This document shows, in pieces, positions 1 to 64,000 of a stretch of 64,000 bases of DNA. The translations under genes and the position numbers were made by a program. The notes under the pieces were generated by a model. It made no database searches. It had not been told where the DNA came from and saw only the letters and a program-made list of their open reading frames with translations. The stretch is from Vicinamibacterales bacterium (GTDB taxonomy: Bacteria > Acidobacteriota > Vicinamibacteria > Vicinamibacterales > 2-12-FULL-66-21): contig JBMDXQ010000085.1 of the NCBI GenBank assembly GCA_048594975.1, positions 21,822-85,821 on the forward strand, given 5' to 3'. Numbering within the stretch: position 1 is the stretch's first letter; each line of letters opens with the position of its first letter.

Positions 1-1323
1 AGGAATGCGCGCCATCCGCGCCACCACGTCCTCCACGTGCGCGGCGCTGATCTCGGACGGCGCCGTGCTCTCCGCGGTCATGCCGAGGCGGCGCTTCGCG
101 CCCGCCTCGTCGAGCACGTCGATCGCGCTGTCCGGGAGCCGGTAGTCGCGCAGGTGACGCGCCGCCAGCTTCGCCGCCGCCTCGAGCGCCTCGTCCGTGT
201 AGCGCACGTGGTGGTGGCCCTCGTAGCGCGAGCGCAGGCCCTGCAGGATCTTCACGGTCTCGGGAATCGACGGCTCGTCGATAGTGATCTTCTGGAGCCG
301 GCGGGCCAGCGCGCGGTCCTTCTCGATGTGCTTGAACTCCTCGTGCGTCGTCGAGCCGACGACGCGCAGCTGGCCGGCCGTGAGGATCGGCTTGATGAGT
401 GTCGCCAGGTCCATCGTCCCGCCGGTGGTCGCGCCAGCGCCGACCGTCGAGTGGATCTCGTCGATGAACAGGATCGGCAGCGGCCGCTTCGTCAGGGCGG
501 CGATCACCGCCTTGAAGCGCTCCTCGAAGTCGCCGCGGAAGCGCGTGCCGGCGAGGAGCGCGCCGGTGTCGAGCGAGAACACCTCGGCGCCGCGCAGCAG
601 CTCGGGCACATCCTCCTCGAGCAGGCGCGCGGCGAGCCCCTCGGCCATCGCGGTCTTCCCGACGCCGGCGTCGCCGACGAACACCGGGTTGTTCTTGCGC
701 CGCCGGCACAGAATCTCCATCGTGCGCTGGAGCTCGCCGCTGCGGCCGATGAGCGGATCGAGACCGCCGACGCGCGCGCGGGCGGTGAGGTTGACCGCGT
801 AGGCGCCGAGCGGATCGCGCGCCGTGGCGCTCCCGCGCTCGCCCCCGCCCGCCTCGGCCTCGTCGTCAGTCGGCTGATCGTCATGGAGGGGGACCTTGCT
901 GACCCCGTGCGTGATGAAGTTCAGCACGTCGAGCCGGGTGACGCCCTGGTTGGCGAGCAGCTGCGCGGCGTACGACTTGCTCTGCTGGAGCAGCGCCGCG
1001 AGGACGTCGCCCGAGTGCACCTCCTGCCGCCCCGCGCTCTGGACGTGCAGCACCGCCGTCTGCAGCACGCGCCGGAACGCGAGCGTCTGCTCCGGCTCCT
1101 TCTGCTGCCCGCGCGTGAACTGCTCGACCGACTCCTTCAGGAACTGGTCGAGGTCGCGGCGCAGGCGGGGCAGATCCGCGCCGCACGCGCCGAGGATCCG
1201 CTCGCCCTCCGGATCGTGCGCCAGCGCGTAGAGCAGGTGCTCGAGCGTCAGGTGCGTGTGCTTGCGCGAGGTCGCCTCGCGATAGGCGACGGTGAGAACG
1301 ATCTCGAGAGCTGGACTGAACAC
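1..1323 (-). CDS. clpA: ATP-dependent Clp protease ATP-binding subunit ClpA (5' part; runs off the window start)
   Basis: GTG at 1323 gives MFSPALEIVLTVAYREATSRKHTHLTLEHLL (Clp N-domain); Walker A GDAGVGKT near 650-675; LFIDEIH Walker B; directly downstream of clpS. Not in the ORF track because it is truncated. Confidence 0.93.
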   Translation of the reverse strand, partial: MFSPALEIVLTVAYREATSRKHTHLTLEHLLYALAHDPEGERILGACGADLPRLRRDLDQFLKESVEQFTRGQQKEPEQTLAFRRVLQTAVLHVQSAGRQEVHSGDVLAALLQQSKSYAAQLLANQGVTRLDVLNFITHGVSKVPLHDDQPTDDEAEAGGGERGSATARDPLGAYAVNLTARARVGGLDPLIGRSGELQRTMEILCRRRKNNPVFVGDAGVGKTAMAEGLAARLLEEDVPELLRGAEVFSLDTGALLAGTRFRGDFEERFKAVIAALTKRPLPILFIDEIHSTVGAGATTGGTMDLATLIKPILTAGQLRVVGSTTHEEFKHIEKDRALARRLQKITIDEPSIPETVKILQGLRSRYEGHHHVRYTDEALEAAAKLAARHLRDYRLPDSAIDVLDEAGAKRRLGMTAESTAPSEISAAHVEDVVARMARIP

Positions 1324-1369
1324 TTGTGTGACCTGTATCTTTCCTCGGCGCTCGGCGCCGCGTGGGAAG

Positions 1370-1684
1370 CTATTCCGGCTCCATCGCGGCGAGCAGCGGG
1401 AACCCGTTGGCCCGCGCGAGGTCGATGACGTTCGCGACCTTGGTTTCCGCGACCTCATGCGAGTAGACGCCGCACAGTCCCTTGCCCTGCGTGTGTACCG
1501 CCATCATGATTCGATAGGCCTCGGCGGGCGCTTTGTTGAAGACGGTCTCCAGGATCTGGACGACGAAGTCCATGGTCGTATAGTCATCGTTCAATAGGAG
1601 CACGCGGTAGAGCTCCGGTTTCTTCGTCTCCCGCTTCGTCCGCTCGAGGAGCTCTCCGCCCGTCTGCCGTTCCGTGTCAGCCAT
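1370..1684 (-). CDS. clpS: ClpS N-end rule adaptor
   Basis: YRVLLLNDDYTTMDFVV...MAVHTQGKGLCGVY...FPL signature; adjacent to clpA. Confidence 0.96.
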   Translation of the reverse strand: MADTERQTGGELLERTKRETKKPELYRVLLLNDDYTTMDFVVQILETVFNKAPAEAYRIMMAVHTQGKGLCGVYSHEVAETKVANVIDLARANGFPLLAAMEPE

Positions 1685-1808
1685 ACACCTGCAACGCTTC
1701 CGGCGCGCACGCACGCTTCCCGCGCCGCTTCCACCGGTCTATCCCGTTGATTTTACCAGTCTTGCGCTGAGGTAAGATCCCGAGGTCCAGATCAGGAGGA
1801 GGCGACGC

Positions 1809-1991
1809 ATGCACACCAGCCGGACGTCGACGGCCATCTTGCCGGCCCTCATGCGAGCCGTAGCGACCGCCGCAGGCGCGATCACCGACCTCCAGCGCGA
1901 CGGCTTCGTGATGAAGGGGAGCCGCGCCTGCAAGCGGCCTGCGCTTCCAGCCGGGTGTGGGACCTGCGGCTCGGGGGATCCCATCCAGTGA
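1809..1991 (+). CDS. Putative 60-aa Cys-containing peptide
   Basis: Strong SD AGGAGGAGG just upstream; its TGA overlaps the GTG start of the next gene (GTGA at 1988-1991); C-terminus CKRPALPAGCGTCG. Confidence 0.4.
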   Translation: MHTSRTSTAILPALMRAVATAAGAITDLQRDGFVMKGSRACKRPALPAGCGTCGSGDPIQ

Positions 1992-2908
1992 GCGTGCCGC
2001 TCGCGCCGGGCCTGGACTACGTCGACCTCGACTTTCTCGGCCGGCCCGAGATCATCGCAACCGCGGTGCTGCAGCACGCGACGGGCGTCTCGCTGGTCGA
2101 CCCCGGGCCGTCCACCACGTTGCCGAACCTGCGCCGCGCGCTCGGACGCAAGGGCCTTGCCGTGGCCGACATCCGCCAGCTGCTGCTGACGCACATTCAC
2201 CTGGACCACGCCGGCGCGACCGGCACGCTGCTCCGCGAGAACCCGGCCATCGAGGTGCTCGTGCACGTGCGCGGCGCGCCGCACCTGATCGATCCAGCGA
2301 AGCTCCTCGCGAGCGCGGCGCGGCTGTACGGTGCCGAGATGGAAACCCTGTGGGGCGAAGTCCTTCCCGTGCCGGCCGGACGCGTGCGCGCGCTGCGCGG
2401 CGGCGAGCGGATCGTCGCCGGAGGCCGTGAGCTCGAGGTCGCCTACACGCCAGGGCACGCGTTGCACCACGTCAGCTACTTCGACCCATCCGCGCGCCTG
2501 GCCTTCGTTGGCGACGTCGCCGGGGTACGCCTCAGCGCCGGAACCTACGTCATGCCGCCCACGCCGCCCCCGGACATCGACCTCGAGGCCTGGCGCGCCA
2601 GTGCCGAAACGATCCTCGCGCGGGATCCCGACACGCTGTTCGTGACGCACTTCGGCCCGTTTCATGGCGCGCGGGTGCACTTCCAGCAGCTCATGGATCG
2701 ACTGGAGGAGTGGAGCAGCATCGTTCGGCGGCTGCTGGCGGACGGCTCGCTCGATGACGGTGGGCGGGAGCAGCGGTTCGTCGACGAGGTGTTCCGGGAT
2801 CTTCGGCGCGTGCTCGGCGACGCGGATGCTGACAGGTACAATCGCGCCGGCCGCCTCGACTACTCGTGGCAGGGGCTCGCGCGCTACTGGCGCAGGCGGC
2901 GCGCCTGA
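1988..2908 (+). CDS. MBL-fold metallo-hydrolase
   Basis: THIHLDHAG (HxHxDH), TPGHALHH, FVGDVAG and THFG motifs. Confidence 0.92.
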   Translation: MSVPLAPGLDYVDLDFLGRPEIIATAVLQHATGVSLVDPGPSTTLPNLRRALGRKGLAVADIRQLLLTHIHLDHAGATGTLLRENPAIEVLVHVRGAPHLIDPAKLLASAARLYGAEMETLWGEVLPVPAGRVRALRGGERIVAGGRELEVAYTPGHALHHVSYFDPSARLAFVGDVAGVRLSAGTYVMPPTPPPDIDLEAWRASAETILARDPDTLFVTHFGPFHGARVHFQQLMDRLEEWSSIVRRLLADGSLDDGGREQRFVDEVFRDLRRVLGDADADRYNRAGRLDYSWQGLARYWRRRRA

Positions 2909-2959
2909 CCGGCGCGCCCTGGCACGAGGGCTGGATATCCGGTGAATCGGAGGAACTCG

Positions 2960-3778
2960 ATGTACCGCCGAGCTGCAGCCTGCCTCATCCTTGCGGCCGT
3001 TGTCCTGGCATCGCTCGTGGTCCGCGCCCAGGCACCCTCAGCAGCCTTCCCGGTGCCGGTCGTCACGGCTGAAAGCGAGCCGTGGTATCTCGCCGGCGAG
3101 CCGATCACGTACGAAGGGTACCTGTTCTACCCGCTCGGCCCGCTCACCGCGTTCAACCGCAACGAAATGGTGCGCAGCGGGTTCTATCGCGGGATCCCGC
3201 TCTACACCCGGACGACCTACGAACCGTGGAGCGTAGTTTACGTGCCGCTGGCCGGCGGCTTCATGCAGCCCTACATCCGCCGGCGCTCCGGCGAAATCGG
3301 TGGCACGCTCGGCTCGATTGGACCGGGCCTGCCCGTCGAGCGGGCCGACACGTCGCGCGCGCTGACCAGCGCGCCGCAGGCGCCAGGTCCCCCGACAGGC
3401 CTGATGGACACGCCGGTCGACCGCCTGGTCGGCGCCGGACCCGCCAGTCCTTCGGGGGGATCGCTCGGCTCTCTTCCGCCCCCGCCGATCGGCACGGCGG
3501 GCACGCGCGAGGCGAGCTCCGGCCCCATGGTCGTCCTGTTGCGGCCCAGTCCCCTCGTAACGGCTGCGCGGCCCACCGGCGTGAATCACGCCTATGTCGA
3601 CTTCAACCAGGATCGCTGGTACGGGAGCGGCCCTGCGGTGGATCTCGACGGCAGCTTCCGCCGCATCGGCGAGTATTACGACCTTCCGGTCTACATGCGC
3701 GAGGACGTCGACACGATCTACGTCCCGGTGTCCACGAACGTGCGAACCCTGGTCGTCCCGTACACGAGAAAGCGCTAG
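2960..3778 (+). CDS. Secreted hypothetical protein with an internally duplicated domain
   Basis: SD GGAGGA; signal peptide ending VRA-Q; two similar Tyr/Gly/Pro-rich segments separated by a Pro/Gly/Ser linker. Confidence 0.8.
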   Translation: MYRRAAACLILAAVVLASLVVRAQAPSAAFPVPVVTAESEPWYLAGEPITYEGYLFYPLGPLTAFNRNEMVRSGFYRGIPLYTRTTYEPWSVVYVPLAGGFMQPYIRRRSGEIGGTLGSIGPGLPVERADTSRALTSAPQAPGPPTGLMDTPVDRLVGAGPASPSGGSLGSLPPPPIGTAGTREASSGPMVVLLRPSPLVTAARPTGVNHAYVDFNQDRWYGSGPAVDLDGSFRRIGEYYDLPVYMREDVDTIYVPVSTNVRTLVVPYTRKR

Positions 3779-3814
3779 CCTCGGGAGCCTGTGGCTGCTG
3801 GCGGTATCTGCTCT

Positions 3815-3838
3815 GTCGCCTCCGCCTTCAGGCCGAAG
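3815..3838 (+). repeat. Degenerate REP-like palindrome
   Basis: GTCG-CCTCCGCC-TTCA-GGCCGAAG between convergent genes; same layout as the copies at 13819, 43594 and 44484. Confidence 0.5.
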
Positions 3839-4047
3839 ACCGCGTGGCGAACGATTTCGTACAGACGAAGTCCGGTGTCTGTGAAACCTCCGGACTCGAG
3901 AAGTGAAGTCGAAGGCTGAAGGCCGAAGCCTTCAACCTCCGACGAACCTGGCCGCGGGCGCGTACCGCCCGGGAGCGAGGGTAGTGAGCCGGCCTTTGCG
4001 GCTGACGAGGCAGGTGGTCAGCCGACCGGCACCGGTGGGTCGAACTC

Positions 4048-4293
4048 TTACGCCACAGCCATATGTCTGTCGCGCGGCATCGTTATCTGCGTCGGTCGGG
4101 CGCCCTCCTGGCGGACGAACGCGCCGTCGCGTGTCTGCGCGAGGAACTTCGCGTCCACCAGAGCGCCGAGCAGCGCATCGCAGACGTCGCGCTCCAGGCC
4201 CCACAGGCGCTGCGCCTGCGCGGCCGTCAGGCGAAGACCGGGCATTTCAACGTACTCGCCCTGGATTCGCTGAAGCACTTCGTCGATACGCAT
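4048..4293 (-). CDS. Small putative winged-helix-like protein
   Basis: MRIDEVLQRIQGEYVEMPGLRLTAAQAQRLWGL...FLAQTRDGAFVR; SD GGGAGG upstream; preceded by an AT-rich intergenic region. Confidence 0.75.
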   Translation of the reverse strand: MRIDEVLQRIQGEYVEMPGLRLTAAQAQRLWGLERDVCDALLGALVDAKFLAQTRDGAFVRQEGARPTQITMPRDRHMAVA

Positions 4294-4577
4294 GGCTCGA
4301 TCCCTCCCGTGGGGTCGCCAGCCCTTCATGCTGCGTTGCAGTAGTGTGCACACAGAAGCAATGCTTGTACCGTCATGTTTCCGGCGTGCCACGGGCGGCA
4401 TTGTGTTCTCATAAAATACTGACAGTAAAAGGCTTGACGACCTTGTAATAGTTATTGTCGAGGCACGGCATCCTAGCACATGTGTATTGCCGTGTAATCC
4501 AGGCGGTCGGCCCTTGTCGGTTTTCACTACGTACCGCATTCACGGCCGGGGCGGCCGTGAATACAGCTGTTCAGGCC

Positions 4578-5759
4578 TCAGAGTTCCCGCAACGCCGTGA
4601 CGACCGGCAACCGCGCGGCCCGCCACGCCGGGAAGAGGCCACCCAGCAGGCCCATCACGATGGCGAAACCGAACGCCTGCGCCAGCAGGGCGGGCGTGAC
4701 CGCGAATGCGAACGCGACCTGGCTGAACGACTGCCAGTTCATCGTCGCGGTCTGGAACCCGTCGAACGCGAGCCACGCCAGAAACGCTCCCACCCCGCCG
4801 CCCACGATGCTCAGCAGGACCGCCTCCGTGAGGACGGAGGTCACGACGGATAGGTTCCCGAAGCCCAGCGCGCGCAGCGTTGCGATCTCGCGCGTCCGGC
4901 TCGCGACCGCCATGTACATGGTGTTCACCGCCGCGAAGACCGCCCCGATGCCCATGAGGAGCGCGATGGACATGCCGATCATCTGGATGATCTCGCGCAG
5001 CACCTCGGACTGCCCCGAGTAGAACTCCGGCACGCGCATCGCCGTGACGTTCAGCCGCGGATCGCTCGTGAGCGCGTCCTTGAACGACTGGAATGTCTCC
5101 GGCGACTCGAGGCGCGCGTACACCGATTGGACGGTATTACCGCGCTGGTAGGCCGGCTGAAGCACTCTGACGTCGCACCACACCTCCGACTCGGCCACCG
5201 TCCCCTGGGCGTCGAAGACGCCGACGACGTTCCAGGTGTTCCGTCCCCACGTCACGGTGGAGCCGACCTGCAGGTTGGCGAACTGGCGCGCCGCCGCCCG
5301 GCCGACGACGATCTCGTTGCGCCCCGGCTCGAACATGCGTCCCTCGACGATCGTGACCTCGGGGCGGACGTCGAGCGCCTGCGCGGAGACACCGCGCAGC
5401 GGCACGTTGGCGTCCGTGCCGGTCGATTGCCGGGGGTGGTTGACAATGACGAACAGCTCGGCCGACGCCGCCGGTCCGTCCTTCCCGCGCATGATCCCCG
5501 GAGCCTCGGCGATGATCCGGGCCGACTCGCCGTCGTGGATGCTGGTCATCTCCGAGTCGCTGCCCGAGCGCAGCACGATCACCGTCTGCGGATCGCCGGT
5601 CTCGGCCATCGCCTTGTGGAACCCTTCGGCGATCGACAGGACGCCCACGAACACGATCACGACACCGCCGATCCCGATCATGGCCACGGCCGACGAGCTG
5701 AGGCGCTGCCCGATCGAGCGGAGGTTCACCGCCGTGACGGCGACGATTTGCGACAGCAT
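4578..5759 (-). CDS. ABC transporter permease (MacB_PCD + FtsX)
   Basis: GRMFEPGRNEIVVG; NTMYMAVASRTREIATLRALGF; C-terminal PAWRAARL. Confidence 0.92.
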   Translation of the reverse strand: MLSQIVAVTAVNLRSIGQRLSSSAVAMIGIGGVVIVFVGVLSIAEGFHKAMAETGDPQTVIVLRSGSDSEMTSIHDGESARIIAEAPGIMRGKDGPAASAELFVIVNHPRQSTGTDANVPLRGVSAQALDVRPEVTIVEGRMFEPGRNEIVVGRAAARQFANLQVGSTVTWGRNTWNVVGVFDAQGTVAESEVWCDVRVLQPAYQRGNTVQSVYARLESPETFQSFKDALTSDPRLNVTAMRVPEFYSGQSEVLREIIQMIGMSIALLMGIGAVFAAVNTMYMAVASRTREIATLRALGFGNLSVVTSVLTEAVLLSIVGGGVGAFLAWLAFDGFQTATMNWQSFSQVAFAFAVTPALLAQAFGFAIVMGLLGGLFPAWRAARLPVVTALREL

Positions 5760-5763
5760 GGCG

Positions 5764-6921
5764 TCAGTTCCTCCGCAGCGCCTCGACGATGCGCAACCGG
5801 CTCGCCTGCCACGCCGGCAAGGCGCCAGACGCGAGCCCCAGGAAGAGCACCAGGGCGGCCCCGGTGATCAGCGCCGGCACGGGGAAGTAGAAGGCCGGCA
5901 GCAACCCGTTGGTGGGATCACCCTGCGAGATGATCAGCCACGCGACCGCCAGGCCCAGCCCGCCGCCGACGACGGCGATCAGGCAGGACTCGACCAGCAC
6001 CATGGCCAGGATCAGGCCGTCGGTGAATCCGAGCGTCTTCAGCACCGCCAGCTCGTTGGTGCGCTGCCGGATCGAGTGCGCCATGGTGTTGGCGGCCATG
6101 ATCAGCGCGACGAAGATCGCCACCGAGACGATGGCGACGGCAATCATGCCGATGTCGCCGATCTGTTTGGCGAAGTCCGAAACGAACGCCTTTTCCGTCG
6201 CGGTCTTGGTCTCGGCCTGGGAATTGGCGAACTCGGTGTCGATCCGCTTGGCGAGCTCGGCGGACTGCTCGGGGCTCTTCACCTTGATGACGTACCACCC
6301 GACGAGGCCCTCGAAGTACGTTCCGCGCAGGACCTCGCTGAGCAGTGCATAGTGAAAGAAGAACTGGGTCTTGTCGGTTCCCTTGAGCTGAGAGTCGTAG
6401 GCCCCTTCGATGGTGAACTCCCAGCCGGTGCCGTCAGGCTTCCGGTAGATCGGCGACATCAGCGGGATGCGGTCCCCGACCTTCCAGCCGAACCGGTTCA
6501 TCGTGTCGATGCCGACGATCGCCCCGGTGCGATTGGCCATCCACCTCTCGAGCTGGTCCCGCGGGACGTCGAACTCGGGATACATCCGGAACCAGCTCCC
6601 GGAGTCCACCGCCATGGTCGCGAAGAAGTTCTTCGGGTCCTGGTAGATGCCGTTGAACCAGTTCGCGTGGGTGATGTCGGAGACGCCGTCGATGGCGGCG
6701 ATGCGGTTCTTGTAGGTCAGCGGCAGCGGCTGGATGAACGAGACCTTGTGGATCATCACGAGGCGGTCGGCGCCGGCGATCTCGACGCCGAAGCCGAAGG
6801 CGGCGCGGATCGCGGCCAGCGCGCCGAACAGCACGAAGGTAAAGAAGATCGCTCCCATCGTGAACAGCGTGCTGAACTTGCGTCGCAGCAGGTTGCGCCA
6901 GACGAGCGGGAAGTACTTCAT
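5764..6921 (-). CDS. ABC transporter permease (MacB_PCD + FtsX)
   Basis: ATG at 6921 overlaps the ATPase stop; MKYFPLVWRNLLRRK; RQRTNELAVLKTLGF; PAWQASRL. Confidence 0.92.
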   Translation of the reverse strand: MKYFPLVWRNLLRRKFSTLFTMGAIFFTFVLFGALAAIRAAFGFGVEIAGADRLVMIHKVSFIQPLPLTYKNRIAAIDGVSDITHANWFNGIYQDPKNFFATMAVDSGSWFRMYPEFDVPRDQLERWMANRTGAIVGIDTMNRFGWKVGDRIPLMSPIYRKPDGTGWEFTIEGAYDSQLKGTDKTQFFFHYALLSEVLRGTYFEGLVGWYVIKVKSPEQSAELAKRIDTEFANSQAETKTATEKAFVSDFAKQIGDIGMIAVAIVSVAIFVALIMAANTMAHSIRQRTNELAVLKTLGFTDGLILAMVLVESCLIAVVGGGLGLAVAWLIISQGDPTNGLLPAFYFPVPALITGAALVLFLGLASGALPAWQASRLRIVEALRRN

Positions 6922-7634
6922 CGCGCCGCCACTCCCTCGACGAGCGTGTCTTTCCTGCCCCCCTCGACGAGCGTGCCCTTCTCGAGGTGGAGGATCCGCC
7001 GCGCGCGCTCGGCGGCGTGCGGGTCGTGCGTCACCATGATGATGGTCTTGCCGTGGTCGCGGTTCAGCGTCTGCAGCAGCTCGAGGATCTCGTCGCCGGA
7101 CTTGCGGTCGAGGTCGCCGGTCGGCTCGTCGCACAGCAGCAGCGTCGGGTCGGTGACGATCGCGCGCGCGATGCCGACGCGCTGCTCCTGGCCGCCGGAG
7201 AGCTGGCGCGGGTAATGGTTCATGCGGTCGGCGAGCCCGACGACGGACAGCGCGATCTCGACGCGCTTGCGCCGCTCCGCCTTCGACAGCTTCGTCAGCA
7301 GCAGCGGCAGCTCGACGTTGCGCGCCGCGGTCAAGACCGGGAGCAGATTGTACAGCTGGAAGACGAATCCGATGTGGCGCGCCCGCCACGCCGCCAGCCG
7401 CCCGCCGGACAGCTGGTCGATGCGGTCGCCGGCGACGTCGATCGAGCCGCGCGTCGGCGTGTCGAGGCCGCCGATCAGGTTCAGCAGCGTCGTCTTGCCC
7501 GAGCCCGAGGGGCCCATCAGCGCGAGGAAGTCGCCCTTCGGGAGGTCGAGCGTGACGCCCTGTAGCACGTCGATGCGTTCGCTGCCGCGGTGGAAGACCT
7601 TGTGAACGTCCGTGACCTTGACCAGCGTCTCCAT
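6918..7634 (-). CDS. ABC transporter ATP-binding protein (MacB/LolD-like)
   Basis: GPSGSGKT, LSGGQEQRV, LLCDEPTGDLD, VTHD. Confidence 0.96.
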   Translation of the reverse strand: METLVKVTDVHKVFHRGSERIDVLQGVTLDLPKGDFLALMGPSGSGKTTLLNLIGGLDTPTRGSIDVAGDRIDQLSGGRLAAWRARHIGFVFQLYNLLPVLTAARNVELPLLLTKLSKAERRKRVEIALSVVGLADRMNHYPRQLSGGQEQRVGIARAIVTDPTLLLCDEPTGDLDRKSGDEILELLQTLNRDHGKTIIMVTHDPHAAERARRILHLEKGTLVEGGRKDTLVEGVAAR

Positions 7635-8857
7635 CAGTTCTCCTTGACCGTGACCCGCGCGCCGTCGGCGAGTGTCGAGGGTCCTTCGACGATGACGCGC
7701 TCGCCGATCTGCAGCCCGGAGGCAATCTCGACCTGGTCGCCCTCGGCCAGGCCGACCGTGACCGCGCGGCGCTCGGCGACGTCGCCCTTGACCACGAACA
7801 CGACGTCGCGGCCCTCGACCTGGCGCAGCGCCGCCTTGGGCACGAGCATCCGCGGCGCGACCGCCGTCACCTGCGAGGTCGGCGCGGCGAGAAACGACAC
7901 CTTCACGCCCATGTCGGGGAGGATGCGCGGATCGAGCTTGTCGAACCCGATGCGCACCTTCACCGTCGCCTTCGCGCGGTCCGCCGTCGGTACGCCGGTG
8001 ATGACGTGGGCGGGAATCCGCCAGTCCTTGTAGGCGTCGAGCACCGCCTCCACCGGCTGGCCCGGCTTGACGCGGTTGATGTAGCTCTCGTTGACGTCGA
8101 CCTCGATCTCGAGCGACGACATGTCGACGATGGTGCAGATGCCGGTGCGCGTGAAGCCGCCGCCGGCCGACACCGGCGAGATCATCTCGCCCGGCTGCGC
8201 GTCCTTCGAGATCGCCACGCCGTCGAAGGGCGCGCGCACCACCATGTCCGACAGATCGATGCGGCGCGCGGCCACCTGGCTCTGCGCCACGCGGATCTGC
8301 TCCTGTGACAGCGCGATGCGCGCCTTCAGCGACTCGACTTCCGCGTCCGCGGCATCAACTTCCGCCCGCCCGACCACGCCTTCCTTGAGCAGCGCGGCAC
8401 GGCGCTCCCGAGTAAGCTCCGCCTCGCGCAGCCGCGCCTGGTCCTCGGCGGCGCCGCGGAGGGCGACGGCCAGCTGCGCCTCGGCCACCGCCAGCGCGGA
8501 GCGGACCTGCGAGGCGTCGAGCCGGGCCAGGATCTCCCCCTTGCGGACCGCCTGGCCCTCCTCGACGTTGACCTCGAGGACCTTCCCGGTCACCTTCGAC
8601 GACACCGTCGCACGGCGCCGGGCGACGACATACCCCGACGCGTTCAACACCGCATCGCCGCCGCCCGATCCGCCCGAGCGGGCGACCACCGCCGCGGTGC
8701 GGACCGGATCGGCCTGGACGCGCTGCGTCCAGAACCATCCGGCCGCCCCGCCGGCGGCGAGGATGACCGCCAGCGTGATCCAGACGCCGCGCCGGCTGTG
8801 GGTGGCGCGCGCCGAGTGTTCGATCTTGAGCGAAGCGAGGTCGTCTTTCAGTGCCAC
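7634..8857 (-). CDS. Periplasmic adaptor (membrane fusion protein, MacA/HlyD-like)
   Basis: GTG start VALKDDL; one N-terminal TM; VSSKVTGKVLEVNVEEGQAVRKGEILARLD lipoyl half-motif; VRAPFDG. Confidence 0.9.
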   Translation of the reverse strand: MALKDDLASLKIEHSARATHSRRGVWITLAVILAAGGAAGWFWTQRVQADPVRTAAVVARSGGSGGGDAVLNASGYVVARRRATVSSKVTGKVLEVNVEEGQAVRKGEILARLDASQVRSALAVAEAQLAVALRGAAEDQARLREAELTRERRAALLKEGVVGRAEVDAADAEVESLKARIALSQEQIRVAQSQVAARRIDLSDMVVRAPFDGVAISKDAQPGEMISPVSAGGGFTRTGICTIVDMSSLEIEVDVNESYINRVKPGQPVEAVLDAYKDWRIPAHVITGVPTADRAKATVKVRIGFDKLDPRILPDMGVKVSFLAAPTSQVTAVAPRMLVPKAALRQVEGRDVVFVVKGDVAERRAVTVGLAEGDQVEIASGLQIGERVIVEGPSTLADGARVTVKEN

Positions 8858-9181
8858 GGTCGATTGCCGATGGGCGATCGCCGGCGCATCGCGCGCGCCG
8901 CCGGCCGCGGGTCGACGGATTGCCGGCTCGAGGAGGACCGTTTCCACCAGCTGCCGGTTTGTCGATCCACGCACGGGCGCATCGACAGGCCGGAGCCGGG
9001 AAACGCCGCCTCTCAGTATAGTCAGGATACGGTGGCGGAGGTCCGCGGGGTCCGCGGATCCGGCGAACGGAGGACCCGCGCCGGTGAACAGTCGTGCCTC
9101 AGCGGCCAGCCGGTGAGCCGCCGGCGTCGCACGGCCCGGTCGACATTGGCCAATCGACGATCCGTCGATCCGCAATGGAGG

Positions 9182-9484
9182 CTACTTCAGCGTTCCCTCC
9201 ACCCAGCCCCGGCTCGCGTAGTCGGCCATCGTGATCGAGAAGAGGATCAGCAGCCAGAAGAAACCGGCGCCCGCCACCACCCAGGTGAGCCGCGTGCCCC
9301 AGCGGACGTGCATGAAGAACAGCACCACGAGCAGTGCCTTCGCGCACGCGATCGTCAGCATGACGATGTTGTTGAGCGGCCCGAGGTCGAATTTCGCGAC
9401 GATGACCGTCAGGATCGTCCCGACGACGAGCGCGACGAACACCGCGAAGTAGAGGCTGCGGGGTGCCACGTGGCCAGCAGACAT
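9182..9484 (-). CDS. Cytochrome c oxidase subunit IV (caa3 type)
   Basis: Three TMs; IACAKALLVVLFFMHVRW motif. Confidence 0.88.
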   Translation of the reverse strand: MSAGHVAPRSLYFAVFVALVVGTILTVIVAKFDLGPLNNIVMLTIACAKALLVVLFFMHVRWGTRLTWVVAGAGFFWLLILFSITMADYASRGWVEGTLK

Positions 9485-9492
9485 GCGCTTCC

Positions 9493-10231
9493 CTAGTGTG
9501 CTCCGTAGTGGTAGCCGATCAGGTAGAGCAGCGGGAACAGGAAAATCCAGACGATGTCGACGAAGTGCCAGTACAGGCCCGCGACCTCGACCGGCGTGTA
9601 GTAGGTGGCGTCGAACTGCCGCCGCCACGCCATGATCGAGATCACGGACATGATCCCGAGACCGACGACCATGTGCAGGGCGTGCAATCCGGTCAGGCAG
9701 AAGTACAGCGAGTAGAACATCTCCGCGGCCGCCGGATATTGGCCGGTCCAGGTGAACGGCCCCTTGTCGATGAGCCCGAGCACGTTGGCGGCGGGACCGG
9801 GAACGATGTTGTGCGCGAACTTGTCGCCGTACTCGATCACCTTGATCCCCAGGAAGGAGGCGCCGAGCGTCATGGTGGCGAGCAGCCAGGCGACCTGCGT
9901 GCGCGCCGGCGCGCTGACCTGCGCCGCGCGCACCGCCAGCGCCATGGTCAGCGAGCTGACGATGAGCACGATGGTGTTGACCGCGCCCCAGATCACGTTG
10001 AGGTGGTTGCTCGCCTCGGCGAAGCCCTCCGGCGACCGCCACCGGTACACCAGGTAGGCGGTGAACAGCCCGCCGAAGAACATGATCTCGGTGACCAGGA
10101 ACACCCACATGCCGAGCGTCGAGGCCTCCGCCTGCTGCGCCATGTCGTCGAAATGGTGCTGCAGCTTCGGATGATGCGGGTGCACGTGTCCGTGCGGGTC
10201 GCCCCCGGCCGGATGAATCGCGACGGTCCCG

Positions 10232-10245
<14 letters not shown>
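9493..10245 (-). CDS. coxC: Cytochrome c oxidase subunit III
   Basis: [32 protein letters not shown]. Confidence 0.95.
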
Positions 10246-11839
<1,594 letters not shown>

Positions 11840-11888
11840 GTTCGTCCCCGGAGGTCCGCCGCGACGCCGGCGGTCCCGCCGTTCCGCG

Positions 11889-12893
11889 CTATTTCCTGAT
11901 CTCCGGCCGCTCGTTCGACTGCGGCATCGTCTGGGGCGCGGTGGCGCCCGCCGCCGGCTCCGGCTGCTTGGTCAACGAGCGCACGTAGGCGATGAGCTGC
12001 AGCAGCTGTTCCTCGGTTACCAGCCCCTGGAATGTCGGCATGACCGGCTGGAAGCCGGCCACGACTTTCGCCTGCGGATTGACGATCGACTCGCGGATAT
12101 ACGCCTCGTCGGCAACCACCCGGCGGCCGTCCTGCAGTTCGACCGCCTTGCCGAACAGGTTCTGCAGCACCGGCCCGCGGCCCTGGGACTCCTGCTGATG
12201 GCATGTGACGCACGCCAGGTCGGTGAAGAGCCTCGCCCCCGCGGCGGCCGGCGAGTCCTCGCCCGTACCGCCGCTCAGCCACGCCTGGAAGTCGGCCGGT
12301 TCCATGGCCACCACCGAGCCGATCATCCCGGAGTGCTTCGTGCCGCAGTACTCGGCGCAGAAGAGGTGGTAGATCCCGGCCTTGGTGGCCGTGAACCACA
12401 TCGTGTTGTAGCGCCCGGGAATGACGTCCGCCTTGACGCGAAAGGCGGGAATGTAGAACGAGTGCAGGACGTCCTCCGAACCCATGATCAGCTTCACCGG
12501 CCGGCCCACCGGCACGTGCAGCTCGTTAATCTCCCGCTGCCCGCCCATGTGCTGGATCTTCCACATCCACTGCTTGCCGACGACGTAGACCTCCATCGCG
12601 CCGGGCGGCGGCCGGTAGAGATCGAAGAACACCTTGGCGCCCCAGCCGAACATCGTCATCACGACGAAGAACGGGATGATCGTCCAGAGCAGCTCCAGCG
12701 GAAGGGAGCCGTGGACGGGGACGCCGATCTCGTCCCTGTGCCGGCGGCGATACTTGACGGCGAACACCACCACCAGCGTCGCGATGAGCAGCGAGAAGAA
12801 GGCCGTCACGGCGACGAGGAAGAAGTAGACCGCGTCCACCTGCCCCGCCTGCTGCGACGCCTGCACCGGGAACAACGGGAGGTTCTTGAACAT
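11889..12893 (-). CDS. coxB: Cytochrome c oxidase subunit II with fused cytochrome c (caa3)
   Basis: DVLHSF and [12 protein letters not shown] CuA motif; C-terminal CVTCH...MP heme c domain. Confidence 0.96.
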
Positions 12894-12923
12894 CTCAGTG
12901 GGTCTGCCTGAGTCCGCTGGCGC

Positions 12924-13793
12924 TCACGTTCTGTGCGCCGCCGCGGCTCGATGCGCCACGCGCTCGCGCCTCAGGCTCACGACCAGGAACGCAAGGAAGG
13001 CCAGCACCGTCGCCACCGCGCCGATTCGCACCAGGCCGAGCGCCGTCGCACCGTACTTCCCCGTCGCCGGGTCGTAGTGAAAGCAGAGCAGGAGCACGTC
13101 GTCCACCGGCGTACCGATGCGCTCCTCGGAGGCCTCGATGACCCCGAAGCGGATGTCCCGCGGCGAGTACTCGATGCCGTAGTAGTAGCGGGAGATCGTG
13201 CCCGTGGGCGTCAACAGCTCCACGCCCGCGCCGTGCGCGTACTGGCCGATGTCGGCGACGTACTCGTAGCGGAACCCGACCGCGTCGGCGAGCCGCCGGA
13301 TGTTCTCCTCGCGCCCGGTCAGGAAGTGCCAGCCCGCGGCCGTGTGCGTCCGGCCGTAGCGTTCGAGGTAGGCTGCCTTCTTCTGCGCGGCGAGGCCGGG
13401 ACCTTCGCGCGGGTTGATGCTCACGGCGACGACGTCGAACTCGCGGCCGACGTCGAACTTCAGCGTCGCCAGCGCGCTCACCAGGCCGTTCAGCACTTGC
13501 GTGCAGAGCATCGGGCATTCGTAGTACACGAGCGCGAGCATCACCGGGCGCGTGCCGAAGTACTCACGGAGCGCCACCTCGCGCCCCGTCTCCTCCATGA
13601 AGGGCAGGTCGAGCGGCACCTGGTGGTTCAGCCGCTGATCGATGCCGATCTTGCCGAGGACCCCGGGCTTCGCGCTCGCCGCATCGCCCGGCGCGTCTGC
13701 GGTAGGTCCGACGCCCTGCGCGGCAGCATGTGCGCCGGACAGGCTCATCGTCGCGGTCAGGATTGCGATAGCGACGGTCTTGCTGGAATTCAC
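12924..13793 (-). CDS. SCO1/SenC family protein
   Basis: YYECPMLC CxxxC motif; WHFLTG; YAH; position in the act-cox operon. Confidence 0.92.
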   Translation of the reverse strand: MNSSKTVAIAILTATMSLSGAHAAAQGVGPTADAPGDAASAKPGVLGKIGIDQRLNHQVPLDLPFMEETGREVALREYFGTRPVMLALVYYECPMLCTQVLNGLVSALATLKFDVGREFDVVAVSINPREGPGLAAQKKAAYLERYGRTHTAAGWHFLTGREENIRRLADAVGFRYEYVADIGQYAHGAGVELLTPTGTISRYYYGIEYSPRDIRFGVIEASEERIGTPVDDVLLLCFHYDPATGKYGATALGLVRIGAVATVLAFLAFLVVSLRRERVAHRAAAAHRT

Positions 13794-13818
13794 CCTTCGT
13801 GCCCTTCTTCCTCGTCAA

Positions 13819-13842
13819 CTTCCGACTGAAGGCGGAAGTGAC
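13819..13842 (-). repeat. REP-like palindrome
   Basis: Minus strand GTCA-CTTCCGCC-TTCA-GTCGGAAG, intergenic. Confidence 0.55.
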
Positions 13843-13891
13843 AACGTCACTTCCGAGCGCCGAGCGCTGGCCGCCCGTCCCGGCCCCCGGA

Positions 13892-14506
13892 CTAATGTCC
13901 TCCGGGCTTCTGCGGCGGCTTTGCCGCGCCCGGCTGCGCTCCGGGCTGCGGCATCGGTGGCGCCGGCCGTAATCCCGGCTGCGTCGAGCTGCCCGTCGGC
14001 GTCTGCTTGACGACCGCGTTCCGGCCCGACGACGCGTCGGACATGGCGGCAGCGCGCGTGCCGAGCCTCGGATCGACGGGCTCGCCGGCTCGCGCCGGCA
14101 GCCCCTTGTGGAGCAACAGCTTCTTCGCCTCGTCGAGCGGGATGCGCCCGATCCCCGCGCCGCGGTCCACCCAGTCGCCGCCCTCGAGGAGCTTCCGCTC
14201 CCGTTCGCGCTGCTTCTCGAGGGTGGCGGGCTCGTTCGTGAGCAGCCGCGGCTCGGGTGGCAGCTGCCCCGCGGGCGCGGCCAGCGGCGACAGCGGCGGG
14301 TCCGCGTTGGCCGCCTGGTTGTCCAGGAAGACGAACACGCCCCACATGGCGCCGGCGGCGACCAGCCCGACCGCCGTGAGCACGACGAGGAACACGATGA
14401 TCGCGCGGACGTTGATGTCGCTGTGCTCGTGCGCGACGTCCGGGTTGTGCAGCTCGCCGCCGGCCGGCTCGACACCGTCCGCCAGCGGATCAGTGGGCCG
14501 CGTCAT
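13892..14506 (-). CDS. ActG-like single-TM ACIII accessory subunit
   Basis: HEHSDINVRAII-TM-PPEPRL...WVD...RIPLDEA; lies between actF and sco. Confidence 0.7.
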   Translation of the reverse strand: MTRPTDPLADGVEPAGGELHNPDVAHEHSDINVRAIIVFLVVLTAVGLVAAGAMWGVFVFLDNQAANADPPLSPLAAPAGQLPPEPRLLTNEPATLEKQRERERKLLEGGDWVDRGAGIGRIPLDEAKKLLLHKGLPARAGEPVDPRLGTRAAAMSDASSGRNAVVKQTPTGSSTQPGLRPAPPMPQPGAQPGAAKPPQKPGGH

Positions 14507-15677
14507 GCGCGAAGGCCTCCTCGAAGTACGGGTCGCGGAAGGGGAGCAGCGGCCGGCTCCGCAACTGCCGCGCGAACACGAACAGCCAGGTGCCCATCAG
14601 GCCCGCCGGGATCGCGACATCCATCCAGTGCACCGGGAACCCCCCGTGCTCGCGCGTCGGAGCCACGAGCCAGATCAGATCCACCAGCCGCATGCCAATC
14701 ACCACCAGCGCCACCTTCGCGAGCAGGCTGGCGCGGTGCTTGAGGTCGCGGGAGAGCAGCAGCGCGAAGGGCAGCGCGAAGTGCCCGACGACGATGAGCA
14801 GCGCGACGACGCCCCAGCCGCCGCGCATGCGCTCGAGATACCAGGGGATCTCTTCCGGCAGGTTCCCGGACCAGATGATCAGGAACTGCGAGAACGCGAG
14901 GTACGCCCAGAGCATGACGAACGCGAGCAGCAGCTTGCCGAGATCGTGGAACTGCCGCGGGCCCACACGGTCGCCGAACGCGCCCGACGGGTAGACCGTG
15001 GCCAGGATCGCGATGGCGAACGCGAGCGACACCAGGGCCTGGCCGGCGACGGTCAGCAGGCCGAAAATCGTCGAATACCACTCCGGGTCGAGCGACATGA
15101 TCCAGTCCACGGACGCGAACGTCATCGTCAGGACGTAGGCCAGCAGGCCGGGGGCGCTGACCGCCCGGAACCGCACGGACTCGGCGGGCGTCGCGGCGCC
15201 GCCGCGGTCCTGCTCGGCCGACCACCGGTTCAGCAGCACGCTGCAGCCCAGCCAGATCGCGAAGTAGATCACCGCCCGGACGATGAAGAACTGCACGTTG
15301 AGGTAGGGCGCCTTGCTCCGCAGGACGGCGCTCGCCTGGACCGCTTCCGGGCGCGCCCACTCGAACAGGTCGCGCAGCCCGAAGAGCAGCGGGATGAACA
15401 TCAGCGCGACGACCGGCAGCGTGCGGCTCGCCGCCTCGAACACGCGGCGGGCGACGAGCCCCCACTGGCCGCCGGACATGTGCTGCAGCATCAGCAGGCC
15501 GAGCGATCCGAGTGCGAGGCCGAGGCAGAAGAGGAACCCGATCAGCCACGAGCGGAAGAACTGGTCGGCGTCGACCAACGCCCCGAGGACGGCCGCGGCG
15601 AGCCCCACCGCGCCGACGACGAGCGCGCGCTGCTGCAGGCGCGCGAGCGCGGGCACGTCGCTGAAGTCAGTCGCCAT
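14490..15677 (-). CDS. actF: Alternative complex III subunit F
   Basis: SVDWIMSLDPEWYSTIFG; HDLGKLLLAFVMLWAYLAFSQFLIIWSGNLPEE. Confidence 0.92.
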   Translation of the reverse strand: MATDFSDVPALARLQQRALVVGAVGLAAAVLGALVDADQFFRSWLIGFLFCLGLALGSLGLLMLQHMSGGQWGLVARRVFEAASRTLPVVALMFIPLLFGLRDLFEWARPEAVQASAVLRSKAPYLNVQFFIVRAVIYFAIWLGCSVLLNRWSAEQDRGGAATPAESVRFRAVSAPGLLAYVLTMTFASVDWIMSLDPEWYSTIFGLLTVAGQALVSLAFAIAILATVYPSGAFGDRVGPRQFHDLGKLLLAFVMLWAYLAFSQFLIIWSGNLPEEIPWYLERMRGGWGVVALLIVVGHFALPFALLLSRDLKHRASLLAKVALVVIGMRLVDLIWLVAPTREHGGFPVHWMDVAIPAGLMGTWLFVFARQLRSRPLLPFRDPYFEEAFAHDAAH

Positions 15678-16624
15678 CACTGCTTCTCCGCGCCGGCCGC
15701 GGGTTTCGTGCCGGTCAGCTTCGTCGGGTCGCTGCCGGGAATGTCCGCCGCCGGGGTGTGCTGGCTGAACTGCAGCGCCTTGATGTAGGCGACGATCGCC
15801 CAGCGGTCGCGGGGCGGGATCTGCGCGCGGTAGTCCGGCATCGCGCCGAGCCCGTTGGTCATGACGTCGAAGAAATGCCCCGGCGGCACCTGCCGCAGGC
15901 GGTCGATGTGGAACGAGGTGGGCTGCCGGTAGCCGCGCTGCACGACCATCCCGCGGCCGTTGCCGGTCGCGTCGTGGCACGGCGCGCAGAAGATGTTGTA
16001 TCGCTCCTCCCCGCGCTCGAGCAGCTTCTCGTCCACCGGGAACGGCAGCTCGGTGACGAGCGCGGTGCCGAGCTTGCCGGTAAAGAACGCCTCGTCTTCC
16101 TGCAGCGTGCCGCGGGCGACCGTGCCCTCGACGAGCGGCCGCGCGCTCGAGGCGTTGTCGAAGAACGGCGCCTCGCGCAACGGGCGGTACTTCGGCTGGT
16201 TGTGCATGTCCTGCCGGCAGCCGCTGATCATGGCGAGTGCGCAGACCAATGCGGGGACCAGTGCCGGTGTTCGAACACGGACGGTGCGCCGCCGAGCGAA
16301 ACGAAGGCGGCAAGCCCGCAGGACGCCCGCGCGCGAAGCGGGCGTACGCCAGCGGGGGTGGGGCCCCGCGAGCACTGAACAACGCTGACACCCCGCCCGA
16401 ACAACCCGGACGATCAATGCGGTTTCAAAACCTGCCTGGCGGGTCCTGGCTGCGAGCAGCCCCACCGCGTCGCACCCCACCGGGCACAACACGCCCGGCG
16501 GGGACGCCGCCTCCTCGCGCCGAACAGCACGGGGAGGGGGGACGGCGCTGCGGCGGGCGGCGGGGCGCTCCGCTCGCAGCCACCCGCGGGAGGTTTTGAA
16601 ACCCGTACTACGGTTCGACTTCAT
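15677..16624 (-). CDS. actE: Alternative complex III subunit E (monoheme lipoprotein); start uncertain because repeats occupy the 5' region
   Basis: Lipobox ISGC-RQDMHNQPKY; CAPCH; GAMP; RWAIVAYI. The frame is open back to ATG 16624, which overlaps the end of actD. Confidence 0.85.
   Translation of the reverse strand: MKSNRSTGFKTSRGWLRAERPAARRSAVPPPRAVRREEAASPPGVLCPVGCDAVGLLAARTRQAGFETALIVRVVRAGCQRCSVLAGPHPRWRTPASRAGVLRACRLRFARRRTVRVRTPALVPALVCALAMISGCRQDMHNQPKYRPLREAPFFDNASSARPLVEGTVARGTLQEDEAFFTGKLGTALVTELPFPVDEKLLERGEERYNIFCAPCHDATGNGRGMVVQRGYRQPTSFHIDRLRQVPPGHFFDVMTNGLGAMPDYRAQIPPRDRWAIVAYIKALQFSQHTPAADIPGSDPTKLTGTKPAAGAEKQ
16421..16603. mobile_element. MITE-like element with 13-bp perfect terminal inverted repeats
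   Basis: GGTTTCAAAACCT (16421-16433) / AGGTTTTGAAACC (16591-16603), plus inner IR TGGCTGCGAGC / GCTCGCAGCCA; 183 bp long. Confidence 0.7.
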
Positions 16625-17150
16625 GCACTTCCCTCGCGCCCAGGCCCCGCAGGAAGGCGCGCGTCCGATCCCGGTCGAACCTCTCGTCGGTCGCCTCGAT
16701 GACCAGGAAGAGGCGGTCACGGCTTCCGCCGCTCACGAACCGCTCGACGTTGAACACCGGGTGATACGGCATCGGCAGCCCGTTCAAGGCGAGCATCGCA
16801 ATCACCGCGGTGAACGCGGCCAGGAGGATCGTCGTCTCGAAGGTGATCGGGATGAACGAGGGCCAGCTGTTGAACGGGCGGCCCCCGACGTTCACCGGGT
16901 AGGCGACGACCGACGTCCAGTAGCACAGCCCGAAGCCGCCGAGCATCCCGGCGATGCCGCCGCCGAGCACCGCCAGCGGCAGCCGCCGATCGTGTGCCTC
17001 CAGCACGTCGAAGAGCTCGTGGATCGGAAACGGCGAGTACGCGTCGACGCGCCGATAGCCCTCCGCGCGGGCGCGGCGCGCCGCCTCGACCAGCGCGGCC
17101 GGCGTCGCGAACTCGGCCATGATCCCGTAGAGCGGCTGCTGCGCGACCAT
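16608..17150 (-). CDS. actD: Alternative complex III subunit D (DUF3341)
   Basis: YGIMAEF; DAYSPFPIH; GGRPFNSWPSFIPITFE. Confidence 0.93.
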   Translation of the reverse strand: MVAQQPLYGIMAEFATPAALVEAARRARAEGYRRVDAYSPFPIHELFDVLEAHDRRLPLAVLGGGIAGMLGGFGLCYWTSVVAYPVNVGGRPFNSWPSFIPITFETTILLAAFTAVIAMLALNGLPMPYHPVFNVERFVSGGSRDRLFLVIEATDERFDRDRTRAFLRGLGAREVHEVEP

Positions 17151-17153
17151 CGC

Positions 17154-18548
<1,395 letters not shown>

Positions 18549-18551
18549 GCG

Positions 18552-21833
<3,282 letters not shown>

Positions 21834-21868
21834 GTTGAGATTCGCTGCCGGTTCGTCCCCGCCCCGGC

Positions 21869-22528
21869 CTACCTGTGACACGTCGAGCAGCTGGTGAGCT
21901 GCTCCACGCTGGCGATGCCGTACTCCTTCACCAGCCGGGTGCCGAGGTCCGGGTCGTCTGCAGGCCGTCGCCACTGCATGTTGAACACCTGGTCGCGCGG
22001 GCGGACGTACTTCGCCGGGTTGCGGTGACAGTCGAGACACCACGACATCTGCAGCGACGCTTCCTGGTACATCAAGGGCATCCGGTCGACCGGACCGTGG
22101 CAGGTGTCGCAGCCGACCCCCTGCTTCACGTGGATGCTGTGATTGAAGTACACGAAATCAGGCAAGTCGTTGACACGGTTCCAGCTGAGCGGCCTGTTCT
22201 CGCGGAAGCTGGCGCGCACCGGCTCCAGGATTGGCGCCCGGTTCCAGATCTGCGAATGGCAGTTCATGCACGTCTTGGTCGGCGGGATGTTCGCAAACGC
22301 CGATTCCTCGACCGAGGTGTGGCAGTAGCGGCAGTCGATGCCCATGCCGCCGACGTGGTGCGCGTGACTGAACTGGATCGGCTGCTCGATGAAGTCGCCC
22401 TGGTTGGTGGTGTAGGCCGACAGGTGCAGCATGGCCACGACCCATCCCAGGAACGCCAGGAACGCCACCACCGCCAGAATGCTGAGCCGTGAATAGATGT
22501 TGGTGTGGCGGGGGAAGAGCTGACTCAT
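21869..22528 (-). CDS. actA: Alternative complex III subunit A (pentaheme cytochrome c)
   Basis: One TM and five CxxCH: CRYCH, CMNCH, CDTCH, CLDCH, CSTCH. Confidence 0.95.
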   Translation of the reverse strand: MSQLFPRHTNIYSRLSILAVVAFLAFLGWVVAMLHLSAYTTNQGDFIEQPIQFSHAHHVGGMGIDCRYCHTSVEESAFANIPPTKTCMNCHSQIWNRAPILEPVRASFRENRPLSWNRVNDLPDFVYFNHSIHVKQGVGCDTCHGPVDRMPLMYQEASLQMSWCLDCHRNPAKYVRPRDQVFNMQWRRPADDPDLGTRLVKEYGIASVEQLTSCSTCHR

Positions 22529-22656
22529 CGTGACGACATCCGCAACCGTGCGCCACCCCAAGCCTATCCGAACTGCCGGACGGACAGAAGCGCGCCGCAC
22601 CGCGGGACGTCGAACGCACGCTCACCGCGAGCCGCCAGCCGGGGGGACCGCCGTCA

Positions 22657-22685
22657 ATAATGTGAAACTATTCACAAAGTGTCAA
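22657..22685 (-). promoter_or_regulatory. Sigma70 promoter of the act-cox operon with an overlapping Rex/CRP-like operator
   Basis: Minus strand TTGACA-N17-CATTAT; palindrome TGTGAA-ACTA-TTCACA at 22661-22676. Confidence 0.75.
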
Positions 22686-22876
22686 ATGCGCGAGAGATCC
22701 TGCGACAAATCGCTCTTCGCCGCGATGCGGATCGTCCAGCCCACGGTTGCGACGGCAGCGAAAATGAAGAAACCAGGGCGGAGCGCGGGAGAATGCCAGG
22801 CGCGTGCAGGATGGGCAGCAGCCGCGCCGCCCTTCAGTCCCGGCGATTGCGGCGTTCGTGCGTTCCCACGACGGCG

Positions 22877-25327
22877 CTACTCAGCGCGAAGCGCATCGAC
22901 TGGTTCGATCGCCAGCGCGCGTTTCGTCGGTACGTAGGTCGCCGCGAGCGTGACGGCGATGAACAGAACGCACGCGCCGCCGAAGGTGAGCGGGTCGAGG
23001 CCAGTGAGGCCGTACAGGAGGCGCTCGAGCACCGTCGAGGCGAGCGCCGCGAGCGCGAGGCCGAGGGCGATTCCGGTGCCGGCAAGCGCCATCACCTGGC
23101 GCAGGACGAGGCGGCGGACCGCGCCCTGGGTGGCGCCGAGCGCCATACGGATGCCGATCTCCCGCGTGCGCCGGCTGACCGCGTATGACGTCACACCGAA
23201 GACGCCGACGGCGGCAAGCAGCAGCGCGACGATACCGAGGCTGCCCGCGACCGACACGGCGATGCGCTGCGGGATGAGCGAGACGGCGGTGATCTCGCGG
23301 AGGGGCATCGCCTCGGTGACTGGCAGGTTCGCGTTCATCGACCGGATGACCGACCGCATCGCGTTGATCGCGCTGCGTCCGTCGGACGTTCGCACCAGCA
23401 GGGACACTCGCTCGCTGTGGCGCTGCGCCAGCGGCACGTAGATATAGCCCTCCGCCGGCTCGTTCAGCCACATCAGCCGCGCGTCCGACGCCAGCCCGAC
23501 GATGGTGACAAACTGCCTGCTCGATCCGGCCGGGCTCGACGTCTCGAGCTGCTTGCCGATCGGGTCCTCGCCGGGCCAGATCGCCCGCGCGAGCGCCTCG
23601 TTGACGATCGCAACCGGCAGCGATGCGGCGGTATCGGCCGCCGTGAAATCGCGGCCGCGGACGAGCCGCAGCTTCAGCGTCGCGAAGAAGCCGGGCTCGA
23701 CCAGGTTCCAGTCGGCGGGGAACGCATCGCGGCCAGGCGGCGGCTGGACGCCCGGCGCGCGCACGCTGCCGAAGCCCATCCGGCCGCCATCGAGGGGGAG
23801 ATCGACGGCGGCCGACGCCGAGACGACGCCCGGGATGTGTGCGGCGCGCGTCACGGCGTCGCGGACGAACTCCGGGCCCGACGTGTCGGTGTAGCCGGCG
23901 AGCGAGAGGTCGAGCGACACCACGTCGACGTTGGCGTGGTCGAAGCCGGGGTCCACGTCGGCCGCGCGCTGGAGCGCGCGCATCAGCAGCCCGGCCGCGA
24001 CGATCAGGACAAGCGACGCCGTGATCTGCGCGACGACGAACACGTTCCGCAGCCGCGAGCGGTACCCGCCTCCGAACCCCTCGGACTTGAGCGCCGGCAC
24101 GAGGTCGGCGCCCGACGCCTGGAGCGCCGGCGCGAGCCCCGAGAGAATCGAGGCGGCGAGCGACGCCCCCGTGGCGAACGCGAGGACGCGCCAGTCCATC
24201 GGCACGTCGAGGGCGATTGGCACCGGTAGCTGCGGCAGGAGTGCGATCAGCAGCGACGTCAGCCAGGAGGCGAGCAGCACGCCGGCGAGGCCAGCCGCGG
24301 CAAACAGCAGCGCCGTTTCCGTCAGCAGCAGCCGCACGAGCCGGCCGCGTCCCGCGCCGATCGCAAGACGCACCGCGATCTCCCGGCGCCGCGCGGCGCC
24401 GCGCGCGAGGAGCATCCCCGTCACGTTCGCGCAGGCCGCGAACAGCACGAGCCCGGCGAGCGCCATCAGGATGGCCACGAACGCGGCTACGGCGCTGATC
24501 TGTCCCGGGATCACGGCGGCGCGCGCCGCGCGGAACCCGATGTCGCGGTTCGACGACGGGTATTCGCGCGCGAGCGCGGCGCCGATCGCCTCCAGCTCGG
24601 CGTTCGCCTGTCCCAGCGTGGCGCCAGGCGTGAGGCGCCCGCCCATCACCAGCCAGTTCGCGTCGCGCGCCGCGGGCAGGTCCGGCGACAGTCGCGGGGC
24701 GGCCGCGCGGCGCGCCGAGATCGGCGCCCATAGATCCGGCTCGAGGATCGTCGTGCCGCGGAACCCCGGCGGGGCGACGCCGACCACGACAAACGCGTGG
24801 CCGTTGAGCGTGACCGTGCCGCCGACGATCGCATGTTCCGCCGCGAACCGCCGCTGCCACAGCCCGTAGCCGATGACCGCAACCGGCCCGGCCCCCTCGC
24901 GGTCGTCGTCGTTCCCGAGCAGCCGTCCGGCGTACGGCTGCGTGCCCAGCACCTCGAAGTAGTTTGCGCTGACGATGGTGCCGTAGATGCGCTCGGCGCC
25001 GTCCGCGCCGCCGAGGCTCATGGGCATCGGTTCGATGCGCGCCGCGAAGACGTCGAGCGTCCGCGACCGTTCGCGGATGTCGCGGTAGTTCAGGTACGAC
25101 GTCGTGTCGAATCCTTCGCCGCGACGCGTGCGCCCGATGTCCACGAGACGGTGCGGCGCCGCCAGGCCCGGCAGCGGTCGCAGCAGCAGGGCGTTGGCGA
25201 CCGAGAAAATCGCCGTGTTCGCGGCGATGCCGATGGCGAGCGACAGCACGCCGATCGCCGTGAACCCCGGCGCCTTCCGCAGCAGTCGTGCCGCGAACCG
25301 CACGTCCTGCAGCCATCCCTGCATCAT
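22877..25327 (-). CDS. ADOP-type duplicated ABC permease (2x MacB_PCD/FtsX)
   Basis: QDVRFAARLLRKAPGF...LAIGIAANTAIFS; ACANV...RRREIAVRLAIGAGR; RTREIGIRMALGA; no adjacent ATPase gene. Confidence 0.92.
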   Translation of the reverse strand: MMQGWLQDVRFAARLLRKAPGFTAIGVLSLAIGIAANTAIFSVANALLLRPLPGLAAPHRLVDIGRTRRGEGFDTTSYLNYRDIRERSRTLDVFAARIEPMPMSLGGADGAERIYGTIVSANYFEVLGTQPYAGRLLGNDDDREGAGPVAVIGYGLWQRRFAAEHAIVGGTVTLNGHAFVVVGVAPPGFRGTTILEPDLWAPISARRAAAPRLSPDLPAARDANWLVMGGRLTPGATLGQANAELEAIGAALAREYPSSNRDIGFRAARAAVIPGQISAVAAFVAILMALAGLVLFAACANVTGMLLARGAARRREIAVRLAIGAGRGRLVRLLLTETALLFAAAGLAGVLLASWLTSLLIALLPQLPVPIALDVPMDWRVLAFATGASLAASILSGLAPALQASGADLVPALKSEGFGGGYRSRLRNVFVVAQITASLVLIVAAGLLMRALQRAADVDPGFDHANVDVVSLDLSLAGYTDTSGPEFVRDAVTRAAHIPGVVSASAAVDLPLDGGRMGFGSVRAPGVQPPPGRDAFPADWNLVEPGFFATLKLRLVRGRDFTAADTAASLPVAIVNEALARAIWPGEDPIGKQLETSSPAGSSRQFVTIVGLASDARLMWLNEPAEGYIYVPLAQRHSERVSLLVRTSDGRSAINAMRSVIRSMNANLPVTEAMPLREITAVSLIPQRIAVSVAGSLGIVALLLAAVGVFGVTSYAVSRRTREIGIRMALGATQGAVRRLVLRQVMALAGTGIALGLALAALASTVLERLLYGLTGLDPLTFGGACVLFIAVTLAATYVPTKRALAIEPVDALRAE

Positions 25328-25528
25328 CGTCTCGGTCTCCGGCCGCGGATACCTGACGCTAATACGCGCGACGCGGCGGACGGTTTCGCTGCCGGTCGTG
25401 GCCGGTGCCCATCCGAAGCGCAGGAGGGCAGCCGGACAGGTCCTCCCCTTCTCTCCTCCTCTTGTTCATGCTGCAACCCGAGAAACGAGCGACGAGGTCC
25501 AGCGTCGGGCAGCACGCTCACACGTCGT

Positions 25529-26005
25529 TCACGAACCGGCTTCGATACGGTCGTGCGCGTGGGCGTCCTCGACGGATCGATCGCGGTCGACGACGAGATC
25601 CGGGAACCGCTGCCGGAACGATTCGGCGACCTGGCACGTCGAGCAGAGCGGCAGCTCCGTCTCGAGCATCCCCGACAGACCCGTGTTCGGAATCTCGTCC
25701 CACGAATGGGCTTTGTGTGTCTCCGGATTCCAGAGGCCCGGCTTCAATCCTGTCCGGTGCACCGGAGGAATCGGCCGCTTGCAGATCGCGCACTCCTTGC
25801 CGTCGAAGTAGCGCTTCAACAGTTCGGTCGTGGCGCTGTCGTGCGGCAGGATGGCGGCGTGGGCCGCCTCCAGCGCATGGGCGCCGTCGCGTTCGGCATC
25901 CGGTGCGCCCTCTGCACCAGCCTTGAACCACCGAAGGGTATAGGCGAGGCCTCCACCAACGGCCACGCCGGTGACGACGAGGACGACGAGCAGGGACAGG
26001 GTCAT
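25529..26005 (-). CDS. Membrane-anchored hypothetical protein with two CxxC motifs
   Basis: SD GGGAGG; N-terminal TM; ECAICK and LCSTCQ. Confidence 0.75.
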   Translation of the reverse strand: MTLSLLVVLVVTGVAVGGGLAYTLRWFKAGAEGAPDAERDGAHALEAAHAAILPHDSATTELLKRYFDGKECAICKRPIPPVHRTGLKPGLWNPETHKAHSWDEIPNTGLSGMLETELPLCSTCQVAESFRQRFPDLVVDRDRSVEDAHAHDRIEAGS

Positions 26006-26071
26006 CGCGTGCCTCCCGGTTCCAACAGGATTCCGACGCCGGAGTCTCCGCAGTGCCACTCGCGAGCGGAT

Positions 26072-26156
26072 ATTCTAGTCAATTCGCCCGCGCCGTTCGA
26101 GGCCGGACCGCGGGGACGTCACGTGCTTGACAACCCGTGGGCAGGAGTCATACGTT
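26072..26156. promoter_or_regulatory. Candidate divergent sigma70 promoters
   Basis: Plus strand TTGACA(26127)-N18-TACGTT; minus strand TCGAAC-N17-TAGAAT (26100 to 26072). Confidence 0.5.
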
Positions 26157-26454
26157 GCCGCTTCACGTCGCCAGCCAGCGAGCGCGTCCCCGCAACCTGT
26201 TCGCGCGACGTTCAGCCGATCATCACGCAGGTATGAGCATGGAGCAGTCTCCCGAGGGCACCGCCCCGGCGCCCCGCCGCCGCCCCTTCGTCGATCCCGA
26301 CCGGACCGGCGAACATGGATTCGCGACGCCGGTCCGACGCGGGGGCCCCGACCCATTGCCCGCGCACCGATGACACCCGAGGTCGCCACTCGCTCGGCCG
26401 ACGAGGACATCCGTCTCGAAGCTCCGCGCGGCCGGCGCGCGAGGAGGAAGCTCG

Positions 26455-27687
26455 ATGTTCCGTCACCCCGATCCTGAGGTCCTCGTCGTCGGCGCGGGGC
26501 CGGTCGGTCTCGTCGCCGCCCTCTTCCTGCAGCGGCACGGGATCCGCGTGGAGATCGTCGACATGCACCAGCGGACGACCCAGCACAGCTACGCGCTCGC
26601 GATCCATCCGCGGACCCTGCGCGTTCTCGACGAGGCGGGACTCTCCGACCGGCTGATCGGCGCGGGGCAGAAGCTGACGAAGGTCGCGTATTACGAAGGG
26701 CGGGAGAGGCGCGCCGAGATCGACTATTCGGCGCTCGCGTCGAAGCATCCGTATCTGCTCGTCGTCCGCCAGAGCGAGCTGGAGAGGGCCGCCGAGCAGG
26801 CGCTGCGCGAGACGAAGGGCAAGGTCCTGTGGGGACACCGCCTCCAGTCGCTCAACGTGGAGGACGAGACGCCCTGGGCGGAAGTGGCGAAGCTCGACCA
26901 GGTCGCAACCGGCTATCCCGTTGCCCGAACGGAGTGGGTCGTCGTGCGAACCGAGACGATCCGGCCGGCCTACGTCATCGGCGCGGATGGGTACGACTCG
27001 GCCGCGCGGCGGATGGCCGGCATCGAAATGGAGGAGCATGGCCGCAGCCAGATCTTCTCCGTGTACGAGATCGAGGCGACGGGGGAGCTTCCCGCCGAAG
27101 TGCGCGTCATGCTCGATCCCGAGTTGACGAGCGTCTACTGGCCCCTCGAGGCGGGGCGATGCCGCTGGGGATTCCAGATCCAGGACGCCTCCGCCCACGA
27201 GGCATCGATGAAGCGGCTCGGGCAGCTGATCGCCGCGAGGGCGCCCTGGTGTGCGGCGCGGCCGACGGACATCTACTGGTCGACGCTCGCGGTCTTCGAG
27301 TCGCGCCTGGCGAAGATCCTCGGCCAGGGGGGCGTCTGGCTTGCCGGCGACGCCGCGCACCAGGCGGCTCCCGTGGGCGTGCACAGCATGAACTCGGGGT
27401 TGGTCGAATCCTGCGAGCTGGCCGCGCGGATGTCGCGCATCCTGCGCGGCGACGGAGCGCCGTCGCTGCTCGTCGAGTTCGCGACCGGGACGCACGATGC
27501 CTGGCAATGGCTCCTCGGCGCCGGCAAGACGGTGCGCCCGCTTCCGCAGGCGGATCCGTGGGTCCGGCGGAACGCGGCGAGGATCCTCGCCTGCATGCCT
27601 GCTTCGGGAAACGACCTCGAACCGCTGCTCGGGCAGATCGGCCTGACGGCCCCGCCGATGGGGCGCGATGCCGGGCTCGGCGCTTGA
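26455..27687 (+). CDS. FAD-dependent monooxygenase (FAD_binding_3 / PHBH-like)
   Basis: VVGAGPVG; IGADG; LAGDAAH...P...GMNxG-like motif; SD GAGGAGG. Confidence 0.88.
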
Positions 27688-27746
27688 CTCCAGCGATGCG
27701 CGATAGTACAAACGGCCACTTTTCACACGCACAGCGGGGAACACGT

Positions 27747-29206
<1,460 letters not shown>

Positions 29207-29207
<1 letters not shown>

Positions 29208-29764
29208 TGGCGCTCCTCGTCAACCAGCTTCCGAAAGGGCCCTCCTACGGAATCCTCGCGGAGTTCGCGACGCCCGCGGACCTCTATCACGCGTGCGAAC
29301 GCGTGCGCGATGCGGGCTTCACGCGCTGGGACGCCCATACGCCGTTCCCCGTGCACGGCCTCGAGAGCGCCATGGGGCTGCGGCGCTCGCCGCTGCCCTG
29401 GATCGTCCTGGTCATGGGACTCACCGGGGCCGCACTCGGGTTCGGCCTGCAGTGGTGGGTTCACGCCATCGCCTACCCGCTCGTGATCAGCGGCAAGCCG
29501 TACTTCTCCTGGCCGGCCTTCATCCCAATCACGTTCGAGGTGGGCGTGCTCTTCGCCGCGCTCGGCGCCGTCTTCGGCATGCTCGGCCTGAACCGGTTAC
29601 CCATGCACTACCATCCGCTCTTCCGATCGAGAGTGTTCGAGCGGGTGACCGACGACGCCTTCTTCATCTCGATCGAGTCGTGGGATCCTAGGTTCGATCC
29701 GGCGGCGACGGGAAAGCTGCTGGAGTCGCTGGGCGCACGCCGCGTCGAGCTGCTGGAGTCCTGA
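29207..29764 (+). CDS. actD: Alternative complex III subunit D, copy 2
   Basis: YGILAEF; DAHTPFPVHG; SGKPYFSWPAFIPITFE. Confidence 0.93.
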
Positions 29765-29765
29765 G

Positions 29766-30980
29766 ATGGTCTCCGAGCGCGATCGCGTCGCGCTGCGACC
29801 CGAACAGGCCACGATCCCGCCGGGGCACTCGTGGAACCGCATGCCGGTCGTCGGCGCCGGCTGCGCCGTGCTCGGCGCGGCGGGCTGCGCGATCCTGGGG
29901 TTCGCCAACCCGCAGCAGTTCTTCTTCTCGTGGCTGGTGTCGTTCCTGTTCTTCCTGAGCCTGGCCCTCGGCGCGCTCTTCTTCGTGCTGATCCAGTACG
30001 CCGCCCAGGGCGGATGGGGCACCGTACTGCGGCGGATCGGGGAAACGACCTTCGCGACGCTTCCGGTGATGGCGGCCCTCTTCCTTCCGTTGCTCCTCGG
30101 GCTGCGCGATCTCTACTCGTGGTCCGCCCCCGGCGCGGCCGAGCACGACGCGCTGCTGCGCTGGAAGGCGCCGTTCCTCAACGTGCCGTTCTTCCTGATC
30201 CGGGCGGCACTCTACTTCGCGTGCTGGTCCTTCATCGCGCTCTTCTACTACCGCGTTTCGCGCCGCCAGGATGCAACGGGCGATCCCGCGCTCTACGGCC
30301 GCCTTCGCCGCCTCGCCGGCCCCGCCATCATCGTCCTCGGCATCACCCAGACGTTCGCCTCGATCGACTGGATCATGTCGCTCACGCCGCACTGGTACTC
30401 GACGATGTTCGGCGTGTATTTCTTTGCCGGCTCCTTCGTCGGGTTCATCGCGCTCCTCTCGGTCGCAGCGGCGGCGATGCGGCGGGCGGGACTGCTCGAC
30501 ACGGTCATCAGCCCCGAGCACCTGCACGACGTGGGAAAGCTCCTCTTCGCGTTCACGGCCTTCTGGGCCTACATCGCCTTCTCGCAGTTCTTCCTCATCT
30601 GGTACGCGAACCTGCCCGAGGAAACGATTTGGTACAAGGCGCGGCTCGAGGGGTCCTGGAAGACCGTCTCGATCCTGCTCATGGCGGGCCACTTCGGCGT
30701 TCCCTTCTTCTATCTGATGGGCCGCGCGGTCAAACGCAGGGGATGGACGCTGGCCGTCGGAGGCGCGTGGCTGCTCGCAATGCACTTCCTGGACCTCTAC
30801 TGGCAGGTGATGCCGACGCTGCATCGCGACGGAGTACGGCCGTCAGCGCTCGACGCGGCCGCGTTGCTCGCCATCGGCGGCTGCTTCGTGGCGGCGGCGA
30901 GCTGGCTGATGCAACGGCAGGCGCTCGTGCCGCTGCGCGACCCGAGGCTCGCGGAATCGATCGCGTTCGAGAACGCCTGA
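29766..30980 (+). CDS. actF: Alternative complex III subunit F, copy 2
   Basis: SIDWIMSLTPHWYSTMFG; HDVGKLLFAF...SQFFLIWYANLPEE. Confidence 0.92.
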   Translation: MVSERDRVALRPEQATIPPGHSWNRMPVVGAGCAVLGAAGCAILGFANPQQFFFSWLVSFLFFLSLALGALFFVLIQYAAQGGWGTVLRRIGETTFATLPVMAALFLPLLLGLRDLYSWSAPGAAEHDALLRWKAPFLNVPFFLIRAALYFACWSFIALFYYRVSRRQDATGDPALYGRLRRLAGPAIIVLGITQTFASIDWIMSLTPHWYSTMFGVYFFAGSFVGFIALLSVAAAAMRRAGLLDTVISPEHLHDVGKLLFAFTAFWAYIAFSQFFLIWYANLPEETIWYKARLEGSWKTVSILLMAGHFGVPFFYLMGRAVKRRGWTLAVGGAWLLAMHFLDLYWQVMPTLHRDGVRPSALDAAALLAIGGCFVAAASWLMQRQALVPLRDPRLAESIAFENA

Positions 30981-31149
30981 GGTCGGACGGCCTCGCTGTC
31001 GTCGCGTCAGGCCGTCACGCGCGGCGGCGGGTTGTCCCGACTGTCGCGTCCGGTGTAGAGTTCGCTCGGAATCGAGCTCCCTGCGGCGACCGCCCGCGTC
31101 GAGGGCCGCCGGAGGCAGCGTCTGCAACGAAGAAGGAGGCAGGGGGACG

Positions 31150-31896
31150 ATGAGGAAGGCGACGAGGATGCGCAGGGCGGTGGAGCGGTTGTGCCTGGCG
31201 GCCGTGGTGGCCGCGGCGGCGATGTGGCCCGGGGTGGCTTTCGCCGCATCATCGATAACTGGAACCGTCACGTTCGCTGGGAAAGTCCCCAATCTCCCGG
31301 CGCTCGCCATGAACGCCGACCCCGCGTGCGCCAAGAAGCACCCGAAGCCCGTGCTGAGCGAGATGCTGGTCCTCGGCAGCAACAACAGCATGGGGAACAT
31401 CATGGTCTGGGTCTCCAAGGGGCTCCCGGCCGGGAAGACCTGGCCCGCTCCCAAGAATCCTGTGACTCTCGATCAGGTGGGCTGCGTGTACAAGCCGCAC
31501 GTGATGGGGATCATGGTCGGCCAGGCCTACAGGATCCTCAACTCCGACGGCATCCTGCACAACGTTCACGCGCTTCCCAAGATCAACCCGCAGTTCAACC
31601 GGGCGATGCCGCCGACACTCAAGGAGGCAAGCGCCAAGTTCGACAAGCCGGAGGACATCTTCCAGATCAAGTGCGACGTGCACCCGTGGATGAGCGCCTA
31701 CGTCGGCGTCTTCACCCATCCCTTCTTCTCGGTCACGAGCACCGACGGGAAGTTCACCATCTCCGGCCTCGAGCCCGGGACCTACGAGATCACCGCCTGG
31801 CACGAGCGGCTGGGGAGGCAGACCGCCTCGGTCACGGTCGGCGCCAACGAGACGAAGACCCAGAACTTCAAGTTCACCACGCCCGCCGCGAAGTAG
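31150..31896 (+). CDS. Secreted cupredoxin-like / carboxypeptidase-regulatory-like domain protein
   Basis: Signal peptide AFA; GCVYKPHV; HNVH; KCDVHPWM; DGKFTISGLEPGTY. Confidence 0.8.
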   Translation: MRKATRMRRAVERLCLAAVVAAAAMWPGVAFAASSITGTVTFAGKVPNLPALAMNADPACAKKHPKPVLSEMLVLGSNNSMGNIMVWVSKGLPAGKTWPAPKNPVTLDQVGCVYKPHVMGIMVGQAYRILNSDGILHNVHALPKINPQFNRAMPPTLKEASAKFDKPEDIFQIKCDVHPWMSAYVGVFTHPFFSVTSTDGKFTISGLEPGTYEITAWHERLGRQTASVTVGANETKTQNFKFTTPAAK

Positions 31897-31915
31897 CGAT
31901 CCGGAGGGAAGCCGC

Positions 31916-33679
31916 ATGACCGACCCGGCAGGCGCCGTCGCACCCAGGCCGCACGTCGCGCCCGAAGTCCATCACGAGGAGCTGGGCTTCTGGCGCAAGT
32001 ACGTGTTCTCCACCGACCACAAGATCATCGGCATCCAGTACGCCGTCACGGGACTGCTGTTCCTGCTCTTCGGCTTTTCGCTGATGATGCTGATGCGGTG
32101 GCAGCTCGCGTATCCAGGCATCGCGCTGCCGCTGATCGGCAACCTTTTCGGCGACGCGCGCATGCCCGGCGGGACGATGCTCCCCGAGTTCTACAACGAG
32201 CTCGGGGCAATGCACGGCACCATCATGGTCTTCCTCGGCGTCGTACCGCTCGCCGTCGGAGGCTTCGGGAACTTCGTCCTGCCGCTCCAGATCGGCGCGC
32301 CTGACATGGCCTTCCCCCGGCTCAACATGGCGAGCTACTGGTCCTTCTTCCTCGGCGGCGTCACCATGCTCGCGAGCTTCTTGGTGCCGGGCGGCGCGGC
32401 GCAGTCCGGCTGGACGTCCTATTCGCCGCTCGCCAACCTCGCGGGAATGGGCCAGACGATGTGGATAATCGGAATGATCTTCCTGATCACGTCGTCGCTG
32501 CTGGGGGCGATCAACTTCATCACGACGACGATCCAGCTCCGCGCCAGGGGGCTCACCTGGTTCCGGTTCCCGTTCTTCGTGTGGGCCCAGTTCGTCACAT
32601 CGTTCCTCCTGCTGCTGGCCTTTCCGCCGCTCGAGGCCGCGGCGGTCATGCAGCTCATGGATCGCGTGGCCGGCACGAGCTTCTTCCTCCCCAGCGGCCT
32701 GGTCGTCAGCGGCCAGGCCCTCACCGTCGCCGGCGGCGGCAACCCACTCCTCTGGCAGCACCTGTTCTGGTTCCTGGCGCACCCGGAAGTCTACGTCCTG
32801 ATCCTGCCGGGCATGGGCATCGTCGCGGAGATTATCGCGAACAACACGCGCAAGCCGCTGTGGGGCTACCGTGCGATGGTCTACTCGATTCTCTTCCTCG
32901 GCTTCATGTCGTTCATCGTCTGGGCGCACCACATGTTCATGACCGGCATGGGGACGGCGATGGCGGCGTTCTTCCAGACGACGACCATGATCATCTCGAT
33001 TCCGTCGGTCGTCATCCTGACGGCGCTGATCATCTCCCTCTGGGGCGGATCGATACGGTTCACGACGCCGATGCTCTTCGCGCTCGGCTTCCTCCCGATG
33101 TTCGGCATCGGCGGGCTGACGGGGCTTCCGCTCGGCCTGAACATCACGGACATCCCGCTGCACGACACCTACTACGTCATCGGCCATTTCCACTACGTCG
33201 TCGCGCCGGGGACGATCTTCGCGCTGTTCGCGGGGATGTACTACTGGTTCCCGAAGGCAACCGGGCGGAAGATGAACGAGACGCTCGGTAAGATCCACTT
33301 CTTCGGCTCGTTCGTCTGCATGAACGTCATCTTCATGCCGATGTTCATGCTGGGCCTGGCCGGCGTCTCGCGGCGGCTGTTCGACGGCGGCGCGAGCTAC
33401 GCGTTCGCGCAGCCGGTCCTTCACCTGAACGTCGTCTCCTCCTGGGGCGCGTGGATTCTCGCGGTCTTCCAGATTCCCTTCATCTTCAATTTCTTCTGGA
33501 GCATCTGGAAGGGAGCGAAGGTGGGGGACAACCCGTGGGAGGCCACGACCATCGAGTGGGCGGCGCCGTCGCCGCCGCCACATGGCAATTTCCGCGTGGC
33601 GCCGGAAGCGCACCGCGGACCGTACGAATACAGTGTCCCCGGCGCGCCGAAGGACTTCGTGCCGCAGTTCGAGGCCTGA
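31916..33679 (+). CDS. coxA: Cytochrome c oxidase subunit I, A1 type, copy 2
   Basis: AMHG, WFLAHPEVY (Glu = A1 type), WAHH, GHFHY. Confidence 0.96.
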   Translation: MTDPAGAVAPRPHVAPEVHHEELGFWRKYVFSTDHKIIGIQYAVTGLLFLLFGFSLMMLMRWQLAYPGIALPLIGNLFGDARMPGGTMLPEFYNELGAMHGTIMVFLGVVPLAVGGFGNFVLPLQIGAPDMAFPRLNMASYWSFFLGGVTMLASFLVPGGAAQSGWTSYSPLANLAGMGQTMWIIGMIFLITSSLLGAINFITTTIQLRARGLTWFRFPFFVWAQFVTSFLLLLAFPPLEAAAVMQLMDRVAGTSFFLPSGLVVSGQALTVAGGGNPLLWQHLFWFLAHPEVYVLILPGMGIVAEIIANNTRKPLWGYRAMVYSILFLGFMSFIVWAHHMFMTGMGTAMAAFFQTTTMIISIPSVVILTALIISLWGGSIRFTTPMLFALGFLPMFGIGGLTGLPLGLNITDIPLHDTYYVIGHFHYVVAPGTIFALFAGMYYWFPKATGRKMNETLGKIHFFGSFVCMNVIFMPMFMLGLAGVSRRLFDGGASYAFAQPVLHLNVVSSWGAWILAVFQIPFIFNFFWSIWKGAKVGDNPWEATTIEWAAPSPPPHGNFRVAPEAHRGPYEYSVPGAPKDFVPQFEA

Positions 33680-33685
33680 GTCGAG

Positions 33686-34276
33686 ATGGAGATTCCCTAT
33701 ACCGTCGAGATTCGCCGCGACACGGGGCTGACAAACGGCAAGATCGGCATCTGGCTGTTCCTGGCGTCGGAGGTCATGCTGTTCGGGGCGCTCTTCGCGA
33801 GCTACATCCTGATCCGCACAGGGGCGATGAGCTGGCCGCGGGGTGATACGATTCTGAACGTCCCGCTCGCCACCTTCAACACGATCGTCCTAATCTCGTC
33901 GTCGGTCACGATGGTCATGGCCTGGGCGTCGCTCATGCGCGGCCGCTTCGGGACGTTCCGGATCTACATGGGGGGCACGATCCTGCTCGGGCTCGTCTTC
34001 CTCATCGTCAAGTACTTCGAGTACGGTCACAAGTTCCACGACGGGCTGTTTCCCAGCACGAACAACTTCCTCGCCATCTACTTCACGCTGACCGGGCTGC
34101 ACATGCTCCACGTGTTCGGCGGGATGGTGGTGAATGCCTATCTCTGGGCCACGGGCGCGAAGCTGTGGAGGACGAACCCGGTGTGGTTTACCAACCGGGT
34201 GGAGAACTCAGGGCTCTTCTGGCATTTCGTGGACCTGGTCTGGATCTTCCTCTTCCCGACCCTGTATCTCCTGTAG
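33686..34276 (+). CDS. coxC: Cytochrome c oxidase subunit III, copy 2
   Basis: GIWLFLASEVMLF; LTGLHMLH; GLFWHFVDLVW. Confidence 0.94.
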   Translation: MEIPYTVEIRRDTGLTNGKIGIWLFLASEVMLFGALFASYILIRTGAMSWPRGDTILNVPLATFNTIVLISSSVTMVMAWASLMRGRFGTFRIYMGGTILLGLVFLIVKYFEYGHKFHDGLFPSTNNFLAIYFTLTGLHMLHVFGGMVVNAYLWATGAKLWRTNPVWFTNRVENSGLFWHFVDLVWIFLFPTLYLL

Positions 34277-34285
34277 GCGGCATCG

Positions 34286-34618
34286 ATGACGATGGATCAC
34301 GCAGCCGATCGCGCAGCGGATCACGCGGCCGACATCGACCGGCACGTCAGGATCTACATCACCGTCTTCGTGGCGCTGATGGCCCTGACCATCATCACGG
34401 TGGGGATCTCGTACCTCCACCTGCCCGTGCCGATCGCCATCAGCGTGGCGCTGCTCGTCGCGACGATCAAGGGATCGCTCGTGGCGTGCTACTTCATGCA
34501 CCTGATCTCCGAGAAGAAGCTGATCTACGCGGTCCTCGTGCTGACCGCCGTGTTCTTCGCCGCGCTGCTGGCGCTGCCCGCCTTTACGGACAGCAACAGC
34601 TACGGGTTCTACGAATGA
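34286..34618 (+). CDS. Cytochrome c oxidase subunit IV, copy 2
   Basis: VATIKGSLVACYFMHL motif; three TMs. Confidence 0.86.
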   Translation: MTMDHAADRAADHAADIDRHVRIYITVFVALMALTIITVGISYLHLPVPIAISVALLVATIKGSLVACYFMHLISEKKLIYAVLVLTAVFFAALLALPAFTDSNSYGFYE

Positions 34619-34815
34619 ACCTCCGATGGTTCCATGCGCTGCTGATCCTCCTGTCCGCGGCCCTCGCCGTGCTGTTCGGCATCTGGTGCCTCGAGTTGTA
34701 CGGACGGGAGGACGGGGCCGCGACGCTGCTCGCGGCCATCGCGGCGTTCGCGGTGTCGCTCGGCCTGGTCATCTACGACTCGTGGTTCCTGCGCAAGACG
34801 AGGACACTGCGATGA
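34615..34815 (+). CDS. Small two-TM protein
   Basis: MNLRWFHALLI...; ATGA overlaps with the genes on both sides. Confidence 0.75.
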   Translation: MNLRWFHALLILLSAALAVLFGIWCLELYGREDGAATLLAAIAAFAVSLGLVIYDSWFLRKTRTLR

Positions 34816-35207
34816 AAGCGCCTGCGGCACGCGCGAGGCGCTGGAAGGAAGCCCGGCGAAGCCGGGCCGCCGAGCGCGACGCGAGCTGGGGTGGGGCCCG
34901 GCGAGCACCAAGAAATGCCGGCTCGTCAGCGCGCCTCAGGATCGGGCGCGCGCTCGTCACGACGGCGACGGCCCTGGTGATCGGCGGCAGTTCGAGCGTC
35001 CTCGCGTGTCCCATGTGCTTCGGCGCGGAGGAGACCTCGATGATCGACGCGACGAAGCTCGGCATCGTGGTCATGCTGGCCATCACGCTTGCGGTCCAGG
35101 GCGGGTTCCTGGCCTTCTTCCTCTATCTCCGCAAGCGCGCGAAGCAGAACGCGGAACTCGAGCTCGACACCGAGTGGTCGAAGCTCCAGAGATCACGGAC
35201 ATGTTGA
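34812..35207 (+). CDS. Small CPxC + TM protein, N-terminus extended by a repeat
   Basis: VLA-CPMCFG then a TM; overlaps the coxB start. Confidence 0.7.
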   Translation: MKAPAARARRWKEARRSRAAERDASWGGARRAPRNAGSSARLRIGRALVTTATALVIGGSSSVLACPMCFGAEETSMIDATKLGIVVMLAITLAVQGGFLAFFLYLRKRAKQNAELELDTEWSKLQRSRTC

Positions 35208-36007
35208 GCAACTGGTTGGGACTCCCGGCGCTCGCCGCGACGCACGGCGGACAGATCGACAGCCTGGTCGCGTGGATTCACGTGTTCATGTTCGTCCTCT
35301 TCGTCGGCTGGGGAGGGTTCTTCGTCTACACCCTGGTTCGCTTCCGGCAGTCGCGCAATCCGGTTGCGAACTACACGGGCGTCAAGTCGCACGCGTCGAA
35401 CTACTCCGAGATCGCCGTGGCAGTGGTCGAAGGGATTCTCCTGATCGGATTCGCGATCCCGCTCTGGGCGGCGAGAGTCGGCGACATCCCTCCGGAGAGC
35501 GAGGCGCTCGTCGTGCAGGTGACCGGCGAGCAGTTCGCGTGGAACGTCCGCTACGCCGGCCCCGACGGGACGTTCGGCCGCACGGACATCAAGCTGATCG
35601 ACGTCCAGTCGAACCCGCTCGGACTCGATCAGTCCGATCCCGCCGCGAAGGACGACCTGACGACCCTCAATCAGCTGTATCTGCCCGCGAACAAGCCGAT
35701 CATCGTAAAGCTCAGGAGCAAGGACGTCATTCACAGCTTCAACGTGCCGGAGTTTCGCGTGAAGCAGGACGCCATCCCCGGCTACACCATCCCCATCTGG
35801 TTCGTCCCCAACGTCACGACCGCGGAGATGCGGGCACGAACGGGCAATCCCGAATTCCAGTACGAGATCGCCTGTGCACAGCTCTGCGGTCTGGGGCACT
35901 ACCGGATGCGGGGCTATGTGACGGTCCTGAGTACCGACGAATTCCAGAAGTGGATGGATGACGAGCAGGCCAAGCTCAAGGAGCAGGCCGGCGACATCTG
36001 GAAGTAG
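35201..36007 (+). CDS. coxB: Cytochrome c oxidase subunit II, copy 2 (no fused cytochrome c)
   Basis: GEQFAW; DVIHSF; CAQLCGLGHYRM CuA motif. Confidence 0.93.
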   Translation: MLSNWLGLPALAATHGGQIDSLVAWIHVFMFVLFVGWGGFFVYTLVRFRQSRNPVANYTGVKSHASNYSEIAVAVVEGILLIGFAIPLWAARVGDIPPESEALVVQVTGEQFAWNVRYAGPDGTFGRTDIKLIDVQSNPLGLDQSDPAAKDDLTTLNQLYLPANKPIIVKLRSKDVIHSFNVPEFRVKQDAIPGYTIPIWFVPNVTTAEMRARTGNPEFQYEIACAQLCGLGHYRMRGYVTVLSTDEFQKWMDDEQAKLKEQAGDIWK

Positions 36008-36022
36008 AGCTGCCGGCGTGCG

Positions 36023-36232
36023 TTAGTGCCGCAATCCCCGCGCCTCGTCGATCCCCGGCTTCGTGAGGCGAGCGCCCACATCAGGTCCGATATCGCTGTG
36101 GCCACGCGGCTTGAACCACGTGAACCACGTGTGCCCGTGCGCCTTGCCGCGGCGCACTTCAAAGACGAGGTACGGCACGAGGATCAACAGAAACAACCCG
36201 ACTCCCAGCAAGAGTCCGGTGGTGAGGTCCAT
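36023..36232 (-). CDS. Small single-TM protein
   Basis: SD GGAGGT before the ATG; hydrophobic N-terminus MDLTTGLLLGVGLFLLILVPYLVF. Confidence 0.65.
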   Translation of the reverse strand: MDLTTGLLLGVGLFLLILVPYLVFEVRRGKAHGHTWFTWFKPRGHSDIGPDVGARLTKPGIDEARGLRH

Positions 36233-36321
36233 CGTCTTTTACCTCCGCGGGATCCCAGCGGGCAATCTGAGAGCCATACGGGCCACGCCGTTGGGTTGCC
36301 ACAGTTGAGGCACTGGCAGAT

Positions 36322-37725
36322 CTAGCCGAACATCTTCGGCGTCGGCATCCGCGCGCGGATGCGCTCCAGCTCCTCGACCGTAACTCGGCTGATGCCGTTC
36401 TTGCGGCAGGACTCCTCGACAGCCTTGACGACCATCCCCCGAACGAATGCCGGAATCCTCTTCATCCGCTCGGCCGCCTCATCGTCCCACGCGATCGTCT
36501 TGCGCGATTCCACGCCGTACTCGATGGCGGGAGCCCCCGTCCTCCCTGCCGCGCCTTGGACGGCGAGAACGGGAGAACCGGCGAACTTCCCGGGGGTGTG
36601 CGTGCACAGCGGATCTTCGGCCATCAGGTCGCCGGTCATGCCGTAAGCGCGGGCGCGGCAGCCCCCGCAGTGGGCGTTCATCTCGCACGCCCCGCACCGA
36701 CCGCCGAGCGAGCCGCGGCGGCGAACGTCGGTGAACAGTCGAGAGGAGGTCCACAGGTCCGCCAGCGACGCGCTGCGAAGCGATCCTGCGAACACCGGCA
36801 GGTAGGGGCACGGCGTCACATCCCCATTCGGCCGGATTCCCATGTAGTGCGTTCCCGCCGGACACCCGCCGGCGCCGCCGGAGTAGGTCCTTATCGGCGA
36901 CGACCCGGGCCACGGCGACGAACGCGTCGACCCAGCATCCGTCGTGATCGGATCTGTCCCGACCGCTGAATTCTCCAGAACGGTCTTGATGTAGTGCGGG
37001 GCGCACTTCGCGTTCACGAGCATCCGGCGGTCGTACTTCCGCTGGATCCGGTAGAGAGAGGCGAGGACCTCGTCGTACTGCGCCGGGCTCATGTCGGACA
37101 CGAACTGCCCGCGCCCCGTGGGCACCAGGAAGTAGAGGTTCCAGACCTTCGCCGCCAGGCGCTCGTGGGCGAAATCGGCGATCGCCTCGAGCTCGCCGAG
37201 ATTGTGGGAGCCCGCGGTGGTCTGCACGATGAAGGGCAGCCCGGTCCGGTTCAGGATCTCCGCGCCGTCGACCGTGTTCTGCCAGGCGCCCCGCACCCGG
37301 CGAAAGCGGTCGTGACGCTCGGGATCGAGCGCGTCGAGGGAGAGCGAGAGCCCCCGCGCCCCGGCCTCTGCCAGGCGCGCGGCCACGTGCTCGGTGATGC
37401 GCACGCCGTTGGTGCCGACGACGACCCAGAGTCCACGCTCCGCGGCACGCCGGACGATCTCGAGAATGTCGCGCCGCAGGAGCGGCTCGCCTCCGGTCAG
37501 GATGGTCATGCACTCGGGCGCGAACGCGGCGATTTCGTCGATGACCCTGAAACAGTCGTCGGTGCCGAGCTCGCTGCGATCGGCGAAGTTCTCCGTGCCG
37601 ACCATCGGCGTGCCGCCGGCGTCGAGATAGCAGTGCTCGCAGGCGAGGTTGCAGCGGTAGGTGAGGTTCCAGGAGATCACGTAGGGGCGGGCGAAGGGCG
37701 TCGCGCCGCTCCGCGGGGTGCTCAT
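36322..37725 (-). CDS. Radical SAM/SPASM protein (AhbD/NirJ-like) with a C-terminal PCP_red-like domain
   Basis: WNLTYRCNLACEHCY; TGGEP; CAPHY; CPAG...PCPY...CGAC...CGGCRARAY...DPLC; tail WDDEAAERMKRIPAFVRGMV. Confidence 0.88.
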   Translation of the reverse strand: MSTPRSGATPFARPYVISWNLTYRCNLACEHCYLDAGGTPMVGTENFADRSELGTDDCFRVIDEIAAFAPECMTILTGGEPLLRRDILEIVRRAAERGLWVVVGTNGVRITEHVAARLAEAGARGLSLSLDALDPERHDRFRRVRGAWQNTVDGAEILNRTGLPFIVQTTAGSHNLGELEAIADFAHERLAAKVWNLYFLVPTGRGQFVSDMSPAQYDEVLASLYRIQRKYDRRMLVNAKCAPHYIKTVLENSAVGTDPITTDAGSTRSSPWPGSSPIRTYSGGAGGCPAGTHYMGIRPNGDVTPCPYLPVFAGSLRSASLADLWTSSRLFTDVRRRGSLGGRCGACEMNAHCGGCRARAYGMTGDLMAEDPLCTHTPGKFAGSPVLAVQGAAGRTGAPAIEYGVESRKTIAWDDEAAERMKRIPAFVRGMVVKAVEESCRKNGISRVTVEELERIRARMPTPKMFG

Positions 37726-37809
37726 CTCGGAGACATCCACCGATCCAACCTCCAGCGGCCCCCTGTTCAACTCCCGATTGCCGACTCGCACAACTAAACG
37801 CTGTCGCGC

Positions 37810-38265
37810 CTACATACCAAAGAACTCGCGGGCAGCGTCGAGGATCGTCTCGTCCACTTCCAGCGCCCCACGCTCTCGGGCGAATCGCTCGATGCCGGTC
37901 CGCGCCATCGGCCGGACGAACTCCGGAACCTTCGCGAGCCTCGCTTCCGCGGCGGCGGTCCAGCGCACGGGAATCGGCCCGGAGGCGTTGTCGGGTCGGG
38001 CCTCCGTTTCCGCGATCATCGCCGGGAACGGGCAGCCCGCGCCGGAGGCGCCCGTCGCCCCGGCACCCGCCGCCTGCCCGCCGTTCTCGGGCCCGATCCG
38101 CACGCCGAGCGACTGAACGATCTGGGTCTCGTAGGCGTTGGTGAGCATCGCCATCTCGTAGCCGCACTCCGGGCACGCGTAGACGACCGACAGCGAGCCG
38201 CGATCGGGCGGGCCGACGGTCTGCAGCTTCATCGGCGTGTCGCACGGGATACAGAGGAACTTCAT
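37810..38265 (-). CDS. Zn-ribbon-like + PCP_red-like domain protein
   Basis: CIPC...CPEC, GCPF, tail WTAAAEARLAKVPEFVRPMARTGIERFA. Confidence 0.82.
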   Translation of the reverse strand: MKFLCIPCDTPMKLQTVGPPDRGSLSVVYACPECGYEMAMLTNAYETQIVQSLGVRIGPENGGQAAGAGATGASGAGCPFPAMIAETEARPDNASGPIPVRWTAAAEARLAKVPEFVRPMARTGIERFARERGALEVDETILDAAREFFGM

Positions 38266-39185
38266 TCTGGAGGCTCCCTCTCGGGTCGCAGTTCGCTCAC
38301 AGCATGCGCGGAGGCTGGCGTGGACGCTTCCAGCCCGTCCAGCAATCGCTGTGCGATCTGATCCAGGGCGCGGCCGACCGGCGTTGCATCGTCCTGAAAA
38401 GGGATCCCTTGATCGCAGTGGCGCGCTAGCTCGGGATCGAACGGCACGGTCCCGAGACAGGGGATCCCGAGGTCCAACGGGCGGGACGGGCTGAACAGGG
38501 GTTTGACCGCCTTGCAGTCACGACAGTAGTAGCCGCTCATGTTCTCGACGTAGCCGAGGAGCCGATTCGGGCCCTTCGACACCGCGGCGACCGAGCGCGC
38601 GACCACGCCCCGTGCCACTTCGGAAGGGATCGTCACGAGCAGAAACGAGGTTCGCGGCCCGAGGAAATCGGCGTACTGGACGGTGCGGTCGGCTCCCGGC
38701 GGCAGATCGACCATCAGCAGGTCGAGCGGTCCCCAATCGAAGGACCCGAGGATCTCGCCGAGGAGCGCGAACTCCCTCGTGGCGCGCCACGTATGGGACT
38801 CTCCGCGCGCCGCGCTCTCGAAGTCGAGGGACTCGGACTCCGGGATGAGCGAGCCCATCGAGAACACCCCGAGCCCGTTCCTGGTCCTCGGGAGCGCGAC
38901 TCTCTGTCTGCCGGGCACGAACGGCGTCCTCTCGACGCCTGCCATGCGCGCCTGCGAGGGGCCGTTGAAGTCCGCGTCCAGGATCGCAATCCGCAGGCCG
39001 CGGGCGCGCAGCGCGCCCGCGATGTGCAGCGTCAGAGTGCTTTTGCCCACTCCTCCCTTGCCGGAGCCGACGGCCACCAGATGGCGCACTCTGGCGAGCC
39101 CGTCCGCGATGCGGGCGCGCTGTTCCGCGACCTGCTCGAGGATCCGGGATCCTCCGTCGCCGGAGATGTCGTGGTAGCTCTTCAC
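38262..39185 (-). CDS. mrp: Mrp/NBP35 family P-loop ATPase
   Basis: SGKGGVGKST; LDADFNGPS; DLPPG; ENMSGYYCRDC. Confidence 0.9.
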   Translation of the reverse strand: MKSYHDISGDGGSRILEQVAEQRARIADGLARVRHLVAVGSGKGGVGKSTLTLHIAGALRARGLRIAILDADFNGPSQARMAGVERTPFVPGRQRVALPRTRNGLGVFSMGSLIPESESLDFESAARGESHTWRATREFALLGEILGSFDWGPLDLLMVDLPPGADRTVQYADFLGPRTSFLLVTIPSEVARGVVARSVAAVSKGPNRLLGYVENMSGYYCRDCKAVKPLFSPSRPLDLGIPCLGTVPFDPELARHCDQGIPFQDDATPVGRALDQIAQRLLDGLEASTPASAHAVSELRPEREPPE

Positions 39186-39305
39186 CTTGGTGACGCTCCG
39201 GGGGTGATAGCTTACACCGTCCCGCGCCGGGAGCGGGTGATGTCTCGAACGACAGGACGCGACCAAGGGTGCTCGCTGGAGTAGCTTCTGGAGGGCAATC
39301 GCCCG

Positions 39306-41891
39306 CTACTGTTTCAGACCGACTTTCTCGAGCAGGGCGGTGAAGCGCGGGTGGCCCGCAAGGTCAGCCCACCGTGGCTCAACGGTGAGAAAAGTCAGAA
39401 GCAGGTCCCGTGCTTCGACGGCCTCTCCGAGCCGGTTCAGCGCCTCGTCGTGCTCGCCCAAGCCGAGATGGACGAGCGCAAGGTTCGACGGCGGGACATA
39501 GGCCTGCGCGGCTCTCGTTTTCAGCCGGTCGAGAATCGTGCGGGCCTCTTCTCGCCTCCCGCTGACCGCGAGCGTATAGCCTGCGGTGGCCGTCACCACC
39601 AGGGACCCACCCAGCTCGGTCGCCTTGTCGAACGCCAGGAGCGCCTCCCTATACATCCCCTTCCGTCCGTAAATCCGCCCCATCATGTTGTGCGTAAGCC
39701 ACAGCGCCGGGTCAAGCGGGAGAGTCTTCTGAAGGTGCGTGAGCGACTCGTCGTAGCGCCCTTCGTAATACAGGCACTGCGCGAAGAGGGCGTTGGCCAG
39801 GGCGGAGTGGGGCTCGTAGTCGAGCGCTCGTCTCATCTCCTGCAGTGCACGGGTGTGATCGCCGAGGTTCGAGAACAGGTGTCCGTAAAAGGTGTGCGCG
39901 GCCGGGTCCGGCCGATCGGACGCAATCGCGCGCCTGAACTCCTCCTCGGCGCCGCTCCAGTCCCAGTCGAACCAGAACTTGATGATGCCCATGGACACTC
40001 GCGCTTCCGAGAGACCGGGATCGATGGCGAGTGCGCGCTCAGCAGCGGTTCTCGCGTGCGGGAACGACTCCTTGGGCGCAACATCGCTCGTCATCGCCCG
40101 CAGAATGTACGCCTCGGCCAGCTTCGCGTAGGCCCGTCCGTAGCCCGGATCCAGCGTCACGGCCTCGCGAAGGTACTCGAGCCCTTTCCGTAGGTCACCC
40201 GGCGTGCGCCTCTGCACGTGGTATCGCCCCTTCGCGTACAGCTGATAGGCGGCAGGGAGTCTGGTGTCGTCGCCGCTGGCAAGCAGGGGCCGCGACGAGA
40301 AACCGAGCGCCTCCACGAGTTCGCGGGCGATCTCGGTCTGCAGCGTCAGGAGGTCACCGATCGGCCTGACGAACTGCCGCTTCCACAACCCCGTCCCGTC
40401 GGCGCTGCGCAGGAGTTCCAGCCGGACGATGACGGTATCAGCGCGGCGTTCGAGAGTCCCCGTCAGGACGGTGGCGACGCGCATCTCACGGCCGGCCTGT
40501 GCGGGTGACACGCCGAGCCGCTCGTAGCGGGCGGCCTCGCTCGCGGCTGCCTGACGGATGGAGGACACCTGCGCAAGCCGGCTTCGCAACGAGGCAGCGA
40601 TGCCGTCGGCCAGGTACTCGCCGTCGCGGATTTCCCCTGCGTTGTCGAGCGGCAAGACACCGATCGACGTAATGGCGGGAGTTTCGCGGCCGCGTCCCGC
40701 CACTGTCGCGAGATATGCCGTCGCCGAGACGACAACAAGCGCTGCGGCGCCGAGCCACGACAGCGTGCGCAGGGTTCCGAAGCGAGGGCGTCCGGCCCGC
40801 CCGCTGACCCTGGCGCCATCCCCGGGTAGATTCTCGAGCACGCGACGCAGCACGCGCAGATCGCGGACCAGGTCACTGCTCGTCGCGTAGCGATCCGCGC
40901 GATCGTGCGACAGCGCGCGAGTGACAATCGGCGCGAGCTCCGGCGCAAGGTGGGCGAGCTCGTCGAGCGCAGGCCGGCTTGCAGTCCCTAGCGGTCGCTC
41001 CCGTTCCGCGTTTGCGGCCGCTGGCGGCAGATGCCCGGTTGCCATCTCGTAGATGACAATTCCGAGACTCCACACGTCCGTGCGGGCATCGACGGTGAGA
41101 CCCTGGCGCTGCTCGGGAGACATGTACCCGGTCGTGCCGATCACCGTGCCTTCGGGTCCGGTGGATCCGGTCGGAGCGAGCGGATGTTCGCCACCTGTCC
41201 TCGTGGCGATGCCGAAGTCGAGGATCTTCACCAGGCCGTCGGCGCGCAGCATGACGTTGTCCGGCTTGATGTCGCGATGCACCACGCCCGCCTCGTGCGC
41301 CGCCGCCAGGCCCTCGGCGATCTGGAACGCGATGTTCACCACCTCGGGTGCGGGGATGGGTCCCTGCTTCAACCGCTCGCGCAACGTGATCCCGTCGGCG
41401 TAATCAGCTGCGATGAACCTCGTGCCCTTGTGCTCGCCGATCTCGTAGATCGTCACGATGTTGGGGTGGTTCAGGGCCGACGCCGCGAGCGCCTCGTGCC
41501 GGAAGGCCGCAATCCACTCCGAGTCCGCCAGATCCGGCCGCAGCACCTTCAGGGCGACGTTGCGCCCCAGCCTGGAATCGCGTGCGAGGTAGACGTCGCC
41601 CATGCCGCCGGCGCCAAGCGGGCGCAGGATCGCGTACGAACCAATCGTGCGCGGGATTCTGCGCGGTTCGCCTTCATCCGCCTCGGCGAGGGCGCGAGCT
41701 GCCAACTCCACGGCCGAGTGCTCCACGAACGCAGCCGACCGCTCGTCGTACTTCAGCAGCGCCTCGATCTCCTCGACGAGCTCGACATCGGCGTCGGCTT
41801 CGCTGCGAACGAACGCCGTCCTTTCGCACGCCGGCAACTCCAGCGCCGCGTGATAGATCCGTTCGATTCGAGTCCAGCGGTCGACAGTCAT
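39306..41891 (-). CDS. Ser/Thr protein kinase with TolB-like and TPR domains
   Basis: GAGGMGDVY, VALKVL, HRDIKPDN, DFG, YMSPEQ; SIGVLPL; C-terminal TPR-like repeats. Confidence 0.95.
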   Translation of the reverse strand: MTVDRWTRIERIYHAALELPACERTAFVRSEADADVELVEEIEALLKYDERSAAFVEHSAVELAARALAEADEGEPRRIPRTIGSYAILRPLGAGGMGDVYLARDSRLGRNVALKVLRPDLADSEWIAAFRHEALAASALNHPNIVTIYEIGEHKGTRFIAADYADGITLRERLKQGPIPAPEVVNIAFQIAEGLAAAHEAGVVHRDIKPDNVMLRADGLVKILDFGIATRTGGEHPLAPTGSTGPEGTVIGTTGYMSPEQRQGLTVDARTDVWSLGIVIYEMATGHLPPAAANAERERPLGTASRPALDELAHLAPELAPIVTRALSHDRADRYATSSDLVRDLRVLRRVLENLPGDGARVSGRAGRPRFGTLRTLSWLGAAALVVVSATAYLATVAGRGRETPAITSIGVLPLDNAGEIRDGEYLADGIAASLRSRLAQVSSIRQAAASEAARYERLGVSPAQAGREMRVATVLTGTLERRADTVIVRLELLRSADGTGLWKRQFVRPIGDLLTLQTEIARELVEALGFSSRPLLASGDDTRLPAAYQLYAKGRYHVQRRTPGDLRKGLEYLREAVTLDPGYGRAYAKLAEAYILRAMTSDVAPKESFPHARTAAERALAIDPGLSEARVSMGIIKFWFDWDWSGAEEEFRRAIASDRPDPAAHTFYGHLFSNLGDHTRALQEMRRALDYEPHSALANALFAQCLYYEGRYDESLTHLQKTLPLDPALWLTHNMMGRIYGRKGMYREALLAFDKATELGGSLVVTATAGYTLAVSGRREEARTILDRLKTRAAQAYVPPSNLALVHLGLGEHDEALNRLGEAVEARDLLLTFLTVEPRWADLAGHPRFTALLEKVGLKQ

Positions 41892-42466
41892 CCGGACTTG
41901 TTCTCAGTGAGCCATCGCAGCAACCACGACTTGGCCAGGCGGCAGTCCCGCTTCAGCGTCTCGGCCGAGACGCCGAGCACGAGCGCGGCCTCGTCAATCG
42001 ACAGACCGCCGAAGAACCGCAGCTCGATGGCCCGGCTCTTTCGCTCATCGACTTCCGCGAGCGCATTCAGCGCGTCGTCCAGCGCGACGAGGTCCTCGTC
42101 CGGCGCGTTCGCGACGAGCAGCGCCTCGTCGAGCGGAACCCGACGGTCCCCGCCGCCGCGCTTCCGGTATCCCTTTTCGCGGGCGAAATCCACCAGTACC
42201 CGGCGCATGATTCTCGCCGAGATGCCGAAGAAGTGCGCGCGATTCTGCCAGTCGATGCTTCGTGCGTCCACCAGCCGGATGTAAGCCTCGTGAATGAGCG
42301 CGGTCGTCTGGAGCGTGTGGCCAGCTCGCTCGCGGTGCATGTACCGCCTGGCCAGGCGATGCAATTCAGCGTGAACCAGGGGCACGAGCCGATCGAGGGC
42401 ACCGGGTTCGCCCGCGCTCCAGGCCTGGAGCAATGCCGTCACCCTGGGTGAGGTTCGCGTCCGCAC
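41888..42466 (-). CDS. ECF sigma factor (kinase-associated, TIGR02999-like)
   Basis: VTALLQAW...HTLQTTALIHEAY...RAHFF...LRFFGGLS; stop overlaps the kinase start. Confidence 0.92.
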   Translation of the reverse strand: MRTRTSPRVTALLQAWSAGEPGALDRLVPLVHAELHRLARRYMHRERAGHTLQTTALIHEAYIRLVDARSIDWQNRAHFFGISARIMRRVLVDFAREKGYRKRGGGDRRVPLDEALLVANAPDEDLVALDDALNALAEVDERKSRAIELRFFGGLSIDEAALVLGVSAETLKRDCRLAKSWLLRWLTENKSG

Positions 42467-42517
42467 GGCCCGCTTCGATGCGGATTATAGCGGTCGCACC
42501 ATGGGACCGGTCGGACC

Positions 42518-42568
42518 GGGGTCAGATCTCGATCTCCTGAACCCTTTCGAAGCTTGAGGTCTGGCCCC
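42518..42568. repeat. GGGGTCAGA...TCTGGCCCC palindromic repeat
   Basis: GGGGTCAGATCTCGA / TTGAGGTCTGGCCCC imperfect IR; all three mismatches are G-U compatible. Confidence 0.55.
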
Positions 42569-42659
42569 AGAGCAACTCGCCGGGTTACCCGTTTGTCGGC
42601 GAATTCCCGCATTCACTCCCTACAAGGTACCGGCCGCGAGCGACCGGGAGGAGGAGACA

Positions 42660-43142
42660 GTGCGAGGAATTACGAAATTCGTGTTCACTAGCGCGCGCAC
42701 GATTGGGGTGAGTGCTCTGGTTGTGGCCGCGGTCGCGGCGGGTATACTAGCTGCGGGTTGCAGCCGGGCTCCGGCCAGTCCGACGGCCCCCGCCGCGCAC
42801 CCCACCGGCACGGCGGCGGCCACCGCTCAGGGCACGAGTCAAAGCTGGCAGGACTTTCAGGCGCACGGATGGAACTGCCGAACGCCGGGGGGCGGCCCCG
42901 TGACCGTGTGCAGCCCGCCGGGCCAGCCCCTTCCGACACCCGCGTTTCCACCTGATGAGCCGCCCGACGATCGGCCCCCTACCGTCATGTTGAAGCGATG
43001 GCGGGATGGCGTCTTCGAGGCGAACGTTCTGTTGATCAGGCCCGAACTCTACAACGGCCAACTCTGCGAGCCTACGGATGAGCCGTATGTCTGGGCCGCG
43101 GTGCTTGGGTACTTCGAGTGCGCCCATCCAGCCGAGAAGTGA
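42660..43142 (+). CDS. Hypothetical lipoprotein
   Basis: SD GGAGGAGG; lipobox ILAAG-C; four further Cys residues. Confidence 0.75.
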   Translation: MRGITKFVFTSARTIGVSALVVAAVAAGILAAGCSRAPASPTAPAAHPTGTAAATAQGTSQSWQDFQAHGWNCRTPGGGPVTVCSPPGQPLPTPAFPPDEPPDDRPPTVMLKRWRDGVFEANVLLIRPELYNGQLCEPTDEPYVWAAVLGYFECAHPAEK

Positions 43143-43194
43143 AATCCAATCTGATGGGAAGAGCGACAGGCCGAGCTGTCGCTCTCCCGCGCTC

Positions 43195-44061
43195 CTATGC
43201 CGCCTGTGCGGTTGCCGCATAGAGCAGATGACGGGCGGCGGGTCGGAACCCGAGGGCCTCGAGAGACGCGGCTGGGATCTCGGCCGGATGCACCTTCGGG
43301 AACCGAAAGATCCCCTTGCCGAGTCGAGAAACCAGGAGCTTCAGTCTGGCTCCCCCGTCCTCGACGACCGAACGGAGTCCCACAATCCCTGGGCCCGGGT
43401 CGGAGCGTCCACTTATGTAGAGGATGAACGCCTCAATTCGTTCATCGGAAGCGACGGCGAGGCCGGCGATGTCGCCCTTCCTGGCCGCGAAGGTCTCGGC
43501 CGAGCGCTCCCAGGCCGCCTGTGAATGTGCCTCCCGGAGCAGATCGTTGGCGGCGAGGTCCTCAACCGTGACAGGGATCACGAACCGGGCAGCGGCCGAA
43601 CTGAAGTTCGGCCCTACGTCATCCAACGCGGCACGCTCCAGGACGTAGTCGGTGAGGACGGCTTCCTGAACGTATCCACAGGCCTCGAACAGTCCGCAGG
43701 CGGCAACGAACGCCTCGGGGACCTCGGCAACGATGCGGGTTGGGCCAAGAATCGCCAGCTTCGACCCGAGCGAGGCGAGCAGGTGACGGGCATGACCCTG
43801 CCGCAGGTGATCCGGATGGACGGCGATCTTGTGAACGAGAGTAGCTGAAGGCCGCTTCGCGCCGATCAGAACGCCGATCGGATCGCTGCCCGAAAAGGCG
43901 ACCATGCAGCTGCTGCACCAGACCTGCAGGTCGCGGATCGACCGTTTGAACGAGGCGGGCGTCTCGCGCGGTTGGTCGGGAAAGTACGGCGCCCAGCAGC
44001 GGTTCAGCGCCTCGACGAGCAGCCCGATGTCGTCCGTGCGGCAGAAGCGGTAAGCAGACAC
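43195..44061 (-). CDS. GNAT family acetyltransferase
   Basis: IAVHPDHLRQGHARHL (acetyl-CoA motif A); LFEACGY; a second GNAT-like half ending LEALGF. Confidence 0.8.
   Translation of the reverse strand: MSAYRFCRTDDIGLLVEALNRCWAPYFPDQPRETPASFKRSIRDLQVWCSSCMVAFSGSDPIGVLIGAKRPSATLVHKIAVHPDHLRQGHARHLLASLGSKLAILGPTRIVAEVPEAFVAACGLFEACGYVQEAVLTDYVLERAALDDVGPNFSSAAARFVIPVTVEDLAANDLLREAHSQAAWERSAETFAARKGDIAGLAVASDERIEAFILYISGRSDPGPGIVGLRSVVEDGGARLKLLVSRLGKGIFRFPKVHPAEIPAASLEALGFRPAARHLLYAATAQAA
43594..43617 (-). repeat. GTAG-type REP palindrome inside the GNAT CDS
   Basis: GTAG-GGCCGAAC-TTCA-GTTCGGCC, encoding VGPNFSSA. Confidence 0.75.
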
Positions 44062-44067
44062 GTGAAA

Positions 44068-44095
44068 ACGTGCGACGTGCGACGTGCGGCGTGCT
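44068..44095. repeat. Heptamer tandem repeat (ACGTGCG)x4
   Basis: acgtgcg acgtgcg acgtgcg gcgtgct between the USP and GNAT genes. Confidence 0.7.
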
Positions 44096-46121
44096 ACGCG
44101 TCGCTTCGCGGAGTGAGCGGGCTCACCTCGTTGAGATAGCCCCGTCCATTCCCGCCGGACGTCGCGGGCGCCGCCGAGACTGCCGCCGATGGACTCGCGC
44201 CCGGCCCGGAGTAGGTCGCAATCATCTCGGCCATCATCGTCTTGCCGATCTCGATGCCCTCCTCGACGAGCGCAAGGTCGATAGCCGCCGCGGCGCGCTC
44301 CCGAGCGAGCTCCTCGATCCGCTCTTGCGTCTTGCTGCGCATGAAACCGGCCGGCACGCGGAAGATCCGCTGCGCGGCCTCGTCCGTCCAGTCGAACGTC
44401 GAGATCAACGGGTTCTTTCGATCGTCGCGGGCGACGAGGCGCGCCTCGCTTCCGGCGCTGGTGCCCGCCTCCGCCACGGCCGCGGCGGGACTGAAGTCCC
44501 GCCCTACGACCGACGGGGCTTTGATGTCCAGCGCCGCCCCCGTCTCCTCCTCGATCACCTGCCGGGCGAAGTCGAGCGTAATCGCGTCCATCTTCATCAT
44601 CCGCGCGCGCTTTTCGACGCGCGCCTTGACGCGACGGCGCTGATAGGCGTTCTTCATGGTCCAGAGGCCCTTGCGAGCCTCCTCCGACCAGCGGAGCTTT
44701 CGGCCGTCGTACGTGGTCTCCTCCTGGAGACCGCCCTCCACCGCCGCGATCTTCTCGATCATCTCCTGCGAGATCACCTCGAAGTCCGTGCCGCCGCAGA
44801 CCGTGCACTTCACGGCGCCGCTCTGCGTGGCCGCGACGCCGCACGAACGGCACAGCGACACCGGGCCGGACTTCGCCCGCTCGAGCGCCACCGCCTCGGC
44901 CAACGCCTTCGTCGCGGAAGACGCGCTCTTCGGCATGAACCGATCCATCGCTTCATCGATTACCGCGCTCGTGACCACCGAATGCCCCTTCTCGAGCGCC
45001 AGTCGAAGGACCCCGGTACGGGCGATCCCCTTGACCTGATCGGGCACGTGCTTCATGCGCTCCTCGGCCTCGGGCGTCCATCGCACGGTCTCTTCGGCGC
45101 GCACGTCGAGCCGCGGCACCGCGAGGCGCGTGGAGAGCAGCACATCGCAGGGCGCGGCGCGGAGGATGTTCTCCACGTTGCTCCCCAGCCCCGTCTCGTC
45201 CGACGGGCTGTGCACGCCGATGCGCCCCAGCACGATCAGCCACGGGTTCGTCTTGCGCGCGTGGTCGAGGATCTTCTGGAAGGGCTTGCCGTCGAGGAGC
45301 GTCTTCGTGATCGCGACGCCCGCCTCGCTCGCCATCCGCTCGCCGACCTCGAGGTGCGACTGGTAGATCTGCGCGAGCCCGGTGTCGATGATCTCCTCGT
45401 GGAGCTGGTTCTGCTCTTCGAAGCGGAAGACCTTCGCCGCCTGCTCGGTGAGGACGTTGACGATGCCGTTGAAGACCGAGTAGTGGAGGTAGGGATCGTA
45501 CACGGCGATTGCCTCGACCTTCTTGCCGAAGGTGCGCGCCAGGTCGAGGGCGGTCATGAGCGCGCCGAACGACTGCGGGCTGCCGTCGACGCCGACCAGG
45601 ATCGTCTCCCGCTCCGGCTCGCCCGCCTCCGGCACGTGCTTGACGACCCAGACGTCGCGGTCGGCCTGGCGGGCGACGCGCTCGCACACCGAGCCGATGA
45701 CGCTGTCACGCGCGCGCCCGATCCCCAGCGCGCCGATCACCACCAGGTCGTGCGGCGAGCGAGACAGGTCCTTGAGGATTTCGACGTGATGCTTGCCGTC
45801 CATCATCCGCGGTTCGAACTGGAGTCCCGACTCGTTGCAGAGGCGCGACATGCCATCGAGGTAACTGTCGGAGATCAGCTTGAGGCCCATCGTGATGAGG
45901 CTGTCGTGGATCTTCCGCTGGCGCTCCAGTTCCACCTCGTCGATGTACTCCTCGGGCAGGGTGTACTCCATCTGCCGGAAGCGGTAGTCGTGCAGTCTGG
46001 CGGCATAGACATGGCACCCGACGAGCTTCGCGGAGTACGCCTTGCCCAGCCCCACGGCGCAGGCGATCGCTCGATTGGAGTGCTCCGAGTTGTCGACGGG
46101 AACGTAGATGCTCTTGTACAT
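44094..46121 (-). CDS. Tandem universal stress protein fused to a Zn-ribbon and three PCP_red-like domains
   Basis: MYKSIYVPVDNS...GSVCERV; ILVGVDGS...GSNVENI...PCDVL; CRSC..CTVC; three W-x2-EA helical repeats. Confidence 0.88.
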   Translation of the reverse strand: MYKSIYVPVDNSEHSNRAIACAVGLGKAYSAKLVGCHVYAARLHDYRFRQMEYTLPEEYIDEVELERQRKIHDSLITMGLKLISDSYLDGMSRLCNESGLQFEPRMMDGKHHVEILKDLSRSPHDLVVIGALGIGRARDSVIGSVCERVARQADRDVWVVKHVPEAGEPERETILVGVDGSPQSFGALMTALDLARTFGKKVEAIAVYDPYLHYSVFNGIVNVLTEQAAKVFRFEEQNQLHEEIIDTGLAQIYQSHLEVGERMASEAGVAITKTLLDGKPFQKILDHARKTNPWLIVLGRIGVHSPSDETGLGSNVENILRAAPCDVLLSTRLAVPRLDVRAEETVRWTPEAEERMKHVPDQVKGIARTGVLRLALEKGHSVVTSAVIDEAMDRFMPKSASSATKALAEAVALERAKSGPVSLCRSCGVAATQSGAVKCTVCGGTDFEVISQEMIEKIAAVEGGLQEETTYDGRKLRWSEEARKGLWTMKNAYQRRRVKARVEKRARMMKMDAITLDFARQVIEEETGAALDIKAPSVVGRDFSPAAAVAEAGTSAGSEARLVARDDRKNPLISTFDWTDEAAQRIFRVPAGFMRSKTQERIEELARERAAAAIDLALVEEGIEIGKTMMAEMIATYSGPGASPSAAVSAAPATSGGNGRGYLNEVSPLTPRSDA
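44484..44507 (-). repeat. GTAG-type REP palindrome inside the USP CDS
   Basis: GTAG-GGCGGGAC-TTCA-GTCCCGCC, encoding VGRDFSPA. Confidence 0.75.
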
Positions 46122-46136
46122 CGGGATCCTCTTTCA

Positions 46137-46285
46137 TCGGGGGACTTCATCCCCGAACCCCTTACCCGCTCGCTCGCGTCCTTCGACCTCGCTCAGGACG
46201 CCCTGAGCCTCGTCGAAAGCGCGGGGGCCTCAGGGCCCCCGCTCCGCTCGCGTGGCTCGCTCGCGGCGCTCGCTCGCGCGAAACT
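46137..46285. repeat. Composite multi-hairpin intergenic repeat
   Basis: TCGGGG..CCCCGA; TTCGAC-N3-GCTCAGG..CCTGAGC-N3-GTCGAA; GCGGGGGCC..GGCCCCCGC; (GCTC)n runs. Confidence 0.65.
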
Positions 46286-46298
46286 GGTTCAGGCACTC

Positions 46299-48032
46299 TC
46301 ACACGCTCGTGGCCGGCTGCTGTCTCTGTTCACTGCCCGGTTCCTCGCGGCGTCGAGCGGCGTACCGCCACCGGACCCAGCCGATCAGCGCCAGTTCGAT
46401 GAACAGAATGACGAGCGCGATCCTGATCATCGGGCCGACGGCGGATGGCACCACCTCCGGCTCCATGTAGAGCGAGTACCAGAGGGTGAGACCTCGCCGG
46501 TTGCCACGCTCGCGCGACCAGCCGTCCCAGACCGAGAAGGCGATGGGCATGAACTGTCCGGCGGTGAACGCCGCGCCCGACGGGCTGCGCAGAGGCCGCT
46601 TGAAGATGACCGCCCACTCTCCCTGGTCGTAGCTCGCGAGACCGGTGAGGTCCCCAGTGTCGTTCGCCGCGATATCCGCGCTTCCCCGTCCCGTGAACTG
46701 AAGGGGAGCGGGGCGTGCGAGATCGAAGAACCACAGGTCCACGGAGTTCTGCTGGTCACCGAAGATGAAGTAGGGCTTGCGCGCGCCGCTCGGCACCTGC
46801 GAGGGGATCTGGATCGCCACCGCGTCGGAGAAATCGGACGGCGGGGCGGCCGGGGCGGCCGCCGGGTCCGCGAAGGGATCCTGCGCAAATGGATCCTGCG
46901 CCTGGGCCGGGGCGGGTGCGGCTGCCGCTTCGCCCCAGACGCTCGCCTCGTCGCCGGCCGCGCCCGGAGCGGTTCCCTGCGGCTTCGCCGCCTCCTCCTC
47001 CGGCGGCACCGGCAGCGTCAGCCCGTTCTTTCCCGCTTTCTCCGCGGCCATGTCGTGCCATCGCACGAGCAACGCGATGGACTCGGCGTCGTAGATGGCC
47101 TGAACGGTCACGGAGGTCGCGGGCGGATGGAACGAGCGGCCCGGCTCCATGATCTGCCCGACGATGGGGAAGCGGGCCACGGGCGCGGACTGGAAGTTCG
47201 CCGCCCCCTTCGCCAGATCGATCGGGTCCAGGACATGCCTGGCGATCACGAGGTTCGTGTAACCGGGCCCGTTGCTCCCCGAGAGCGAGACGATGAAATC
47301 GGTGATCGCCCATCGCTGCTCGGGCGTCAGGCCCTCCAGGAACGACGGCATCGGCGTCCCGTTGAACCCCGTGCTCATTGTCCGGAAGATGTCCTCGCGG
47401 GACGATCCTCCCCGGAAGGTCCAGCGCTGCGACAGGTCGGCCGGCCGTATCGGGTAGCCCCAGTCGTCCTTCAGCGTCGGCGCCGATGGCCCGTCGCCCC
47501 GACCGAGCGTGCCGTGGCAGCGCACGCAGCCGCTCTCATCGTAGAGCTTCTTCCCCTGCTCGACGGTCTCGTTGGTCGCGTTCGGCGCGCTGGGGAGCGG
47601 CACCGGTGGGGGGACGTTCTCGGGGTTCGAGAAGTCGGGGAAGAACGTCTTGATGTAGTAGGCGAGATTCGACACGTCCTGGTCGGAAAGGCTGGGCCAG
47701 GCGGGCATGGAGGTGTAGGGCATCCCGCGTCTGATGATGTTCAGGAGATCCTGGTGAGTCGGGAGCGCTCCGTTGGGCGTCGAGCGGACCTTGAACTTGC
47801 CGGTCGTGAAGTTGCGCGGCCTGGGGAGCAGGTGCGGTGCGGCATAGCCCTCGCCGTCCCCTTTCTCGCCGTGGCACTGCGCGCAGTACTTCAGGTAGAG
47901 CGCCTTCCCCGACTCCCGCTGCGCTTCGGTGCCGAGGTCGGGACCCTGCCCGCGCGCCACTCCCATCGTCGTGACAGACCACGCGGCGATGAGCACCGCG
48001 ACACAGCTGCGCGAGACCAGGCGAGCGGTCAT
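46299..48032 (-). CDS. Diheme cytochrome c + ethylbenzene-dehydrogenase gamma-like (DOMON) domain + C-terminal TM
   Basis: CAQCH, CVRCH, PRPRNFT, GTPMP; DAVAIQIP, WAVIFKRPL, IAFSVWDG. Confidence 0.85.
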   Translation of the reverse strand: MTARLVSRSCVAVLIAAWSVTTMGVARGQGPDLGTEAQRESGKALYLKYCAQCHGEKGDGEGYAAPHLLPRPRNFTTGKFKVRSTPNGALPTHQDLLNIIRRGMPYTSMPAWPSLSDQDVSNLAYYIKTFFPDFSNPENVPPPVPLPSAPNATNETVEQGKKLYDESGCVRCHGTLGRGDGPSAPTLKDDWGYPIRPADLSQRWTFRGGSSREDIFRTMSTGFNGTPMPSFLEGLTPEQRWAITDFIVSLSGSNGPGYTNLVIARHVLDPIDLAKGAANFQSAPVARFPIVGQIMEPGRSFHPPATSVTVQAIYDAESIALLVRWHDMAAEKAGKNGLTLPVPPEEEAAKPQGTAPGAAGDEASVWGEAAAAPAPAQAQDPFAQDPFADPAAAPAAPPSDFSDAVAIQIPSQVPSGARKPYFIFGDQQNSVDLWFFDLARPAPLQFTGRGSADIAANDTGDLTGLASYDQGEWAVIFKRPLRSPSGAAFTAGQFMPIAFSVWDGWSRERGNRRGLTLWYSLYMEPEVVPSAVGPMIRIALVILFIELALIGWVRWRYAARRREEPGSEQRQQPATSV

Positions 48033-48847
48033 TGGTGCGCGACCGCTTCCCGGGCGCGAGGCTTCTGGCCGGTGAAATCGTAGAGGAAGAGGATCGCGTC
48101 CCAGATCTCCTCCTCCTTCAGGAACTTCTCCCAGGCGGGCATGGCGGTGTCCCACGGGCCCCCTTCCTCGGGAAGCCCGGGCCCCCCCTTGGAGATCCGC
48201 CAGAACAGGAACGTATCGCGGAGATTCGCGATCGTGGCGCCGTCGGCGAAGTTGGTCGGAATCGGATCCAGGCCGTGCACGAACATGCCATTGCCGGACA
48301 GGTCGTCGCCGTGGCAGAAGACGCAGTTCTGGTAGTAGACGCGGCGGCCGTTCTCGACGTGCCTGCGGTACTCCGTCGGATCCGATCCCTCGAGCGGCAG
48401 GTACGGGTTCTCGCCGGCGTCGAGGTCGATCTTCTTGTCGTGAACGGTGATGGCGGACGGGGATGCGGGATGGACCGTCCGCGAGAAGAACGGGGGCTGG
48501 ACCGGGACGTTCATCTGGAAGTACACGTTCGCCGCCGCCAGCGCCGGAATGGCGACGACCGTCGCGCCGAGCAGCACCGTATACCGCCGGTCCGTCATGA
48601 ACCGGACGAGCGGCCCGGCGACTTCCTCGCGGCGCGCCTCGCTGGAGGACACGTACGCCAGGATCGCTATCGTGGCGATTCCCATGTAGATCGAGATGAC
48701 GGACGCGGGGATCGGGGCCGTGAACCCGAATCGGAGCAGGACGTAGATCCCCGCCCACCAGGCGAATGCCCAGATCAGCAGGTTGGCCCGGCGGAGGCGA
48801 AGGAGCCCGAACGCAGCGGCAACGGCAAGGACGACGGCGATCTTCAT
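48029..48847 (-). CDS. Membrane-anchored monoheme cytochrome c
   Basis: Three to four N-terminal TMs; CVFCH; PTNF; TAMPAW. Confidence 0.88.
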   Translation of the reverse strand: MKIAVVLAVAAAFGLLRLRRANLLIWAFAWWAGIYVLLRFGFTAPIPASVISIYMGIATIAILAYVSSSEARREEVAGPLVRFMTDRRYTVLLGATVVAIPALAAANVYFQMNVPVQPPFFSRTVHPASPSAITVHDKKIDLDAGENPYLPLEGSDPTEYRRHVENGRRVYYQNCVFCHGDDLSGNGMFVHGLDPIPTNFADGATIANLRDTFLFWRISKGGPGLPEEGGPWDTAMPAWEKFLKEEEIWDAILFLYDFTGQKPRAREAVAHQ

Positions 48848-49386
48848 GGTTTCGGCGCGCCCTCCTTTTTGGGAGTGGTCGGAGCCGGCGCTACGCCCGG
48901 CGCGCCGGCGAGATAACGATGGGCCGACTGGAGCGTCACCGTCGGCGTGCCGCCAAGCGTCTGCAGGTATGCGATCACGCAGAGGATCTCCTGATCGGTG
49001 AGGCCGATCGGAGGCTTGTTGATGGGGGGCATCCCAGGGTTGAATCCCTCGACGATGTAGCTGTCGGGTTCGTACATCGATTGAGCGAGGTAATCGATGT
49101 CGCTCAGGCCCGGGACGCGGCTGCCCGCCCGGGCGCCGATCCCGTCGAGGTCGGGAAACCGGAGCGCGCCGGACTTGCCGATCGTGTGGCAGGTCAGGCA
49201 GAGCCCCTTGCCCTCCATGATCCCGCGGCCGACCTTGACCATGTCGGCCGTGGACAGATCGCTGGCGAGGACGGTTTCCTGGGGAGGCAGCACCTCTTTC
49301 TGCGGCACCATCTGCCCGACATAGGTATAGAACGCGGTGGTCACCAGCACGAGAGCGCCGATCCGCGCCGTGTGCGGGATGGTCAT
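48844..49386 (-). CDS. Monoheme cytochrome c
   Basis: N-terminal anchor; CLTCH; YLAQSMYEP...GMP. Confidence 0.88.
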   Translation of the reverse strand: MTIPHTARIGALVLVTTAFYTYVGQMVPQKEVLPPQETVLASDLSTADMVKVGRGIMEGKGLCLTCHTIGKSGALRFPDLDGIGARAGSRVPGLSDIDYLAQSMYEPDSYIVEGFNPGMPPINKPPIGLTDQEILCVIAYLQTLGGTPTVTLQSAHRYLAGAPGVAPAPTTPKKEGAPKP

Positions 49387-51293
49387 GCGGTCCTCTCCGC
49401 CTCACTCACGTCGGTGAGCAGCGGCGTACTGCGCTCCTCAGGGCTGGGCCGCCGGTAGTCCGGCCGCTCGTGCAGGCTCGTGATCCAGAACACGAAGCCA
49501 ATCAGGCCGAAGAACAAGAGCACGGTCACCGAGACGACCTGCGTCGCAAAGCCGAGCGTGGGCGTGAACGCGTCCGGCGAGGTGTCGCGGACGACCCCGT
49601 AGACGTGCCAGTGCTGCCGGAGCCCGGACCGGACGTAGCCCATGAGCCCCATGAGCCAGGTGAACGTGACCGCGATGAAAATCAGCACGTATTGCGAGAT
49701 CGCGGGGATCCTCCCCCAGCGGACCTCGCCGGTCTTCCGGGCGCCGCGGAAGAGGAAGATGTCGATGACGGTGATCGACACCATCGCGAGCAGAACCGAG
49801 AGGACCTGCGGCACCGAGAGCCCGATCCGGACCGTCGCCTCGACGAAGTACCCGTAGACGCCGAGGAAGATGACGATCACTGCCGCGCCCGCGAAGATCG
49901 CGAGCTGCGCCGTATGGCCCATCTTCGCCCACGCCACCGTCGCGATCTTGCCCGTCCGGCGGTAGAGGAGGAAGCTCATGAAGGTGGTCAGGATGAGGAT
50001 GTTCACGGCGGTGTTCTTCGCCGACATCACGCCGAGGAACCCCAGGACCGGGTGCGACGACCCGCCCATCGCCCGGACTTCGGACACCGTCGCGATGATC
50101 GATCGCGGGGTTGCCCAGACCGCGAAGCAGACCGCGATCCCGACGAGCAGGTACTTGATGAACCGCTGAACGGGCTGCGCGCCCTCGACCCGGCCCATGC
50201 CGAGCCAGAGGTAGTAGTTGGCCGCGAGGAAGAGATTCCCGATCAGCACGGCCTGGATGATGAAGAGCCAGGAGAAGGCGCCGCCCATCATCGTCAGCCC
50301 GAGCGTCTGCGAGTACGCGTAGATCTCTTTCGCGAGCCAGTAGCCGGCGAAGGGGAGCGGGAGGAACGCGAGGATGGCGACGAAGTTGCCGATGTACCCC
50401 ATCCAGTCGTAGTGGGCGCGCTCCTCGTCGGTCTTCGCCTGCAGGAACTTGAACGCCGCGTAGGCGGCGGCCACCGATCCGCCGAAGGCGACGTTGGCAA
50501 TGAGGCGATGGACGTTGATGGGCATCCAGGTGAAGTTGGTGACCGCCTCCATGACATCGAGCACGGCTCCCGAATCCGAGATGCCGCGCGGCGACATCAT
50601 GAACGTGAGCCAGGCGTTGGCGATGAACATGATCCCCGTCCCGACGACGTTCAGCCCGAGCCCCAGGCCCAGATGCACCAGTGGATGGAACTTCCCCCAG
50701 CCGTAGTAGTAGGCGTAGAGGAAGAAGGCCTCGAAGAAGAACAGCAGCACGTAGGGCAGAAACGTGGGGGAGAACACGCTCATCAGGTAGTTCGTGAACT
50801 TCGGATACAGGATGATGAGCATGAAGGTCAGGAAGGCGCCGAAGGTCGCGGTCAACGAGAACGAAACCGAGAGGAGCTTGGTGAACTCGTACGCGAGCCG
50901 GTCGTATCGCAGCTCGCCGGTCTTGTAGCCGATGACCTCGATGATGAACGCGAACATCGGGACCGCCAGGACGAAGGCCGCGAACAGCAGGTGGAGCTGC
51001 GCGACCGCCCAGACGGCCACCCGGCTCCCGACCATCGGGAATCTCCGGTATTCGGCCTCCTGGTAGGGCGTGGCGCGGGCCGTCCTCTCGGCGTCTGCCT
51101 GCTCGGCGGCGAGTCCCTCGGCGCGCGGCGTCGGATCGCCGGCGGCCGCCGGAGCCCGGTAGGGTGCCCGGTATTCGCGGCTGACCACCACCGAGACCAT
51201 CTTCACCGTCGCGGCGAACATCACGATGGCCGCGACCGGGCCGAGCAGGATCAGCAGCTTGCGGTTCATCAGGCCGTTCATCAGCCCGTTCAT
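49383..51293 (-). CDS. Cytochrome bd-like oxidase subunit I (CydA-related, no cydB partner)
   Basis: Many TMs; QLHLLF (CydA His19-like), FFEAFFLYAY, IANAWLTFMMSP, NVHRL (His186-like), MGYVRSGLRQHWHVY where CydA has GW..E.GRQPW. Confidence 0.82.
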   Translation of the reverse strand: MNGLMNGLMNRKLLILLGPVAAIVMFAATVKMVSVVVSREYRAPYRAPAAAGDPTPRAEGLAAEQADAERTARATPYQEAEYRRFPMVGSRVAVWAVAQLHLLFAAFVLAVPMFAFIIEVIGYKTGELRYDRLAYEFTKLLSVSFSLTATFGAFLTFMLIILYPKFTNYLMSVFSPTFLPYVLLFFFEAFFLYAYYYGWGKFHPLVHLGLGLGLNVVGTGIMFIANAWLTFMMSPRGISDSGAVLDVMEAVTNFTWMPINVHRLIANVAFGGSVAAAYAAFKFLQAKTDEERAHYDWMGYIGNFVAILAFLPLPFAGYWLAKEIYAYSQTLGLTMMGGAFSWLFIIQAVLIGNLFLAANYYLWLGMGRVEGAQPVQRFIKYLLVGIAVCFAVWATPRSIIATVSEVRAMGGSSHPVLGFLGVMSAKNTAVNILILTTFMSFLLYRRTGKIATVAWAKMGHTAQLAIFAGAAVIVIFLGVYGYFVEATVRIGLSVPQVLSVLLAMVSITVIDIFLFRGARKTGEVRWGRIPAISQYVLIFIAVTFTWLMGLMGYVRSGLRQHWHVYGVVRDTSPDAFTPTLGFATQVVSVTVLLFFGLIGFVFWITSLHERPDYRRPSPEERSTPLLTDVSEAERTA

Positions 51294-51306
51294 TGCGGCG
51301 CCCCCA

Positions 51307-51987
51307 TCATTTGAGGCCCTCCGCCTTCGCGCGCGTGCTGTCTGGCGCGCGCTCCGGCGAGACCTCGCCGAAGCCGCTTCGCGGTGGCGGCGGGGCGGAG
51401 ACGCCCGAGGCGCTCGACGGCCGATTGCGCTGCAGCTCCCGCACGTGGGCGACGATCGCCCACCTGTCGGCGGGAGGGATCGGCCAGCGGTACCCGGCCA
51501 TGAGCCCCTGCCCGTTGGTGATGACGTCGAAGATCTGCCCGTCCGGGTACTTCAGGACCTTCTCCTGGTGCATCGAGGCGGTGGGGACGTTGCCCCGCTG
51601 AAACAGGATCCCCTTGCCGTCCCCGCGGGCGTCGTGACACGGTTGACAGTAGATCCGGTAGCGCTCGCGCCCCCGCTCGACGAGCGCCGCGTCCACGGTC
51701 ACCGGAATCGTCGCGACGAACTGCCCGTCCGCTCCCTTTCCGGTGTGGAACGCCGCGTCCTCCTTCAGCCCGCCGATCGGCACCGTTCCGGGAACGGGCT
51801 CTCGCATCGATGCGCCGTTCTGGAAGAAATTGCTGGCCGCCTGCGCGCGGGCCTTCGGCTGGTCGTCCATGCTCGGATTCAGATGGATCGGCGGGCGGCT
51901 CGAGGTGCAGCCGCGCGCGCAGCCGGTAAGGGCGACGAGAGACGCGAGCGCGAGCGCGCCCACCACGCCCCGGCAGCCCGCGATCAT
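51307..51987 (-). CDS. actE: Alternative complex III subunit E, copy 2
   Basis: Lipobox LTGC; MDDQPK; CQPCH; DRWAIVAH. Confidence 0.88.
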   Translation of the reverse strand: MIAGCRGVVGALALASLVALTGCARGCTSSRPPIHLNPSMDDQPKARAQAASNFFQNGASMREPVPGTVPIGGLKEDAAFHTGKGADGQFVATIPVTVDAALVERGRERYRIYCQPCHDARGDGKGILFQRGNVPTASMHQEKVLKYPDGQIFDVITNGQGLMAGYRWPIPPADRWAIVAHVRELQRNRPSSASGVSAPPPPRSGFGEVSPERAPDSTRAKAEGLK

Positions 51988-54900
51988 GCGCCAGGCCTCC
52001 CTTCCTGCCCGCCGACCGCGTCGCGACGCCCGGCGACATGCCCGGGGCGTCCCGGGCTCGTCCAGGCGTGCGCGCCGTCGAGGGCCGGGTTCGGGTTGCG
52101 TACCTTGGCCAGGTAGGTCGTTCGCGGCCTGGTGTTCAGATCGTCGAGCAACGCGTAATTGCGGCGGTCCGCCTTCGCCTGTGCGACCCGGCTCGATCGG
52201 TCCCGAAGATCTCCGAATTCGATCGCCGAGGCGGGGCAGGCCTGCTGGCACGCCGTCCGGACGTCGCCGTCGCGAAGCTCACGCCCCGCGAGCTTCGCAT
52301 CGATTCTCGCCCGGTTGATCCGCTGCGTGCAGTAGGTGCACTTCTCCATCACGCCCCTGGCGCGAACCGTGACGTCCGGGTTCATCGCCAGCCGGAGGAT
52401 GTCGGGCGTGTCCTTGGTGAAGTTGAAGAAGTTGAAGCGGCGCACCTTGTAGGGGCAGTTGTTCGAGCAATAGCGGGTCCCGATGCAGCGGTTGTAGACC
52501 ATCACGTTGAGGCCCTGGCCGTCGTGAACGGTCGCGGCCACCGGGCAGACCTGCTCGCACGGGGCGTCCTCGCAGTGCATGCAGGGAACCGGCTGGAACA
52601 CGATCTCCGGAGTCCCCGAAGGCTCGCCGGAGAAGTACCGGTCCACCCGCAGCCAGTGCATCTCGCGGCCCTTCGCCACCTGGATCTTGCCGACGACCGG
52701 CACGTTGTTCTCGCTCTGGCACGCCGTCATGCACGCGTTGCAGCCGATGCAGGCGTTCAGGTCGATCGTCATGCCCCACTGGTGGCCCTGGTCGTAGGCG
52801 TGCTCTTTCCAGAGCGAGAAGTGATGCGGGTCCTCCGGGAAGACGCCAAGCGCGCCCGGGACTCCTCCTCCCCCCTTCGGCGCGTGTGCGGAACCTTCCG
52901 TCTGCGCGGATTCTGCCGCATGGGCGCCTTCGGCCGGTGCCGGCGGGGACGCCGCTGTCGATCGCAGCTCGGCGAGCGTGGATTCGTGGACGAGCGGGCG
53001 ACCCTCCATGCTGCCGTGGTTCTGGGTCGCCGAGAGCGCGAACTTGCGTCCGAGCGTGGCGAGCGTGGCGCCGCCATCGAACCCGGGCGCCCTGGATGCT
53101 CGAAGCCTGAACGTGTCGAAGCCGACGCCGGTTCCAATCCGTCCCGCACGCTGACGACCGTAGCCAAGGGTCAGCGCCACTACGCCGTCCGCCATCCCGG
53201 GGACGATCGAGACGGGAAGCTCCAGCGAGCGGCCGGCGTAATCGAGACGCACCAGGTCCTCGCTGGCCAGGCCGCGCGCCTCGGCGGTCATCGGGCTCAC
53301 GAGCGCGGGGTTGTCCCACGTGAGCTTGGTGATGGCATCAGGAAGTTCCTGCAGCCAGGCGTCGTTCGCGAAGCGGCCGTCGTGAAGCGACGCGGACGGG
53401 AGGAACACGATTTCCAGGGCATCAGAAGATCCCGCATCGGCCGGTCTGGAACCGGCGGCGCCGGTTGCACCAATCAGCCGCGCGAGCTCCGCCATCGGCT
53501 CCCCGGCGACATCGGGCGCGATTTCCGGAAGCTCGCTGCCCGACAGCAGCCCGTCATGCAGGACGCGGTTCCACCTGCCGTCGAACTCGGCCTCACCGAG
53601 GATCGGTTTCCACGTGTCCCGCACGACGTCGTAGCCGGGACGATCCTTTCCCGATGCCATCAGCGCCAGCACTTCGACCGGCGTCCGCCCGCCAAACAAC
53701 GGAAGGATCAGCGGCTGGACGACGCTGAGCGTGCCCCCAGCGGCGCGCGCGTCGCCCCAGGATTCGAGGTAGTGAGCGCGCGGGACGTGCCATTCCGCCC
53801 TGGACGATGTCTCGTCGACGCCGTGGCCGAGCGCGATGACGTGCGGGACCTTCGCCAGCGCCGACGCGAAGTCGAGATCGGCGGGAGCATCGAACACCGG
53901 ATTGCCCCCCAGGACCACGAGTGTCTGGACCGCGCCTCCGTTCATCGCCGAGACGAGCGAGGCCAGCGAGCTCGCGCTCGGAAGCGCCGCGTCCTTCGGC
54001 TCGTAGTAGCTGACGGTCGTGCCGGTGTTGCCGAGATACGAGTTCAGCGCGCACACCGCGGCGTGGACGGCGGCGGGCTGGCGCTCCCCCGCTACGATCA
54101 ACGCTGTCCCGCGGTTCGCGAGGAGGTCCTTCGCCAGCGCGTCGAGCCAGCGGGGATCGACGCCCGGGGCGCCCGCGCCCGCTGCGCTCGTCGGCCCGGG
54201 CGCGCCGAGGCGTGCCGCGAGAGCCGCGAGCAACGTCGCGATCTGCCGGCTCTCGAGACGGAGCCGATGATCGGCCATGGCTCCCGTCAGCGAGTAGACC
54301 CCTTCGACGGCGTAGAGCCGGTTCATCGTGCCGCCGGAGGCCCCCGCGCGCCTTCCCGCCGCGAACCCTCGCGCGTGGCGGATCATCTCCGGGTCGGTCA
54401 GCAGCGGGTCGGCGTCGAGACAGAGAATCACCGAGGCGCGGTCGAGGCGCAGCACGAGATCGAGGTCGCGTCCGGTGGCGAGCTTCAGCCCCGCGAGCCG
54501 GTTCTCGTCGCTGACGGCGTCGTAGGTCGCCCACTGCATGCGGGGATAGCGGCCCCGGAGCTCGGCAACCAGTCGCGACAGCGTGGGCGACGAGAACGAG
54601 TCGGACAGGATCGCGAGGCCGGCGCCGCCATTCGGCGAATGAGCAGCCGACCGCTGCCCCCAGGCTGCCACGAAATCGTTCCAGGACCTCCGTTCACCCT
54701 TCAGGGTGACCGATTGCGAGCGGTCGGGATCGTAGAGGCCGAGCACCGACGCCTGAATGCGCGAGCTCGAGGCGCCAAGCGTCGAGGGGTGCGAGGGGTT
54801 CCCTTCGATCTTGGTCGGCCGTCCTTCGTGGCTCTCGACGATCAGGCCGTAGGCGCTCCGGCGGAACGGCATGGTCGTGGCGTAGTAGCGCGGGATCCCG

Positions 54901-55127
54901 GGGACGATCTCCTCGGGAGCGGTGACGTAGGGGACAATCTCTTCGACCGGCCGGCGACACCCTGCGAGCCCCGCGAGCGACAGCGAGGCGCCGAGGAGCA
55001 TCATCATGTCGCGCCGGGTCACCCCCTCGGGCAGCTCCGAGGCGCCCTCCGGGAACTCCCGCTCGGCCGCGTCGCGAAACTCTGGATGTTGTTCGAGCCG
55101 CGCGAGACTTCGCCAGTAGGTTTTCAC
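51984..55127 (-). CDS. actB: Alternative complex III subunit B, copy 2
   Basis: GTG overlapping the actA stop; YWRSL; Tat-like TRRDMM; GRPTKIEGNPSHP; four Fe-S motifs. Confidence 0.94.
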   Translation of the reverse strand: MKTYWRSLARLEQHPEFRDAAEREFPEGASELPEGVTRRDMMMLLGASLSLAGLAGCRRPVEEIVPYVTAPEEIVPGIPRYYATTMPFRRSAYGLIVESHEGRPTKIEGNPSHPSTLGASSSRIQASVLGLYDPDRSQSVTLKGERRSWNDFVAAWGQRSAAHSPNGGAGLAILSDSFSSPTLSRLVAELRGRYPRMQWATYDAVSDENRLAGLKLATGRDLDLVLRLDRASVILCLDADPLLTDPEMIRHARGFAAGRRAGASGGTMNRLYAVEGVYSLTGAMADHRLRLESRQIATLLAALAARLGAPGPTSAAGAGAPGVDPRWLDALAKDLLANRGTALIVAGERQPAAVHAAVCALNSYLGNTGTTVSYYEPKDAALPSASSLASLVSAMNGGAVQTLVVLGGNPVFDAPADLDFASALAKVPHVIALGHGVDETSSRAEWHVPRAHYLESWGDARAAGGTLSVVQPLILPLFGGRTPVEVLALMASGKDRPGYDVVRDTWKPILGEAEFDGRWNRVLHDGLLSGSELPEIAPDVAGEPMAELARLIGATGAAGSRPADAGSSDALEIVFLPSASLHDGRFANDAWLQELPDAITKLTWDNPALVSPMTAEARGLASEDLVRLDYAGRSLELPVSIVPGMADGVVALTLGYGRQRAGRIGTGVGFDTFRLRASRAPGFDGGATLATLGRKFALSATQNHGSMEGRPLVHESTLAELRSTAASPPAPAEGAHAAESAQTEGSAHAPKGGGGVPGALGVFPEDPHHFSLWKEHAYDQGHQWGMTIDLNACIGCNACMTACQSENNVPVVGKIQVAKGREMHWLRVDRYFSGEPSGTPEIVFQPVPCMHCEDAPCEQVCPVAATVHDGQGLNVMVYNRCIGTRYCSNNCPYKVRRFNFFNFTKDTPDILRLAMNPDVTVRARGVMEKCTYCTQRINRARIDAKLAGRELRDGDVRTACQQACPASAIEFGDLRDRSSRVAQAKADRRNYALLDDLNTRPRTTYLAKVRNPNPALDGAHAWTSPGRPGHVAGRRDAVGGQEGRPGA

Positions 55128-55771
55128 CGGTGGCACCCCGAGCAGTCGGTCGGCGGATTCACCGGTCGTTCGCCGGCGAGCTGCGCCGCGAGCACCGCGA
55201 CGTCCCGGGGAGGCGTCCATTTCATGTTGGTGACCTCCGAGACCGGGCGCCGGTAGGGAGCGGGGTTGCGGTGGCACTCCAGACACCAGCTCATGCTGAG
55301 CGGCGTCATCTGCGTGACCGTCTCCATCTCGTCGACGCGGCCGTGGCAGGTGACGCAGCCGATTCCAGCCCTGACGTGCGCGTTGTGGGCGAAATACGCG
55401 TACTCGGGAAGCTTGTGGACCCGCACCCAGCGCATCGGCCGGCCGCTGGCGGCGCTGTCCCGGATTGGTGAGAGCGCCGCGCTGTCCCTCTTCACCGTCT
55501 GATGGCAGTTCATGCAGGTCCTGGTGGGCGGGACGTTGGCCACGGGAGAGAGCTCGACCGAGGCGTGACAGTACCGGCAATCGAGACCAAGCTCGCCGAC
55601 GTGAAGCCTGTGGCTATACGGGACTGGCTGAACGGGACGGTACCCCACGTCGGTGTACCACGGGGAGAAGTAATACCAGACGCCCACGATCGCGAGCGCC
55701 GGACCGAGAGTGCCGGCGAGGGCGGCCACGATCGGGAGCTTGTTCCACCACGGGGGAAAGATCTGGGCCAA
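55124..55771 (-). CDS. actA: Alternative complex III subunit A, copy 2 (pentaheme)
   Basis: CRYCH, CMNCH, CVTCH, CLECH, CSGCH; TTG start. Confidence 0.94.
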   Translation of the reverse strand: MAQIFPPWWNKLPIVAALAGTLGPALAIVGVWYYFSPWYTDVGYRPVQPVPYSHRLHVGELGLDCRYCHASVELSPVANVPPTRTCMNCHQTVKRDSAALSPIRDSAASGRPMRWVRVHKLPEYAYFAHNAHVRAGIGCVTCHGRVDEMETVTQMTPLSMSWCLECHRNPAPYRRPVSEVTNMKWTPPRDVAVLAAQLAGERPVNPPTDCSGCHR

Positions 55772-55904
55772 TGACTAGGACTCCCGGGCGCTGAAAGACA
55801 GGGGCCCGGGCCGCGAGTCCGGGATGGAACTGTGATGCCACATCCTCGCGCCCCAAGGAATTCGTCGCAGGGGAACGACCGTGATCCGGTCGAATAAGGC
55901 GGCG

Positions 55905-55933
55905 ATTCTACCCACGACCCGGACGAGGGTCAA
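55905..55933 (-). promoter_or_regulatory. Sigma70 promoter of the actABE / bd-like operon
   Basis: Minus strand TTGACC-N17-TAGAAT. Confidence 0.7.
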
Positions 55934-56078
55934 GCGCGCCTGCCGGAGAATCGAGCACGCCGCGACGCCCTGCTAAGGTAATCTGACCCGAAGTCCTCGC
56001 CCCCGTCGCCTCCGAGTGGAAGGCCACGAGGCCGACCCGTCTCTCTGCGGCGCGTTCTGCGCGGCCCGCGACGATGAC

Positions 56079-57038
56079 ATGAACGCGATCGCGCTCTCCG
56101 GTGTGACCAAACGCTTCAACGGCACCGTGGCCGTCGACGACCTGACCCTCGCCGTGCCGGAGGAATGCATCTACGGCTTCATCGGTCCGAACGGGTCGGG
56201 GAAGACGACGACGCTGCGGATGATCATGCACATCCTGCTGCCCGACCGCGGCGAGATCGAGGTGCTCGGGTCGCGCGACACCGCGGCGGCGCGCGACCGC
56301 GTCAGCTACCTGCCCGAGGAGCGCGGCCTCTACAAGAAGATGACCGTCCGCCGGCTGCTGCGCTACTACGGCCGGCTCAAGGGGCGGAGGGTTGCGGACA
56401 TCGACCGTGCCATCGAGGAGTGGATGGCACGGATGGAGCTCCCCGGGCTGCTCGACCGGCACGTCGAGACGCTCTCCAAGGGGATGTCACAGAAAGTGCA
56501 GTTCGTGGCGGCGGTGGTGTCGGAGCCCTCGCTGCTCATCCTCGACGAGCCGTTCTCAGGGCTCGATCCGGTGAACGCCCAGGTGCTCAAGGACGCCGTG
56601 CTGGAGATCCGCCGGCGCGGCACGACGGTCGTCTTCAGCACCCACGACATGGCCACCGCCGAGCGGATGTGCGACCGCATCTTCATGATCTTCCGGGGCC
56701 GTAAGGTGCTCGACGGGACGCTTCACGACATCCAGCAGCAGTACGGCGCCGACACCGTGCGCGTGCGCACGGCGGCTGGCCTGGGGGCGCTCGCCGGGCT
56801 CCCGGAGGTCGATTCGGTCAACGACTTCGGCCAGCTGCAGGAAGTCAGGCTCAGGGGGGACGCGCAGTCGCTGCTCGCCCGACTCGTGCAGCGTACCAGT
56901 GTCTTTCACTTCGAGGTCACTCGCCCGTCGCTGCACGACGTCTTCGTCCGCATCGCCCGGCCGCCTGAGCAGGAGACGGGAGCACAGGAGGCAGGAGGCA
57001 GGAGGCATGAGACCGGGCGAGGCGTGTCCTCTGTCTGA
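56079..57038 (+). CDS. ABC transporter ATP-binding protein (NatA/YhaQ-like)
   Basis: GPNGSGKT; LSKGM; ILDEPFSGLDP; STH; C-terminal PSLHDVF. Confidence 0.93.
   Translation: MNAIALSGVTKRFNGTVAVDDLTLAVPEECIYGFIGPNGSGKTTTLRMIMHILLPDRGEIEVLGSRDTAAARDRVSYLPEERGLYKKMTVRRLLRYYGRLKGRRVADIDRAIEEWMARMELPGLLDRHVETLSKGMSQKVQFVAAVVSEPSLLILDEPFSGLDPVNAQVLKDAVLEIRRRGTTVVFSTHDMATAERMCDRIFMIFRGRKVLDGTLHDIQQQYGADTVRVRTAAGLGALAGLPEVDSVNDFGQLQEVRLRGDAQSLLARLVQRTSVFHFEVTRPSLHDVFVRIARPPEQETGAQEAGGRRHETGRGVSSV
56985..57005 (+). repeat. Heptamer tandem repeat (CAGGAGG)x3
   Basis: Direct reading; lies in the ATPase C-terminal tail. Confidence 0.65.
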
Positions 57039-57104
57039 CACGCCTGAGAGCACCCGGCACGAATCGGCCTGTCGCCTGTCTCCTGACATTCTGGCGAGGA
57101 TCAC

Positions 57105-58397
57105 ATGCACAAGACCCGAATCGTCGCGCAGGCGGAGTTCGCCACCCTGGTGCGGAGCAAGGCGTTCCTCATCACCCTGGTTCTGATGCCGGTCGTGATG
57201 GTCGGCTCGGTCCTGGTGATCCGCCTGACCAAGGACACGGCCGACATGCGGGAGCGCAGGTTCGCCTACGTCGACCGCTCGGGGTTGCTCGGTCCGGCGC
57301 TCGAGGCCGCGGCACAAGAACGGATCGACACCGCGGAGCGCGAGGGACGCACGGTGACCCGGTTCGTTCCGATCGCGGTCGATCCGGGCGGCCGGAGCAT
57401 CGAGGAGCTGCGCCTCGAGCTGTCGGATCGAGTGCGCCGCCAGGAGCTGTTTGCCTTCGTGGAGATCCCGCCGGACGTGCTCAGGCCGGAGGGGACGGCC
57501 GGCGTGCGCTACCACTCGGATCACCCGTCGTACGAGGCGTTGCCCAACTGGCTGCGCACGGCGATCAGCCGGGCGATTCTGAACGAGCGGTTCCGGACGG
57601 CCGGCGTCGACCGGCGCACCGCGGAGCGGCTCACCCGGCAGGCGCCGGTCGAGCAGCTCGGGCTCTTCGACCGCGACGCCGCGGGGCGGGTTACAGAGGC
57701 GCGGCAGGTCGATCAGGTGCGCGCGTTCGTAGTACCCGGGGTCCTGCTCGGACTGATGTACATCACGATCATGTCGAGCGCGCCGCAGCTGCTCAACAGC
57801 GTGATTGAGGAGAAGATGAGCCGCATCAGCGAGGTGTTGATCGCGTCGGTGACGCCATTCCAGCTGATGATGGGCAAGCTGACGGGCAGCGCCGGCGTGT
57901 CGTTCCTGCTCGCCCTCATCTACGTCGCCGGTGGGCTCGGCGTCGCCGGCTACAACGGATACCTGTCGGCCGTGACGCCGGCGATGCTCGCCTGGTTCGC
58001 GCTGTTCCTGCTGCTGGCGGTGTTCATCTTCGGCTCCATCTTCATCGCGATCGGCGCCGCCTGTACGGATCTGAAGGACTCGCAGAACATGATGACGCCG
58101 GTGATGCTGCTGGTGATGCTGCCGCTCTTCACCTGGGCGGCCATCCTGCGCGCGCCGGACGGGATGCTGGCCATCGGGCTCTCCCTGCTCCCCACCGCCG
58201 CGCCGTTCCTGATGCTGCTGCGCATCGCGCTGCAGCCCGGCCCGCCGCTCTGGCAGGTCCTGCTGAGCGTGGCAATCATGGCGGGCTTCACGGTCGTCTG
58301 CGTGTGGGCCGCCGGCAGGATCTTCCGCACCGGCCTGCTCATGCAGGGCAAGTCGGCCACGGTGCCGGAGATGATCAGGTGGGTCAGGGCTGGATAG
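57105..58397 (+). CDS. ABC-2 type permease (NatB/YhaP-like)
   Basis: VRSKAFLITL; SVIEEKMSRISEVLIASV; QLMMGKL. Confidence 0.92.
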   Translation: MHKTRIVAQAEFATLVRSKAFLITLVLMPVVMVGSVLVIRLTKDTADMRERRFAYVDRSGLLGPALEAAAQERIDTAEREGRTVTRFVPIAVDPGGRSIEELRLELSDRVRRQELFAFVEIPPDVLRPEGTAGVRYHSDHPSYEALPNWLRTAISRAILNERFRTAGVDRRTAERLTRQAPVEQLGLFDRDAAGRVTEARQVDQVRAFVVPGVLLGLMYITIMSSAPQLLNSVIEEKMSRISEVLIASVTPFQLMMGKLTGSAGVSFLLALIYVAGGLGVAGYNGYLSAVTPAMLAWFALFLLLAVFIFGSIFIAIGAACTDLKDSQNMMTPVMLLVMLPLFTWAAILRAPDGMLAIGLSLLPTAAPFLMLLRIALQPGPPLWQVLLSVAIMAGFTVVCVWAAGRIFRTGLLMQGKSATVPEMIRWVRAG

Positions 58398-58408
58398 TGC
58401 GCAGTGTC

Positions 58409-58440
58409 AATGCTGAATGCTGAATACTGAATGCCGAATG
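58409..58440. repeat. Heptamer tandem repeat (AATGCTG)x4.5
   Basis: AATGCTG AATGCTG AATACTG AATGCCG AATG between convergent genes. Confidence 0.75.
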
Positions 58441-58466
58441 AGTAATCCCGAACGCGTGATGCCGAA

Positions 58467-59447
58467 CTATCGTTTCATCAACATGTCCGCGTTCCCTGCA
58501 AAGATCCTTCGTTTCACCTCGTCGCCGGCGTCCAGCTCGCGAATCGTGTCAATCATCAGCGGGATGCTGCCGATCTGGTGCGGGTAGTCGCTGCCGGCGA
58601 GGATGCGGTCGGGCCCTGCGAAGTCCAGGGCCAGGCGCAGGGCGGCGGGGCTGAAGTTCACGGTGTCGAGGTAGAACGTCCGCAGGTAGTCGCTCGGCGG
58701 CCGCGAGATGTGGCGCCGGCATTCGGCAAACGCGCGATACCCGCGGTCGAGGCGTTCGGCGAGGTAGGGAATCGCGCCGCCCATGTGCGTGAGCACCCAG
58801 CGGATGCGCGGGTAGCGATCCACCACGCCGCTGAATACCAGCGTCGCGGCGGCCAGCGTCGTGTCCATCGGGAATCCCACGAGCGGCATCAGCCAGTAGT
58901 CCATCATTGTCTCGACCCCGGCGGGATCCGTGGGGTGGATATAGATGACCGCGCCGAGCTCGTCCGCCCGCTTCCACAGCGGCTCGTAGCGCGGGTCGGC
59001 AAGCGCGACGCGGTTCACGTTGCTGAACACCATCGCGCCGGCCAGCTTCAGCCGCTGCACCGCCCGTTCGAGCTCCGCCACCGACGCGGCAGGATCGTTC
59101 AGCGGCAGCGTGGCCAGCGCGGCGAACCGTCCCTTGCCGGTCCGCACGACCCGGGCGAAGGCGTCGTTGATGCGCCGCGCCATCTCCACGGCGAACCCTG
59201 GCGGCTCCACGTGCACCCCGGGCGTGGTGAACGTGAGCACCTGGGTGGCGACGCCGTGCTCGTCGAGGACGCGCTGCCGGTACTCGATGTCGCGGTGGCC
59301 GGGGACGAGGATGTTGTAGTCGCCCGGGTAGTGCACGCAGGGGTTGCCGTGCTCGTCGTAGGTCACGCGCACGCGCGAGGCGGACGTCTTCAGCGCCTCC
59401 ACGTACTCGGGCGGGTAGTAGTGGTTATGGAAGTCGACGATCCGCAT
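58467..59447 (-). CDS. Amidohydrolase_2 family protein (ACMSD/decarboxylase-like)
   Basis: DFHNH; IYIHP; THMGG; GSDYPH. Confidence 0.9.
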   Translation of the reverse strand: MRIVDFHNHYYPPEYVEALKTSASRVRVTYDEHGNPCVHYPGDYNILVPGHRDIEYRQRVLDEHGVATQVLTFTTPGVHVEPPGFAVEMARRINDAFARVVRTGKGRFAALATLPLNDPAASVAELERAVQRLKLAGAMVFSNVNRVALADPRYEPLWKRADELGAVIYIHPTDPAGVETMMDYWLMPLVGFPMDTTLAAATLVFSGVVDRYPRIRWVLTHMGGAIPYLAERLDRGYRAFAECRRHISRPPSDYLRTFYLDTVNFSPAALRLALDFAGPDRILAGSDYPHQIGSIPLMIDTIRELDAGDEVKRRIFAGNADMLMKR

Positions 59448-60735
59448 GCCGCAGATAGTAGATCGGGACGCCGATCGCGACCATGCCGAGCCCGAGCGCC
59501 GCATCGGCTGGATCGCGGACGACCTGGTTGGCGACGATCGCGAGCGACGCCGCGACGAACACGATGGGCACGATCGGGTAACCCCAGGCGTGGTAGCGCG
59601 GCGCGTATCCCAGACGGCGGCGCAGCACGAACAGGCCGGCTGCCATCAGCGCGAAGAAGATCCACTCCGTATAGATCACGCGCGTGAACAGCTGGCGGTA
59701 GGCGCCGGTCGCGGCGAGCACGCTCGCCCACACCGCCTGTGCGACGATCGCGTTCGACGGCGTGCGGTAGACGGGATGGACCGCCCCGAGCCAGCGGAAC
59801 GCGAGCCCGTCGCGCGCCATCGAGTAGTACACGCGCGGCCCGGTGAGGACGATCCCGGCGAGGCCCCCGAACGACGACATCATGACCAGGCCGGCGAGGA
59901 TGGCGGACCCGCCGCGGCCGACCAGCACGTCGGCAGCGTCCGCCGCGATGCGCGTGGACGACTTGACGGCATCGAGGGGCAGCGCCGCGAGGTACACGAG
60001 GTTGAGCGCGATGTAGCAGGCCGTCACGATTCCGACACCCGCCAGCAGCGCCAGCGGAATCGTCCGCGCCGGCGCCATCGTCTCGCCCGCGGTGTAGGTG
60101 ACCATGTGCCACCCCCCGTAGGCGAACAGGCCCGCCACCATGGCGAGCAGGAAATCCGAAAAGGATGCTGCCTCCTTTGCGGGAAAGGAAACAGCCCCCT
60201 TTTCAGTGGCGGCCGGGGACAGGGCAAGACCTGCGATCACGATGGCGAGAATTGCCACCAGCTTGGCAGCCGTCAACGCCGTCTGCACGCGGCTGCCGGC
60301 CTTCACCCCGACGTAGTTCAGCGCCGACAGGCCGGCGATCACCGCCACCGCGACGCCGCGGATGCCCGCTTCGCCGAGCGGCACGACGTGCGCCGCGTAG
60401 CGCGCGAACACCACCGCGATCGCCGCGATGATTCCGGCGTGCATCGTCCAGAACATCGCCCAGCCCCAGAGGAACCCGGCGAGCGGCGAGAACGTGTCGC
60501 GCATGAACACGTAGACACCGCCGGTCTGCGGAAACGCCGACGCCAGCTCCGCGCACACGAGCGCGCCGAAGAAGGTCAGGACGCCGCACGCCGTCCAGAC
60601 GAGCATGATCTGTCCGGGCGTGTGGAGGTAACGGGCGATCTCGGACGGCTGCACGAAGATCGAGGCGCCGATGATCGTGCCGACGACCATCGCCGTCGCG
60701 TTCGTGACGGTGAGGGAACGGGCGAGATCGGCCAT
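59425..60735 (-). CDS. APC family amino acid permease
   Basis: VVGTIIGASIF; AELASAFPQTGG; FAYGGW; RVYYSMARDG. Confidence 0.93.
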   Translation of the reverse strand: MADLARSLTVTNATAMVVGTIIGASIFVQPSEIARYLHTPGQIMLVWTACGVLTFFGALVCAELASAFPQTGGVYVFMRDTFSPLAGFLWGWAMFWTMHAGIIAAIAVVFARYAAHVVPLGEAGIRGVAVAVIAGLSALNYVGVKAGSRVQTALTAAKLVAILAIVIAGLALSPAATEKGAVSFPAKEAASFSDFLLAMVAGLFAYGGWHMVTYTAGETMAPARTIPLALLAGVGIVTACYIALNLVYLAALPLDAVKSSTRIAADAADVLVGRGGSAILAGLVMMSSFGGLAGIVLTGPRVYYSMARDGLAFRWLGAVHPVYRTPSNAIVAQAVWASVLAATGAYRQLFTRVIYTEWIFFALMAAGLFVLRRRLGYAPRYHAWGYPIVPIVFVAASLAIVANQVVRDPADAALGLGMVAIGVPIYYLRHADRRLP

Positions 60736-60772
60736 CGGTGCGGCGGATTCTGCGCGACCGTGTCGGGCGTCG

Positions 60773-61149
60773 TCAACGGCCGGCCACGACCCCGGCCTGG
60801 GAGGTGGCGAATTGGCGCTCTTCAGCGGCCTGATGAGCTACCCGCCAAAGGCGCCCGGCGAGGTCCTTGAACCGCCGCCGGCTCACCTCGAGGCGACCGC
60901 CGTTGCGCAAGCGCACCTCGCCATGGCCGCCCGCGTCGGGCACGACCTCGGTCACGGCGTCGAGGTTGACGATCGAGGCGCGGGAGATTCGTGCCTCCAG
61001 GGCAGCAGCAGGACCAGCGGGAGCGCGGTTGTCGCATGGATCCAGGGCGCGGCGCCGCCGCCGGCGACCCGCTGGACCGGCGGCACGACGATCGCGAAGA
61101 ATCCCACGAGCGCCACCAGCGTCTGGAACAGCGAGAGCCTCCGCTTCAC
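60773..61149 (-). pseudogene. Probable remnant: membrane protein N-terminus fused out of frame to a LytTR C-terminal fragment
   Basis: RISRASIVNLDAVTEV...EVRLRNGGRLEVSRRRFKDL lacks its N-terminus; the upstream TM-rich ORF is in another frame. Confidence 0.6.
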
Positions 61150-61327
61150 CAGACTCCCAGCGCGATCATGCGGTGAGCATACGGATGCGGGAGGGGGTGC
61201 CGGAAGCGGAATCGGACCGGCGGTGGATCGGGCGCGTGCGCGGCGTCATGCGGCGGATGAACGGCGGCGCGGCGACCTTGCGGGAAAGCTGTTGCGAAGC
61301 ACGCGGACGCAACACTAGCATCCGGTC

Positions 61328-63217
61328 ATGGTGAAGCCATACATCGCGTGGCGGCTGGCGCCGGCCGTGCTGCTCGTCGCGGCGCTGGCACCTGCGCAGG
61401 ATGTTCCATCCGATCGGACCATTCAATACACGATTTCTTTTCCCGCACCCGAACATCATTACGCGCAGGTCGACGTCGTCTTTCCGGGGGTGGCGCGCGG
61501 CGCTGCACTCGAGATGCGCATGAGCAGGTCCTCGCCCGGGCGCTACGCGGTGCACGAGTTCGCGAAGAACGTGTTCGATCTCCAGGCGTTCGACGGCAGC
61601 GGCACCCCGCTGCCGGTCACGCGTCCGGCCGCCTCGCAGTGGAACGTGGCCGGGCACGACGGCAGCGTGCGCGTCGCCTACAAGGTGTTCGGCAACCGCG
61701 TCGACGGCACCTACGTCGGGATCGACACCTCACACGCGCACATCAACATGCCGGCAACGCTGCTGTGGGCGCGCGGCCTCGAGACGCGTCCGTCGCGCCT
61801 GACGTTCAGGCCGCCCGCCGGCTCGACCTGGAAGGTGGCGACGCAGCTCTACCCCACGGGCGATCAGCGGACGTTCACCGCGCCGAACCTGCAGTACTTG
61901 ATGGACAGCCCGGCGGAGCTGAGCGACTTCTCCGTGCGCAGCTTCAAGGTGCGCAATCCGGACGGCCGGGAGCTCACCATCCGCACCGCGATCCACCACG
62001 AGTCGGACGAAGCGGCGATCGACGAATACGCTGCCGCCACAGAGAGGATCGTCCGCGAGGCCGCCGCGGTGTTCGGCGAGTACCCGGAGTTCGAGACCGG
62101 CACCTACACGTTTCTCGGCGATTACCTGCCGTGGGGCGGCGGCGACGGCATGGAGCACCGCAACAGCACGGTGGTTGCCGCGCCGGTGTCGCTGCGCGGG
62201 CGGAACGTGCGCGGAGTGCTCGGGACGGTGGCGCACGAGTTCTTCCACGCGTGGAACGTCGAGCGCATCCGGCCGAGATCGCTCGAGCCGTTCGACTTCG
62301 AGGACGAAAACGTCTCGGGCGAGTTGTGGCTGGCCGAAGGCTTCACCTCCTATTACGGCAACCTCCTGATGATGCGCACCGGGCTCTGGACGTTGCCGCG
62401 GCTGGTCAACTCGATCAGCGGCGCACTGAACGAGGTGGTCAACGGGTCGGGGCGCCGGTTCCGCTCGGCGGTCGGGATGAGCGAGTGGGCGCCCTTCGCC
62501 GACGGCGCGCGTTCGATCGACCAGACGAACGAGGGCTACACGTTCATCTCGTACTACACGTACGGCGCGGCGATCGCGCTGGCGCTGGATCTCTCGCTCC
62601 GCGACCGCTCGAACGGGCGCGTCACGCTCGACGACTACATGCGCGCGCTGTGGCAGGCGCACGGCAGGCCAGCCGCTGCGCAGCCGGGGTTGGCGGCAAA
62701 GCCGTACACGCTGCAGGACCTGCGCGGCCGGCTCGCCGACGTTTCCGGCGATCGCGCGTTTGCCGACGATTTCTTCGACAGGTACATCGAGGGGCGAGAG
62801 GTCGCGGAGTACGTCCGACTGCTCGCCCGGGCCGGCATCCTCGTGCGCCGGCAGAATCCCGGCGCCGCCTGGAGTGGCCTCGAACACGCGATGCGCGGCG
62901 AGGAGCCCGGTCGTGTCGGCTCGCTCCTCGAATGGGGGACGCCGGCGTTCGACGCCGGCCTGGAGCTGGGAGACGTCATCGCCTCGCTCGACGGCCGGCC
63001 CTTCTCCGGCACCGTCTCGCAGGCTCTCGGGCAGCGCAAACCGGGCGATCGCGTGATGATCGAGTTCCGCCGTCCGACGGGCGCCAGCGTGAAGGCGGTC
63101 ATGACCCTCCGCGACGATCCTCGGCTCGACGCCGTCGCGGTGGAGTCGGTCGGCGGTACGCTCACGGCCGCGCAGCAGGCCTTTCGCGACGCCTGGCTGG
63201 GATCGAAAGTCCGGTGA
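61328..63217 (+). CDS. M61 family metallopeptidase with PDZ domain
   Basis: GMEHRNS; AHEFFHAWN; LWLAEGFTSYY; TPAFDAGLELGDVI (PDZ). Confidence 0.94.
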   Translation: MVKPYIAWRLAPAVLLVAALAPAQDVPSDRTIQYTISFPAPEHHYAQVDVVFPGVARGAALEMRMSRSSPGRYAVHEFAKNVFDLQAFDGSGTPLPVTRPAASQWNVAGHDGSVRVAYKVFGNRVDGTYVGIDTSHAHINMPATLLWARGLETRPSRLTFRPPAGSTWKVATQLYPTGDQRTFTAPNLQYLMDSPAELSDFSVRSFKVRNPDGRELTIRTAIHHESDEAAIDEYAAATERIVREAAAVFGEYPEFETGTYTFLGDYLPWGGGDGMEHRNSTVVAAPVSLRGRNVRGVLGTVAHEFFHAWNVERIRPRSLEPFDFEDENVSGELWLAEGFTSYYGNLLMMRTGLWTLPRLVNSISGALNEVVNGSGRRFRSAVGMSEWAPFADGARSIDQTNEGYTFISYYTYGAAIALALDLSLRDRSNGRVTLDDYMRALWQAHGRPAAAQPGLAAKPYTLQDLRGRLADVSGDRAFADDFFDRYIEGREVAEYVRLLARAGILVRRQNPGAAWSGLEHAMRGEEPGRVGSLLEWGTPAFDAGLELGDVIASLDGRPFSGTVSQALGQRKPGDRVMIEFRRPTGASVKAVMTLRDDPRLDAVAVESVGGTLTAAQQAFRDAWLGSKVR

Positions 63218-63265
63218 GCGCTGCGGAGAGGAAGTGCGGCGTGCACGGCTCGGTTGCTCCGTCTG

Positions 63266-64000
63266 ATGGTGGCGATGGCCACGCAGGCTGACGGTCGCGA
63301 GCTGCCGGTCTACCGCGTCAGTCATGCGGTCGACGCGATCCGCGTCGACGGCACCCTCGACGAGCGCAGCTGGGAGCTGGCGCCGCGTATCCGCGAGTTC
63401 CGCCACATCTACGATCCGGCGCGCGTGCCGAAGTTCCCGACCGCGGCCGCCCTGGTGTGGGACGCCGGCCGTCTGTACATCGCGTTCGAGTGCGCCGACG
63501 CCGAGCCTTGGGGCCGCCAGTCGCGCCGCGACGATCGGCTGTGGGAAGAAGAGGTCGTCGAGGTCTTCCTCGATCCCGATGGCGACGGCCGCAACTACGC
63601 CGAGCTCGAGGTCAGCCCGAACAACGTCGTCGTGGACCTGCTGCTGCCCCGGCCGCGGTCGGATCTCGAGTCGGCGCTCCGCTGGGACATTGCCGGATTG
63701 CAGACGGCAGTCCGGCGGAACGAAACAGGATGGACCGCGGAAATCGCGATTCCGTGGGCGAGCCTCGCCGCCGCCGGCGCGGCCGATCCGCCCAGGGCGG
63801 GCGTTCGATGGCGCGCCGGCCTGTACCGCATCAAGCGCCCCGGTGGTGCGGCGAAGGCTGACGCGATTACGCGGCTGGAGGGGGAAAAACGGCGCGCGGC
63901 ACCCGCCCAGCTGAACCAACTGGAGCAGCGGCTTCACGCGCTGCGCGCCGATGACGAGTTCACGGCCTGGTCTCTGACGCGGCCGGAGCGCGGCTTCCAC
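63266..64000 (+). CDS. Carbohydrate-binding family 9-like (DOMON-like) protein, partial
   Basis: Hand translation: IRVDGTLDERSW...WDAGRLYIAFEC...VEVFLDPDGDGRNYAELEVSP...WTAEIAIPW; runs off the window; start uncertain. Confidence 0.8.
   Translation, partial: MVAMATQADGRELPVYRVSHAVDAIRVDGTLDERSWELAPRIREFRHIYDPARVPKFPTAAALVWDAGRLYIAFECADAEPWGRQSRRDDRLWEEEVVEVFLDPDGDGRNYAELEVSPNNVVVDLLLPRPRSDLESALRWDIAGLQTAVRRNETGWTAEIAIPWASLAAAGAADPPRAGVRWRAGLYRIKRPGGAAKADAITRLEGEKRRAAPAQLNQLEQRLHALRADDEFTAWSLTRPERGFH

Follow-up and report, generated by a model that had tools for sequence, protein, structure and literature searches.

PCP_red domains on radical SAM, Cys4-ribbon and USP proteins encoded downstream of the CydA-like gene in a bd-like oxidase operon of a Vicinamibacterales bacterium

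Downstream of the CydA-like gene in the operon of a bd-like respiratory oxidase of a Vicinamibacterales bacterium, three neighbouring cytoplasmic proteins carry five PCP_red domains between them. The genes lie on one strand of a 64,000-nucleotide stretch of DNA, which we refer to as the window (Table 1). These carriers travel with the bd-like oxidase across several bacterial phyla. We lean, if only slightly, towards the view that the block of genes from the USP to the radical SAM (rSAM) enzyme is a dedicated module for the maturation of haem (iron tetrapyrrole) and its delivery to the oxidase complex.

Table 1. Features of the locus, with positions counted from the first letter of the window.
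Feature	Position	Strand	Remarks
rSAM/SPASM enzyme, AhbD/NirJ2-like, with C-terminal PCP_red	36322..37791	(-)	Pfam and NCBIfam; likely start ATG 37725
PCP_red domain 1 of 5	36346..36495	(-)	rSAM C-terminus, aa 433-482; PF08369 match at aa 435-478, 48.0 bits
151-aa protein: N-terminal Cys4 ribbon, variable linker with Cys-Pro-Phe, C-terminal PCP_red	37810..38265	(-)	PCP_red 57.1 bits
PCP_red domain 2 of 5	37816..37968	(-)	151-aa protein, aa 100-150; PF08369 match at aa 102-146, 57.1 bits
Cys-Pro-Phe linker motif, candidate transient haem-binding (CP) motif	38026..38034	(-)	motif conservation
Cys4 (CxxC...CxxC) ribbon of 151-aa protein	38164..38253	(-)	kept in 119/120 fetched homologues
Mrp/NBP35-type P-loop ATPase with CxxC	38262..39185	(-)	PF10609 172.3 bits; GTG start
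Ser/Thr kinase-TPR gene (39306-41891) and ECF sigma factor gene (41888-42466)	39306..42466	(-)	Pfam
GNAT acetyltransferase	43195..44061	(-)	Acetyltransf_1 34.5 bits; GTG start 44061; directly downstream of USP gene
Tandem USP, then PCP_red, Cys4 ribbon, PCP_red, PCP_red	44094..46121	(-)	Usp 137.6 bits, PCP_red 73.9 bits
PCP_red domain 5 of 5	44232..44396	(-)	USP repeat 3, aa 576-630; 37.8 bits
PCP_red domain 4 of 5	44541..44696	(-)	USP repeat 2, divergent, aa 476-527; 19.4 bits
Cys4 ribbon within USP	44796..44852	(-)	aa 424-442; HypA-like match weak, 19.5 bits
PCP_red domain 3 of 5	44937..45086	(-)	USP repeat 1, aa 346-395; 40.1 bits
Dihaem cytochrome c fused to EB_dh (haem b) domain	46299..48032	(-)	Cytochrom_C 84.4 bits, EB_dh 55.2 bits; start approximate
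Two cytochrome c genes (about 48029-48847 and 48844-49386)	48029..49386	(-)	Pfam
CydA-like subunit, bd-like (OR-N-type) oxidase	49383..51293	(-)	PF01654 82.4 bits
ActB-like Fe-S protein (51984-55580) and ActA-like multihaem cytochrome (55124-55774)	51984..55774	(-)	head of operon

All five segments that the first-pass annotation had described as PCP_red-like were recovered on the three proteins, on the minus strand, and all are PCP_red domains. A scan with the Pfam profile PF08369 (PCP_red, cut-off 32.5 bits) placed four of them above the cut-off. Only the middle USP repeat (LRWSEEARKGL...) stayed below it, with an E-value of 0.0011 and an alignment spanning profile positions 1-42 of 45; residues W478, A482, E503, K504 and A506 of this repeat are invariant. 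Its homology was established by profile-profile comparison with hhalign, using sub-alignments from 24 family members: repeat 2 matched repeat 1 with a probability of 96.9% (E 2e-10) and repeat 3 with 98.9% (E 3.8e-17), while repeats 1 and 3 matched each other with 98.3%. In AlphaFold2 models, the arrangement strand-helix-helix-strand-helix is common to the three USP repeats and the rSAM C-terminus, the latter with a pLDDT of 78-93 over the PCP_red stretch.

The domain is, by HMM, the same as the C-terminal domain of BchB/ChlB, the B subunit of dark-operative protochlorophyllide reductase (DPOR), and the motif W-x2-EA...R(V/I)P-x-F(V/M)R is common to both. Solved ChlB/BchB C-termini are matched by sequence (2ynm_D, 2xdq_B, 3aek_B), for example by the C-terminus of the 151-aa protein (2ynm_D, E 2.8e-7). 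This protein also matches the NMR structures 2kru and 2l09 ('Asr4154 protein'), stand-alone mini-proteins in which PCP_red folds by itself, without the ribbon, the CPF linker or the oxidase context. Unlike in BchB/ChlB, there is no Oxidored_nitro body here, BchN and BchL are missing from the genome region, and the carriers of PCP_red are an rSAM, a ribbon protein and a USP, in part with tandem copies; the genome has no further PCP_red. Scanned in all six frames, the complete 7.2 Mb genome yields four PF08369 matches at E<=0.01, every one at this locus; chance does not account for them. The same scan gave no BchB-type match, in agreement with the earlier remark that the window lacks photosynthesis genes.

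The PCP_red carriers all lie downstream of the CydA-like gene, three cytochrome c genes and the ActAB-like genes (for ActA/ActB, synteny was followed by tblastn). The CydA-like protein has about 12-14 hydrophobic segments by a crude count, and its PF01654 match is limited to profile positions 2-241 of 418. Both this restriction to the N-terminal part of the CydA profile and the presence of electron-donor modules in the operon resemble the OR-N family of the cytochrome bd superfamily, whose operons carry alternative electron-donor modules (Murali, Gennis and Hemp, preprint, 10.1101/2021.01.16.426971). The terms 'radical SAM' and 'universal stress' each occur 0 times in the available main text of that preprint.

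The window's phylum was sampled with 151 genomes, of which 8 have the CydA-like gene and 9 have PCP_red; all eight oxidase genomes carry PCP_red, on the same contig or one nearby (7/7 if the unpublished genome G049 is omitted). A second phylum (201 genomes) contains 14 genomes with a strong CydA-like match (E<=1e-135), and all 14 have PCP_red in frames of USP or rSAM size, the type being confirmed by Pfam or tblastn in 11. Gene order was compared across 80 named loci, drawn from Acidobacteriota, Verrucomicrobiota, Myxococcota, Thermodesulfobacteriota and other groups, with downstream genes counted in the 63 loci that have at least 7 kb of downstream DNA. The CydA-like gene and three cytochromes c precede the USP in 62 of the 64 loci with enough upstream DNA. 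Of the 63 loci, 62 have GNAT beside the USP, 50 have Mrp together with the ribbon protein further downstream, and 46 have the rSAM as well. In four of four genomes from other phyla, every PCP_red match falls at this locus, as it does in the window's genome. Co-occurrence (8/8 and 14/14) and synteny (62/64 and 50/63) thus bear out the proposal that rSAM, Mrp and USP function as a single unit with the bd-like oxidase cluster.

The ancestral gene order is ActA-like, ActB-like, CydA-like and three cytochromes c (the last with the EB_dh fusion), followed by USP (with 1 to 5 PCP_red), GNAT, Mrp/NBP35, Cys4-ribbon-CPF-PCP_red and AhbD-like rSAM-PCP_red. The kinase and ECF sigma factor pair is an insertion specific to this genome and stands outside the conserved module: such genes were found between GNAT and Mrp in 0 of the 80 named loci and 0 of seven further loci. 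In 13 of the 63 loci, the trio of Mrp, ribbon protein and rSAM is absent within 10 kb of the USP, which counts against a haem module. Minimal systems also exist (G106, L125 and L126), which carry USP-PCP_red and rSAM-PCP_red, encoded by overlapping genes, without Mrp or the ribbon protein; the idea of Mrp as a general partner does not extend to them.

The radical SAM/SPASM enzymes AhbD and NirJ2 belong to the sirohaem-dependent routes to haem and haem d1. In the rSAM of the window, Pfam recognized Radical_SAM (87.7 bits), SPASM (36.4 bits) and PCP_red (48.0 bits), and the best NCBIfam matches were AhbD (haem b synthase; 291 bits, covering profile positions 1-339 of 339), NirJ2 (277.5 bits) and then TIGR04053 (260 bits). 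The CxxxCxxC and SPASM cysteines are invariant across 25 homologues. This likeness fits the haem-related role put forward in the first-pass annotation. The AhbD score is below the equivalog cut-off of 500 bits, so that the reaction may differ from that of AhbD. PCP_red-bearing rSAM relatives in the second phylum also score 234-346 bits on AhbD (8/8), suggesting that the PCP_red-bearing AhbD-like rSAMs are a separate subfamily. In contrast to AhbD, the enzyme has an additional C-terminal PCP_red and is linked to a bd-like oxidase operon, not to ahbABC. The substrates of AhbC, AhbD and NirJ are iron tetrapyrroles, whose side chains they modify; in the coproporphyrin pathway, AhbD can stand in for ChdC (PMC7242693). 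With a ChdC-like gene of its own (partial match at 45.8 bits), the genome does not strictly require a second coprohaem decarboxylase.

A near-length search with the 151-aa protein yielded 6070 homologues at E<=0.001. Residues C5, C8, C31, C34 and C78-P79 are invariant across 22 homologues, and CP(F/V) sits between ribbon and PCP_red in 120 of 120; CP(V/I)xH is found in the linkers of 5 of 24 aligned USP family members. CP motifs in flexible loops are known to bind haem transiently (PMC10377097), and we infer that the CPF motif or PCP_red may bind haem.

The neighbouring Mrp has PF10609, a deviant Walker A and a C-terminal CxxC in common with known Mrp/NBP35/ApbC Fe-S carriers, including MrpORP, and stays under the equivalog cut-offs of MrpORP (157.8 bits, cut-off 450) and ApbC (99 bits, cut-off 348). 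All of 22 homologues retain Walker A and C248, and at least 90% of them retain C251. It differs from the known carriers in that its gene overlaps a PCP_red gene: the stop codon and the start of the 151-aa gene share the sequence ATGA, the two genes being translationally coupled, and the same coordinate for Mrp end and ribbon-protein start recurs across many loci. Five longer gene calls were inspected; four apparent Mrp-ribbon fusions were rejected as frameshift artefacts, and P0401 (457 aa, 5-sequence cluster) looks like a clean in-frame Mrp-ribbon-PCP_red fusion.

The overlap and P0401 could also mean that PCP_red is a pure protein-protein assembly tag, which docks on the Mrp dimer or pairs with itself and joins rSAM, ribbon protein and USP without contacting a tetrapyrrole. 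We consider this rather unlikely, although the presence of the domain on three proteins of one operon and its variable number in the USP family (1 to 5 repeats) would agree with it. There is also a precedent in DPOR, where the L-protein touches BchB (PMC12022308); the first-pass annotation had assumed that PCP_red itself contacts the ATPase subunit, but the available text of that paper gives the BchL-BchB contact with the domain unnamed. Complex prediction for the Mrp dimer and the 151-aa protein gave a score of 0.43, compared with 0.00 for the best of three controls, with at least 79% of contacts shared by three runs and a partner pLDDT of at least 68. Of 80 solved complexes, 58 pass the mark for such predictions, as do 2 of 110 mismatched pairs; 7 of the 80 and both passing mismatches lie at 0.60 or less. 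The score of 0.43 thus falls in a range that is more often wrong than right, and the method itself rates it as weak support for docking on Mrp, which could be through PCP_red or through the ribbon. The assembly tag is also difficult to reconcile with the minimal systems, with the frameshifts behind four of the five fusion calls and with the ChuW-type and NIR_SIR-type PCP_red carriers, none of which has an adjoining Mrp in the loci inspected.

Elsewhere, PCP_red occurs mostly on tetrapyrrole or Fe-S enzymes (ChuW/HutW, sirohaem-type NIR_SIR, nitrogenase-like) and also on MFS and DUF169 proteins. The anaerobic haem-degrading rSAM methyltransferase ChuW/HutW is a second haem-acting rSAM family with PCP_red in some genomes, and carries it in two of two cases in Verrucomicrobiota (410.7 and 424.8 bits, curated cut-off 400). 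In these, PCP_red is N-terminal, the rSAM is HemN-like, not SPASM, and the gene is adjoined by a flavodoxin gene (2/2), with no oxidase. The best 29 frames of the second phylum comprise 16 NIR_SIR+Fer4 proteins and 8 AhbD-like rSAMs. Two nitrogenase-like Oxidored_nitro proteins with PCP_red were found, and 16 further chosen frames contained four MFS transporters and two DUF169 proteins. In one Nitrospirota cluster of a protein atlas, PCP_red occurs together with a rubredoxin-type domain (score 0.80), which we treat as no more than a lead.

Since every enzyme partner is also an Fe-S enzyme that needs low-potential electrons, the fusions would equally fit a role in reductant docking. PCP_red might recruit low-potential electron donors, with rubredoxin-like Cys4 ribbons and with Mrp as an ATP-driven reductase of the rSAM cluster, by analogy to BchL and BchNB. 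Such a role would account for the range of enzymatic partners (BchB-like, NIR_SIR+Fer4, AhbD-like and ChuW-like rSAM), the flavodoxin genes, the Cys4 ribbons ahead of PCP_red in the USP and the 151-aa protein, the CxxC retained in Mrp and the Nitrospirota lead. However, it appears improbable to us: MFS transporters, DUF169 proteins and USPs are not known as redox enzymes, neither Mrp nor the ribbon protein is present in the minimal systems, and we know of no precedent for Mrp/NBP35 reducing radical SAM enzymes.

The USP, whose homologues numbered 1802 among 8000 scored candidates (some are named 'rubrerythrin' by one source), is similar in fold to the tandem USPs Rv2623 and TTHA0350. One of these homologues is found in Luteitalea pratensis. 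As read from the sequence, the first USP domain of the protein in the window retains G-x2-G-x9-G-S, the nucleotide-binding motif of USPs. Conceivably, the block is regulatory, with a nucleotide-sensing USP, possibly acetylated by GNAT, that tunes the oxidase, in expression or in activity, under hypoxia or stress, PCP_red as the sensor and an unrelated rSAM chemistry. The nucleotide motif, the match to ATP-binding tandem USPs, the GNAT gene beside the USP and the sigma factor and kinase inserted into the block in this genome would be in line with this, as would the increase of USPs at low oxygen in Nitrospira marina (PMC8115632). But a conserved AhbD-family enzyme and an Fe-S carrier ATPase in the block, PCP_red on the rSAM itself and the USP/rSAM gene overlap in minimal systems would all be left unexplained, and we regard regulation as very unlikely.

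The reading of the block as a haem maturation and delivery module is supported by co-occurrence, synteny, the restriction of PCP_red to the locus and the likeness to AhbD/NirJ2, as well as by the PCP_red fusion partners, the invariant Cys-Pro motif and the gene overlaps (Mrp/ribbon, and USP/rSAM in minimal systems). The MFS and DUF169 carriers, which have no known tetrapyrrole link, count against it. So does the position of the BchB element that is described as contacting Pchlide in trans, a helix at residues 398-420 (PMC12022308), which is upstream of the PCP_red domain.

We infer the substrate, the physical assembly and the oxidase as client of the haem module; the client could be the EB_dh haem-b domain or the ActB-like Fe-S protein instead of the CydA-like subunit. 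Within the module, the AhbD-like rSAM would catalyze an oxygen-independent side-chain reaction on an iron tetrapyrrole, most likely the conversion of coprohaem to haem b and less likely the formation of a modified haem, and the Fe-S clusters of the enzyme would come from Mrp. The ribbon protein and the USP would hold, hand over or gate the tetrapyrrole or the enzyme, and the PCP_red domains may be their common tetrapyrrole-handling or assembly element.

Five segments resembling the PCP_red domain (PF08369) had been proposed in the first-pass annotation, distributed over an AhbD/NirJ2-like radical SAM protein (rSAM), a 151-aa ribbon protein and a tandem universal stress protein (USP). This assignment held. 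Four of the five exceed the gathering threshold of 32.5 bits, and the fifth, USP repeat 2, proved homologous to repeat 1 (96.9% probability) and repeat 3 (98.9% probability) when sub-alignments of 24 family members were compared with hhalign. The same repeat had been singled out as the most divergent one, in agreement with its score (19.4 bits vs 37.8–57.1 for the other segments). All four PCP_red domains modelled with AlphaFold2 (AF2) in the USP (mean pLDDT 75.7) and the rSAM (mean pLDDT 79.0, pTM 0.79) have the same strand-helix-helix-strand-helix order. The sequence of the 151-aa protein resembles the C-termini of ChlB/BchB and two stand-alone NMR structures, and it matched the solved chains 2ynm_D, 2kru_A and 2l09_A. 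The order of elements in the AF2 models, together with these sequence matches, indicates that the PCP_red segments and the BchB C-terminus probably have a small fold in common. Foldseek searches with the whole USP and rSAM models returned USP and radical SAM neighbours only and did not resolve the small domains.

None of the carriers can be regarded as the DPOR subunit BchB/ChlB itself. The BchB models align only over their last ~55–60 profile residues, with 40.9–44.1 bits vs cut-offs of 490–509, and none of the three proteins matched Oxidored_nitro, the nitrogenase-component-1-like body, in the Pfam search. Scanning the entire genome in six frames (7.2 Mb, 163 contigs) yielded four PCP_red matches, all confined to this locus, and no BchB. 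The public record of a USP homologue, P0118, carries the name protochlorophyllide reductase subunit B; this is a misannotation caused by the small PCP_red domain, a recurring one that affects at least one USP homologue. A search of the protein atlas gave PCP_red clusters only, apart from one Nitrospirota lead combining PCP_red and rubredoxin (score 0.80).

Features of the window and of the comparison loci, with PF08369 scores of the PCP_red domains
Feature	Position	Strand	Remarks
Two further respiratory sets	9493–22621 and 29138–36007		ActA-F-like genes and caa3-type oxidase with SCO1; ActD-like gene and second COX1/COX3/COX4/COX2 set
Third respiratory set	55774..36322	minus	includes the PCP_red block
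Genes 1–3 of third set		minus	ActA-like multihaem cytochrome, ActB-like Fe-S protein, CydA-like membrane protein
Genes 4–6 of third set		minus	two cytochromes c, then dihaem cytochrome c fused to EB_dh haem-b domain
Gene 7, USP	44094–46121	minus	675 aa, tandem
Gene 8, GNAT acetyltransferase	43195–44061	minus	
Genes 9–10, ECF sigma factor and Ser/Thr kinase	39306–42466	minus	kinase with TPR repeats
Gene 11, Mrp/NBP35 ATPase		minus	
Gene 12, ribbon protein	37810–38265	minus	151 aa
Gene 13, rSAM	36322–37791	minus	radical SAM/SPASM protein
ORF adjoining the sigma/kinase genes	42660–43142	plus	160 aa, hydrophobic N-terminus
PCP_red, rSAM C-terminus		minus	48.0 bits, above threshold
PCP_red, 151-aa protein		minus	57.1 bits, above threshold
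PCP_red, USP repeat 1		minus	40.1 bits, above threshold
PCP_red, USP repeat 2		minus	19.4 bits, E 0.0011, under threshold
PCP_red, USP repeat 3		minus	37.8 bits, above threshold
Helical inserts, one in each Usp domain	USP residues about 40–97 and 209–266	minus	
ChuW/HutW-PCP_red with flavodoxin gene	L092:8506–10577; L093:7221–9566		third phylum
PCP_red-NIR_SIR proteins	L127:6546–8071; L128:6204–7729		second phylum

The window has a G+C content of 68% and is packed with respiratory genes; with the set that includes the PCP_red block, three terminal-oxidase systems lie inside 64 kb. The CydA-like protein of this set matches PF01654 only over profile positions 2–241 of 418. Within the cytochrome bd superfamily, a preprint by Murali et al. 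describes an OR-N family that is devoid of a quinol site and whose operons encode alternative electron donors; its members are CydA homologues retaining the N-terminal helices of the haem/oxygen site. The CydA-like protein is compatible with this family, and its ActAB-like and cytochrome c surroundings agree.

An association of PCP_red with the oxidase cluster had been suggested as a check, and it was borne out in two phylum samples. The first comprised 151 evenly sampled genomes of the window's own phylum, with CydA-like proteins counted at E≤1e-20. Such proteins occurred in 8 genomes, PCP_red in 9 and its USP form in 7; PCP_red was present in each of the 8 oxidase genomes (7/7 without genome G049, which is flagged as unpublished), while the ninth PCP_red genome encodes a lone 91-aa PCP_red protein. 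The second sample (201 genomes of another phylum, rich in anaerobes) contained 14 genomes with a strong CydA-like match (E≤1e-135), and 14/14 had PCP_red in frames the size of a USP or rSAM, the carrier type being confirmed in 11 of them (Pfam or tblastn) and otherwise partly inferred from frame length. Such a frame also occurs in one further genome of this sample, G457, which lacks a strong CydA-like match. The genomes within a sample are related, not independent, and the linkage seen in these counts rests on homology and gene context. A third phylum sample (151 genomes) had the oxidase in the seed genome only.

Gene order is conserved as well. The CydA-like gene, three cytochromes c, USP, GNAT, Mrp, ribbon protein and rSAM are contiguous in two of seven unnamed loci, which come from six genomes of the first sample; in others the order is split across contigs or stretched. 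In the reduced form of genome G106, the rSAM directly follows a USP that has a single PCP_red, and both Mrp and the ribbon protein are missing. For the named loci, one genome per species was scanned, which gave at least 539 USP relatives, and the best 80 were analysed. They come from Acidobacteriota (Vicinamibacteria, Thermoanaerobaculia, Polarisedimenticolia, Holophagales), Verrucomicrobiota, Myxococcota, Thermodesulfobacteriota and others. Among these best 80, the CydA-like gene and all three cytochromes were found in 62/64 loci with at least 5.5 kb of upstream sequence. Of the 63 whose downstream sequence spans 7 kb or more, 62 have the GNAT gene downstream of the USP gene, 50 have Mrp and the ribbon protein, and 46 the rSAM as well. 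In four genomes from other phyla, every PCP_red match (four each) lies at the oxidase locus. Two second-phylum loci have overlapping USP-PCP_red and rSAM-PCP_red genes beside genes for cytochrome c-EB_dh and a CydA-like protein, without Mrp. In the literature searchable here, we found no text in which bd-like oxidases are linked to PCP_red, to AhbD-like enzymes or to USPs; a 2025 paper notes an archaeal USP plus PCP_red architecture as an odd automatic annotation (PMC12159084).

The ECF sigma factor gene and the gene for the TPR-containing Ser/Thr kinase, located between GNAT and Mrp, were missing from all 80 related named loci (best 80 of at least 539 USP relatives). We therefore regard them as an insertion in this genome and not as part of the system. 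A small plus-strand ORF adjoins this insertion. The pairing of a USP with an acetyltransferase is reminiscent of mycobacteria, where acetylation of a USP is regulated by cAMP.

We then turned to the carriers. In 25 sequences, the rSAM has invariant cysteines at C47, C51 and C54 and at C310, C328, C366, C369, C375, C378 and C396. This CxxxCxxC motif, the SPASM cysteines and the Pfam matches place it in the radical SAM/SPASM superfamily, and its structural neighbours in Foldseek are PqqE, SkfB, SuiB and anSME. The top families are AhbD (TIGR04545, 291 bits over the full profile), NirJ2 (277.5 bits) and TIGR04053 (260 bits). The AhbD score stays under the equivalog level (291 vs a cut-off of 500 bits), and the rSAM is the only strongly AhbD-like gene of the genome (runner-up 93 bits). 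A housekeeping AhbD as the sole reading was rejected, since the gene, traced via its PCP_red, is missing from 143/151 genomes of the phylum sample.

The 151-aa protein consists of an invariant N-terminal Cys4 ribbon, a linker of variable length with an invariant Cys-Pro-Phe, and PCP_red. CP(F/V) is found in the linker of 120/120 fetched homologues, and we consider the Cys-Pro of this length-variable linker a candidate haem regulatory motif. The Mrp stop codon and the start codon of the 151-aa gene overlap (ATGA), and the shared coordinate recurs in many loci. Judged by its sequence, the Mrp product (PF10609, 172.3 bits) belongs to the Mrp/NBP35 family as a putative P-loop ATPase, with GKGGVGKS and a conserved C-terminal CxxC (C248-x2-C251) at which an Fe-S cluster is predicted.

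The USP is composed of two Usp domains (137.6 bits over two stretches), then PCP_red, a Cys4 ribbon and two more PCP_red domains; longer relatives have five repeats and additional ribbons. Its first domain carries G130, G133 and G143-S144, corresponding to G-x2-G-x9-G-(S/T), which we take to be the ATP-binding motif of tandem USPs. The model resembles Rv2623 and ATP-bound TTHA0350 (Foldseek), and the protein fits the tandem ATP-binding type, with ATP binding predicted. The long helical insert in each Usp domain is unusual for USPs. These inserts are among the best-conserved USP stretches, with invariant D209, P210, H213, Y214, F217, Q237, H241, E242 and D246. Five longer relatives (P0251, P0257, P0263, P0324, P0364) have CP(V/I)xH in the linkers between repeats, outside the Cys4 ribbons, a motif resembling haem regulatory motifs; the USP of the window has none.

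PCP_red has further partners elsewhere. In two genomes of the third phylum that lack the oxidase, ChuW/HutW (410.7 and 424.8 bits, cut-off 400), a haem-degrading radical SAM methyltransferase, carries PCP_red at its N-terminus. A flavodoxin gene directly adjoins both of these genes, and a TonB-dependent receptor gene lies close to one of the two. In the second phylum, PCP_red occurs in 65/201 genomes. The best 29 frames (30 loci, less that of the seed) comprise 16 small proteins of NIR_SIR plus ferredoxin type, 8 rSAM/SPASM proteins, each with AhbD/NirJ2 as its top match (234–346 bits), 1 USP and 4 frames without another Pfam domain. A further 16, picked for lower scores and differing lengths, comprise 2 nitrogenase-like proteins, 4 MFS transporters, 2 rSAMs with N-terminal PCP_red, 2 DUF169 proteins, 4 NIR_SIR proteins and 2 USPs. 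Many of the NIR_SIR proteins are of ~270 aa, with an N-terminal PCP_red and a ferredoxin insert (L127, L128); each precedes a ~240-aa Fer4 protein, and a weak match to sulfite reductase subunit C was obtained for only one of three. From this survey, most PCP_red partners are judged to be enzymes in which a metallo-tetrapyrrole accompanies Fe-S clusters. The MFS transporters (L130, L132, L133, L134) and DUF169 proteins (L136, L137), with PCP_red at the C-terminus and no known tetrapyrrole link, fit neither this description nor the main reading of the block given below.

For PCP_red itself, tetrapyrrole handling, protein assembly and recruitment of an electron donor each fit parts of the data. 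The first-pass annotation had favoured assembly, with PCP_red as a docking tag joining rSAM, Mrp and USP. Complex prediction for the Mrp dimer and the 151-aa protein gave 0.43 vs 0.00 for the best of three controls, which we take as weak support for docking to Mrp; no interface was given. Natural fusions could speak for the same contact: among 5 inspected of 108 longer proteins, P0401 appears to be an in-frame Mrp-ribbon-PCP_red fusion. The other four have frameshifted Mrp C-termini, probably assembly indels, and the fusions are weak evidence for Mrp binding. In the accessible sections of the DPOR papers, a BchB helix (residues 398–420) is reported to touch Pchlide in trans and BchL to contact BchB; those sections, and the reviews, did not yield a description of the C-terminal PCP_red part of BchB, nor did they confirm the contact with the ATPase subunit that the first-pass annotation had ascribed to it.

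The most plausible role of the accessory block is to mature a cofactor of the oxidase complex, haem being the likeliest one. This reading is based on the place of the rSAM in the AhbC/AhbD/NirJ group, on the tetrapyrrole enzymes among the PCP_red partners and on the Cys-Pro motif kept in the ribbon protein. Members of the AhbC/AhbD/NirJ group remodel iron-tetrapyrrole side chains, and AhbD can complete the coproporphyrin pathway (PMC7242693); Cys-Pro motifs of this kind bind haem transiently (PMC10377097). Because the genome also contains a ChdC-like gene, the rSAM may be an O2-independent alternative to ChdC, or it may make something besides haem b. A more far-reaching version, which we consider improbable, would make PCP_red a portable tetrapyrrole-handling module and the operon an unrecognised O2-independent haem synthase and insertion machine for OR-N bd-like oxidases. 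In it, the Mrp ATPase and a rubredoxin-like carrier would supply the AhbD-like rSAM, the multi-PCP_red USP would act as a buffer, and the active-site haem of these oxidases would be made or tailored there, possibly as a modified haem and not plain haem b.

OR-N bd-like oxidases are widespread among soil and sediment bacteria and also occur in nitrite oxidisers; to our knowledge, they are biochemically uncharacterised. The conserved, co-inherited accessory block provides concrete candidates for their cofactor supply, and its co-expression is a possible route to producing them. PCP_red is recast from the tail of a chlorophyll enzyme to a module that recurs on tetrapyrrole and Fe-S enzymes of non-phototrophs. 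If the operon were indeed such a haem synthase and insertion machine, the cofactors of this uncharacterised group of oxidases would become accessible through their biosynthesis, and a domain hitherto linked only with chlorophyll synthesis would gain a function.

Follow-up and report, generated by a model that had tools for sequence, protein, structure and literature searches.

A candidate respiratory island with a split alternative complex III, an aa3-type oxidase and a bd-like module in a soil acidobacterium

Gene content of the locus

The window, a 64,000-nucleotide stretch of the genome of a Vicinamibacterales-type soil acidobacterium, carries two convergent gene sets, one on the minus strand at 36322-55933 and one on the plus strand at 27750-36007. 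An earlier note on this DNA had described the minus-strand set. Domain and profile searches confirmed every gene that it listed, on the minus strand, with the domains it predicted and almost in the order claimed. The set starts with ActA', a 215-aa pentahaem cytochrome c with an N-terminal transmembrane helix (TM) and five CxxCH motifs (55124-55771; Pfam cytochrome c7/c3). It is followed by ActB', a 1047-aa fused molybdopterin-like/Fe-S subunit with a TAT signal (51984-55127; TAT-variant TIGR04519, QrcB/QrcC-like Fe-S, QrcC-like 209 bits), and ActE', a 226-aa monohaem cytochrome c with one CxxCH and a lipoprotein-like N-terminus (51307-51987). Next come a 636-aa bd-like (OR-N-type) CydA homologue with about 14-15 predicted TMs (49383-51293), a 180-aa monohaem cytochrome c described as soluble (48844-49386), a 272-aa membrane-anchored monohaem cytochrome c with three predicted TMs (48029-48847) and a 577-aa dihaem cytochrome c fused to an EB_dh domain (NxrC/EbdC-like haem b) with a C-terminal TM and a TIGR03477 match (46299-48032). 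The tight spacing reported earlier is real, with seven consecutive genes linked by 4-nt overlaps or a 13-nt gap. The dihaem/EB_dh protein had been read as fused to the USP protein downstream, but these are two separate genes, divided by a TGA stop (46299-46301) and a 177-nt gap.

The 675-aa USP protein (44094-46121) has the arrangement USP-USP-PCP_red-(4-Cys)-PCP_red, with ATP-type USP domains, and precedes a 288-aa GNAT acetyltransferase (corrected start, 43195-44061). A cassette of an ECF sigma factor (41888-42466) and a Ser/Thr kinase-TPR protein (39306-41891), both also on the minus strand, then intervenes. Because this cassette is missing at the same position in related loci, where the GNAT gene adjoins the Mrp gene, we regard it as a lineage-specific insertion. 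Past it, as the note had stated, the same strand continues with an Mrp/ApbC-type P-loop Fe-S carrier ATPase (38262-39266, start uncertain), a 151-aa protein with four cysteines (CxxC...CxxC) and a PCP_red domain (37810-38265), and an AhbD/NirJ2-like radical SAM-SPASM (rSAM) protein of 472-489 aa with a C-terminal PCP_red domain (36322-37791).

Upstream of ActA' on the minus strand, the proposed promoter TTGACC-N17-TAGAAT matches exactly at 55933-55905. It is the single sigma-70-like match in 36200-56100 when both strands are scanned. As sequence shuffles give 1.2 such matches for this region, the strength of the site lies in its place and its conservation: TTGAC-N17-19-TAnnnT occurs upstream of ActA in 43 of 49 related loci, counting those whose sequence extends 350 nt or more upstream.

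The plus-strand operon opens with ActC2, an NrfD-like quinol subunit (27750-29207, start approximate) that is 76% identical to its orthologue in the complete genome G005. ActD2 (29204-29764; PF11821, 233 bits) and the 404-aa membrane subunit ActF2 (29766-30980) follow, and the operon lacks ActA, ActB and ActE. Behind these lies a secreted protein (31150-31896) that has a CarboxypepD_reg-like domain and may include a cupredoxin part. Its match to a blue-copper domain is weak (E 0.031), and it is conserved beside CoxA2. The remaining genes encode an aa3-type haem-copper oxidase (31916-36007), comprising CoxA2 (31916-33679), COX3 (33686-34276), COX4_pro (34286-34618), a small membrane ORF (34626-35207) and CoxB2 with a CuA-like motif (about 35201-36007).

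Alternative complex III genes

ActA', ActB' and ActE' are 45%, 45% (across 1114 aligned residues) and 47% identical to the canonical subunits encoded in the same window, and ActF2 is 42% identical to the canonical ActF (14496-15620) and 23% to ActC2. These canonical subunits belong to a complete ActABCDEF-SCO-caa3 operon at about 9500-22600; with a complete canonical alternative complex III (ACIII) also in the window, ActA'B'E' could pair with either membrane arm.

Domain and homology comparison found no ActC, ActD or ActF within 36322-55933. The complete genome G005 likewise has an ActC-D-F-CPDreg-Cox operon without ActA, ActB or ActE, and its ACIII halves lie 0.7 Mb apart. In G002-G005 the sole full-length ActB adjoins the bd-like gene. 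The order ActA-B-E-C-D-F beside the oxidase is found in G175 and the unpublished G053. ActC-D-F lies directly upstream of a CoxA2-type oxidase in 8 of 10 fetched genomes with the bd-like gene versus 0 of 3 without it, and 21 of the 22 genomes with a bd-like gene have this oxidase type. On balance, we favour reading the ABE/CDF gene order as a single ACIII, with a cofactor-bearing periplasmic arm (ActA'-B'-E') and a membrane arm (ActC2-D2-F2). A split ACIII of this kind was not found described in the literature.

The bd-like protein and its cytochrome partners

The 636-aa protein is non-canonical, as had been suspected. PF01654 matches over residues 90-328 only, in its N-terminal part, at 84 bits, whereas the canonical CydA of this genome reaches 496 bits. 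The genome's sole PF02322 (CydB) match adjoins that canonical cydA on another contig (C120). In a quick tree the bd-like protein lies about 10 substitutions per site from canonical CydA, in a distinct clade (100% SH-aLRT, 13 rows) with members from Acidobacteriota, Fibrobacterota, Calditrichota and Rhodothermota. It shares 38-43% full-length identity with proteins named Nitrospira sp. or Ca. Manganitrophaceae and with a TO_1-like locus.

The protein keeps H101, E188 and H262, equivalent to E. coli His19, Glu107 and His186; the His19 and Glu107 equivalents are conserved in 35/37 and 30/37 sequences, respectively. H207, H414 and H563 are further conserved histidines. Alignment to E. coli gave no alignable Met393- or Glu445-equivalent ligands and showed that the Glu99 position is a conserved Tyr in the bd-like proteins, so the haem complement may differ from that of bd oxidases. 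The protein has no Q-loop and no recognisable quinone site. Natural fusions join a cytochrome c to the bd-like C-terminus (P0121, P0122 and P0137), and gene models in close relatives fuse ActE to the bd-like protein (P0015, 11 members; P0042, 4 members).

Co-occurrence across genomes is strong, as the note had anticipated. Both cytochromes c accompany the bd-like gene in 69/69 loci each and the EB_dh protein in 61/61; the USP-PCP_red protein is present in 49/53 loci, GNAT in 39/53 and ActABE in 48/58. ActABE was not found in the other 10 of these 58 loci with enough upstream sequence; the bd-like gene opens the operon in the five of those ten that were inspected and in two more loci lacking ActABE. 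Outside Acidobacteriota the module occurs without ActABE, and in G175 ActABE sits with ActCDF, leaving the bd-like operon without it. Because the module also occurs without ActABE, ACIII is not its obligatory donor. Among the 13 loci that leave 400 nt or more after the rSAM gene, 9 have a convergent CoxB2 there; a tandem arrangement of the oxidase and bd-like operons is seen in G267 and two Rhodothermales loci. The island is widely conserved as a respiratory gene set, with the proviso that the genomes, being related, do not count as independent (the 22 that carry the bd-like gene represent 16 genera). A search of the whole genome found NarGHJI and no periplasmic NXR, in line with the earlier observation for the window, and the genome's only EB_dh domain is that of the dihaem protein.

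Accessory genes

The 7.2-Mb genome encodes four PCP_red domains, all within the bd-like cluster. Across 301 sampled genomes of the phylum, PCP_red was present in 22/22 genomes with the bd-like gene (20/20 after leaving out the unpublished G053 and G150) and in 5/279 genomes without it. The best-scoring families for the rSAM protein are AhbD (291 bits) and NirJ2 (277 bits); peptide maturases reach about 100-137 bits. The PCP_red/rSAM/Mrp/USP/GNAT genes probably form a private accessory set of the bd-like module. The set may not be universal to OR-N oxidases, because a Nitrospirota-like locus (L096) has the four-gene core and no PCP_red genes after it. A strictly co-occurring set of an AhbD-like rSAM protein with PCP_red, Mrp, USP and GNAT was not found in the literature.

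Discussion

We lean towards the interpretation that 36322-55933 is the left arm only of one respiratory island of about 27.7-55.9 kb, built from two convergent operons, the minus-strand one led by ActA'-B'-E' and the plus-strand one by ActC2-D2-F2. The island would combine a split ACIII, an aa3 oxidase with a cupredoxin-like protein, an OR-N-type bd-like module and the accessory set. From gene content, homology and co-occurrence we infer the following electron path. Menaquinol would be oxidised at ActC2, and electrons would pass via the Fe-S clusters of ActB' to the haems of ActA' and ActE'. The c-type cytochromes could then supply both the aa3 oxidase and the bd-like module as electron sinks; the latter is a putative oxygen reductase that takes electrons from cytochrome c, or possibly an NO reductase. 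The PCP_red/rSAM/Mrp set may make, modify or insert a tetrapyrrole cofactor specific to the bd-like module. As the convergent operon encodes an aa3-type oxidase, the bd-like protein is not the sole terminal acceptor of the island. The presence of that oxidase also makes the need for a second one less obvious, which counts against our preferred explanation.

The earlier note had taken 36322-55933 alone for a complete chain from quinol through ACIII and cytochrome c to a bd-like terminal reductase, with its own assembly genes. The co-directional, 4-nt-overlapping ActA, ActB, ActE, cytochrome and bd-like genes behind one conserved promoter-like site, and their strong synteny, speak for this. Nevertheless we consider it very unlikely. 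ACIII structures place the quinol site in ActC, and the stretch is not a complete chain because it lacks ActC, ActD and ActF, which the neighbouring convergent operon with the aa3 oxidase provides. The G175 arrangement, with ActABE and ActCDF together and away from the bd-like operon, argues against it as well. A different reading, which we judge unlikely but weightier, denies the bd-like module any oxidase role. In this view it would be a haem-bearing membrane unit for electron transfer or quinone interaction, placed between the periplasmic cytochromes with the EB_dh haem b on one side and the quinone pool or the adjacent aa3 oxidase on the other. In type II DMSO reductases, EB_dh proteins serve as electron-transfer subunits, and the TIGR03477 match fits such a role, as do the missing Q-loop, the unconserved Glu99 position and the constant presence of a haem-copper oxidase operon nearby, whether convergent, divergent or in tandem. 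Lücker et al. 2013 (PMC3578206) also consider a role of this kind for nitrite oxidisers. Against it stand the retention, in the O2-site region, of residues equivalent to His19 and Glu107 and the lack of a recognisable quinone site. Moreover, the literature regards OR-N proteins as probable O2 reductases, and among the terminal-oxidase candidates of Manganitrophus it is the homologous TO_1 that has the highest expression (Murali, Gennis & Hemp 2021 preprint; Yu et al. 2021 preprint).

Alternatively, the rSAM/PCP_red/Mrp genes could serve general, rather than module-specific, haem b synthesis without oxygen, with an AhbD-like coproheme decarboxylase as the synthase and helpers that support growth at low oxygen; they would then merely be co-regulated with low-O2 respiratory genes. 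AhbD and NirJ2 are the best family matches, and JGI labels homologues 'AdoMet-dependent heme synthase'. The genome yielded neither a sirohaem decarboxylase (PF17805) nor HemF (PF01218), and its weak ChdC-like match (45.8 bits) would fit a coproporphyrin-dependent route that makes coproheme available. We nonetheless think this improbable, since a general anaerobic haem synthase should be spread more widely than the PCP_red counts indicate, and the rSAM score lies far under the AhbD cut-off of 500. To our knowledge, neither the PCP_red fusion nor USP and 4-Cys PCP_red partners are features of AhbD.

Comparison with known systems

The description of the system as 'undescribed' was too strong. OR-N/TO_1 and ACIII-linked oxidases are a kind already known: published accounts include TO_1, in which an OR-N bd-like protein is accompanied by two cytochromes c plus a periplasmic cytochrome b, as well as ACIII-linked OR-N oxidases.

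Like canonical CydAB, the bd-like protein has the Cyt_bd_oxida_I match and a similar C-terminal 'RQxW' region. It differs in lacking the Q-loop and a CydB partner, in the Tyr at the Glu99 position and in its extra helices and three extra conserved histidines, and is 23% identical to the genome's own CydA over 133 aa. The rSAM protein aligns over the full length of TIGR04545 (1-339 of 339) and shares the rSAM and SPASM/auxiliary-cluster domains of the AhbD/NirJ2 haem synthases, but it carries a C-terminal PCP_red domain, and its genomic association is with the bd-like module, not with a haem pathway. No AhbA/B was detected in the genome.

With the OR-N/TO_1 clusters of Nitrospirota (Murali, Gennis & Hemp 2021 preprint; Yu et al. 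2021 preprint on Manganitrophaceae; Lücker et al. 2013), the module shares about 14 TMs, the N-terminal CydA core, the His19 and His186 equivalents, membrane helices in place of the Q-loop, the absence of CydB, and the adjoining two cytochromes c and EB_dh periplasmic cytochrome b. In contrast to these clusters, its bd-like protein falls into a separate, well-supported clade in the quick tree, the acidobacterial genome has no NXR, and the PCP_red/rSAM/Mrp/USP/GNAT set is one not seen in the Nitrospirota-like locus. The module is also headed by ActABE and neighboured by ActCDF and the aa3 oxidase.

The ACIII subunits (pentahaem ActA, TAT/Fe-S ActB, NrfD-like ActC, ActD, monohaem ActE and ActF) are all there, and oxidase genes lie next to ACIII genes, as in descriptions of ACIII with a downstream oxygen reductase (ACIII-caa3/aa3, ACIII with OR-N5 CydAA' in Nitrospirales, and TO_3 of Manganitrophus). 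Whereas the Nitrospirales system, as described there, pairs 10-TM OR-N5a/b proteins, the bd-like protein here is of a single 14-TM type. Unlike the ABCDEF systems, the island has the order ABE/CDF, places the halves on two convergent operons and attaches one distinct terminal module to each half.

Gene content and layout of the minus-strand cluster

Annotation with Pfam and NCBIfam places every real gene of 36322-55933 on the minus strand; the window has a G+C content of 64-72% and comes from a genome of 7.2 Mb in 163 contigs. The cluster opens with three alternative complex III (ACIII) genes, namely ActA' (55124-55771; five CxxCH motifs and one transmembrane segment, TM), ActB' (51984-55127; a TAT-variant signal with QrcB-like and QrcC-like Fe-S parts) and ActE' (51307-51987; one CxxCH). 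These are followed by the 636-aa CydA-like protein (the bd-like protein, 49383-51293), a monohaem cytochrome c (48844-49386), a second monohaem cytochrome c with three predicted TMs (48029-48847) and a dihaem cytochrome c with an EB_dh domain and a C-terminal TM (46299-48032). Four-nucleotide overlaps join the three Act genes, and likewise the bd-like gene and the three cytochrome genes, with a 13-nt gap between the two runs. Further downstream lie a protein of the architecture USP-USP-PCP_red-(4 Cys)-PCP_red (44094-46121), a GNAT protein (43195-44061), an ECF sigma factor (41888-42466), a Ser/Thr kinase-TPR protein (39306-41891), an Mrp/ApbC ATPase (38262-39266), a 151-aa protein with four cysteines and a PCP_red domain (37810-38265) and a radical SAM-SPASM-PCP_red protein (rSAM, 36322-37791). 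The EB_dh and USP parts, which an earlier note had taken for a fusion, belong to two genes, with a stop codon and 177 nt between them.

The promoter proposed in the same note, TTGACC-N17-TAGAAT, is present at 55933-55905 and is the sole such match in 20 kb, where shuffles give 1.2. The weight of this promoter-like site comes from its position in the one long intergenic region and from its conservation: TTGAC-N17-19-TAnnnT precedes ActA in 43 of 49 related loci, at comparable distances and with spacers that diverge in sequence. A scan of 26000-56500 against Rfam gave no family above threshold. The sigma factor and kinase genes (39306-42466, minus strand) sit between GNAT and Mrp, a place where they occur in none of 80 related loci. 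Because GNAT and Mrp follow each other without interruption in at least 13 of those loci, the pair is an insertion in the window, and it may exert separate control over the downstream Mrp, PCP_red and rSAM genes in this lineage.

The bd-like protein has the features of the OR-N branch

The PF01654 match of the bd-like protein is restricted to residues 90-328 (profile positions 2-241 of 418, 82-84 bits) and is thus not a full-length match that includes the Q-loop and quinol site. The genome also encodes a canonical CydA, on contig C120, that matches positions 2-418 with 496 bits. The bd-like protein shares 23% identity with this CydA over 133 residues, plus a C-terminal RQxW region. It had been described as an orphan, and indeed the single match to CydB (PF02322) in the genome, at C120:75240-76211, adjoins the canonical cydA. 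Solved CydA chains align to its N-terminal part only (E down to 1e-12 with a single sequence and 2e-15 with a profile). In these alignments H101, E188 and H262 correspond to E. coli His19, Glu107 and His186, the position of Glu99 is a conserved tyrosine (Tyr181), and no equivalents of Met393 and Glu445 could be aligned. Across 37 diverse family members, H101 (kept in 35), E119, Y181, Y195, W199, H207, H262, R263, E405, K426, R555 and R559 are each kept in at least 34, and E188, H414 and H563 in 30-32. A hydropathy scan predicts about 14-15 TMs.

A quick maximum-likelihood tree (38 rows) separates canonical CydA from the bd-like protein by about 10 substitutions per site. The bd-like protein falls within a clade with 100% support whose members come from Acidobacteriota, Fibrobacterota, Calditrichota and Rhodothermota, and Nitrospirota-named proteins form another 100% clade. 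A related cluster at 40% identity carries the name Nitrospira sp. / Ca. Manganitrophaceae; another, at 34%, is named Nitrospinaceae. Some relatives are longer (P0132, P0135, P0152 and P0134; 779-846 aa), with the PF01654 match in two stretches and in one case a PA14 domain; judging from these sequences, the family evidently tolerates large insertions. The retained CydA core with His19, the missing quinol site, the roughly 14 TMs (as in N1/N2) and an operon with alternative donors (cytochromes c, an EB_dh cytochrome b and ACIII parts) correspond to the OR-N branch of the bd superfamily, as defined in the preprint of Murali et al.

Conservation and distribution

A word-indexed search retrieved at least 7,893 related metagenome proteins at E <= 1e-5 (7,893 among 8,000 candidates scored), the best 120 of which are 84-100% identical and include some named Vicinamibacterales. 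An exhaustive search of representatives gave 1,412 clusters at E <= 1e-3, of which 257 reach E <= 1e-30, and in species-representative genomes at least 589 loci encode a bd-like relative (589 of 600 candidate stretches). Within Acidobacteriota the distribution is patchy: among 301 evenly sampled genomes of at least 90% completeness, the gene occurs in 22, belonging to 16 genera.

To describe gene neighborhoods, 80 fetched loci were searched with the window proteins; a match had to lie on the same strand and cover at least 35%. Both cytochromes c were found in 69 of 69 loci each (with at least 2.5 kb downstream) and the EB_dh protein in 61 of 61 (at least 4.5 kb). In the 53 loci with at least 9.8 kb downstream, the USP-PCP_red protein was found in 49, GNAT in 39, the 4-Cys-PCP_red protein in 37, Mrp in 30 and rSAM in 23, many of the misses being cuts at the 10-kb flank. 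Upstream, ActA, ActB and ActE were present in 48 of the 58 loci with at least 5 kb. The co-occurrence anticipated by the earlier note is borne out by at least 13 loci with the contiguous order ActA, ActB, ActE, bd-like, c, c, EB_dh, USP-PCP_red, GNAT, Mrp, 4-Cys-PCP_red and rSAM. Loci from Rhodothermales, Fibrobacteres, Calditrichia and Myxococcota are without ActABE; in all seven ActABE-less loci inspected, the bd-like gene opens the operon and rSAM comes directly after EB_dh. A Nitrospirota-like metagenome locus (L096) contains the bd-like gene, two cytochromes c and the dihaem/EB_dh gene, then metK, and PCP_red genes were not found within it. The gene system is real, strongly conserved and widespread.

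A predicted split alternative complex III

The earlier note had read the cluster as a complete chain from quinol through ACIII and cytochrome c to the bd-like protein. Its ActA (pentahaem), ActB (Fe-S, TAT) and ActE (monohaem) are recognizable ACIII subunits, 45-52% identical to the canonical copies in the window. ActC (the NrfD-like quinol subunit), ActD and ActF are absent from 36322-55933 and present at 27750-30980 in a convergent operon, so that neither the complete chain nor the proposed boundaries hold. Searching the genome with the canonical Act proteins located this second ActC (60% identity) and ActD (47%) on the plus strand of the window.

By Pfam and BLAST, the plus-strand operon comprises ActC2 (about 27750-29207), ActD2 (29204-29764, 233 bits), ActF2 (29766-30980, sharing 42% identity with the canonical ActF of 14496-15620), a CarboxypepD_reg-like protein that is secreted (31150-31896), COX1 (CoxA2, 31916-33679), COX3 (33686-34276), COX4_pro (34286-34618), a small membrane open reading frame (34626-35207) and COX2 (CoxB2, 35201-36007), the latter with a CuA-like C-x-Q-x-C-x3-H-x2-M motif. 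It has no ActA, ActB or ActE and converges on the rSAM gene. In the CuA motif (C-A-Q-L-C-G-L-G-H-Y-R-M), glutamine replaces the usual glutamate. The N-terminal half of the small frame resembles a wrong-frame artefact, and its C-terminal 85 or so residues are a small CPxC membrane protein kept between COX4_pro and CoxB2 in relatives. The CarboxypepD_reg-like protein, which adjoins the CoxA2-type oxidase in many genomes, has a Cys-x2-His-x2-Met motif and a weak blue-copper match (5fc9, E 0.031), and is possibly a cupredoxin electron carrier. An FAD-binding monooxygenase-like gene (PF01494; 26455-27687, plus strand) lies directly upstream of ActC2.

The canonical ACIII operon (9493-22600, minus strand) encodes ActA (21872-22600), ActB, ActC (17157-18548), ActD (16611-17150), ActE and ActF; behind these come SCO1/SenC, a CoxB fused to cytochrome c, and a CoxA of the caa3 type. 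There are thus two sets of ACIII genes in the window, and two haem-copper oxidases.

Other genomes show how the two parts complement each other. The complete genome G005 carries an orthologous ActC-D-F-CarboxypepD_reg-Cox operon (ActC, ActD and ActF 76%, 63% and 51% identical, CoxA 75%) about 0.7 Mb from its bd-like locus, with unrelated genes upstream and also without ActA, ActB and ActE. It and three close kin (G002-G004) each have one full-length ActB, adjoining the bd-like gene. ActD is present in all five complete genomes that carry ActA'B'E'. In G175 and the unpublished G053, the order ActA-B-E-C-D-F is found beside the oxidase, and in G175 the bd-like operon begins without ActABE. ActC-D-F immediately precedes the CoxA2-type oxidase in eight of ten fetched bd-like genomes (the exceptions are G267 and G125) and in none of three genomes without a bd-like gene. 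The bd-like module and the oxidase also adjoin: of the 13 loci that leave room for 400 nt or more, 9 show a convergent CoxB2 behind the rSAM gene, two Rhodothermales loci have CoxB2 directly upstream of the bd-like gene, and the bd-like module of G267 immediately precedes CarboxypepD_reg-CoxA2. A CoxA2-type oxidase occurs in 21 of the 22 bd-like genomes (not found in G200); matches at E <= 1e-150 occur in 114 of the 301 sampled genomes, many without a bd-like gene.

One could regard ActA'B'E' as a decaying duplicate. This was rejected on account of the synteny in 48 of 58 loci and of the sole full-length ActB of G002-G005. A docking of ActB' on the EB_dh domain in the manner of a beta-gamma pair was also considered, and was dropped once ActC2D2F2 had been found. 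The complementarity of ActA/B/E and ActC/D/F across genomes instead identifies ActA'B'E' not as an orphan fragment but as the predicted periplasmic arm of an ACIII of the ABE/CDF type, with its genes now leading the bd-like operon. ActA'B'E' would then assemble physically with ActC2D2F2. Separately, G005 contains a further ACIII-like cluster, its third, in which ActB is split (L117, Thermoanaerobaculia; G005:C1:1876000-1890000), which encodes an ActA-like protein, a molybdopterin-like part, an Fe-S part, an NrfD-like protein and a partial ActD-like protein.

Electron donors and the nitrite oxidoreductase question

Natural variants of the bd-like protein (P0121, P0122 and P0137) end in one or two cytochrome c domains, one of which weakly resembles the 180-aa cytochrome of the window. 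In addition, P0015 (11 members) and P0042 (4) are clusters of gene models in which the frame of an ActE orthologue (78% identical) runs on into the bd-like protein; such fusions could be genuine, or artefacts of sequencing or gene calling. The cytochrome c fusions and the ActE-joined models fit a donor that would be cytochrome c rather than quinol. The module may act as an O2 or NO reductase.

The earlier note had seen no nitrite oxidoreductase genes in the window. This extends to the whole genome, where no type II DMSO-reductase alpha subunit scores above the cut-off (TIGR03479, 985). The best match (233 bits) is a NarG (TIGR01580, 1489 bits) in a narGHJI operon. That operon, a canonical respiratory nitrate reductase operon, lies at G000:C101:114000-126000 (L094), and narG is preceded by an open frame of unusual length (1371 aa when counted from the first ATG).

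Radical SAM and PCP_red genes

The genome encodes four PCP_red domains, all in the cluster (two in the USP protein and one each in the 4-Cys and rSAM proteins). Among the 301 Acidobacteriota genomes, PCP_red occurs in 27: all 22 with a bd-like gene (20 of 20 when two unpublished genomes are left out) and 5 of the 279 without. The matches are mostly near the bd-like gene on the same contig; G125, G150 and G252 also carry some on different contigs. Two of the five genomes without a bd-like gene belong to one genus and have 3.7 Mb in two replicons; we suspect that these are phototrophs with BchB.

PCP_red is the C-terminal part of BchB, where it covers bound protochlorophyllide, and by analogy with this role the PCP_red proteins of the cluster may handle a tetrapyrrole. 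The best families for rSAM are AhbD (TIGR04545; 291 bits, below the curated cut-off of 500) and NirJ2 (277 bits), and its best 120 homologues (81-100% identical) all combine rSAM, SPASM and PCP_red. Sirohaem decarboxylase and HemF were not found in the genome, and a ChdC-like match is weak; a sirohaem-route function is therefore unlikely, and coproheme may be available.

A more ambitious reading, which we consider rather doubtful, is that the rSAM-PCP_red, 4-Cys-PCP_red, USP-PCP_red, Mrp and GNAT proteins form a dedicated pathway that makes or tailors a non-standard haem and passes it to the bd-like OR-N protein, and that the bd-like module, the split ACIII and the aa3 oxidase form one branched supercomplex in abundant soil Acidobacteriota. 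PCP_red would then serve as a tetrapyrrole-capping module, as in BchB. If true, this pathway would for the first time make the active-site cofactor of the enigmatic OR-N oxidases accessible to genetics.

Comparison with known bd-like systems

OR-N bd-like oxidases are proposed as the chief terminal oxidases in Nitrospirota that oxidise nitrite or manganese, and to our knowledge none has been biochemically characterised. The same core module is present here in ordinary heterotrophic soil Acidobacteriota and in several other phyla, and carriers outside the hard-to-grow nitrifiers offer alternative organisms in which to study these oxidases. The module, apparently connected with both a split ACIII and an aa3 oxidase and accompanied by a private tetrapyrrole-type rSAM/PCP_red/Mrp set, provides testable candidates for donor, subunits and cofactor.

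Our literature search found no description of the bd-like module in Acidobacteriota or of a split ABE/CDF ACIII, with the proviso that Figure 1 or the supplements of Murali et al. could show related operons. It also found no link between bd-like oxidases and AhbD-like rSAM, NirJ, PCP_red, Mrp or USP genes. A review of NrfD proteins (PMC8076601) and PMC9723581 were compared as well.

The published work describes the OR-N family itself (Murali et al. preprint) and related gene sets (Murali et al. preprint; Manganitrophaceae preprint; PMC12342949; PMC3578206). These sets include the TO_1 clusters of Manganitrophaceae, with a bd-like oxidase, two cytochromes c and a periplasmic cytochrome b, the combination of ACIII with OR-N5, and a kit in nitrite oxidoreductase clusters that consists of an alternative NxrC, mono- and dihaem cytochromes c, a zinc-finger protein, cupredoxins and a bd-like oxidase. 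The features described for OR-N1/N2 proteins and for the 14-TM bd-like oxidases of nitrite oxidisers match those of the bd-like protein in the window.
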